Source: Cyanophora paradoxa CCMP329 (taxonomy: Eukaryota; Plantae; Glaucophyta). From it: DNA of 64,000 bases. The stretch lies in NCBI GenBank assembly GCA_004431415.1, contig QPMI01000107.1:85814-149813 (forward strand), given 5' to 3'. Positions within the stretch are counted from its first letter, which is position 1; each line of letters begins with the position of its first letter. Under the pieces are notes generated by a model. The model was not told the origin of the DNA and made no database searches. It saw nothing but the letters and a program-made list of their open reading frames with translations. Below are positions 1 through 64,000 of the stretch, one piece after another. Made by a program: the position numbers and the translations under genes.

Positions 1-9645: not shown

Positions 9646-12600
9646 CTAGAGCGCGATGGTGGGCACGGGCTCGACAACGCCGCCCTGCACCACTGACGAG
9701 CGCTCCGACACGTTGGAGAGCTGCCGCGCGGAAATCAGGCGGGAATTCAGGCGACGAGGCGCGGCAACGCGCACCCGCGGCGCGGGGAGGGCCTCGCCCT
9801 CGTCCGCCTCGGCGTCAACGGGCATGGCGAGCATCACGTCGCCCTCACTCACGGTCTCCGCCGTCGCGACGACCGCCGGCGTCGCCAGGGCGTTGAAGGA
9901 CGGCTGGGCGCTGAGGGCCGGCGTGGCTTGGCGGATCTCGGTAGAGGCCCGCACGGAAGTCGGGTGCGAGACAGGCATGCCCTCCGAGACGTGGACGAGC
10001 TCGTGCGACGCGCGGTCCGAGCCGATCGCGTACACCTGGTCGCCGCGGTTCGTGACCGACTTGATCGCCGCTGCGGGAGGAGCGTGAGACACGAGGAAGA
10101 GGTGCAACGAGCGCAGAGAGGGCGCCCGCGCACATTTGCGGAGGTAGCGGATGCGGGCGGCGTAGGCGACTACGACGGCGACAGCGACGAAGGCGACACC
10201 GCCGATGACAGCGCCGACAATCACGCCGATGTTCGAGGACGAGCTCGAGCGAGCGGCGTCCGCGCCGCCCGTAGCCGGCGGAACCACGGGGACGGGGTTA
10301 GGCGCCGGGAGGGCTGCCTTAGGAATCGCGGGCGGCACGCTCTGGATGAGGGTGACGACCTGCGCGACGCATGCACAGTCAGCCCTGACCGGAAGAAGGG
10401 CGGGCGACGGGGCGCACGTCGATCGAGTCGCATGAGCAGGAGGTGACGCTCCAGCCCAGGTCGTTCCAGTTCATGGTGCCGGTCGCGAACGACTGGCGGC
10501 CCGAGACGTACGCCTCGTCGATGACGCCGACGGGGCCGTCCGAGCCGGGGATGGTCTGGCACGACGGGCCCGTGCACTCGTACGTCGACGAGCAGCCGGC
10601 CGACGAGAAGCCCTTCACGCTGCTGTCGTAGCGTGCGCACACGGAGACTGCGAGGGGGTCAGTTGGGCACGCGGCGCGGAGCGACTGCAGCGGAAGACGC
10701 ACTGGTCGGCGCCGTGCAGACAGGGGACGGGCACTTCGAGCCGGCCGGGCACTTGATCGTGAGCGTCATGCCGCGCGTGTACGCGTTGCCCGCGTGCATG
10801 CGGCGGCCCGTCTGCAAATCGAGAGATCAGTATAGTCGAGTGTGCAAATGACCGAAGGCGGCTCACAGATTCGAGGCGGAAGAACGAGCTCGACGTCGAG
10901 TACCCGTCAAAGAGCTGGTAGCTCGTGGCCAGGCTCTCGGGGTCGATGACGACGTTGTTGTCTTGTTGCCTGCAGCAAAGCAGTCAACAACTGAAATAAA
11001 CGACTACTCGATCAATCGCAAAAGCGGACCAGCAGACGAGAGGGACCGCCTGCTTCTCGGCGACCTCAGTGCGGTCGATGCCGGTGATCTGGTACGTGAT
11101 CGAGCGGAGCATGAACTGCCCGTCGCTGCTCGACGACGTGTACACGATCGTGCCCCCGTTCACCATCACCGCTGTGGGCAGCTGGGCGCCGGGCCACAGC
11201 ACGCGCTTCACGGAGACCGCGCTGGTACCCAGCATGCGCCGGCGGGGCAGGCTCAGCTGCGTCTGGATTAAGGACGGCAGCTGGGCCGTCGGCAGTGCTC
11301 CTTGAGGCTCGATGGATGCCGAAAGCGACGGCTTGATTGCCTTGAGACGGCGCGATGACGACTGGCGAAGAGCGCGGTACTCCGCATCTGGTTCAGACCC
11401 GAGAATCGCGCGGCGCTTTGAGGCCAAGGTTCTCGTGCTTTCCAGGTCGGGCATCTTCGCGAAACCTGGGCACAAGTTAGGTCGATCTGTATCACGTAAA
11501 GAAAAGAGATATAAATTTACCATTCGGGCAGTAGCAAGTTGGCAGAGATGTTACACCGCAGTTTCCGCCTGGACAGCTGACGCGGAGCCTGAACGTGCCA
11601 GTCCCACCCTTGGCAGCAATCTTGGTTCCGTCCGCAGTCCCACCTGATCCGGAATAAGAACTTCGATTGACCTTGCAGATCAAAACATGGTCGCCGAAAC
11701 GCACCAACATCCCAGAGGCCAACGACACGATTGCCGTCCACAATACGCGAGTACATCGGGGCCTTGAAAGATGAATCAAGGCGCTGGAAGTACCAGTTCG
11801 CATTTTGCGCAGGTGTCAGTCTCGTGTACATGGTCTGATTGCCCAGAGCGCTCGGATCAAGGAAGCTGTTGTTTAACCGCGGGTCAACTGTTACGCCTGT
11901 CGCCCACGTGTTGTACGGGGCTGTCCCGTAGAGCTCGTACGGGGTGCCAGAGAAGTTGCACTGGACGTAGGACACGAACGGGACGCCAAACGATCCCCAG
12001 TTTGTGACAGTGTAAGTGCCAGTGACATGTTGATTGACGGAGTCGACCACAGCAGTCGGCGTCGCGCCCACTCGGCACGGAACAGTTGTGCCATTGTTTT
12101 CAAAGAAACGGTTCCCGAAGCCAGGGCACGGCTGGAAAGTGCTTCCACCAGCAGTAATGTCGCAGCTCACCCAGTCATTGAAGCCGTCGTAAGTACCGCC
12201 TCGCGCGTCCTCAAAGACAAAGTGAGTGCTGTGCAATCAACCCTAATCAGCGCATGGATGCCCAAGCAGATGAGAAAAGTGCACCGATAATAGTAAGTGT
12301 AGGAGGTGCCACCAGCACGGTTCAGATCCCAGGCGTCGTTACCAGTCAACCCCAACAGCGCCCAGTTCGGGGGCGTGATGATGACAGGATCAAACATGTC
12401 CATCGTGTACAGCGGGGGGGGATTGGTACTGTTGCGGGCCGTGAAGTCCGGAATGTAGAGCCCGTACGAGTTCGGGAAACGCGAGAATTGGCCCCAATTA
12501 TTCGGGGCCGTATTCGCAATGTCGGTAGGATTGATGACCGTGTCGTAAGTTTCGGGATCGCAATCAGTGTCCGCCTTGAGGCAGTCGCCCATATTGTTGT

Positions 12601-15600
12601 GGAAGCTGGTGCACGTGTTAAGTGAATTCTTGTTGCATTTGTAGCCGACTCGCCCATCTGGGGTAAATGTGCATTGGTCAGACTTGCAATTCGTGCGGTA
12701 TATCTGCACGCCCTTGATCCCGCCATTCCTTCCTAGATTCTTGTAGCTCTCTGGAACCAGGACGCGGAACTCGTGGCGCTTGATGTTCGTGACCTTGCGG
12801 ATGAGGCTGTACGTCCGAAGCGGAGTGACGTTGGGGATCTTGGGGTTCGGTCCGCACGGCCCGTAAGGATCGTCCGTGCCTCCAAGGCGGCAGCCCGTGT
12901 CGTCGGTGTCGTAGATTGCCTCCTGTGCGCTATCAGCACCTTTGTTGTCGTATAGCATACACGCAGAGCTGTGCAGCGAGATCAGTGATCGGAATTTCGC
13001 AATCTCAAAAAGAATGACAAGCGAGGTACGCACCGCCAGTGAATGACATCCAGGGATGGAAGCTCTTCGTCGCCTCCTGACACTTCGTAGAACTGCTGCA
13101 GTTGATTGCTTGCGTCTCTGTACAGCGTGAAATCCGCTGTATTTCGACTCAATGAGGTCCACGGTGAGCAAGACCGTGCCTGGAGTCCGAAGCAGGTCTT
13201 GCGAATTGGCGAGTAGCACTGCCCGATGCCGCACCCTTCAATGTCAGCATCCGCCTCCGAACAGGGGGTGACCTTGGGGAGAATGCCGTCCTTCGCTGAA
13301 CTCCAAGGGCACCGCATCCGCTTGATGATGATGCCCTTGATCTTGTCCCGAGCCGCGGCGGGTTCGTACGAGAGTGCGAACTTCATGCGGCGGTACGTCA
13401 AATTCAGCTGCAGCTCCACGAGCTTCATCGAGCACGTGTACGAAGCGAGCCTATATCGATTCTCCGCAGATCTGCTCGCGTTGCGATAGAAGACGCTCGC
13501 GTTCATGGCGCCGATGTCGAGCCATTCGTAACCCACGAAGAGATCCGTGATGTTGACGTGGTACCAGGCCCTGCGAGACCATTAATAGAGAAATCACGTG
13601 GAACGCAAAAAGACACGCACTGGTAGCAATAGTAAACGCCAAGATTATCCGGAACCGTATCAATAAAGCTCGTCTGATTCCCTTCGAAGGAGAAGAATCT
13701 GTATTCCGTCTTCTTGGACGGGTCGGAGCAACGCCAGCGCTCAACGTAGGTGTTCATGATCTTGCTCCAGGACGGGATCCACGAAGGCGTGATTCTGACG
13801 GCTACAGTCTTCGAACCCCAGTCCGATAGCGTCGAGTTGAAGCTGACGATCGGCTGCGGCTCGATGCCATCGTAGACCATGCCCAGCGGGCCCGGCATCC
13901 CCGAGCACGTCATGTTCATCCTTCCGAACGTGACTTCAGCTCCACCTGCACAAGAGTCACTAGCCACTGAGAGAGCATAAAAGTACAGAACGCACTCGTG
14001 TTGAAGAATCCAATGTCCGAGATGGGCTGGCCTCCTGCACTGCCCGCTCCTGAGCAGTCCGTTATCTTGTACTCGGCCTGGCAAAGCGGGGCATTCGGGT
14101 TGATGCCGTTGGCCGTGAAGTTGTAGTTGGGGTCTGCAAATTTGCGGCCTCAGGAAAACGCGACCAAGAAACGGAATCAGAATTCACGGACCAATGCTAC
14201 AAGTCAGGTTGCCAGTGCGCTGCAGGCCCTGCTCCTGAAGCTTGGCCGGCGTGGTGAACGTGACTGTGAGGAAGGAATCAGTTCATAACCCGACGAAAGG
14301 GATGGTGGCGAAAGCGCACGGTTGATCTGAATGTTCGGCGTGAGCCACGTGACTCCACTCTTCCCGGACAGTGCAGCCATTTCAGTTGTGCACGAGCTCT
14401 GCAAATGTGTACATGAGTGACTCTGAAAACATCACACTAATTCCGATTGAGCCAGACCTGGACGACACTCCTGACAATGTTGTACAGGACGTCGCAGATG
14501 TCTCCGTTGCCATCGGGCTGATCGTTCTTGTCATCGTCGTAGTCCGGAATAGGAATCTTGGACGGCGACGGCGATGGGCTCGGGCTCGGGGACGGCGAGG
14601 GCGTCGGAGTGGCCAGCACGTCGACGCGCGAGGCGCTCGACATGAACGAGTCCTTCGAGTTCGTCGAGACGAAGAAGGCCCTGCGCGGAAAGAGGTTAGG
14701 GCACGATTGAGAAGCAAGGCAAAAGCGAGCCGCGCACTTGTAGTTGTACGAGGACGGCCGCGGGACGTTCGTGTCGACGAAGGACTCTTCCGCCGCGCTC
14801 GACTTCGCGATGTTCTTGACCTGAGTGGTCGTGCAGCCCCTGCTCGACACGCACGACGAGTAACTCGACGTGTTGAATGCCGACTCGGCGCACACGCTCG
14901 TGTTGCAGTTGTCGCGGAAGACAAGCGTGCTGGCGATGACCGCCTTGAGGCCGGTATCCGTGGGATAGGTCGTGGTCACAGTGATGTCGTCCTGGTTCTC
15001 GTACGAACCCGTTCCGGCGGTCGCGTTGATACCCGGGGCGTTGAGCCGCGTCGTGGTCCCGAAGCAGCTGTTCGACGCCGGGCTCGTGGTCTCCTGATCG
15101 GGTCCGCCAGTGACAGTGACATGGTACTCGTACGTCTCCTCTGGGAACAGCCCGGTGCTGTCCGGCTTGGTGCTAACCCGAGTGAAGGAAGCGCCAGATT
15201 TGATGTAGAGCTCCCATCCGGTGCCCTTGCTCTTGGTATCCGCGGCCAGAGTCATCTTGACCGGCGTGATGCTTGAAACCGTCACGGAGCAAGTCGGCCG
15301 AGGCCACGTGCTCGCGGTGTAGATCACAGCCGAGGTCGAGACGTAGCCGTCGTCGTACGCCATGACGTACGCGAATGTGAAGCTGTAAGACACGCCGTCC
15401 GGCTGGATCGAGTTACCGGCGTATGAGCTGAGGACGATCGTCGGAGACCCGCTTGTCAGATTCGCCACCCAGTTGCCGGAGCTGTCGGTCACGTAGACGG
15501 CGGCCACATTCGGCGCCCCTGCCGCAATCGCGGCTGCAGCGTCGAGCTTGATCTTGGTCCAGGACGGAGACAAGACAGCCGCGTTTGAAGTGCCCGACGG

Positions 15601-18600
15601 CGGGAACGGCAGGTCCGGAGTGCGCAGGGAGAGCTCCGCCGAGACGTTGGAAGGATTGCCGCTCGTGTTGAACTTGGCCGTGTACGCGTACCATGTGCTC
15701 GGGCGCACAGCCGTGTCGGTCCAGGCCTGAAGCGCGCTCGTTGCATCGGCCTCGCGCACGACCACGTTGTCCCGGTAAATGGTCGCGCCAGTAATGGTCT
15801 GCGCGTTGTAGCCCAGGGCCACGTCCTGCTCCGAGTACCACACCTTGATCTCGATTGCCGTCGTCGTCGGCTCCCTGACCTTGAGCACGACGGGCGTGGC
15901 AACCGGGACCACGATCTCGACCGGAGCCGACTCATCACCGACCGCGGTAACCACATCGTTCGGCGCAACCACGAAGACCGCCGTGTACCTGTAGGCGACG
16001 CCCGCATCCGAGAAGCGGTTCGCGTCAACGACCGGAGGAAGTCCTCGGAGGGTCGTCACGAGCACGCCATCCCTCATCAGGCGAGTGTGCGTAATGCGGT
16101 TGTCCACGCCGTCGGACGGCAGGCTGATGCGGACGGAAATCCCGATGGGCGTCACCAACACCGGGGTGATGACCGGCTTCGGCGGGGACGTGTCCGCCTC
16201 GCACGGATCCGAGCGGAACGAAAGCGCGCCAGTGGTCGTGTAGTCCACTGAGAACACGTACGACGAGCTCGCGTTGAGGCCGGTCACGATTCTCTCCAAG
16301 GAGCTCGGCGCAATGGCTCCGTCCTTCGAAATAGCGCCGTCCAAGAGGAGGTCGCTCCGGAAGAGACGGAGCTTGTCCGCGAGGGTGGTGGCCACCGCGG
16401 GGATCTGGAGCGCGAGCTTCACCGTCGTGGACGTCGAGTTGACGTACGTGCACGTGGGCTTGGGGGCCGTCTTGGTCCACGCGAGCGTGAGGGGCGACAT
16501 GTCGGACTCCGAGAGAAGCGTGAGGACCTTGGCGGTGTAGTTGTACGCGGTGCCCGGCAGGCGGTCCGCGTGCGTGAACGTCAACGAGACCGAGCTGTTC
16601 CGGTGCACCTCGACGGGCCCGGCATCGGTGACGAGGTAGACGACGAAGCCGGTAATCACTCCAGGCGGCGCGTACGGCGGCGAGATCATCAGGGTGACCG
16701 AGGTCAGCGTCGCGAGAGTCGTCATCGCCGGCTCGGTGAAGTAGAGCGCCGGCGGGTTCGGGCGGCCAAGCGTCACGACAAGGTTCGAGGACCACTCCGA
16801 ATCCTCGCCGAGCGTGATGGCCTTCGCCCGGTAGGTGTACGTCTGACTCGCGTTGAGCCCCGTATCCGTCGGGCACGTGTAGGTCTGCGGGATGCTAGCC
16901 GGCTCATCCTTCACGCACGACAGCTCCTTCACACCGAAGTCGCGCTGCAACAGCACCTCCGTGACTGCCGACTCGGTGCCGTCCTGCGCAAGCGTGACCT
17001 GGATGGACACCCTGTCGAGGTCCATCGACGTGTTCCTCAGGGACGGCGCCCCGGGCACGAGCGTGGTCATGGTCACGGGGTTGGAGAAGTCGCTCCTGAG
17101 GTCGCCGAGGCCGTCCGGAAGCTGCTGCACGATTCGCGCGTAGTACGTCCTCGTGTCGCCGGGCTGCAGGCTGGTCTGGTTGTGGGTGCGCACGTCCACG
17201 TCGGGGTACTCCCACTGGTACGTGGCCAACAGGGCTGCGTCGGTGTCGCTCTGCTCCTTGAGCACGCGGAGGGCAGCGCCGTTCCCTGAGGCGTCCATGT
17301 CCGTGAAGACGAACTGGAGCCACTGGGCGCCCCGCGTCCCGTTCGTGCCGATCGGCGGGGACGGGCGCGTCCACGTCCTCGTGAGGTCGGCGAGCACGGA
17401 AGGCGCGCCTTGCGTGTCGTACCGCGCAGTGTAGTTGTAGTTCGTGAACGAGTTCAGGCCGCCCGGACACTTCTGCGTGTCGCCCGAGCCCCACGCTCCG
17501 GAGACCACCGTGGACAGGGTGCCATCCGACTGGACGAGGTACAAGTACACGTTTCCGATCGTGATGCCCTCGGTCGCGGGGACGTAGATGTTGACGCAGA
17601 CCGACTGGTTCGTCGTCGGGTCACGCTTCCAAGTCACAGTGGGCTTGGGCGGGTACTGCGTCTGGACCACCACCGGATCGCCCTTCTGGCCGTTGCTGGA
17701 GTCGCTGTCGGACTTGTCCGACTTGCCTGCCGGTGAGTCGAGGACTGCGTTGCAGGAGATGACCTCGCCGGGCAGCACGGTCAAGTAGACGACGGTCACG
17801 CCGGACGGGCTGGGCGCAATCGTCTGCGTGCCAGCAGTGCCGTTGCACACGAGGATCGTCGAGTTCGTCAACGCCTTGCTGGCGTCATTGTCGATGGTGA
17901 CGGTGACCATGATGCTTGTCGAGTTCAGCGGGGTCATCTCGAGGTTGGGCGCCGCCGGCGGCAGCGTCGGATCCACCTGGCCCGTCTGGCTGGTCGTGCC
18001 TCCCTTGCCCTTGAACTCGCACACCCAGACGTACTGGACGGCGAAGTCGACCGTGTACGGCGCGCTCGAGCTCGTGAAAGTGAACTGGCCGTTCGAGACC
18101 GTGAACGTCGTGCCCGGCGTATTCTCCTCCCAGCAGACCGTGCTCGTGACCACCCCCTCCAGACCGGCTGGAAGAGGCACACTCACGGTGACCGACGGGC
18201 CCGTCGTGGTCGAAACCAGAACAGGCTGGGGCGCGGGAAGGGCGGTCCAGAGCTCCTTCGGATCAGACAGCGGCGACTTCACAACCACGCCGTCGTTGTC
18301 AACCGTAAGCAAGGCAGTGTAGTTGTACGCGCGGCCCGCGGCGAGACCGGTGTCGTTGAAAAGCAGGCAGCACCCGCTCGGCGCGCTGCAGGGCGTGCAC
18401 GTGTTCGGCAGCGTTGCGATCAGCTGGCCGTCGCGGTACAGCTCCGTGCCGTTGCTCTCCACCCACTTCTGAGGGAGCTCAATCTGGACGCTCGTGGTCG
18501 TGGTGGTGGCCGGGTGCGGGCCCTGAGCCACCGTCGGCGATCCCGGCGGCGTCGTGATCGTGATGTTCACGCGCGTGCTCTCCATGCCGTCCTTGCCGAT

Positions 18601-21600
18601 GTAGTACGCAACGTACGTGTAAGTCGTCCCAGGGGACGCGTTGTCGTCAGTGCAGTCGGTCACGCCCGGAGTCTCACCAGCCCAGGAGCTGTTCACCTTG
18701 CAGAGGAAGCCTCCAAGGACACGCTCGAGCACGAGCACTGTAATGTCGTCATCCGGAGTCGACGGCTCCACGTGCAGGATGCTCGTCGACGCGTCGCCCG
18801 AGGACGCAGTGGTGGACGAGGTGAGCGACAGGACTGGCGGGTTCGGCGAGGTCCAGGCACTGTCGGCAGTGCTGTTCGGCGAGTCCACGCCCGGTGTCTG
18901 ACTCGGCTTGCCGGCCGTGGTGTAGTCCGCCTTGTACCAGTACTCCGAGCCTGCCGCCAGGCCACTGTGAGTGTACTCGTAGGTGGCCGACGTCCTGAGA
19001 ATCTCGGTGAGCTTGCTGTAGGGGCCCTCCTCCGAGGCTGCGGTGTAGATGCGGATTGCGACTGCCGCGTCCTGCTCGGGCACAGGCTTCGCCACCGTCA
19101 CCTTGACGGACGTGGCATCGATGCCCTTCGCCGAGAGCGTTGGCGCCGCGGGGTCCTTAGTCTTGGCAGACAGCGACCCGTTCGGCGACTTGGAGTAGAG
19201 CGTGATGAGGGCTGCCTCGTAGGCGAAAGTCAGGCCTGGCGGGAGACCGGAGTCCGTGAACACGAAGAAGTTGACGTTGCGCGGTGCAGCCATAGTCTGA
19301 GAGGCGGCCAGCATTCCATCGCGGTACAGATCGATCCTCGTGACGACAGGCCTGAGGTCCTCTCCAGGGATCGTGTTCACCTCGGGCGCACGGGTAGGAT
19401 AGGCGACCTTGACCTTCACGACGGTCGCGGTGGGGTAGCTCGGAGAGGAGTCGACCGAGTCCAGCGTGAGGACGGGGGCAGCAGGAATGGCCTGCGTGAC
19501 CTGAAGGACGTCCGAGGTCGGCGAGTTCAGCCCCGTCGTAGTGTAGTACGCCGTGATGTTCGACGTCGTCGCCGGCTCCAGGCCCGTGAGCGTTATGCAG
19601 TCCTCGAACTCGTCCTCCTTGGGGATGGAGAACGTGAAGGGGGTGCTTGTCGGAAGGTACAGGCGGGAGAACTCCGTCGTCTTGATCTCAGCGTGGCTGA
19701 GGTTTCGCGGGTACGTCACGCAGATCTTCACGGTCGTCGCGGTGACCAGCGTGTACGAGATGGTCGGCTTCACCACCAGCAGCGCCGTCACGTGGAGCGG
19801 ATCCGAGATCAGGCCCCTCTCATTGCGCTCCAAGCCGTTGTAGAAGACCAAGCCCTCGTACTGCGCCGTGTACTCGTACGTGATGCCGGGGTTGATGGCC
19901 CCGGTGCCATCAACGCACGACGCGAGCCAGTTGTCCGACGCCTCGCTGCACACTCGCGACGAGTTGCGCAACAGGAACGTCTCGGAGACGCGGAGCTTGT
20001 TGAGGTCGGTCTCCGCGAGGTCCACCCTCAGGTCGAATTCCGTCTTGTAGCCCAGGGACAGCTGGGGCGCCGGCGGGCCGGTGCGGGCCTGCTTCGATTC
20101 GCTCTCCTTCGAGTCCGCAGGCGTCAGGTACACCGCCTTGTACCAGTAATCCGTCTGGTGCGCGCGGCCCGTGTCCACGTGGCGGTACACCCCATCACTG
20201 TCCGCCGTCGGGACCGTCGCGACCGTCGTCCACTCACTCCCCGCCGCGCTGGACATCGCCCGGGAGATCCGCACCCCCGTCACATTCACCACGGGGTCGA
20301 GCGTCGGCAGCTCGACCTCCAACCACACCGCCGTCGCGTTGACGGCAGTCGTCGTGAGGGTCGGCTGCGGCGAGTCGTCCGTCGTCACCGACGCCGTGTT
20401 CGAGTCCTGCGAGGGGCCCACCCACGAGGTCGCAATCGCCCAGCACGAGTACGTCGTGCTCGGCTGCAGGGACACGAGGACCTCCTCCGCCAGGCCCATC
20501 CGCTCGATGGCCACCGTGCGCGCCGTGTTCGTGTCATTGCAGGTCAGCTGGTAGTTGTCGGCAAGCACGTTGCTCGCGTCGTGCTCGATTTCGATGTGAA
20601 CCTTGATGGTGTTCGAGTCCACCATCGTCATCGTCACGGCGGGGGCCTTCGGCGGCAGCGTCACCGCCACGTCGCCCACCTCGCTTCTCGTGCCCCTTGG
20701 CCCTCGAACACGCACTTCCACACGTACGCCGTCGCCCAGTCCACCTTGTAGCCCGTCGCGCCGTTTTCACTCGAAACGACGAACTGCGCGCCCGAGACGG
20801 TGAAGGTGACCGCCGACGCGTTGGCCAGCAGACCGTCCTCACGACGACGCTCTCGAGCCCCAGCGGCAGGGAAACGTTCACTGTCACCGACGGGTAGTTC
20901 GTGTTCGCGTGGATGACCGGCACAGGCGCAGGCAGGGCGGTCCAGAGCTCCTTCTTCGCCGACTCCGGCGACGTGACGCGCACCCGCCATTGTCGACCGT
21001 CAGCAGCGCCGTGTAGTTGTACACATGGCCCTCGGCCAGGCCGGTGTCGTTGAATCGGAGACAGCAGCGGCTCGGATCGTCAAGGCGATGGCACGGCCCG
21101 CAGCTCGACGGCGAGAGCGGGATCGTCACGATCGGGCTGGAGCCGGCGCCGTCGCGGTAGAGCTCCGTCCCGTTGCTCTTCTCCCACCCCACAGGGAGCT
21201 CAATCTCCACGCTGATGGTCGAGGTCGTTGCCCGGTACGGGCCCTTGACGACCAGCGGTGCTTCTGGTGGCGTCGTCACGTTGAAGTGCGCGCGTTCGCT
21301 CGTCAGCCCCTCCTGGCCAATGTAGTGCGCCGTGTACGTGTACAAAGTCGCGGGCCTCGCCCCTGCGTCCACGCACGTGGCCGTGCCGCCCACCCCGCCC
21401 AACCATCCGATCGGGTTCGGCGCCGAGCAGCTGAAGCTGAAGCTGTCGCGCGACACCACCAAGCCGGTGACGGAGCTGTTCGCCACCGACGGCGCCATGT
21501 GCAGGCTGACAGTGACCGCGCTGGAGCCCGTCACCGTGGCCGAGTTCAGGCTGAACGCCGGCGGCGACGGCGCGGTCCACGCCCCGTCCGCAACGCTCAG

Positions 21601-24600
21601 ATCCGAGTCCTTCCCGGCGATCCCGTCCGGCTCGCCGGACGTCGTGTAGTCCGCCTTGTACCAGTACTGCGTCCCCGCCACGCGAGCCGTGTCGGTGTAC
21701 ACGTAGTCACCCTCCGGCTCCGGCTTGCTGTTGATCTCCGCGATCTCCTGGTACGTCCCGTCGACCGACGGCGCGCGGTAGATGCGAATCGTCACTGCCG
21801 CCGCCTGCTCCGGCACCGGGCGGTCCACCACCAGCGTGATCGCCGACGTGTTGCGGTCGATGCCCGTCGCCGTGATCTTGGGTCTGGCGGCGATGTCCGT
21901 CTCCGCCAGTGCCGACCCGTTCGGCGAGTTCGTGTACAGCGTGAACAGCGTCGCCTGGTAGAAGTAGAGCAGGCCAGGGGCGAGCTCGTCGTCGATGAAC
22001 TCGTACGTGTCCAACGTGCTGACTGCGCCCTGCGAGCCAACGAGCGAGCCGTTGCGATACAAGTCGATCCGCTTGATGACCGGCAGGAGGTCCTCGGCCG
22101 GGCTGGTCTGCATCGCCGGGTCCGCCGGCCTGTTCGGGTACACCACCTGGACCTTCACCGCCGTCGCGTTCGGGTAGGCCGGCTCGAAGCTCACATACAG
22201 CTTCGGCGCTGCCGGGCTCGCCTGCGTCACCTGGAGGACGTCCGAGGTCGGCGAGTTCAGCCCCGTCGTAGTGTAGTACGCCGTGATGTTCGACGTCGTC
22301 GCCGGCTCCAGGCCCGTGAGCGTTATGCAGTCCTCGAACTCGTCCTCCTTGGGGATGGAGAACGTGTAGGGGGTGCTTGTCGGAAGGTACAGGCGGGAGA
22401 ACTCCGTCGTCTTGATCTCAGCGTGGCTGAGGTTTCGCGGGTACGTCACGCAGATCTTCACGGTCGTCGCGGTGACCAGCGTGTACGAGATGGTCGGCTT
22501 CACCACCAGCAGCGCCGTCACGTGGAGCGGATCCGAGATCAGGCCCCTCTCATTGCGCTCCAAGCCGTTGTAGAAGACCAAGCCCTCGTACTGCGCCGTG
22601 TACTCGTACGTGATGCCGGGGTTGATGGCCCGGTGCCGTCAACGCACGACGCGAGCCAGTTGTCCGACGCCTCGCTGCACACTCGCGACGAGTTGCGCAA
22701 CAGGAACGTCTCGGAGACGCGGAGCTTGTTGAGGTCGGTCTCCGCGAGGTCCACCCTCAGGTCGAATTCCGTCTTGTAGCCCAGGGACAGCTGGGGCGCC
22801 GGCGGGCCGGTGCGGGCCTGCTTCGATTCGCTCTCCTTCGAGTCCGCAGGCGTCAGGTACACCACCTTGTACCAGTAATCCGTCTGGTGCGCGCGGCCCG
22901 TGTCCACGTGGCGGTACACCCCATCACTGTCCGCCGTCGGGACCGTCGCGACCGTCGTCCACTCACTCCCCGCCGCGCTGGACATCGCCCGGGAGATCCG
23001 CACCCCCGTCACATTCACCACGGGGTCGAGCGTCGGCAGCTCGACCTCCAACCACACCGCCGTCGCGTTGACGGCAGTCGTCGTGAGGGTCGGCTGCGGC
23101 GAGTCGTCCGTTGTCGCCGACGCCGTGTTCGAGTCCTGCGAGGGCCCACCCACGAGGTCGCAATCGCCCAGCACGAGTACGTCGTGCTCGGCTGCAGGGA
23201 CACGAGGACCTCCTCCGCCAGGCCCATCCGCTCGATGGCCACCGTGCGCGCCGTGTTCGTGTCATTGCAGGTCAGCTGGTAGTTGTCGGCAAGCACGTTG
23301 CTCGCGTCGTGCTCGATTTCGATGTGAACCTTGATGGTGTTCGAGTCCACCATCGTCATCGTCACGACGGGGCCTTCGGCGGCAGCGTCACCGCCACGTC
23401 GCCCACCTCGCTTCTCGTGCCCCTTGGCCCTCGAACACGCACTTCCACACGTACGCCGTCGCCCAGTCCACCTTGTAGCCCGTCGCGCCGTTTTCACTCG
23501 AAACGACGAACTGCGCGCCCGAGACGGTGAAGGTGACCGCCGACGCGTTGGCCCAGCAGACCGTCCTCACGACGACGCTCTCGAGCCCCAGCGGCAGAGA
23601 AACGTTCACCGTCACCGACGGGTAGTTCGTGTTCGCGTGGATGACCGGCACAGGCGCAGGCAGGGCGGTCCAGAGCTCCTTCTTCGCCGACTCCGGCGAC
23701 GTGACACGCACCCCGCCATTGTCGACCGTCAGCAGCGCCGTGTAGTTGTACGCGCGGCCCTCGGCCAGGCCGGTGTCGTTGAATCGGAGACAGCAGCGGC
23801 TCGGATCGTCAAGGCGATGGCACGGCCCGCAGCTCGACGGCGAGAGCGGGATCGTCACGATCGGGCTGGAGCCGGCGCCGTCGCGGTAGAGCTCCGTCCC
23901 GTTGCTCTTCTCCCACCCCACAGGGAGCTCAATCTCCACGCTGATGGTCGAGGTCGTTGCCCGGTACGGGCCCTTGACGACCAGCGGTGCTTCTGGTGGC
24001 GTCGTCACGTTGAAGTGCGCGCGCTCGCTCGTCAGCCCCTCCTGGCCAATGTAGTGCGCCGTGTACGTGTACAAAGTCGCGGGCCTCGCCCCTGCGTCCA
24101 CGCACGTGGCCGTGCCGCCCACCCGCCCAACCATCCGATCGGGTTCGGCGCCGAGCAGCTGAAGCTGAAGCTGTCGCGCGACACCACCAAGCCGGTGACG
24201 GAGCTGTTCGCCACCGACGGCGCCATGTGCAGGCTGACAGTGACCGCGCTGGAGCCCGTCACCGTGGCCGAGTTCAGGCTGAACGCCGGCGGCGACGGCG
24301 CGGTCCACGCCCCGTCCGCAACGCTCAGATCCGAGTCCTTCCGGCGATCCCGTCCGGCTCGCCGGACGTCGTGTAGTCCGCCTTGTACCAGTACTGCGTC
24401 CCGCCACGCGAGCCGTGTCGGTGTACACGTAGTGGCCCTCCGGCTCCGGCTTGCTGTTGATCTCCGCGATCTCCTGGTACGTCCGTCGACCGACGGCGCG
24501 CGGTAGATGCGAATCGTCACTGCCGCCGCCTGCTCCGGCACCGGGCGGTCCACCACCAGCGTGATCGCCGACGTGTTGCGGTCGATGCCCGTCGCCGTGA

Positions 24601-27600
24601 TCTTGGGTCTGGCGGCGATGTCCGTCTCCGCCAGTGCCGACCCGTTCGGCGAGTTCGTGTACAGCGTGAACAGCGTCGCCTGGTAGAAGTAGAGCAGGCC
24701 AGGGGCGAGCTCGTCGTCGATGAACTCGTACGTGTCCAACGTGCTGACTGCGCCCTGCGAGCCAACGAGCGAGCCGTTGCGATACAAGTCGATCCGCTTG
24801 ATGACCGGCAGGAGGTCCTCGGCCGGGCTGGTCTGCATCTCCGGGTCCGCAGGCTCGTTCGGGTACACCACCTGGACCTTCACCGCCGTCGCGTTCGGGT
24901 AGGCCGGCTCGAAGCTCACATACAGCTTCGGCGCTGCCGGGCTCGCCTGCGTCACCTGGAGGACGTCCGAGGTCGGCGAGTTCAGCCCCGTCGTAGTGTA
25001 GTACGCCGTGATGTTCGACGTCGTCGCCGGCTCCAGGCCCGTGAGCGTTATGCAGTCCTCGAACTCGTCCTCCTTGGGGATGGAGAACGTGTTGGGGGTG
25101 CTTGTCGGAAGGTACAGGCGGGAGAACTCCGTCGTCTTGATCTCAGCGTGGCTGAGGTTTCGCGGGTACGTCACGCAGATCTTCACGGTCGTCGCGGTGA
25201 CCAGCGTGTACGAGATGGTCGGCTTCACCACCAGCAGCGCCGTCACGTGGAGCGGATCCGAGATCAGGCCCCTCTCATTGCGCTCCAAGCCGTTGTAGAA
25301 GACCAAGCCCTCGTACTGCGCCGTGTACTCGTACGTGATGCCGGGGTTGATGGCCCCGGTGCCGTCAACGCACGACGCGAGCCAGTTGTCCGACGCCTCG
25401 CTGCACACTCGCGACGAGTTGCGCAACAGGAACGTCTCGGAGACGCGGAGCTTGTTGAGGTCGGTCTCCGCGAGGTCCACCCTCAGGTCGAATTCCGTCT
25501 TGTAGCCCAGGGACAGCTGGGGCGCCGGCGGGCCGGTGCGGGCCTGCTTCGATTCGCTCTCCTTCGAGTCCGCAGGCGTCAGATACACCGCCTTGTACCA
25601 GTAATCCGTCTGGTGCGCGCGGCCCGCGTCCACGTGGCGGTACACCCCATCACTGTCCGCCGTCGGGACCGTCGCGACCGTCGTCCACTCACTCCCCGCC
25701 GCGCTGGACATCGCCCGGGAGATCCGCACCCCCGTCACATTCACCACGGGGTCGAGCGTCGGCAGCTCGACATCCAACCACACCGCCGTCGCGTTGACGG
25801 CAGTCGTCGTGAGGGTCGGCTGCGGCGAGTCGTCCGTCGTCACCGACGCCGTGTTCGAGTCCTGCGAGGGGCCCACCCACGAGGTCGCAATCGCCCAGCA
25901 CGAGTACGTCGTGCTCGGCTGCAGGGACACGAGGACCTCCTCCGCCAGGCCCATCCGCTCGATGGCCACCGTGCGCGCCGTGTTCGTGTCATTGCAGGTC
26001 AGCTGGTAGTTGTCGGCAAGCACGTTGCTCGCGTCGTGCTCGATTTCGATGTGAACCTTGATGGTGTTCGAGTCCACCATCGTCATCGTCACGGCGGGGG
26101 CCTTCGGCGGCAGCGTCACCGCCACGTCGCCCACCTCGCTTCTCGTGCCCCCTTGGCCCTCGAACACGCACTTCCACACGTACGCCGTCGCCCAGTCCAC
26201 CTTGTAGCCCGTCGCGCCGTTTTCACTCGAAACGACGAACTGCGCGCCCGAGACGGTGAAGGTGACCGCCGACGCGTTGGCCCAGCAGACCGTCCTCACG
26301 ACGACGCTCTCGAGCCCCAGCGGCAGGGAAACGTTCACTGTCACCGACGGGTAGTTCGTGTTCGCGTGGATGACCGGCACAGGCGCAGGCAGGGCGGTCC
26401 AGAGCTCCTTCTTCGCCGACTCCGGCGACGTGACGCGCACCCCGCCATTGTCGACCGTCAGCAGCGCCGTGTAGTTGTACACATGGCCCTCGGCCAGGCC
26501 GGTGTCGTTGAATCGGAGACAGCAGCGGCTCGGATCGTCAAGGCGATGGCACGGCCCGCAGCTCGACGGCGAGAGCGGGATCGTCACGATCGGGCTGGAG
26601 CCGGCGCCGTCGCGGTAGAGCTCCGTCCCGTTGCTCTTCTCCCACCCCACAGGGAGCTCAATCTCCACGCTGATGGTCGAGGTCGTTGCCCGGTACGGGC
26701 CCTTGACGACCAGCGGTGCTTCTGGTGGCGTCGTCACGTTGAAGTGCGCGCGCTCGCTCGTCAGCCCCTCCTGGCCAATGTAGTGCGCCGTGTACGTGTA
26801 CAAAGTCGCGGGCCTCGCCCCTGCGTCCACGCACGTGGCCGTGCCGCCCACCCCGCCCAACCATCCGATCGGGTTCGGCGCCGAGCAGCTGAAGCTGAAG
26901 CTGTCGCGCGACACCACCAAGCCGGTGACGGAGCTGTTCGCCACCGACGGCGCCATGTGCAGGCTGACAGTGACCGCGCTGGAGCCCGTCACCGTGGCCG
27001 AGTTCAGGCTGAACGCCGGCGGCGACGGCGCGGTCCACGCCCCGTCCGCATCGCTCAGATCCGAGTCCTTCCCGGCGATCCCGTCCGGCTCGCCGGACGT
27101 CGTGTAGTCCGCCTTGTACCAGTACTGCGTCCCCGCCACGCGAGCCGTGTCGGTGTACACGTAGTGGCCCGCCGGCTCCGGCTTGCTGTTGATCTCCGCG
27201 ATCTCCTGGTACGTCCCGTCGACCGACGGCGCGCGGTAGATGCGAATCGTCACTGCCGCCGCCTGCTCCGGCACCGGGCGGTCCACCACCAGCGTGATCG
27301 CCGACGTGTTGCGGTCGATGCCCGTCGCCGTGATCTTGGGCTTGGCGGCGATGTCCGTCTCCGCCAGTGCCGACCCGTTCGGGGAGTTCGTGTACAGCGT
27401 GAACAGCGTCGCCTGGTAGAAGTAGAGCAGGCCAGGGGCGAGCTCGTCGTCGATGAACTCGTACGTGTTCAACGTGCTGACTGCGCCCTGCGAGCCAACG
27501 AGCGAGCCGTTGCGATACAAGTCGATCCGCTTGATGACCGGCAGGAGGTCCTCGGCCGGGCTGGTCTGCATCTCCGGGTCCGCCGGCCTGTTCGGGTACA

Positions 27601-30600
27601 CCACCTGGACCTTCACCGCCGTCGCGTTCGGGTAGGCCGGCTCGAAGCTCACATACAGCTTCGGCGCTGCCGGGCTCGCCTGCGTCACCTGGAGGACGTC
27701 CGAGGTCGGCGAGTTCAGCCCCGTCGTAGTGTAGTACGCCGTGATGTTCGACGTCGTCGCCGGCTCCAGGCCCGTGAGCGTTGTGCAGTCCTCGAACTCG
27801 TCCTCCTTGGGGATGGAGAACGTGTAGGGGGTGCTTGTCGGAAGGTACAAGCGGGAGAACTCCGTCGTCTTAATCTCAGCGTGGCTGAGGTTTTGCGGGT
27901 ACGTCACGCAGATCTTCGCGGTCGTCGCGGTGACCAGCGTGTACGAGATGGTCGGCTTCACCACCAGCAGCGCCGTCACGTGGAGCGGATCCGAGATCAT
28001 GCCCCTCTCATTGCGCTCCAAGCCGTTGTAGAAGACCAAGCCCTCGTACTGCGCCGTGTACTCGTACGTGATGCCGGGGTTGATGGCCCCGGTGCCATCA
28101 ACGCACGACGCGAGCCAGTTGTCCGACGCCTCGCTGCACACTCGCGACGAGTTGCGCAACAGGAACGTCTCGGAGACGCGGAGCTTGTTGAGGTCGGTCT
28201 CCGCGAGGTCCACCCTCAGGTCGAATTCCGTCTTGTAGCCCAGGGACAGCTGGGGCGCCGGCGGGCCGGTGCGGGCCTGCTTCGATTCGCTCTCCTTCGA
28301 GTCCGCAGGCGTCAGGTACACCGCCTTGTACCAGTAATCCGTCTGGTGCGCGCGGCCCGTGTCCACGTGGCGGTACACCCCATCACTGTCCGCCGTCGGG
28401 ACCGTCGCGACCGTCGTCCACTCACTCCCCGCCGCGCTGGACATCGCCCGGGAGATCCGCACCCCCGTCACATTCACCACGGGGTCGAGCGTCGGCAGCT
28501 CGACCTCCAACCACACCGCCGTCGCGTTGACGGCAGTCGTCGTGAGGGTCGGCTGCGGCGAGTCGTCCGTTGTCGCCGACGCCGTGTTCGAGTCCTGCGA
28601 GGGGCCCACCCACGAGGTCGCAATCGCCCAGCACGAGTACGTCGTGCTCGGCTGCAGGGACACGAGGACCTCCTCCGCCAGGCCCATCCGCTCGATGGCC
28701 ACCGTGCGCGCCGTGTTCGTGTCATTGCAGGTCAGCTGGTAGTTGTCGGCAAGCACGTTGCTCGCGTCGTGCTCGATTTCGATGTGAACCTTGATGGTGT
28801 TCGAGTCCACCATCGTCATCGTCACGACGGGGGCCTTCGGCGGCAGCGTCACCGCCACGTCGCCCACCTCGCTTCTCGTGCCCCCTTGGCCCTCGAACAC
28901 GCACTTCCACACGTACGCCGTCGCCCAGTCCACCTTGTAGCCCGTCGCGCCGTTTTCACTCGAAACGACGAACTGCGCGCCCGAGACGGTGAAGGTGACC
29001 GCCGACGCGTTGGCCAGCAGACCGTCCTCACGACGACGCTCTCGAGCCCCAGCGGCAGGGAAACGTTCACCGTCACCGACGGGTAGTTCGTGTTCGCGTG
29101 GATGACCGGCACAGGCGCAGGCAGGGCGGTCCAGAGCTCCTTCTTCGCCGACTCCGGCGACGTGACGCGCACCCCGCCATTGTCGACCGTCAGCAGCGCC
29201 GTGTAGTTGTACGCGCGGCCCTCGGCCAGGCCGGTGTCGTTGAATCGGAGACAGCAGCGGCTCGCATCGTCAAGGCGATGGCACGGCCCGCAGCTCGACG
29301 GCGAGAGCGGGATCGTCACGATCGGGCTGGAGCCGGCGCCGTCGCGGTAGAGCTCCGTCCCGTTGCTCTTCTCCCACCCCACAGGGAGCTCAATCTCCAC
29401 GCTGATGGTCGAGGTCGTCGCCCGGTACGGGCCCTTGACGATCAGCGGTGCTTCTGGTGGCGTCGTCACGTTGAAGTGCGCGCGTTCGCTCGTCAGCCCC
29501 TCCTGGCCAATGTAGTGCGCCGTGTACGTGTACAAAGTCGCGGGCCTCGCCCCTGCGTCCACGCACGTGGCCGTGCCGCCCACCCCGCCCAACCATCCGA
29601 TCGGGTTCGGCGCCGAGCAGCTGAAGCTGAAGCTGTCGCGCGACACCACCAAGCCGGTGACGGAGCTCTTCGCCACCGACGGCGCCATGTGCAGGCTGAC
29701 AGTGACCGCGCTGGAGCCCGTCACCGTGGCCGAGTTCAGGCTGAACGCCGGCGGCGACGGCGCGGTCCACGCCCCGTCCGCAACGCTCAGATCCGAGTCC
29801 TTCCCGGCGATCCCGTCCGGCTCGCCGGACGTCGTGTAGTCCGCCTTGTACCAGTACTGCGTCCCCGCCACGCGAGCCGTGTCGGTGTACACGTAGTGGC
29901 CCTCCGGCTCCGGCTTGCTGTTGATCTCCGCGATCTCCTGGTACGTCCCGTCGACCGACGGCGCGCGGTAGATGCGAATCGTCACTGCCGCCGCCTGCTC
30001 CGGCACCGGGCGGTCCACCACCAGCGTGATCGCCGACGTGTTGCGGTCGATGCCCGTCGCCGTGATCTTGGGCTTGGCGGCGATGTCCGTCTCCGCCAGT
30101 GCCGACCCGTTCGGGGAGTTCGTGTACAGCGTGAACAGCGTCGACTGGTAGAAGTAGAGCAGGCCAGGGGCGAGCTCGTCGTCGATGAACTCGTACGTGT
30201 CCAACGTGCTGACTGCGCCCTGCGAGCCAACGAGCGAGCCGTTGCGATACAGGTCGATCCGCTTGATGACCGGCAGGAGGTCCTCGGCCGGGCTGGTCTG
30301 CATCTCCGGGTCCGCAGGCTCATTCCGGTACACCACCTGGACTTCACCGCCGTCGCGTTCGGGTAGGCCGGCTCGAAGCTCACATACAGCTTCGGCGCTG
30401 CCGGGCTCGCCTGCGTCACCTGGAGGACGTCCGAGGTCGGCGAGTTCAGCCCCGTCGTAGTGTAGTACGCCGTGATGTTCGACGTCGTCGCCGGCTCCAG
30501 GCCCGTGAGCGTTATGCAGTCCTCGAACTCGTCCTCCTTGGGGATGGAGAACGTGTAGGGGTGCTTGTCGGAAGGTACAGGCGGGAGAACTCCGTCGTCT

Positions 30601-33600
30601 TAATCTCAGCGTGGCTGAGGTTTCGCGGGTACGTCACGCAGATCTTCGCGGTCGTCGCGGTGACCAGCGTGTACGAGATGGTCGGCTTCACCACCAGCAG
30701 CGCCGTCACGTGGAGCGGATCCGAGATCAGGCCCCTCTCATTGCGCTCCAAGCCGTTGTAGAAGACCAAGCCCTCGTACTGCGCCGTGTACTCGTACGTG
30801 ATGCCGGGGTTGATGGCCCCGGTGCCGTCAACGCACGACGCGAGCCAGTTGTCCGACGCCTCGCTGCACACTCGCGACGAGTTGCGCAACAGGAACGTCT
30901 CGGAGACGCGGAGCTTGTTGAGGTCGGTCTCCGCGAGGTCCACCCTCAGGTCGAATTCCGTCTTGTAGCCCAGGGACAGCTGGGGCGCCGGCGGCCGGTG
31001 CGGGCCTGCTTCGATTCGCTCTCCTTCGAGTCCGCAGGCGTCAGGTACACCGCCTTGTACCAGTAATCCGTCTGGTGCGCGCGGCCCGTGTCCACGTGGC
31101 GGTACACTCCGTCGCTGTCCGCCGTCGGGACCATCGCGACCGTCGTCCACTCACTCCCCGCCGCGCTGGACATCGCCGGGAGATCCGCACCCCCGTCACA
31201 TTCACCACGGGGTCGAGCGTCGGCAGCTCGACCTCCAACCACACCGCCGTCGCGTTGACGGCAGTCGTCGTGAGGGTCGGCTGCGGCGAGTCGTCCGTTG
31301 TCGCCGACGCCGTGTTCGAGTCCTGCGAGGGGCCCACCCACGAGGTCGCAATCGCCCAGCACGAGTACGTCGTGCTCGGCTGCAGGGACACGAGGACCTC
31401 CTCCGCCAGGCCCATCCGCTCGATGGCCACCGTGCGCGCCGTGTTCGTGTCATTGCAGGTCAGCTGGTAGTTGTCGGCGAGCACGTTGCTCGCGTCGTGC
31501 TCGATTTCGATGTGAACCTTGATGGTGTTCGAGTCCACCATCGTCATCGTCACGGCGGGGGCCTTCGGCGGCAGCGTCACCGCCACGTCGCCCACCTCGC
31601 TTCTCGTGCCCCCTTGGCCCTCGAACACGCACTTCCACACGTACGCCGTCGCCCAGTCCACCTTGTAGCCCGTCGCGCCGTTTTCACTCGAAACGACGAA
31701 CTGCGCGCCCGAGACGGTGAAGGTGACCGCCGACGCGTTGGCCCAGCAGACCGTCCTCACGACGACGCTCTCGAGCCCCAGCGGCAGGGAAACGTTCACC
31801 GTTACCGACGGGTAGTTCGTGTTCGCGTGGGTGACCGGCACAGGCGCAGGCAGGGCGGTCCAGAGCTCCTTCTTCGCCGACTCCGGCGACGTGACGCGCA
31901 CCCCGCCATTGTCGACCGTCAGCAGCGCCGTGTAGTTGTACGCGCGGCCCTCGGCCAGGCCGGTGTCGTTGAATCGGAGACAGCAGCGGCTCGGATCGTC
32001 AAGGCGATGGCACGGCCCGCAGCTCGACGGCGAGAGCGGGATCGTCACGATCGGGCTGGAGCCGGCGCCGTCGCGGTAGAGCTCCGTCCCGTTGCTCTTC
32101 TCCCACCCCACAGGGAGCTCAATCTCCACGCTGATGGTCGAGGTCGTTGCCCGGTACGGGCCCTTGACGACCAGCGGTGCTTCTGGTGGCGTCGTCACGT
32201 TGAAGTGCGCGCGTTCGCTCGTCAGCCCCTCCTGGCCAATGTAGTGCGCCGTGTACGTGTACAAAGTCGCGGGCCTCGCCCCTGCGTCCACGCACGTGGC
32301 CGTGCCGCCCACCCCGCCCAACCATCCGATCGGGCTCGGCGCCGAGCAGCTGAAGCTGAAGCTGTCGCGCGACACCACCAAGCCGGTGACGGAGCTGTTC
32401 GCCACCGACGGCGCCATGTGCAGGCTGACAGTGACCGCGCTGGAGCCCGTCACCGTGGCCGAATTCAGGCTGAACGCCGGCGGCGACGGCGCGGTCCACG
32501 CCCCGTCCGCATCGCTCAGATCCGAGTCCTTCCCGGCGATCCCGTCCGGCTCGCCGGACGTCGTGTAGTCCGCCTTGTACCAGTACTGCGTCCCCGCCAC
32601 GCGAGCCGTGTCGGTGTACACGTAGTGGCCCTCCGGCTCCGGCTTGCTGTTGATCTCCGCGATCTCCTGGTACGTCCCGTCGACCGACGGCGCGCGGTAG
32701 ATGCGGATCGTCACTGCCGCCGCCTGCTCCGGCACCGGGCGGTCCACCACCAGCGTGATCGCCGACGTGTTGCGGTCGATGCCCGTCGCCGTGATCTTGG
32801 GCTTGGCGGCGATGTCCGTCTCCGCCAGTGCCGACCCGTTCGGGGAGTTCGTGTACAGCGTGAACAGCGTCGCCTGGTAGAAGTAGAGCAGGCCAGGGGC
32901 GAGCTCGTCGTCGATGAACTCGTACGTGTTCAACGTGCTGACTGCGCCCTGCGAGCCAACGAGCGAGCCGTTGCGATACAGGTCGATCCGCTTGATGACC
33001 GGCAGGAGGTCCTCGGCCGGGCTGGTCTGCATCTCCGGGTCCGCAGGCTCATTCCGGTACACCACCTGGACCTTCACCGCCGTCGCGTTCGGGTAGGCCG
33101 GCTCGAAGCTCACATACAGCTTCGGCGCTGCCGGGCTCGCCTGCGTCACCTGGAGGACGTCCGAGGTCGGCGAGTTCAGCCCCGTCGTAGTGTAGTACGC
33201 CGTGATGTTCGACGTCGTCGCCGGCTCCAGGCCCGTGAGCGTTATGCAGTCCTCGAACTCGTCCTCCTTGGGGATGGAGAACGTGTAGGGGGTGCTTGTC
33301 GGAAGGTACAGGCGGGAGAACTCCGTCGTCTTGATCTCAGCGTGGCTGAGGTTTCGCGGGTACGTCACGCAGATCTTCGCGGTCGTCGCGGTGACCAGCG
33401 TGTACGAGATGGTCGGCTTCACCACCAGCAGCGCCGTCACGTGGAGCGGATCCGAGATCAGGCCCCTCTCATTGCGCTCCAAGCCGTTGTAGAAGACCAA
33501 GCCCTCGTACTGCGCCGTGTACTCGTACGTGATGCCGGGGTTGATGGCCCCGGTGCCATCAACGCACGACGCGAGCCAGTTGTCCGACGCCTCGCTGCAC

Positions 33601-36600
33601 ACTCGCGACGAGTTGCGCAACAGGAACGTCTCGGAGACGCGGAGCTTGTTCAGGTCGGTCTCCGCGAGGTCCACCCTCAGGTCGAATTCCGTCTTGTAGC
33701 CCAGGGACAGCTGGGGCGCCGGCGGGCCGGTGCGGGCCTGCTTCGATTCGCTCTCCTTCGAGTCCGCAGGCGTCAGGTACACCGCCTTGTACCAGTAATC
33801 CGTCTGGTGCGCGCGGCCCGTGTCCACGTGGCGGTACACTCCGTCGCTGTCCGCCGTCGGGACCATCGCGACCGTCGTCCACTCACTCCCCGCCGCGCTG
33901 GACATCGCCCGGGAGATCCGCACCCCCGTCACATTCACCACGGGGTCGAGCGTCGGCAGCTCGACCTCCAACCACACCGCCGTCGCGTTGACGGCAGTCG
34001 TCGTGAGGGTCGGCTGCGGCGAGTCGTCCGTCGTCACCGACGCCGTGTCCGAGTCCTGCGAGGGGCCCACCCACGAGGTCGCAATCGCCCAGCACGAGTA
34101 CGTCGTGCTCGGCTGCAGGGACACGAGGACCTCCTCCGCCAGGCCCATCCGCTCGATGGCCACCGTGCGCGCCGTGTTCGTGTCATTGCAGGTCAGCTGG
34201 TAGTTGTCGGCGAGCACGTTGCTCGCGTCGTGCTCGATTTCGATGTGAACCTTGATGGTGTTCGAGTCCACCATCGTCATCGTCACGACGGGGGCCTTCG
34301 GCGGCAGCGTCACCGCCACGTCGCCCACCTCGCTTCTCGTGCCCCCTTGGCCCTCGAACACGCACTTCCACACGTACGCCGTCGCCCAGTCCACCTTGTA
34401 GCCCGTCGCGCCGTCTTCACTCGAAACGACGAACTGCGCGCCCGAGACGGTGAAGGTGACCGCCGACGCGTTGGCCCAGCAGACCGTCCTCACGACGACG
34501 CTCTCGAGCCCCAGCGGCAGGGAAACGTTCACCGTTACCGACGGGTAGTTCGTGTTCGCGTGGGTGACCGGCACAGGCGCAGGCAGGGCGGTCCAGAGCT
34601 CCTTCTTCGCCGACTCTGGCGACGTGACGCGCACCCCGCCATTGTCGACCGTCAGCAGCGCCGTGTAGTTGTACGCGCGGCCCTCGGCCAGGCCGGTGTC
34701 GTTGAATCGGAGACAGCAGCGGCTCGCATCGTCAAGGCGATGGCACGGCCCGCAGCTCGACGGCGAGAGCGGGATCGTCACGATCGGGCTGGAGCCGGCG
34801 CCGTCGCGGTAGAGCTCCGTCCCGTTGCTCTTCTCCCAGCCCACAGGGAGCTCAATCTCCACGCTGATGGTCGAGGTCGTCGCCCGGTACGGGCCCTTGA
34901 CGACCAGCGGTGCTTCTGGTGGCGTCGTCACGTTGAAGTGCGCGCGCTCGCTCGTCAGCCCCTCCTGGCCAATGTAGTGCGCCGTGTACGTGTACAAAGT
35001 CGCGGGCCTCGCCCCTGTGTCCACGCACGTGGCCGTGCCGCCCACCCCGCCCAACCATCCGATCGGGTTCGGCGCCGAGCAGCTGAAGCTGAAGCTGTCG
35101 CGCGACACCACCAAGCCGGTGACGGAGCTGTTCGCCACCGACGGCGCCATGTGCAGGCTGACAGTGACCGCACTGGAGCCCGTCACCGTGGCCGAATTCA
35201 GGCTGAACGCCGGCGGCGACGGCGCGGTCCACGCCCCGTCCGCATCGCTCAGATCCGAGTCCTTCCCGGCGATCCCGTCCGGCTCGCCGGACGTCGTGTA
35301 GTCCGCCTTGTACCAGTACTGCGTCCCCGCCACGCGAGCCGTGTCGGTGTACACGTAGTGGCCCTCCGGCTCCGGCTTGCTGTTGATCTCCGCGATCTCC
35401 TGGTACGTCCCGTCGACCGACGGCGCGCGGTAGATGCGAATCGTCACTGCCGCCGCCTGCTCCGGCACCGGGCGGTCCACCACCAGCGTGATCGCCGACG
35501 TGTTGCGGTCGATGCCCGTCGCCGTGATCTTGGGTCTGGCGGCGATGTCCGTCTCCGCCAGTGCCGACCCGTTCGGGGAGTTCGTGTACAGCGTGAACAG
35601 CGTCGCCTGGTAGAAGTAGAGCAGGCCAGGGGCGAGCTCGTCGTCGATGAACTCGTACGTGTCCAACGTGCTGACTGCGCCCTGCGAGCCAACGAGCGAG
35701 CCGTTGCGATACAGGTCGATCCGCTTGATGACCGGCAGGAGGTCCTCGGCCGGGCTGGTCTGCATCTCCGGGTCCGCAGGCTCATTCCGGTACACCACCT
35801 GGACCTTCACCGCCGTCGCGTTCGGGTAGGCCGGCTCGAAGCTCACATACAGCTTCGGCGCTGCCGGGCTCGCCTGCGTCACCTGGAGGACGTCCGAGGT
35901 CGGCGAGTTCAGCCCCGTCGTAGTGTAGTACGCCGTGATGTTCGACTTCGTCGCCGGCTCCAGGCCCGTGAGCGTTATGCAGTCCTCGAACTCGTCCTCC
36001 TTGGGGATGGAGAACGTGTAGGGGGTGCTTGTCGGAAGGTACAGGCGGGAGAACTCCGTCGTCTTAATCTCAGCGTGGCTGAGGTTTCGCGGGTACGTCA
36101 CGCAGATCTTCGCGGTCGTCGCGGTGACCAGCGTGTACGAGATGGTCGGCTTCACCACCAGCAGCGCCGTCACGTGGAGCGGATCCGAGATCAGGCCCCT
36201 CTCATTGCGCTCCAAGCCGTTGTAGAAGACCAAGCCCTCGTACTGTGCCGTGTACTCGTACGTGATGCCGGGGTTGATGGCCCCGGTGCCGTCAACGCAC
36301 GACGCGAGCCAGTTGTCCGACGCCTCGCTGCACACTCGCGACGAGTTGCGCAACAGGAACGTCTCGGAGACGCGGAGCTTGTTGAGGTCGGTCTCCGCGA
36401 GGTCCACCCTCAGGTCGAATTCCGTCTTGTAGCCCAGGGACAGCTGGGGCGCCGGCGGGCCGGTGCGGGCCTGCTTCGATTCGCTCTCCTTCGAGTCCGC
36501 AGGCGTCAGATACACCGCCTTGTACCAGTAATCCGTCTGGTGCGCGCGGCCCGCGTCCACGTGGCGGTACACCCCATCGCTGTCCGCCGTCGGGACCGTC

Positions 36601-39600
36601 GCGACCGTCGTCCACTCACTCCCCGCCGCGCTGGACATCGCCCGGGAGATCCGCACCCCCGTCACATTCACCACGGGGTCGAGCGTCGGCAGCGCGACCT
36701 CCAACCACACCGCCGTCGCGTTGACGGCAGTCGTCGTGAGGGTCGGCTGCGGCGAGTCGTCCGTCGTCACCGACGCCGTGTCCGAGTCCTGCGAGGGGCC
36801 CACCCACGAGGTCGCAATCGCCCAGCACGAGTACGTCGTGCTCGGCTGCAGGGACACGAGGACCTCCTCCGCCAGGCCCATCCGCTCGATGGCCACCGTG
36901 CGCGCCGTGTTCGTGTCATTGCAGGTCAGCTGGTAGTTGTCGGCGAGCACGTTGCTCGCGTCGTGCTCGATTTCGATGTGAACCTTGATGGTGTTCGAGT
37001 CCACCATCGTCATCGTCACGACGGGGCCTTCGGCGGCAGCGTCACCGCCACGTCGCCCACCTCGCTTCTCGTGCCCCCTTGGCCCTCGAACACGCACTTC
37101 CACACGTACGCCGTCGCCCAGTCCACCTTGTAGCCCGTCGCGCCGTCTTCACTCGAAACGACGAACTGCGCGCCCGAGACGGTGAAGGTGACCGCCGACG
37201 CGTTGGCCCAGCAGACCGTCCTCACGACGACGCTCTCGAGCCCCAGCGGCAGGGAAACGTTCACCGTCACCGACGGGTAGTTCGTGCTCGCGTGGATGAC
37301 CGGCACAGGCGCAGGCAGGGCGGTCCAGAGCTCCTTCTTCGCCGACTCTGGCGACGTGACGCGCACCCCGCCATTGTCGACCGTCAGCAGCGCCGTGTAG
37401 TTGTACGCGCGGCCCTCGGCCAGGCCGGTGTCGTTGAATCGGAGACAGCAGCGGCTCGCATCGTCAAGGCGATGGCACGGCCCGCAGCTCGACGGCGAGA
37501 GCGGGATCGTCACGATCGGGCTGGAGCCGGCGCCGTCGCGGTAGAGCTCCGTCCCGTTGCTCTTCTCCCAGCCCACAGGGAGCTCAATCTCCACGCTGAT
37601 GGTCGAGGTCGTCGCCCGGTACGGGCCCTTGACGACCAGCGGTGCTTCTGGTGGCGTCGTCACGTTGAAGTGCGCGCGCTCGCTCGTCAGCCCCTCCTGG
37701 CCAATGTAGTGCGCCGTGTACGTGTACAAAGTCGCGGGCCTCGCCCCTGTGTCCACGCACGTGGCCGTGCCGCCCACCCCGCCCAACCATCCGATCGGGT
37801 TCGGCGCCGAGCAGCTGAAGCTGAAGCTGTCGCGCGACACCACCAAGCCGGTGACGGAGCTGTTCGCCACCGACGGCGCCATGTGCAGGCTGACAGTGAC
37901 CGCACTGGAGCCCGTCACCGTGGCCGAATTCAGGCTGAACGCCGGCGGCGACGGCGCGGTCCACGCCCCGTCCGCATCGCTCAGATCCGAGTCCTTCCCG
38001 GCGATCCCGTCCGGCTCGCCGGACGTCGTGTAGTCCGCCTTGTACCAGTACTGCGTCCCCGCCACGCGAGCCGTGTCGGTGTACACGTAGTCACCCTCCG
38101 GCTCCGGCTTGCTGTTGATCTCCGCGATCTCCTGGTACGTCCCGTCGACCGACGGCGCGCGGTAGATGCGAATCGTCACTGCCGCCGCCTGCTCCGGCAC
38201 CGGGCGGTCCACCACCAGCGTGATCGCCGACGTGTTGCGGTCGATGCCCGTCGCCGTGATCTTGGGTCTGGCGGCGATGTCCGTCTCCGCCAGTGCCGAC
38301 CCGTTCGGGGAGTTCGTGTACAGCGTGAACAGCGTCGCCTGGTAGTAGTAGAGCAGGCCAGGGGCGAGCTCGTCGTCGATGAACTCGTACGTGTTCAACG
38401 TGCTGACTGCGCCCTGCGAGCCAACGAGCGAGCCGTTGCGATACAGGTCGATCCGCTTGATGACCGGCAGGAGGTCCTCGGCCGGGCTGGTCTGCATCTC
38501 CGGGTCCGCAGGCTCGTTCCTGTACACCACCTGGACCTTCACCGCCGTCGCGTTCGGGTAGGCCGGCTCGAAGCTCACATACAGCTTCGGCGCTGCCGGG
38601 CTCGCCTGCGTCACCTGGAGGACGTCCGAGGTCGGCGAGTTCAGCCCCGTCGTAGTGTAGTACGCCGTGATGTTCGACGTCGTCGCCGGCTCCAGGCCCG
38701 TGAGCATTATGCAGTCCTCGAACTCGTCCTCCTTGGGGATGGAGAACGTGTTGGGGGTGCTTGTCGGAAGGTACAGGCGGGAGAACTCCGTCGTCTTGAT
38801 CTCAGCGTGGCTGAGGTTTCGCGGGTACGTCACACAGATCTTCGCGGTCGTCGCGGTGACCAGCGTGTACGAGATGGTCGGCTTCACCACCAGCAGCGCC
38901 GTCACGTGGAGCGGATCCGAGATCAGGCCCCTCTCATTGCGCTCCAAGCCGTTGTAGAAGACCAAGCCCTCGTACTGTGCCGTGTACTCGTACGTGATGC
39001 CGGGGTTGATGGCCCCGGTGCCATCAACGCACGACGCGAGCCAGTTGTCCGACGCCTCGCTGCACACTCGCGACGAGTTGCGCAACAGGAACGTCTCGGA
39101 GACGCGGAGCTTGTTCAGGTCGGTCTCCGCGAGGTCCACCCTCAGGTCGAATTCCGTCTTGTAGCCCAGGGACAGCTGGGGCGCCGGCGGGCCGGTGCGG
39201 GCCTGCTTTGATTCGCTCTCCTTCGAGTCCGCAGGCGTCAGGTACACCGCCTTGTACCAGTAATCCGTCTGGTGCGCGCGGCCCGCGTCCACGTGGCGGT
39301 ACACCCCATCGCTGTCCGCCGTCGGGACCATCGCGACCGTCGTCCACTCACTCCCCGCCGCGCTGGACATCGCCCGGGAGATCCGCACCCCCGTCACATT
39401 CACCACGGGGTCGAGCGTCGGCAGCTCGACCTCCAACCACACCGCCGTCGCGTTGACGGCAGTCGTCGTGAGGGTCGGCCGCGGCGAGTCGTCCGTCGTC
39501 GCCGACGCCGTGTTCGAGTCCTGCGAGTCGCCCGCCGACGACGTCGTCTTCGCCCAGCACGAGTACGTGGTGCTCGGCTGCAGGGCAGTGATGGTCACCG

Positions 39601-42600
39601 TTGACGGCCCAGTCAGCTCGATGTCCATCGTGCGCGCCGTGCTCGTGTCGTTGCAGGTCAGTCGGTAGTCGGTGGAGAGCTGCTTGCTTCGGATGTGATT
39701 CAGGATGTCGACTGTGACGGTGATGTTGTTCGAGTCCGCCATCGCCATGGTCACAACGGGGGCCTTCGGCGGCAGTGTGACCGTGACTGCTCCTGATGCA
39801 CTGGTCGTGCCTCCCTTTCCATCAAAAACACACGTGTATGAGTAGACTCCCATGTAGTCCACAGTGGTCTTTGTCTCCACAATAACTTCATCCAACACTA
39901 TTGCATGTGTTGTTGTTTGCATGGTGACTTCGTCTGTGCGAGTACAGCGTGTTGCGGTTACCACGTCCCTTGTGTAGTCACTTGGCAGAGGGACACTGAT
40001 GTTTACAGAAGGGTCGGCTGATTTGCTAGCCACATAGGGAGTGGGAGCGTCGACAGCGGTCCAGGCAATAATGCTGACTGATGGCTCTGATTCTACGATC
40101 ACTCCCCCGGTCCTAACAGAGCGTCGCATTGCTGCTCCAAGCATTGTCGGCATAATGAGCTTCGCGTAATACTCGTATGGTGTCCCTGGAAGGAGATCAG
40201 TGTTAGTCCAGTCTCGTAACCGGGGCGGAGTCCCGTCCCAATAGGAAGCCTCAGTTCCATTTCGGAACAACTCGGTACGGATGGCAAGGTCTGCATCTGC
40301 TGTTGTGGTGATCGTGACATTAATCGACGTGTTTGTCGAGAACCTGCCCTGACTGGAGACAGTCGGCCGGAGGGCAGAGGTCACAACCCAGATGTAGTTT
40401 GACAGCGACGATGACTGAGCATCGGTAAGAGAATCTGTCACGTAGATCGCATGATACGTGTAATTGACGCCGGCAAGCACATCGGTGTCGATGAAGACGC
40501 CCTCGAGGAGACCCAGCGAAAAGATGAGCTTGTCGTCATGCCTGCCATCCGCAGTCCAGGCAGGCGACCGAGTGAGCTTGACTTGCGTTGCTCCGTCCAC
40601 GCTGCAGGAATCGGCGGACACACACTTCGGCTCGGCAACATTGATCAAGATCGTGGACTTGTTCGCAGCGACCAGGTCAAGGACGGGGGGGGAGGGAATG
40701 GTGCGCCCAATCGCCGCGTCGCTCATCAACGAGTCAGCGCCTGCAGAACCATCCTCCTGGCTTATCGTCGTAAAGTCCGCTGTGAACTCATACAGCTTGC
40801 CGGGCTGCAGATTGCTGACCCTAAAGGTGACCGACGATGCACCACTCAACTTCGTCTTTGTGTCAATGAACGTCTCTGACAGGTTTGCGCAGTACAGACG
40901 GACGACGACCACCTGGACCTTGCTGGATCCGCTGGGCGGAATATTCACGACAGTCACGTTCAGTTCACTTGTGCTCACTGTTGTTACTGACTCAATTCTC
41001 GGCGCTGGCGCCTGGTCTGTCTTCAGTGGCAAATCGGCCGAGAAGCTCGAGTTGATAAGCGCCGTCTCGACGAGCGCCTTGTACGAGTACGTCCCGTTCG
41101 GTCGCAGGCCGTAGTCAGTGAAGTCGTACCAGTCATCAACCGAGTTCTTATCCGTGATGTTGCTGCGATCCACACGTTCAAGGAAAGTGCCGTCTCGGTA
41201 AACGAGGATGCCCGTGATCCAGCGCATCAGATTCACGTCGCCATCTTTGGGCATGGTGATACGGAAGCTGAGCGCTGTCGACTTCTCCGGTGGATCCACG
41301 ACCAGGAGCGAAAGCCGTGGAGCGTCAGGAGCGGGATGCGTCACAGTCAACGGCTCCGATAGGTCCGAGTCTGCGCCGGCAGTCTTAAACACCGCGACGT
41401 ACGTTTCCGTCGATCCCGGGGCCCGGCCGTTGTCCGAACTATACGGCGCGTACAGCGGCGACACTGTCGGCTGGTCCCCAGTCCCGTTGCGAGTGATGAC
41501 CGTTTCAGTGATCACTCCCTTCATCTCCGTGTCTGCAGGATACTCGATGTTGATCTTGAGGCTCGTGGGCGTGAGCGTATCGTACGTCAAGACAGGCGGG
41601 ATGGGAATAGCTGTTGCAAGGGTGATAGGTTGTGACGAGGCGCTTTTCCGGTCCTTGTGGTACCAGCTTGTCTTCACACCAACGAATTCAGCTGTGTACG
41701 TGTAATTCTTGCCAGGCACGACGTCGGTGTCGTCGCACGACGTGAGGAGTCCGACCGCTTCACAGACGGGCTCGTTGGTACCCTTGTCGCTGCGGTACAC
41801 GTACGTGTGGTTCACGGCGCGAACCGACCCATCTGGGCAAGCGATGCTGAGGAAGACGGTTGTCACTGTGGGCGGCTTCCCCGCAGTCTGCGTCACGACG
41901 GGTGCAGTGGGCGCCGTCCACTCAAAGAGCGACGTGCTGTTCTCCGAAGTCTCAACCGGGCCTCCGGGCGTCATGTAGTAAGCGATGTACTCGTACAGCT
42001 GGCCAGGCTCGAGCCCAGTGTCCTCGAAGTAGCGAGCTGAATCTTCCAAGCGCGAAATCTCCGTTCCGTTCCGGATGATAACGATCTCCTGAACATCTAT
42101 GTCGGCAGACTCGGGCAGCGTGAACGCAAAGCCAAGAGTACTGTTGCTGATCTTGTCGGCGTACTGCAACGAAGGAGCTTCAGCTGGAGGAGTGAGAGCG
42201 GCGCCAGGCTGGGACCAGTCAGACGGCCCAACATCGGACTGCAGCTGCGCCTGGAAGGAGTACAGTGAATCGGCCAGCACTGGAACGTCCAGCGTCGTGT
42301 GGTACAGCGTCACGTTGAGCACGTCCGACTTCGCAAGGATGAAGGTGGTTGAAGTCCCGTTCTCGACGTGCGTGAAGCTGATTAGGACGCTCGTCATGAG
42401 CTCACGGCTGGCGAGGTCATCCACCGTAACCGACAGCTCGATCGTCGTCTCGTTGAGCGCCCTTCCGCTGATCTTTGGCGTAGACGGGCGCGCAGTGACG
42501 CATCGCGGAATCGACTCAGCACTGATCGTGTCGCCGACATCGCCGCCGGCATCAGTGCCGCCATCGCCCCGGAAGTTGCAGGTGTAGCAGTACGTGGATG

Positions 42601-45600
42601 CCCACACGAGCCCGTTCTTGTAGTCATGCAGCGTGGTGTTCCCGGTGCTTCCGCGGTACATGGTGTCGAGCACAGTCGACGAATTCCGCCGACACTCGGT
42701 CGCTTCGATGGGATCATTGTTCGCTGGGTAGGGAACGGTGAAAGTGAAGGACGGGGCCGTCGTGTTCACAACGTGAGTCAGAGCAGGGGCCACAGCCGCC
42801 GTCCAAAGAATCGCGGGTTCTGACGTCTCTGAGACAACGCGAACCGATGCAGTGCCCGTGGTGTACAGCGATGTGTACGTGTACTCATGGGCATTGGAGC
42901 AATCCGCGTCGGTCCACTGAGACACCCCGGCGGCGAGAATCGCAACGGGGTCGCTGCCCTTGTCGGAGCGATAGATCTCGGTGCCGTTCGCGCCAGCGAC
43001 GTCGTTCGCATCCATTGAAGAAGACTCGATGCGGATCGTCAGCGACGACGAGTTGTAGGCCTGACGGTAGATCTTGGGCTTTGAAGGAGCGCTGGTGACG
43101 ATAATAACGTTCGACACAGCGGAAGACTCCGCGTCCGTGAGGGCATCCGTCACAAAGATCGCGTGGTACGTGTACACACGCCCAGGAACCACATCGGTGT
43201 CGATGAAGACGCCCTCGAGGAGACCCAGCGAAAAGATGAGCTTGTCGTCATGCCTGCCATCCGCAGTCCAGGCAGGCGACCGAGTGAGCTTGACTTGCGT
43301 TGCTCCGTCCACGCTGCAGGAATCGGCGGACACACACTTCGGCTCGGCAACATTGATCAAGATCGTGGACTTGTTCGCAGCGACCAGGTCAAGGACGGGG
43401 GGGGAGGGAATGGTGCGCCCAATCGCCGCGTCGCTCATCAACGAGTCAGCGCCTGCAGAACCATCCTCCTGGCTTATCGTCGTAAAGTCCGCTGTGAACT
43501 CATACAGCTTGCCGGGCTGCAGATTGCTGACCCTAAAGGTGACCGACGATGCACCACTCAACTTCGTCTTTGTGTCAATGAACGTCTCTGACAGGTTTGC
43601 GCAGTACAGACGGACGACGACCACCTGGACCTTGCTGGATCCGCTGGGCGGAATATTCACGACAGTCACGTTCAGTTCACTTGTGCTCACTGTTGTTACT
43701 GACTCAATTCTCGGCGCTGGCGCCTGGTCTGTCTTCAGTGGCAAATCGGCCGAGAAGCTCGAGTTGATAAGCGCCGTCTCGACGAGCGCCTTGTACGAGT
43801 ACGTCCCGTTCGGTCGCAGGCCGTAGTCAGTGAAGTCGTACCAGTCATCAACCGAGTTCTTATCCGTGATGTTGCTGCGATCCACACGTTCAAGGAAAGT
43901 GCCGTCTCGGTAAACGAGGATGCCCGTGATCCAGCGCATCAGATTCACGTCGCCATCTTTGGGCATGGTGATACGGAAGCTGAGCGCTGTCGATTTCTCC
44001 GGTGGATCCACGACCAGGAGCGAAAGCCGTGGAGCGTCAGGAGCGGGATGCGTCACAGTCAACGGCTCCGATAGGTCCGAATCTGCGCCGGCAGTCTTAA
44101 ACACCGCGACGTACGTTTCCGTCGATCCCGGGGCCCGGCCGTTGTCCGAGCTATACGGCGCGTACAGCGGCGACACTGTCGGCTGGTCCCCAGTCCCGTT
44201 GCGAGTGATGACCGTGTTGGTGATCTCCTGAAGATTTTCATCCGTGGGATACTCGATGTTGATCCTCACACTTGTGGGCGTGAGTGTATCGTGTGTCAGG
44301 ACGGGCCTTGGTGGCCGACCCACAACGACGCTCGGGAGGGACGCTTCGGCGCTGTACGAATTCTCCATATTCGTGCTTCTCAGGACTGTGTTGGTTATGC
44401 CTTCACCCTCGTACTTGACCATGTACGAGTAAGTGTGCCCAGGGAGGACAGAATCATCAACACACTGCTTAACTGAGTCTACACCTGAGCAAAGTGCAAG
44501 CGGCGTCACGCTCCCATCACGATAGACGTGCGTGTGCACGATTTTATCCTCGGTGAGCGGCCCACTGGTGAGATCAGGGGAGGCAATGCTGAAAGTGACG
44601 TTGGTCGAGCCGTTGGAGATCAATGTCAGCACCGGGGCCGTCGGCGCAGTGCGCCCATTCTTCGGATCGCTCGGCTTCGAGGGCTCGCCTTGCGTCGTGT
44701 AAATCACCGAGTACGTGTACAATGTCTGTGAAACCAATCCAACGTCCGTGAATGTGTATTTCGTTGTCGTCGATGTCGCCGACACTGAAGAATCCGCAGA
44801 GAGGTTACCCGTCAGTTGCTCAGCGCGGAAAACCAGAACTCTGTTGACTTGTACACCTTCGGTAACTGGAACAAAAAGCTCCATGAAGATCGCCGTGCTG
44901 TTCACATCCACTACAGTCACTGCTGGCCTATCAGCAGGCCAGGTCTGTGCCACTGTAGGATCACCATTGCTGCCCGTGTTATCGGAGTCGGATGGTTGCG
45001 ACTTGCCCACCGTCGAGTTGAGAACTGCATTGCACGCAATGACCTCGCCGGGCTTCAATCCCGTGAGCACGTAAGTGTAAGACGCGACCGTGTCAGAAGC
45101 AGGAATGATGACAGGGCTGTACTCCGCAGCAGTACCGTTGCAAATCAGAATGACTTGATCCGATAAATTTTGGCTCGGTCCATGAGGTATACCAATAGTG
45201 ACCTCGACGCTTGTCTGATTCAACACGTTCATGTCGAGGGTTGGGGCCTTCGGCGGCAGCGTCACCGCCACGTCGCCCACCTCGCTTCTCGTGCCCCCTT
45301 GGCCCTCGAACACGCACTTCCACACGTACGCCGTCGCCCAGTCCACCTTGTAGCCCGTCGCGCCATCTTCACTCGAAACGACGTACTGCGCGCCCGAGAC
45401 GGTGAAGGTGACCGCCGACGCGTTGGCCCAGCAGACCGTCCTCACGACGACGCTCTCGAGCCCCAGCGGCAGGGAAACGTTCACCGTCACCGACGGGTAG
45501 TTCGTGTTCGCGTGGATGACCGGCACAGGCGCAGGCAGGGCGGTCCAGAGCTCCTTCTTCGCCGACTCCGGCGACGTGACGCGCACCCCGCCATTGTCGA

Positions 45601-48600
45601 CCGTCAGCAGCGCCGTGTAGTTGTACGCGCGGCCCTCGGCCAGGCCGGTGTCGTTGAATCGGAGACAGCATCCGCTGAGAGACGCATTGCGAATGCACGG
45701 CCCGCAGCTCGACGGCGAGAGCGGGATCGTCACGATCGGGCTGGAGCCGGCGCCGTCGCGGTAGAGCTCCGTCCCGTTGCTCTTCTCCCACCCCACAGGG
45801 AGCTCAATCTCCACGCTGATGGTCGAGGTCGTCGCCCGGTACGGGCCCTTGACGACCAGCGGTGCTTCTGGTGGCGTCGTCACGTTGAAGTGCGCGCACT
45901 CGCTCGTCAGCCCCTCCTGGCCAATGTAGTGCGCCGTGTACGTGTACAAAGTCGCGGGCCTCGCCCCTGCGTCCACGCACGTGGCCGTGCCGCCCACCCC
46001 GCCCAACCATCCGATCGGGCTCGGCGCCGAGCAGCTGAAGCTGAAGCTGTCGCGAGACACCACCAAGCCGGTGACGGAGCTGTTCGCCACCGACGGCGCC
46101 ATGTGCAGGCTGACAGTGACTGCGCTGGAGCCCGTCACCGTGGCCGAGTTCAGGCTGAACGCCGGCGGCGACGGCGCGGTCCACGCCCCGTCCGCATCGC
46201 TCAGATCCGAGTCCTTCCCGGCGATCCCGTCCGGCTCGCCGGACGTCGTGTAGTCCGCCTTGTACCAGTACTGCGTCCCCGCCACGCGAGCCGTGTCGGT
46301 GTACACGTAGTGGCCCTCCGGCTCCGGCTTGCTGTTGATCTCCGCAATCTCCTGGTACGTCCCGTCGACCGACGGCGCGCGGTAGATGCGGATCGTCACT
46401 GCCGCCGCCTGCTCCGGCACCGGGCGGTCCACCACCAGCGTGATCGCCGACGTGTTGCGGTCGATGCCCGTCGCCGTGATCTTGGGCTTGGCGGCGATGT
46501 CCGTCTCCGCCAGTGCCGAGCCGTTCGGCGAGTTCGTGTACAGCGTGAACAGCGTCGCCTGGTAGTAGTAGAGCAGGCCAGGGGCGAGCTCGTCGTCGAT
46601 GAACTCGTACGTGTCCAACGTGCTGACTGCGCCCTGCGAGCCAACGAGCGAGCCGTTGCGGTACAGGTCGATCCGCTTGATGACCGGCAGGAGGTCCTCG
46701 GCCGGGTCAGTCTGCATCTCCGGATCCGCCGGCTCGGTCGGGTACACCACCTGGACCTTCACCGCCGTCGCGTTCGGGTAGGCCGGCTCGAAGCTCACAT
46801 ACAGCTTCGGCGCTGCCGGGCTCGCCTGCGTCACCTGGAGGACGTCCGAGGTCGGCGAGTTCAGCCCCGTCGTAGTGTAGTACGCCGTGATGTTCGACGT
46901 CGTCGCCGGCTCCAGGCCCGTGAGCGTTATGCAGTCCTCGAACTCGTCCTCCTTGGGGATGGAGAACGTGTTGGGGGTGCTTGTCGGAAGGTACAGGCGG
47001 GAGAACTCCGTCGTCTTAATCTCAGCGTGGCTGAGGTTTCGCGGGTACGTCACGCAGATCTTCGCGGTCGTCGCGGTGACCAGCGTGTACGAGATGGTCG
47101 GCTTTACCACCAGCAGCGCCGTCACGTGGAGCGGATCCGAGATCAGGCCCCTCTCATTGCGCTCCAAGCCGTTGTAGAAGACCAAGCCCTCGTACTGCGC
47201 CGTGTACTCGTACGTGATGCCGGGGTTGATGGCCCCGGTGCCGTCAACGCACGACGCGAGCCAGTTGTCCGACGCCTCGCTGCACACTCGCGACGAGTTG
47301 CGCAACAGGAACGTCTCGGAGACGCGGAGCTTGTTGAGGTCGGTCTCCGCGAGGTCCACCCTCAGGTCGAATTCCGTCTTGTAGCCCAGGACAGCTGGGG
47401 CGCCGGCGGGCCGGTGCGGGCCTGCTTCGATTCGCTCTCCTTCGAGTCCGCAGGCGTCAGGTACACCGCCTTGTACCAGTAATCCGTCTGGTGCGCGCGG
47501 CCCGTGTCCACGTGGCGGTACACTCCGTCGCTGTCCGCCGTCGGGACCGTCGCGACCGTCGTCCACTCACTCCCCGCCGCGCTGGACATCGCCCGGGAGA
47601 TCCGCACCCCCGCCACATTCACCACGGGGTCGAGCGTCGGCAGCTCGACATCCAACCACACCGCCGTCGCGTTGACGGCAGTCGTCGTGAGGGTCGGCTG
47701 CGGCGAGTCGTCCGTTGTCGCCGACGCGAGTTCGAGTCCTGCGAGGGGCCCACCCACGAGGTCGCAATCGCCCAGCACGAGTACGTCGTGGTCGGCTGCA
47801 GGGACACGAGGACCTCCTCCGCCAGGCCCATCCGCTCGATGGCCACCGTGCGCGCCGTGTTCGTGTCATTGCAGGTCAGCTGGTAGTTGTCGGCGAGCGC
47901 GTTGCTCGCGTCGTGCTCAATTTCGATGTGAACCTTGATGGTGTTCGAGTCCACCATCGTCATCGTCACGACGGGGGCCTTCGGCGGCAGCGTCACCGCC
48001 ACGTCGCCCACCTCGCTTCTCGTGCCCCCTTGGCCCTCGAACACGCACTTCCACACGTACGCCGTCGCCCAGTCCACCTTGTAGCCCGTCGCGCCGTTTT
48101 CACTCGAAACGACGAACTGCGCGCCCGAGACGGTGAAGGTGACCGCCGACGCGTTGGCCCAGCAGACCGTCCTCACGACGACGCTCTCGAGCCCCAGCGG
48201 CAGGGAAACGTTCACCGTCACCGACGGGTAGTTCGTGTTCGCGTGGGTGACCGGCACAGGCGCAGGCAGGGCGGTCCAGAGCTCCTTCTTCGCCGACTCC
48301 GGCGACGTGACGCGCACCCCGCCATTGTCGACCGTCAGCAGCGCCGTGTAGTTGTACGCGCGGCCCTCGGCCAGGCCGGTGTCGTTGAATCGGAGACAGC
48401 ATCCGCTGAGAGATGCATTGCGAATGCACGGCCCGCAGCTCGACGGCGAGAGCGGGATCGTCACGATCGGGCTGGAGCCGGCGCCGTCGCGGTAGAGCTC
48501 CGTCCCGTTGCTCTTCTCCCACCCCACAGGGAGCTCAATCTCCACGCTGAGGGTCGAGGTCGTCGCCCGGTACGGGCCCTTGACGACCAGCGGTGCTTCT

Positions 48601-51600
48601 GGTGGCGTCGTCACGTTGAAGTGCGCGCGCTCGCTCGTCAGCCCCTCCTGGCCAATGTAGTGCGCCGTGTACGTGTACGTCGTTGCGGGATCAGCGTCCT
48701 CGTCCACGCACGTGGCCGTGCCGCCCACCCCGCCCAACCATCCGATCGGGCTCGGCGCCGAGCAGCTGAAGCTGAAGCTGTCGCGCGACACCACCAAGCC
48801 GGTGACGGAGCTGTTCGCCACCGACGGCGCCATGTGCAGGCTGACAGTGACTGCGCTGGAGCCCGTCACCGTGGCCGAGTTCAGGCTGAACGCCGGCGGC
48901 GACGGCGCGGTCCACGCCCCGTCCGCATCGCTCAGATCCGAGTCCTTCCCGGCGATCCCGTCCGGCTCGCCGGACGTCGTGTAGTCCGCCTTGTACCAGT
49001 ACTGCGTCCCCGCCACGCGAGCCGTGTCGGTGTACACGTAGTGGCCCTCCGGCTCCGGCTTGCTGTTGATCTCCGCAATCTCCTGGTACGTCCCGTCGAC
49101 CGACGGCGCGCGGTAGATGCGGATCGTCACTGCCGCCGCCTGCTCCGGCACCGGGCGGTCCACCACCAGCGTGATCGCCGACGTGTTGCGGTCGATGCCC
49201 GTCGCCGTGATCTTGGGCTTGGCGGCGATGTCCGTCTCCGCCAGTGCCGAGCCGTTCGGCGAGTTCGTGTACAGCGTGAACAGCGTCGCCTGGTAGTAGT
49301 AGAGCAGGCCAGGGCGAGCTCGGCGTCGATGAACTCGTACGTGTCCAACGTGCTGACTGCGCCCTGCGAGCCAACGAGCGAGCCGTTGCGGTACAGGTCG
49401 ATCCGCTTGATGACCGGCAGGAGGTCCTCGGCCGGGCTAGTCTGCATCTCCGGGTCCGCCGGCTCGGTCGGGTACACCACCTGGACCTTCACCGCCGTCG
49501 CGTTCGGGTAGGCCGGCTCGAAGCTCACATACAGCTCGGCGCTGCCGGGCTCGCCTGCGTCACCTGGAGGACGTCCGAGGTCGGCGAGTTCAGCCCCGTC
49601 GTAGTGTAGTACGCCGTGATGTTCGACGTCGTCGCCGCTCCAGGCCCGTGAGCGTTATGCAGTCCTCGAACTCGTCCTCCTTGGGATGGAGAACGTGTTG
49701 GGGGTGCTTGTCGGAAGGTACAGGCGGGAGAACTCCGTCGTCTTGATCTCAGCGTGGCTGAGGTTTCGCGGGTACGTCACGCAGATCTTCGCGTCGTTGC
49801 AGTGACCAGCGTGTACGAGATGGTCGGCTTCACCACCAGCAGCGCCGTCACGTGAGCGGATCCGAGATCAGGCCCTCTCATTGCGCTCCAAGCCGTTGTA
49901 GAAGACCAAGCCCTCGTACTGCGCCGTGTACTCGTACGTGATGCCGGGTTGATGGCCCGGTGCCGTCAACGCACGACGCGAGCCAGTTGTCCGACGCCTC
50001 GCTGCACACTCGCGACGAGTTGCGCAACAGGAACGTCTCGGAGACGCGGAGCTTGTTGAGGTCGGTCCGCGAGGTCCACCTCAGGTCGAATTCCGTCTTG
50101 TAGCCAGGGACAGCTGGGGCGCCGGCGGGCCGGTGCGGGCCTGCTTCGATTCGCTCTCCTTCGAGTCCGCAGGCGTCAGGTACACCGCCTTGTACCAGTA
50201 ACCGTCTGGTGCGCGCGGCCGTGTCCACGTGGCGGTACACTCCGTCGCTGTCCGCCGTCGGGACCGTCGCGACCGTCGTCCACTCACTCCCGCCGCGCTG
50301 GACATCGCCCGGGAGATCCGCACCCCCGCCACATTCACCACGGGGTCGAGCGTCGGCAGCTCGACATCCAACCACACCGCCGTCGCGTTGACGGCAGTCG
50401 TCGTGAGGGTCGGCTGCGGCGAGTCGTCCGTTGTCGCCGACGCCGAGTTCGAGTCCTGCGAGGGGCCACCCACGAGGTCGCAATCGCCCAGCACGAGTAC
50501 GTCGTGGTCGGCTGCAGGGACACGAGGACCTCCTCCGCCAGGCCCATCCGCTCGATGGCCACCGTGCGCGCCGTGTTCGTGTCATTGCAGGTCAGCTGGT
50601 AGTTGTCGGCGAGCGCGTTGCTCGCGTCGTGCTCAATTCGATGTGAACCTTGATGGTGTTCGAGTCCACCATCGTCATCGTCACGACGGGGCCTTCGGCG
50701 CAGCGTCACCGCCACGTCGCCCACCTCGCTTCTCGTGCCCCCTTGGCCCTCGAACACGCACTTCCACACGTACGCCGTCGCCCAGTCCACCTTGTAGCCC
50801 GTCGCGCCGTCTTCACTCGAAACGACGAACTGCGCGCCCGAGACGGTGAAGGTGACCGCCGACGCGTTGGCCCAGCAGACCGTCCTCACGACGACGCTCT
50901 CGAGCCCAGCGGCAGGGAAACGTTCACCGTCACCGACGGGTAGTTCGTGTTCGCGTGGGTGACCGGCACAGGAGCAGCAGGGCGGTCCAGAGCTCCTTCT
51001 TCGCCGACTCCGGCGACGTGACGCGCACCCGCCATTGTCGACCGTCAGCAGCGCCGTGTAGTTGTACGCGCGGCCCTCGGCCAGGCCGGTGTCGTTGAAT
51101 CGGAGACAGCATCCGCTGAGAGAGGCATTGCGAATGCACGGCCCGCAGCTCGACGGCGAGAGCGGGATCGTCACGATCGGGCTGGAGCCGGCGCCGTCGC
51201 GTAGAGCTCCGTCCCGTTGCTCTCTCCCACCCCACAGGGAGCTCAATCTCCACGTGAGGGTCGAGGTCGTCGCCCGGTACGGGCCCTTGACGACCAGCGG
51301 TGCTTCTGGTGGCGTCGTCACGTTGAAGTGCGATCGCTCGCTCGTCAGCCCCTCCTGGCCAATGTAGTGCGCCGTGTACGTGTACAAAGTCGCGGGCCTC
51401 GCCCCTGTGTCCACGCACGTGGCCGTGCCGCCCACCCCGCCCAACCATCCGATCGGGTTCGGCGCCGAGCAGCTGAAGCTGAAGCTGTCGCGCGACACCA
51501 CCAAGCCGGTGACGGAGCTGTTCGCCACCGACGGCGCCATGTGCAGGCTGACAGTGACTGCGCCGGAGCCCGTCACCGTGGCCGAGTTCAGGCTGAACGC

Positions 51601-54600
51601 CGGCGGCGACGGCGCGGTCCACGCCCCGTCCGCATCGCTCAGATCCGAGTCCTTCCGGCGATCCCGTCCGGCTCGCCGGACGTCGTGTAGTCCGCCTGTA
51701 CCAGTACTGCGTCCCGCCACGCGAGCCGTGTCGGTGTACACGTAGTGGCCCACCGGCTCCGGCTTGCTGTTGATCTCCGCAATCTCCTGGTACGTCCGTC
51801 GACCGACGCGCGCGGTAGATGCGGATCGTCACTGCCGCCGCCTGCTCCGGCACCGGGCGGTCCACCACCAGCGTGATCGCGACGTGTTGCGGTCGATGCC
51901 GTCGCCGTGATCTTGGGCTTGGCGGCGATGTCCGTCTCCGCCAGTGCCGACCCGTTCGGCGATTCGTGTACAGCGTGAACAGCGTCGCCTGGTATAGTAG
52001 AGCAGGCCAGGGGCGAGCTCGGCGTCGATGAACTCGTACGTGTCCAACGTGCTGACTGCGCCCTGCGAGCCAACGAGCGAGCCGTTGCGTACAGTCGATC
52101 CGCTTGATGACCGGCAGGAGGTCCTCGGCCGGGTCAGTCTGCATCTCCGGATCCGCCGGCTCGGTCGGTACACACCTGGACCTTCACCGCCGTCGCGTTC
52201 GGGTAGGCCGGCTCGAAGCTCACATACAGCTTCGGCGCTGCCGGCTCGCCTGCGTCACCTGGAGGACGTCCGAGGTCGCGAGTTCAGCCCCGTCGTAGTG
52301 TAGTACGCCGTGATGTTCGACGTCGTCGCCGGCTCCAGCCCGGAGCGTTATGCAGTCCTCGAACTCGTCCTCCTTGGGGATGGAGAACGTGTTGGGGTGC
52401 TTGTCGGAAGGTACAGCGGGAGAACTCCGTCGTCTGATCTCAGCGTGGCTGAGGTTTCGCGGTACGTCACGCAGATCTTCGCGGTCGTCGCGGTGACCAG
52501 CGTGTACGAGATGGTCGGCTTCACCACCAGCAGCGCCGTCACGTGAGCGGATCCGAGATCAGGCCCCTCTCATTGCGCTCCAAGCCGTTGTAGAAGACCA
52601 AGCCTCGTACTGCGCCGTGTACTCGTACGTGATGCCGGGTGATGGCCCGGTGCCGCAACGCACGACGCGAGCCAGTTGTCCGACGCCTCGCTGCACACTC
52701 GCGACGAGTTGCGCAACAGGAACGTCTCGAGACGCGGAGCTTGTTGAGTCGTCTCCGCGAGGTCCACCCTCAGGTCGAATTCCGTCTTGTAGCCCAGGGA
52801 CAGCTGGGCGCCGGCGGCCGGTGCGGGCCTGCTTCGATTCGCTCTCTTCGAGTCCGCAGGCGTCAGTACACCGCCTTGTACCAGTAATCCGTCTGGTGCG
52901 CGCGCCCGCGTCCACGTGGCGGTACACCCCATCGCTGTCCGCCGTCGGGACCGTCGCGACCGTCGTCCACTCACCCCCGCCGCGCTGGACATCGCCGGGA
53001 GATCCGCACCCCCGTCACATTCACCACGGGGTCGAGCTCGGCAGCGCGACCTCCAACCACACCGCCGTCGCGTTGACGCAGTCGTCGTAAGGGTCGCTGC
53101 GGAGAGTCGTCCGTCGTCGCCGACGCCGTGTCCGAGTCCTGCGAGGGCCCACCACGAGGTCGCAATTGCCCAGCACGAGTACGTCGTGCTCGCTGCAGGG
53201 ACACGAGGACCTCCTCCGCCAGGCCCATCCGCTCGATGGCCACCGTGCGCGCCGTGTCGTGTCATTGCAGGTCAGCTGGTAGTTGTCGGCAAGCACGTTG
53301 CTCGCGTCGTGCTCGATTTCGATGTGAACCTTGATGGTGTTCGAGTCCACCATCGTCATCGTCACGACGGCCTTCGCGGCAGCGTCACCGCACGTCGCCC
53401 ACCTCGCTTCTCGTGCCCCCTTGGCCCTCGAACCGCACTTCCACACGTACGCCGTCGCCCAGTCCACCTTGTAGCCCGTCGCGCCGTTTTCACTCGAAAC
53501 GACGAACTGCGCGCCCGAGACGGTGAAGGTGACCGCCGACGCGTTGGCCAGCAGACCGTCCTCACGACGACGCTCTCGAGCCCCAGCGGCAGGGAAACGT
53601 TCACCGTCACCGACGGGTAGTTCGTGTTCGCGTGGATGACCGGCACAGCGCAGGCAGGGCGGTCCAGAGCTCCTTCTTCGCCGACTCCGCGACGTGACGC
53701 GCACCCCCCATTGTCGACCGTCAGCAGCGCCGTGTAGTTGTACGCGCGGCCCTCGGCCAGGCGGTGTCGTTGAATCGGAGACAGCAGCGGCTCGGACGTC
53801 AAGGCGATGCACGGCCCGCAGCTCGACGGCGAGAGCGGGATCGTCACGATCGGGCTGGAGCGGCGCCGTCGCGGTAGAGCTCCGTCCCGTTGCTCTTCTC
53901 CCACCCCACAGGAGCTCAATCTCCACGCTGATGGTCGAGGTCGTCGCCCGGTACGGGCCTTGACGACAGCGGTGCTTCTGGTGGCGTCGTCACGTTGAAG
54001 TGCGCGCGCTCGCTCGTCAGCCCCTCCTGGCCAATGTAGTGCGCCGTGTACGTGTACAAAGTCGCGGGCTCGCCCTGCGTCCACGCACGTGGCCGTGCCG
54101 CCCACCCCGCCCAACCATCCGATCGGTTCGGCGCCGAGCAGCTGAAGCTGAAGCTGTCGCGCGACACCACCAAGCCGGTGACGGAGCTGTTCGCCACCGA
54201 CGGCGCCATGTGCAGGCTGACAGTGACGCGCGGAGCCCGTCACCGTGGCCGAGTTCAGGCTGAACGCGGCGGCGACGGCGCGGTCCACGCCCCGTCCGCA
54301 ACGCTCAGATCCGAGTCTTCCCGCGATCCCGTCCGGCTCGCCGACGTCGTGTAGTCCGCCTTGTACCAGTACTGCGTCCCCGCCACGCGAGCCGTGTCGG
54401 TGTACACGTAGTGGCCCTCCGGCTCGGCTTGCTGTTGATCTCCGCGATCTCTGGTACGTCCCGTCGACCGACGGCGCGCGTAGATGCGATCGTCACTGCC
54501 GCCGCCTGCTCCGGCACGGGCGGTCCACCACCAGCGTGATCGCCGACGTGTTGCGGTCGATGCCCGTCGCCGTGATCTTGGGCTTGGCGGCGATGTCCGT

Positions 54601-57600
54601 CTCCGCCAGTGCCGACCCGTTCGGGAGTTCGTGTACAGCGTGAACACGTCGCTGGTAGAGTAGAGCAGGCCAGGGCGAGCTCGTCGTCGATGAACTCGTA
54701 CGTGTCCAACGTGCTGACTGCGCCCTGCGAGCCAACGAGCGAGCCGTTGCGATACAGGTCGATCCGCTTGATGACGGCAGGAGGTCCTCGGCCGGGCTGT
54801 CTGCATCTCCGGGTCGCAGGCTCTTCGGTACACCACCTGGACCTTCACCGCCGTCGCGTTCGGGTAGGCCGGCTCGAAGCTCACATACAGCTTCGGCGCT
54901 GCCGGCTCGCCTGCGTCACCTGGAGGACGTCCGAGGTCGGCGAGTTCAGCCCGTCGTAGTGTAGTACGCCGTGATGTTCGACGTCGTCGCCGGCTCCAGG
55001 CCCGTGAGCGTTATGCAGTCCTCGAACTCGTCCTCCTTGGGGATGGAGAACGTGTGGGGGTGCTTGTCGGAAGGTACAGGCGGGAGAACTCCGTCGTCTT
55101 GATCTCAGCGTGGCTGAGGTTTCGCGGGTACGTCACGCAGATCTTCGCGGTCGTCGCGGTGACCAGCGTGTACGAGATGGTCGCTTCACCACCAGCAGCG
55201 CGTCACGTGGAGCGGATCCGAGATCAGGCCCTCTCATTGCGCTCCAAGCCGTTGTAGAAGACCAAGCCTCGTACTGCGCCGTGTACTCGTACGTGATGCC
55301 GGGTTGATGCCCGGTGCCGTCAACGCACGACGCGAGCCATTGTCCGACGCCTCGCTGCACACTCGCGACGAGTTGCGCAACAGGAACGTCTCGGAGACGC
55401 GGAGCTTGTTGAGGTCGGTCTCCGCGAGGTCACCCTCAGGTCGAATTCCGTCTTGTAGCCCAGGGACAGCTGGGGCGCCGGCGGGCCGGTGCGGCCTGCT
55501 TCGATTCGCTCTCCTTCGAGTCCGCAGGCGTCAGGTACACCGCCTTGTACCAGTAATCCGTCTGGTGCGCGCGGCCCGGTCCACGTGCGGTACACTCCGT
55601 CGCTGTCCGCCGTCGGGACCTCGCGACCGTCGTCCACTCACTCCCCGCCGCGCTGGACATCGCCGGGAATCCGCACCCCCGTCACATTCACCACGGGGTC
55701 GAGCGTCGCAGCCGACCTCAACCACACCGCCGTCGCGTTGACGGCAGTCGTCGTAGGGTCGGCTGCGGCGAGTCGTCGTGTCCCGACGCCGTGTTCGAGT
55801 CCTGCAGGGCCCACCCACGAGGTCGCAATGCCCAGCACGAGTACGTCGTGCTCGGCTGCAGGACACGAGGACCTCCTCCGCCAGGCCCATCCGCTCGATG
55901 GCCACCGTGCGCGCCGTGTTCGTGTCATTGCAGGTCACTGGTAGTTGTCGCGAGCACGTTGCTCGCGTCGTGCTCGATTTCGATGTGAACCTTGATGGTG
56001 TCGAGTCCACCATCGTCATCGTCACGCGGGGCCTTCGGCGGCAGCGTCACCGCCACGTCGCCCACCTCGCTTCTCGTGCCCCCTTGGCCCTCGAACACGC
56101 ATTCCACACGTACGCCGTCGCCCAGTCCACCTTGTAGCCCGTCGCGCCGTTTCACTCGAAACGACGAACTGCGCGCCCGAGACGGTGAAGGTGACCGCCG
56201 ACGCGTTGGCCCAGCAGACCGTCCTCACGACGACGCTCTCGAGCCCCAGCGCAGGGAAACGTTCACCGTTACCGACGGGTAGTTCGTGTTCGCGTGGATG
56301 ACCGCACAGGCGCAGGCAGGGCGGTCCAGAGCTCCTTCTTCGCCGACTCCGGCGACGTGACGCGCACCCCGCCATTGTCGACCGTCAGCAGCGCCGTGTA
56401 GTTGTACGCGCGGCCCTCGGCCAGGCCGGTGTCGTTGAATCGGAGACAGCAGCGCTGAGAGATCGCATTGCGATGCACGGCCCGCAGCTCGACGGCGAGA
56501 GCGGGATCGTCACGATCGGGCTGGAGCCGGCGCCGTCGCGGTAGAGCTCCGTCCCGTTGCTCTTCTCCCACCCCACAGGGAGCTCAATCTCCACGCTGAT
56601 GGTCGAGGTCGTCGCCCGTACGGGCCCTTGACGACAGCGGTGCTTCTGGTGGCTCGTCACGTTGAAGTGCGCGCGTCGCTCGTCAGCCCCTCCTGGCCAA
56701 TGTAGTGCGCCGTGTACGTGTACAAAGTCGCGGGCTCGCCCTGCGTCCACGCACGTGGCCGTTGCCGCCCACCCGCCCAACCATCCGATCGGCTCGGCGC
56801 CGGCAGCTGAGCTGAAGCTGTCGCGCGACAACCACCAAGCGGTGACGGAGCTGTTCGCCACCGACGGCGCCATGTGCAGGCTGACAGTGACCGCGCTGGA
56901 GCCGTCACCGTGGCCGAGTTCAGGCTGAACGCCGGCGGCGACGGCGCGGTCCACGCCCCGTCCGCATCGCTCAGATCCGAGTCCTTCCCGGCGATCCGTC
57001 CGGCTCGCGGACGTCGTGTAGTCCGCCTTGTACCAGTACTGCGTCCCCGCCCACGCGAGCCGTGTCGGTGTACACGTAGTGGCCCTCCGGCTCCGGCTTG
57101 CTGTTGATCTCCGCATCTCCTGGTACGTCCCGTCGACCGACGGCGCGCGGTAGATGCGGATCGTCACTGCCGCCGCCTGCTCCGGCACCGGGCGGTCCAC
57201 CACCAGCGTGATCGCCGACGTGTTGCGGTCGATGCCCGTCGCCGTGATCTTGGGCTTGGCGGCGATGTCCGTCTCCGCCAGTGCCGACCCGTTCGGCGAG
57301 TTCGTGTACAGCGTGAACAGCGTCGCCTGGTAGTAGTAGAGCAGGCCAGGGGCGAGCTCGTCGTCGATGAACTCGTACGTGTCCAACGTGCTGACTGCGC
57401 CCTGCGAGCCAACGAGCGAGCCGTTGCGATACAGGTCGATCCGCTTGATGACCGGCAGGAGGTCCTCGGCCGGGTGGTCTGCATCTCCGGTCCGCCGGCT
57501 CGGTCGGTACACCACCTGGACCTTCACCGCCGTCGCGTTCGGGTAGGCCGGCTCGAAGCTCACATACAGCTTCGGCGCTGCCGGGCTCGCCTGCGTCACC

Positions 57601-60600
57601 TGGAGGACGTCCGAGGTCGGCGAGTTCAGCCCCGTCGTAGTGTAGTACGCCGTGATGTTCGACGTCGTCGCCGGCTCCAGGCCCGTGAGCGTTATGCAGT
57701 CCTCGAACTCGTCCTCCTTGGGGATGGAGAACGTGTTGGGGGTGCTTGTCGGAAGGTACAGGCGGGAGAACTCCGTCGTCTTGATCTCAGCGTGGCTGAG
57801 GTTTCGCGGGTACGTCACGCAGATCTTCGCGGTCGTCGCGGTGACCAGCGTGTACGAGATGGTCGGCTTCACCACCAGCAGCGCCGTCACGTGGAGCGGA
57901 TCCGAGATCAGGCCCCTCTCATTGCGCTCCAAGCCGTTGTAGAAGACCAAGCCCTCGTACTGCGCCGTGTACTCGTACGTGATGCCGGGGTTGATGGCCC
58001 CGGTGCCGTCAACGCACGACGCGAGCCAGTTGTCCGACGCCTCGCTGCACACTCGCGACGAGTTGCGCAACAGGAACGTCTCGGAGACGCGGAGCTTGTT
58101 GAGGTCGGTCTCCGCGAGGTCCACCCTCAGGTCGAATTCCGTCTTGTAGCCCAGGGACAGCTGGGGCGCCGGCGGGCCGGTGCGGGCCTGCTTCGATTCG
58201 CTCTCCTTCGAGTCCGCAGGCGTCAGGTACACCGCCTTGTACCAGTAATCCGTCTGGTGCGCGCGGCCCGTGTCCACGTGGCGGTACACTCCGTCGCTGT
58301 CCGCCGTCGGGACCATCGCGACCGTCGTCCACTCACTCCCCGCCGCGCTGGACATCGCCCGGGAGATCCGCACCCCCGTCACATTCACCACGGGGTCGAG
58401 CGTCGGCAGCTCGACCTCCAACCACACCGCCGTCGCGTTGACGGCAGTCGTCGTGAGGGTCGGCTGCGGCGAGTCGTCCGTCGTCACCGACGCCGTGTCC
58501 GAGTCCTGCGAGGGGCCCACCCACGAGGTCGCAATCGCCCAGCACGAGTACGTCGTGCTCGGCTGCAGGGACACGAGGACCTCCTCCGCCAGGCCCATCC
58601 GCTCGATGGCCACCGTGCGCGCCGTGTTCGTGTCATTGCAGGTCAGCTGGTAGTTGTCGGCGAGCACGTTGCTCGCGTCGTGCTCGATTTCGATGTGAAC
58701 CTTGATGGTGTTCGAGTCCACCATCGTCATCGTCACGACGGGGGCCTTCGGCGGCAGCGTCACCGCCACGTCGCCCACCTCGCTTCTCGTGCCCCCTTGG
58801 CCCTCGAACACGCACTTCCACACGTACGCCGTCGCCCAGTCCACCTTGTAGCCCGTCGCGCCGTCTTCACTCGAAACGACGAACTGCGCGCCCGAGACGG
58901 TGAAGGTGACCGCCGACGCGTTGGCCCAGCAGACCGTCCTCACGACGACGCTCTCGAGCCCCAGCGGCAGGGAAACGTTCACCGTCACCGACGGGTAGTT
59001 CGTGTTCGCGTGGATGACCGGCACAGGCGCAGGCAGGGCGGTCCAGAGCTCCTTCTTCGCCGACTCCGGCGACGTGACGCGCACCCCGCCATTGTCGACC
59101 GTCAGCAGCGCCGTGTAGTTGTACGCGCGGCCCTCGGCCAGGCCGGTGTCGTTGAATCGGAGACAGCAGCGGCTCGCATCGTCAAGGCGATGGCACGGCC
59201 CGCAGCTCGACGGCGAGAGCGGGATCGTCACGATCGGGCTGGAGCCGGCGCCGTCGCGGTAGAGCTCCGTCCCGTTGCTCTTCTCCCACCCCACAGGGAG
59301 CTCAATCTCCACGCTGATGGTCGAGGTCGTCGCCCGGTACGGGCCCTTGACGACCAGCGGTGCTTCTGGTGGCGTCGTCACGTTGAAGTGCGCGCGCTCG
59401 CTCGTCAGCCCCTCCTGGCCAATGTAGTGCGCCGTGTACGTGTACAAAGTCGCGGGCCTCGCCCCTGTGTCCACGCACGTGGCCGTGCCGCCCACCCCGC
59501 CCAACCATCCGATCGGGTTCGGCGCCGAGCAGCTGAAGCTGAAGCTGTCGCGCGACACCACCAAGCCGGTGACGGAGCTGTTCGCCACCGACGGCGCCAT
59601 GTGCAGGCTGACAGTGACCGCGCTGGAGCCCGTCACCGTGGCCGAGTTCAGGCTGAACGCCGGCGGCGACGGCGCGGTCCACGCCCCGTCCGCATCGCTC
59701 AGATCCGAGTCCTTCCCGGCGATCCCGTCCGGCTCGCCGGACGTCGTGTAGTCCGCCTTGTACCAGTACTGCGTCCCCGCCACGCGAGCCGTGTCGGTGT
59801 ACACGTAGTGGCCCTCCGGCTCCGGCTTGCTGTTGATCTCCGCAATCTCCTGGTACGTCCCGTCGACCGACGGCGCGCGGTAGATGCGGATCGTCACTGC
59901 CGCCGCCTGCTCCGGCACCGGGCGGTCCACCACCAGCGTGATCGCCGACGTGTTGCGGTCGATGCCCGTCGCCGTGATCTTGGGCTTGGCGGCGATGTCC
60001 GTCTCCGCCAGTGCCGACCCGTTCGGGGAGTTCGTGTACAGCGTGAACAGCGTCGCCTGGTAGAAGTAGAGCAGGCCAGGGGCGAGCTCGTCGTCGATGA
60101 ACTCGTACGTGTCCAACGTGCTGACTGCGCCCTGCGAGCCAACGAGCGAGCCGTTGCGTACAGGTCGATCCGCTTGATGACCGGCAGGAGGTCCTCGGCC
60201 GGGCTGTCTGCATCTCCGGTCCGCCGGCTTCGGGTACACCACCTGGACCTTCACCGCCGTCGCGTTCGGGTAGGCCGGCTCGAAGCTCACATACAGCTTC
60301 GGCGCTGCCGGGCTCGCCTGCGTCACCTGGAGGACGTCCGAGGTCGGCGAGTTCAGCCCCGTCGTAGTGTAGTACGCCGTGATGTTCGACGTCGTCGCCG
60401 GCTCCAGGCCCGTGAGCGTTATGCAGTCCTCGAACTCGTCCTCCTTGGGGATGGAGAACGTGTAGGGGGTGCTTGTCGGAAGGTACAGGCGGGAGAACTC
60501 CGTCGTCTTGATCTCAGCGTGGCTGAGGTTTCGCGGGTACGTCACGCAGATCTTCGCGGTCGTCGCGGTGACCAGCGTGTACGAGATGGTCGGCTTCACC

Positions 60601-63600
60601 ACCAGCAGCGCCGTCACGTGGAGCGGATCCGAGATCAGGCCCCTCTCATTGCGCTCCAAGCCGTTGTAGAAGACCAAGCCCTCGTACTGCGCCGTGTACT
60701 CGTACGTGATGCCGGGGTTGATGGCCCCGGTGCCGTCAACGCACGACGCGAGCCAGTTGTCCGACGCCTCGCTGCACACTCGCGACGAGTTGCGCAACAG
60801 GAACGTCTCGGAGACGCGGAGCTTGTTGAGGTCGGTCTCCGCGAGGTCCACCCTCAGGTCGAATTCCGTCTTGTAGCCCAGGGACAGCTGGGGCGCCGGC
60901 GGGCCGGTGCGGGCCTGCTTCGATTCGCTCTCCTTCGAGTCCGCAGGCGTCAGGTACACCGCCTTGTACCAGTAATCCGTCTGGTGCGCGCGGCCCGTGT
61001 CCACGTGGCGGTACACCCGTCGCTGTCCGCCGTCGGGACCGTCGCGACCGTCGTCCACTCACTCCCCGCCGCGCTGGACATCGCCCGGGAGATCCGCACC
61101 CCCGTCACATTCACCACGGGGTCGAGCGTCGGCAGCGACCTCCAACCACACCGCCGTCGCGTTGACGGCAGTCGTCGTGAGGGTCGGCTGCGGCGAGTCG
61201 TCCGTCGTCGCCGACGCCGTGTCGAGTCCTGCGAGGGGCCCACCCACGAGGTCGCAATCGCCCAGCACGAGTACGTCGTGCTCGGCTGCAGGGACACGAG
61301 GACCTCCTCCGCCAGGCCCATCCGCTCGATGGCCACCGTGCGCGCCGTGTTCGTGTCATTGCAGGTCAGCTGGTAGTTGTCGGCAGCACGTTGCTCGCGT
61401 CGTGCTCGATTTCGATGTGAACCTTGATGGTGTTCGAGTCCACCATCGTCATCGTCACGACGGGGGCCTTCGGCGGCAGCGTCACCGCCACGTCGCCCAC
61501 CTCGCTTCTCGTGCCCCCTTGGCCCTCGAACACGCACTTCCACACGTACGCCGTCGCCCAGTCCACCTTGTAGCCCGTCGCGCCGTCTTCACTCGAAACG
61601 ACGAACTGCGCGCCCGAGACGGTGAAGGTGACCGCCGACGCGTTGGCCCAGCAGACCGTCCTCACGACGACGCTCTCGAGCCCCAGCGGCAGGGAAACGT
61701 TCACCGTCACCGACGGGTAGTTCGTGTTCGCGTGGATGACCGGCACAGGCGCAGGCAGGGCGGTCCAGAGCTCCTTCTTCGCCGACTCCGGCGACGTGAC
61801 GCGCACCCCGCCATTGTCGACCGTCAGCAGCGCCGTGTAGTTGTACGCGCGGCCCTCGGCCAGGCCGGTGTCGTTGAATCGGAGACAGCAGCGGCTCGCA
61901 TCGTCAAGGCGATGCACGGCCCGCAGCTCGACGGCGAGAGCGGGATCGTCACGATCGGGCTGGAGCCGGCGCCGTCGCGGTAGAGCTCCGTCCCGTTGCT
62001 CTTCTCCCACCCCACAGGGAGCTCAATCTCCACGCTGATGGTCGAGGTCGTCGCCCGGTACGGGCCCTTGACGACCAGCGGTGCTTCTGGTGGCGTCGTC
62101 ACGTTGAAGTGCGCGCGCTCGCTCGTCAGCCCCTCCTGGCCAATGTAGTGCGCCGTGTACGTGTACAAGTCGCGGGCCTCGCCCTGTGTCCACGCACGTG
62201 GCCGTGCCGCCCACCCCGCCCAACCATCCGATCGGGTTCGGCGCCGAGCAGCTGAAGCTGAAGCTGTCGCGCGACACCACCAAGCCGGTGACGGAGCTGT
62301 TCGCCACCGACGGCGCCATGTGCAGGCTGACAGTGACCGCGCTGGAGCCCGTCACCGTGGCCGAGTTCAGGCTGAACGCCGGCGGCGACGGCGCGGTCCA
62401 CGCCCCGTCCGCATCGCTCAGATCCGAGTCCTTCCCGGCGATCCCGTCCGGCTCGCCGGACGTCGTGTAGTCCGCCTTGTACCAGTACTGCGTCCCCGCC
62501 ACGCGAGCCGTGTCGGTGTACACGTAGTGGCCCTCCGGCTCCGGCTTGCTGTTGATCTCCGCAATCTCCTGGTACGTCCCGTCGACCGACGGCGCGCGGT
62601 AGATGCGGATCGTCACTGCCGCCGCCTGCTCCGGCACCGGGCGGTCCACCACCAGCGTGATCGCCGACGTGTTGCGGTCGATGCCCGTCGCCGTGATCTT
62701 GGGCTTGGCGGCGATGTCCGTCTCCGCCAGTGCCGACCCGTTCGGCGAGTTCGTGTACAGCGTGAACAGCGTCGCCTGGTAGTAGAGCAGGCCAGGGGCG
62801 AGCTCGTCGTCGATGAACTCTCGTACGTGTCCAACGTGCTGACTGCGCCCTGCGAGCCAACGAGCGAGCCGTTGCGGTACAGTCGATCCGCTTGATGACC
62901 GGCAGGAGGTCCTCGGCCGGGCGGCTGCTCGGTCCGGTACACACCTGGACCTTCACCGCCGTCGCGTTCGGGTAGGCCGGCTCGAAGCTCACATACAGCT
63001 TCGGCGCTGCCGGGCTCGCCTGCGTCACCTGGAGGACGTCCGAGGTCGGCGAGTTCAGCCCCGTCGTAGTGTAGTACGCCGTGATGTTCGACGTCGTCGC
63101 CGGCTCCAGGCCCGTGAGCGTTATGCAGTCCTCGAACTCGTCCTCCTTGGGGATGGAGAACGTGTTGGGGGTGCTTGTCGGAAGGTACAGGCGGGAGAAC
63201 TCCGTCGTCTTGATCTCAGCGTGGCTGAGGTTTCGCGGGTACGTCACGCAGATCTTCGCGGTCGTCGCGGTGACCAGCGTGTACGAGATGGTCGGCTTCA
63301 CCACCAGCAGCGCCGTCACGTGGAGCGGATCCGAGATCAGGCCCCTCTCATTGCGCTCCAAGCCGTTGTAGAAGACCAAGCCCTCGTACTGCGCCGTGTA
63401 CTCGTACGTGATGCCGGGGTTGATGGCCCCGGTGCCGTCAACGCACGACGCGAGCCAGTTGTCCGACGCCTCGCTGCACACTCGCGACGAGTTGCGCAAC
63501 AGGAACGTCTCGGAGACGCGGAGCTTGTTGAGGTCGGTCTCCGCGAGGTCCACCCTCAGGTCGAATTCCGTCTTGTAGCCCAGGGACAGCTGGGGCGCCG

Positions 63601-64000
63601 GCGGGCCGGTGCGGGCCTGCTTCGATTCGCTCTCCTTCGAGTCCGCAGGCGTCAGGTACACCGCCTTGTACCAGTAATCCGTCTGGTGCGCGCGGCCCGC
63701 GTCCACGTGGCGGTACACCCGTCGCTGTCCGCCGTCGGGACCGTCGCGACCGTCGTCCACTCACTCCCCGCCGCGCTGGACATCGCCCGGGAGATCCGCA
63801 CCCCCGTCACATTCACCACGGGGTCGAGCGTCGGCAGCGCGACCTCCAACCACACCGCCGTCGCGTTGACGGCAGTCGTCGTGAGGGTCGGCTGCGGCGA
63901 GTCGTCCGTCGTCGCCGACGCCGTGTTCGAGTCCTGCGAGGGGCCCACCCACGAGGTCGCTTCGCCCAGCACGAGTACGTCGTGCTCGGCTGCAGGGACA
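9646..64000 (-). CDS. Giant single-pass (type I) cell-surface protein with ~160 FN3-like repeats and a GPS/GAIN-like juxtamembrane motif; 5' end lies beyond the window
   Basis: Overlapping minus-strand ORFs (e.g. 14437-20721, 24032-28933, 31041-37103, 37016-47566, 56385-61058) join at single-base indels. The 3' part splices in frame via GT-AG introns at 14681-14737, 14399-14457, 14264-14319, 14134-14191, 13946-13995, 13571-13620, 12969-13033, 12229-12284, ~11644-11704 (uncertain), 11487-11520, 10970-11029, 10812-10866, 10648-10702, 10360-10417 and 10071-10133. The stop is TAG at 9646-9648. Domains are ~95-110 aa with a P-x-x-P start and a D-x-G-L-x-P-G-x-x-Y-x-Y tyrosine-corner pattern. Confidence 0.88.
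10156..10230 (-). other. Single transmembrane helix of the giant protein
   Basis: IGVIVGAVIGGVAFVAVAVVVAYAA is followed by the basic stop-transfer sequence RIRYLRK and preceded by a Pro/Ser-rich stalk. A ~150-aa cytoplasmic tail follows. Confidence 0.9.
10345..10642 (-). other. Degenerate GPS (GAIN-domain C-terminal) like motif
   Basis: VCARYDSSVKGFSSAGC...VTSCSCDSID|VVTLI, where | marks the intron at 10360-10417. It parallels the GPS consensus C.(F/Y)W....WS..GC...T.C.C.HL/T.FAVL and lies ~40 aa before the TM helix. Confidence 0.55.
14560..14610 (-). repeat. (SP)n hinge TPTPSPSPSPSPSPSPS between the FN3 rod and the Cys-rich juxtamembrane region
   Basis: Translation of ORF 14437-20721. The codons are varied, so this is a protein-level repeat rather than a DNA microsatellite. 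Confidence 0.85.
14611..19490 (-). other. ~16 diverged, non-homogenised FN3-like domains (D5*-D9*, a full diverged D1-D9 unit, and 2 more)
   Basis: Position-specific similarity to the 9-domain unit, e.g. NGTELYRDG..CC..FNDTGLA.GRAYNYTALLTVDN..ELWTA and YVWVCEFKGKGGT. Confidence 0.8.
19490..39780 (-). repeat. Coding tandem array 1: ~7.4 near-identical 2733-bp (911-aa, 9-domain) units
   Basis: The GACCAGCGTGTACGAGATGG marker occurs at ~19744, 22474, 25200, 27933, 30662, 33393, 36126 and 38858. Intact intervals are 2733 bp. Confidence 0.95.
39780..45243 (-). other. Two diverged 9-domain super-repeat units (18 FN3-like domains), visibly lower GC, in frame
   Basis: Contained in the unbroken ORF 37016-47566. 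The length is ~5460 bp, about 2 x 2730, and domain order matches D1-D9 twice. Confidence 0.85.
40478..44215 (-). repeat. Near-identical ~1025-bp direct repeat (40478-41503 and 43190-44215; offset 2712 bp)
   Basis: The identical protein stretch TVITRNGTGDQPTVS...LEGVFIDTDV occurs twice. I found three nucleotide differences, all synonymous. Confidence 0.93.
45243..64000 (-). repeat. Coding tandem array 2: ~7 further 2733-bp units, running off the window end; indel-rich at ~49.3-57.5 kb
   Basis: The marker occurs at ~47078, 49805, 52495, 55161, 57843, 60570 and 63272. Intervals are shortened by many single-base deletions. Confidence 0.93.

Follow-up and report, generated by a model that had tools for sequence, protein, structure and literature searches.

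A predicted membrane-anchored giant chain of FN3-type domains in Cyanophora paradoxa, encoded by a gene that long-read errors appear to hide in the reference genome

The window analysed here, a 64,000-nucleotide stretch of Cyanophora paradoxa contig tig00000431, carries on its minus strand a coding array with a period of 2,733 nt, or 911 aa, each unit of which comprises nine domains. Fourteen unit copies (U1-U14) are 96-99% identical and are accompanied by diverged units. The array is not uniform, being broken at 39758-45243 by two diverged units that share 26-27% identity with the main 911-aa unit and 56% with each other. A giant intron-free exon, ending at 14738, encodes the rod part of the protein. 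To its 3' side lie 15 GT-AG introns of 50-65 nt each, and their splicing yields a frame open to a TAG at 9646-9648; the 1,410 aa encoded after the first intron are those of a locally joined model, assessed by frame, hydropathy and identity to a paralogue. The 5' end of the gene lies beyond the window: the rod runs off at 64000, the window holds neither signal peptide nor head, and the full protein, with its missing 5' part, is longer than the part described here. Public annotation splits the locus into several small models, among them g691 (44368-40475), which is 100% identical to the window sequence. In the direction of transcription, the features are as follows:

53366..64000, minus strand: rod copies U1-U4, ~35 FN3 domains; 119 frame-breaking indels and almost no private substitutions
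45243..53365, minus strand: rod copies U5-U7, 27 FN3 domains; private substitutions in each copy
47974-50686, minus strand: U6, also represented on contig tig00000470
39758..45242, minus strand: two diverged nine-domain units, free of frameshifts; holds g691
20641..39757, minus strand: rod copies U8-U14, 63 FN3 domains; ~16 single-base deletions
14738..20640, minus strand: U15 (the last unit, partly diverged) and ~11 unique membrane-proximal FN3 domains, free of frameshifts
14458..14680, minus strand: exon with the end of the last FN3 domain, a Thr/Ser-Pro repeat hinge (14610-14560) and an acidic linker
11521..14398, minus strand: eight exons encoding a Cys-rich region of ~830 aa with sequons; no Pfam match, sole relative the paralogue
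11030..11465, minus strand: exon carrying three polybasic motifs and, after them, the beginning of a beta-rich membrane-proximal domain
10342..10969, minus strand: Cys-containing module near the membrane, with a degenerate GPS-like motif at its end
10156..10230, minus strand: single TM helix (by hydropathy), with a Pro/Ala/Ser-rich stalk before it and basic residues after it
9646..10155, minus strand: predicted cytoplasmic tail of ~148 aa, low complexity, with one intron (10133-10071) and the stop TAG at 9646-9648

An earlier note on this DNA had proposed one minus-strand gene of at least ~17,800 aa, with ~163 beta-sandwich-like domains and ~1,400 aa contributed by spliced 3' exons. The domain count is reproduced by a local HMM (~163 from 64000 down to 14738), the 3' exons give the predicted length, and the hinge, Cys-rich region, GPS-like motif, TM helix and tail can all be located in the spliced 3' part. 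The coding array, its period and the exons likewise agree with a single gene, but the sequence as given is not a single frame; its longest stop-free stretch is 3,516 codons. A figure of ~17,900 aa, which counts all window copies as real, is valid only if the indels are sequencing errors, and the evidence supports this. Because U1-U4 are the least reliable copies, we put the firm minimum at ~14,300 aa with 127 domains. The earlier note mentions neither the more than 200 breaks in the frame nor the doubtful state of U1-U4. Most likely, the locus encodes a membrane-anchored protein of at least 14,000-18,000 residues with an outer chain of ~130-160 or more FN3-type domains.

A question arises, is the reading frame broken in the cell or only in the assembly? 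The array contains at least 213 frame-breaking indels, 194 of them within 47974-64000; 91% of the array indels are single-base deletions, with enrichment in homopolymers. In ~11 kb of unique coding DNA and in the 15 3' exons there are none. Public runs fill all five of the frameshifts that they cover (5/5, all among the U8-U14 deletions) at full depth; these are majority readings, because Logan contigs collapse repeats and lose rare variants. Gene models on tig00000470 that carry the private variants of U6 read through nine U6 frameshifts. The pN/pS ratio is 0.27-0.34, and nonsense substitutions number zero. PMC6704402 gives the C. paradoxa assembly as PacBio RSII/Canu, with Illumina correction by majority rule. 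The array indels look like long-read errors that hide the gene in the reference genome; it is most likely intact, and the data show it to be under purifying selection, the error nature being established for the tested frameshifts. We consider it very unlikely that the frameshifts are genuine, with the locus a duplicate of neighbouring g677 in the course of decay, or that assembly has inflated a much shorter array. The load of indels, the cutting of the locus into pieces in public annotation, the near absence of private variants from U1-U4 and the closeness of a paralogue at 86% identity would all suit such decay or inflation. They are opposed by the lack of nonsense substitutions at a pN/pS of ~0.3, the indel-free unique coding DNA and 3' exons, the restoration of tested sites in public runs, the U6 copy on tig00000470 that is unbroken at nine such sites, a roughly ten-fold repeat depth in a DNA run and the fact that U5-U15 can be told apart as distinct copies. 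Tiny introns behind the frame changes were rejected since the copies are shorter than the unit and no insertion exceeds 2 nt, a non-coding satellite on account of GC3 (0.92) and pN/pS (0.3), and descent of the window from a virus or bacterium on account of spliceosomal introns and of the C. paradoxa model that it matches at 100%. One exon, scanned against viral contigs, gave no match.

In the DNA run, contig depth is 912-1128 in the repeat versus 86-134 outside it, where 11-12-fold is expected (contig depth is no copy number); this fits, and supports, ~10-15 unit copies. The copy structure rests on the assembly and on Logan contigs rather than on reads spanning the array, and U1-U4 may be mis-assembled. 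Growth of the array by tandem duplication and homogenisation by gene conversion, within one intron-free exon, best explain its structure. The gene is probably transcribed, as RNA-like public runs cover it; because none of these is recorded as RNA and the stretch tested has no intron, we only infer transcription and splicing. Four public runs labelled as the same species contain almost none of the sequence.

Is the rod indeed built of FN3 domains? An alignment-based AF2 model of D1-D3 (pLDDT 90.7) reveals three seven-strand beta-sandwiches, and Foldseek matches it to FN3 tandems of fibronectin, tenascin, Dscam and titin with E values of 1e-13 to 1e-10, the titin match being A84-A86. The FN3/Ig-like fold that the earlier note had left to AlphaFold and Foldseek is thus borne out for D1-D3. 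We adopted the alignment-based model because single-sequence AlphaFold of D1-D4 gave a poor one (pLDDT 40) with only weak FN3 matches. D4-D9 are assigned to FN3 by the shared local HMM and by Atlas features (0.93), not by a structure model; Atlas also gives TM values of 0.54-0.67 to fn3 clusters. The Pfam fn3 profile (cut-off 25) does not match the main 911-aa unit, scores 34.6 bits (2e-8) on the diverged units, 22.4 bits on the membrane-proximal part and 51.4 on the paralogue. PDB sequence searches returned nothing. The model thus supports a rod of tandem FN3 domains, with 127-163 or more of them in the window as the best explanation of the array. By arithmetic from an assumed extended shape, the rod would measure ~0.5-0.65 micrometre.

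Each 911-aa unit holds 17 N-x-S/T sequons versus 6.7 expected from shuffles, and 0/2000 shuffles reach 17. Cysteines number 2,0,2,2,0,0,2,4,2 in D1-D9; because the counts are even, disulfides probably form within domains. The spliced 3' part has one hydrophobic segment, the TM helix at 10230-10156, with a hydropathy of 2.93 against 1.56 for the next best window; an Arg/Lys-rich segment comes after it. Sequon number, cysteine pattern and a glycosylated extracellular rod on a single TM had all been put forward in the earlier note; the first two are confirmed and the third is supported. These features support a predicted type I single-pass membrane glycoprotein with the rod outside.

The membrane-proximal base resembles a GPS motif in part. 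We find C-x2-Y at 10639, F-x3-G-C at 10609 and C-x-C at 10438, with a 50-residue insert inside the motif. Cleaving GPS motifs carry His-Leu-Thr/Ser at the cleavage site, and TxFAVLM is the tethered agonist; here Ser-Ile-Asp follows C-x-C, and TxFAVLM is absent from the base. Of the GPS-like motif proposed earlier, therefore, the Cys and aromatic pattern ahead of the TM stands and the cleavage residues are missing. Pfam GPS/GAIN did not match six 3' exons or the C-terminal part of the paralogue, nor did a PDB sequence search on the base find a match; Atlas on the paralogue gave a weak match (0.77), below significance, to a GPS-bearing cluster. Polybasic motifs at 11418-11398, 11352-11332 and 11244-11227, two of the three kept in the paralogue, are candidate convertase cleavage sites. 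The Ser/Thr-Pro hinge (14610-14560) is only 17 residues long, and no recognised signalling domain is found in the ~148-aa tail.

The paralogue, tig00000431_g677, lies on the same contig and is 86% identical. The two genes share the base, at 86% and 76% identity, over the whole stretch between the last FN3 domains and the stop, and the last 1,068 aa of the giant exon are 97% identical to g677. The nine-domain unit is homologous as well, at 64% between the genes and 98% within the g677 repeat; judging from these identities, the two repeats are homogenised separately. Further FN3-array relatives are present in the C. paradoxa genome, some bearing LamG lectin, S8 protease, Kelch or PKD modules, and none were found in other species. 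Each exon was searched separately, and the database entry of the paralogue was used as well, the joined spliced model being checked only locally; searches with the C-terminal region returned the paralogue alone or nothing, at limited visible lengths that allow for longer or shorter kin. A literature search found no published description of this protein. The earlier note did not recognise its architecture as a described family, in agreement with that search, but the protein is not unique, given the paralogue and the FN3-array kin.

What might such a chain do? We favour, at somewhat better than even, an intact transcribed gene for a type I glycoprotein whose FN3 rod serves as a passive extender stalk, with a putative binding head at its far end. 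The protein would be made into the ER, N-glycosylated at ~300 sites and disulfide-bonded within its domains, then sent to the surface of the wall-less alga, where one helix would anchor it in the plasma membrane or that of the flagella. The passive rod, ~0.5-0.65 micrometre long, would keep the putative N-terminal head off the cell, and the head is predicted to let the cell adhere to surfaces, polysaccharides or bacteria or sample them. Self-cleavage is not predicted for the GPS-like base, and the rod would therefore remain tethered unless a convertase acts at the polybasic sites.

The main rival, which we hold to be somewhat unlikely, gives the same gene and topology another role, as core or ruler of a flagellar hair: a giant anchored chain would set the length of the long narrow mastigoneme, as does MST3 in Chlamydomonas, where one 8,572-aa membrane-anchored protein spans an 800-nm hair (PMC11015965). 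Mastigonemes of two kinds occur in C. paradoxa, of which one is long and narrow, and PMC6704402 leaves their proteins unnamed. A strict nine-domain super-repeat would suit a ruler with a periodically bound partner, and one contig holds two paralogues that differ in length. Against this, searches of PDB sequences and the 1.84-billion library turned up nothing similar to MST1 or MST3, and long polyproline repeats and a PKD2-like channel domain are absent. A bolder version, which we regard as unlikely, places the protein in an undescribed family of glaucophyte surface filaments, each a single chain, as its longest member, with 20,000-27,000 aa (the window part joined to another contig) and ~190 or more FN3 domains, forming or measuring the long flagellar hair, the repeat number of each paralogue setting filament length; to our knowledge, this would be the largest FN3 array. 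It is quite unlikely that the ectodomain is instead shed or discharged, a convertase cut freeing a 1.8-MDa glycosylated fibre that forms mucilage or fills mucocysts, while the TM piece would act in trafficking alone. Such release would fit the three polybasic motifs at 11418-11227, the subtilase domain on a related FN3 array and a cell with mucocysts and no wall, as PMC6704402 and PMC6212826 describe it, yet cleavage is deduced solely from motifs, and flanking cysteines could hold the pieces together. Least probable of all is a role in sensing force or a ligand, in the manner of adhesion GPCRs and polycystin-1, where a GAIN-like base would relay a pull on the rod to either the tail or a channel partner. 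The Cys and aromatic pattern ahead of the TM and the weak Atlas match lean this way; the missing His-Leu-Thr/Ser and TxFAVLM, the single TM, the blank Pfam GPS/GAIN and PDB searches and the tail free of known signalling domains lean the other. Among the functions proposed earlier (adhesin, coat fibre, tether, mechanosensor), the mechanosensor thus appears the weakest, because the GPS-like motif has no cleavage residues and the tail no recognised signalling domain.

Titin resembles the Cyanophora protein in its very long FN3-type tandem arranged in super-repeats and in the fold match to A84-A86, but it is intracellular, mixes Ig with FN3, carries a kinase and has no TM; Pfam finds neither kinase nor Ig domain in the Cyanophora protein. 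Titin has ~132 FN3 domains, and the Cyanophora protein may therefore have more. Polycystin-1 and adhesion GPCRs share a large modular ectodomain over a GPS-like motif near the membrane, but have 7 or 11 TM helices, whereas the Cyanophora protein has one and bears neither cleavage residues nor tethered agonist. Close in design is MpIBP, the RTX ice adhesin of Marinomonas primoryensis, whose ~120 near-identical beta-sandwich repeats form a 0.6-micrometre extender (PMC5550230): both have a membrane anchor at one end, a repeat extender and a gene that assemblies fail to resolve. MpIBP is bacterial, exported by type I secretion and made of Ca2+-stabilised Ig repeats of one domain, whereas the Cyanophora protein is eukaryotic, with FN3 domains in a nine-domain super-repeat, a C-terminal TM and predicted glycosylation. 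No sequence relationship between them was found, and RTX or type I secretion Pfam matches are lacking in what is a spliced eukaryotic gene with a C-terminal TM. MST3/Mstax, the Chlamydomonas mastigoneme axis, which combines 42 polyproline repeats with a PKD2-like channel domain (PMC11015965), is likewise a giant algal membrane-anchored chain whose repeats could fix the length of a surface filament; the Cyanophora protein differs in having FN3 domains and one TM, and it is twice as long. Drosophila Dumpy (23,000 aa, 2.5 MDa; PMC8520396) is also a membrane-anchored extracellular giant of tandem small modules, but these are EGF/DPY modules with a ZP domain in an animal apical matrix, with no FN3 rod.

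If translated whole, the protein of this single-celled alga would reach ~1.9 MDa or more, a size comparable to that of Dumpy and titin. Giant repeat stalks are an already known design, and the function proposed here is a candidate one; a eukaryote would have arrived at the design of bacterial long-extender adhesins with FN3 domains. Our literature search found no description of surface or flagellar-hair proteins of C. paradoxa, and the present work offers concrete candidates for surface filaments of a wall-less glaucophyte, a lineage used to infer the plant and algal ancestor. Genes of this sort drop out of annotations, being broken up into small models by the long-read errors in their near-identical repeats.

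The minus-strand gene that runs off the window at 64000 is largely made of a repeat. Self-comparison of the window gives a period of 2,733 nt, and the copy at 34290-37022 (minus strand) is intact, reading 911 codons without a stop. Fourteen copies, split evenly between 45243-64000 and 20641-39757 (seven each), are 96-99% identical to this intact copy, a fifteenth begins to diverge part-way along, and the stretch separating the two blocks holds two further nine-domain units that share 56% identity with one another and 26-27% with the main unit. By a local profile, every unit has nine domains and the last 1,068 residues of the rod have ten, with a gap for an eleventh, giving the total of ~163 that the earlier note had counted. 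Its figures for the main unit hold as well: 17 of its 35 Asn sit in sequons, compared with 6.7 in shuffled sequences (the other units carry 14-20 sequons each), and 14 Cys distributed over the domains as 2,0,2,2,0,0,2,4,2. The FN3-like fold it had proposed is borne out for domains 1-3, which are predicted, from a 41-row alignment whose sources include bacterial FN3 proteins for three rows and could lean the model, as three seven-stranded sandwiches (pLDDT 90.7, pTM 0.81). This model matches FN3 tandems of Dscam, fibronectin, contactin, LAR, tenascin and titin (E 1e-13 to 1e-10 at 11-17% identity) and fn3 clusters of the Atlas structure-cluster resource (TM 0.54-0.67); the first domain of a single-sequence model already ranks FN3 domains at the top, weakly.

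The window has a G+C content of 66%, and its introns are GT-AG and 50-65 nt long. Predicted introns of the 3' end are as follows.

14737-14681, 14457-14399, 14319-14264, 14191-14134, 13995-13946, minus strand, introns 1-5, GT-AG
13620-13571, 13033-12969, 12284-12229, 11704-11644, 11520-11466, minus strand, introns 6-10, GT-AG
11029-10970, 10866-10812, 10702-10648, 10417-10360, 10133-10071, minus strand, introns 11-15, GT-AG

Once these 15 introns are removed, the frame stays open as far as the stop at 9646-9648, and most of the junctions agree with the public model of a paralogue, the neighbouring gene tig00000431_g677 (P0003). Past the last FN3 domain the spliced model encodes, in order, a Ser/Thr-Pro hinge, a cysteine-rich region of ~830 aa, three polybasic motifs, a beta-rich module with a terminal GPS-like motif, a Pro-rich stalk, one TM helix and a ~148-aa tail, and thus contains each element that had been read there before: hinge, Cys-rich region, GPS-like motif, TM helix and tail. 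Searches with single exons or with the database entry of the paralogue (the joined model entered a local script only) give this region no match in Pfam or the PDB, nor to any protein except the paralogue.

No single ORF crosses the array, the longest having 3,516 codons. The claim of one gene encoding at least ~17,800 aa therefore fails for the reference as it stands, whose frame is broken by 213 indels, and stands if the indels are taken as errors: the rod then has 16,492 aa and the whole protein 17,902 aa (~1.9 MDa). Relative to the intact copy we count 216 indels, of which 213 are frame-breaking and 196 are single-base deletions; 194 of the frame-breaking ones lie within 47974-64000, one copy alone has 70, and the edge of a unit near 37025 has at least one more. 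Five kinds of evidence mark these indels as errors. Deleted bases fall in homopolymer runs of two or more in 75% of cases, versus 39% of positions, and the unique coding DNA of the locus has no indels. Substitutions between copies show a pN/pS of 0.34 (0.27 for shared variants) and include no nonsense change. Within 17500-23490, public runs restore one base at full depth at all five covered frameshifts, the sixth site, at 23423, lying outside their coverage; since Logan contigs, which are assemblies of such runs, collapse repeats, the filled frameshifts represent a majority reading. Fourth, models g1174 and g1175 (P0008, P0010) of contig tig00000470 bear private variants of copy U6 (47974-50686; U1 is nearest 64000), with one mismatch in the best block compared with 4-9 for all other copies, and are open across nine sites at which U6 is broken in the window. 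The g1175 blocks fit U7 about equally, and the U7 breaks are likewise read through; the frame errors of the two models differ from those of the window's U6. That the array is a pseudogene or artefact, as the broken frame might suggest, is in our view very improbable, and we are highly confident that the feature is genuine and most probably represents a single intact gene.

Given that 44368-40475 is 100% identical to model tig00000431_g691, and that public models g687 and g693 correspond to parts of the array, the window is part of contig tig00000431. The assembly it belongs to was built from PacBio RSII reads using Canu and Quiver, with Illumina reads mapped for a majority-rule correction (Price et al. 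2019, PMC6704402), the genome being of ~100 Mb and probably haploid (PMC6704402); as the fifth line of evidence, we infer that this method leaves such errors in repeats. To judge by the shared variants of U6, tig00000470 and tig00000431 probably overlap within the array, and the 5' half of the gene may lie on tig00000470. Counting from U5 down, the firm minimum is ~14,300 aa and 127 domains. A run of 111 million letters that looks like genomic DNA shows contig depths of 86-134 beyond the repeat, compared with 912-1128 for the longest repeat contigs, a 7- to 13-fold ratio where 14 copies predict ~11-12-fold; such depth is no copy number, and we conclude from it no more than that an array of two or three copies is excluded and that there is scant room for many additional identical copies. 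FN3 domains are 3.5-4 nm long, and 127-163 of them would span 0.45-0.65 micrometre if extended.

Is the gene expressed? Twenty runs from six studies contain 78-87% of the words of 13500-23400, and RNA is on record for none of them. In runs X1, X7 and X9, whose assemblies hold only 8-33 million letters, repeat depth is 1-2x that outside, against ~10x in the DNA-like run, and so low a ratio is impossible for whole-genome DNA. We therefore read these runs as RNA and infer transcription of both the unique part and the array, with coverage declining toward the 5' end. X1 has zero mismatches to the unique part, so its signal comes from the giant gene and not from the paralogue. Four RNA-like runs under the same species label (X21-X24) contain 0-4% of words versus ~80% in the twenty others, which may reflect a different strain, libraries of small RNA or a condition in which the gene is not expressed.

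One repeat unit searched against 1.84 billion proteins gives 16 matches, the best 13 being Cyanophora paradoxa gene models; the matches outside this species are limited to weak bacterial-type FN3 proteins (E 4e-11 or weaker). The paralogue and the giant gene align from the last units through to the stop codon, with identities of 86% across 2,594 aa and 76% across the final 582. Its units are 98% identical among themselves and 64% to those of the window, and the repeat has therefore been homogenised separately in each gene. Substitutions in U5-U15 are private or shared by small groups (in U10, shared only) and form a mosaic suggestive of gene conversion; U1-U3 have no private changes and U4 has two. 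On tig00000269, tig00021282 and tig00021504, related FN3 arrays are linked with modules of the LamG lectin, S8 subtilase, Kelch, PKD and TIG types. The sole paper found joining Cyanophora and fibronectin type III concerns an anammox bacterium, and we found no description of this Cyanophora family, of which the giant protein is the longest member seen so far.

We lean, by analogy, towards a giant extender adhesin-type role as the best reading: an anchor would carry a long, inert, glycosylated rod and hold a business end far from the cell, a layout of anchor, rod and distal business end found likewise in the 0.6-micrometre adhesin MpIBP (PMC5550230). The main rival, in which the rod would be the core or the ruler of a flagellar hair in the manner of Chlamydomonas MST3 (PMC11015965), has on its side that Cyanophora possesses long, narrow hairs of this sort (PMC6704402) and appears unlikely; by the features tested the protein is not of the MST family, nor of the RTX, titin, adhesion-GPCR or polycystin families. 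A shed fibre, conceivable in a wall-less cell with mucocysts (PMC6212826), is less probable still. Least probable is a GAIN-type sensor. The GPS-like motif retains C-x2-aromatic, aromatic-x3-G-C and C-x-C, but the GPS consensus has His-Leu-Thr/Ser and TxFAVLM (PMC12716839), and because Ser-Ile-Asp replaces the former and the latter is absent, self-cleavage is unlikely. With somewhat better than even likelihood, the protein would work like a giant extender adhesin.

Several other features of the locus and its relatives were observed. The membrane-proximal FN3 block (14740-17943) is 97% identical to g677 2827-3896, whereas repeat units are only 64% identical, which suggests that the base has undergone conversion or is under strong constraint. 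The two diverged units, whose protein identity is otherwise 56%, share a 1.2-kb stretch (40402-41597 versus 43116-44306) that is 95% identical, a recent gene-conversion tract. On tig00000269, g23717, g23718 and g23725 (P0002, P0001, P0012) combine FN3 arrays with S8 subtilase, repeated LamG lectin modules, PKD/TIG/ephrin-like domains and a weak TRP-type membrane part, and are possibly another giant gene split by annotation. A 307-bp inverted duplication (2692-2998 and 3632-3938, 99.3% identical) has one tRNA gene per arm.

2911-2992, minus strand, tRNA-Leu(AAG)
3638-3719, plus strand, tRNA-Leu(AAG)

A very GC-rich spliced gene on the plus strand (~4200-8750) possibly encodes the telomere CST subunit CTC1, an ORF piece at 7794-8363 having a weak Pfam CTC1 match under the cut-off (E 1e-3), and 1238-2251 is a GC-rich tandem repeat of 7.3 copies of 139-140 bp.
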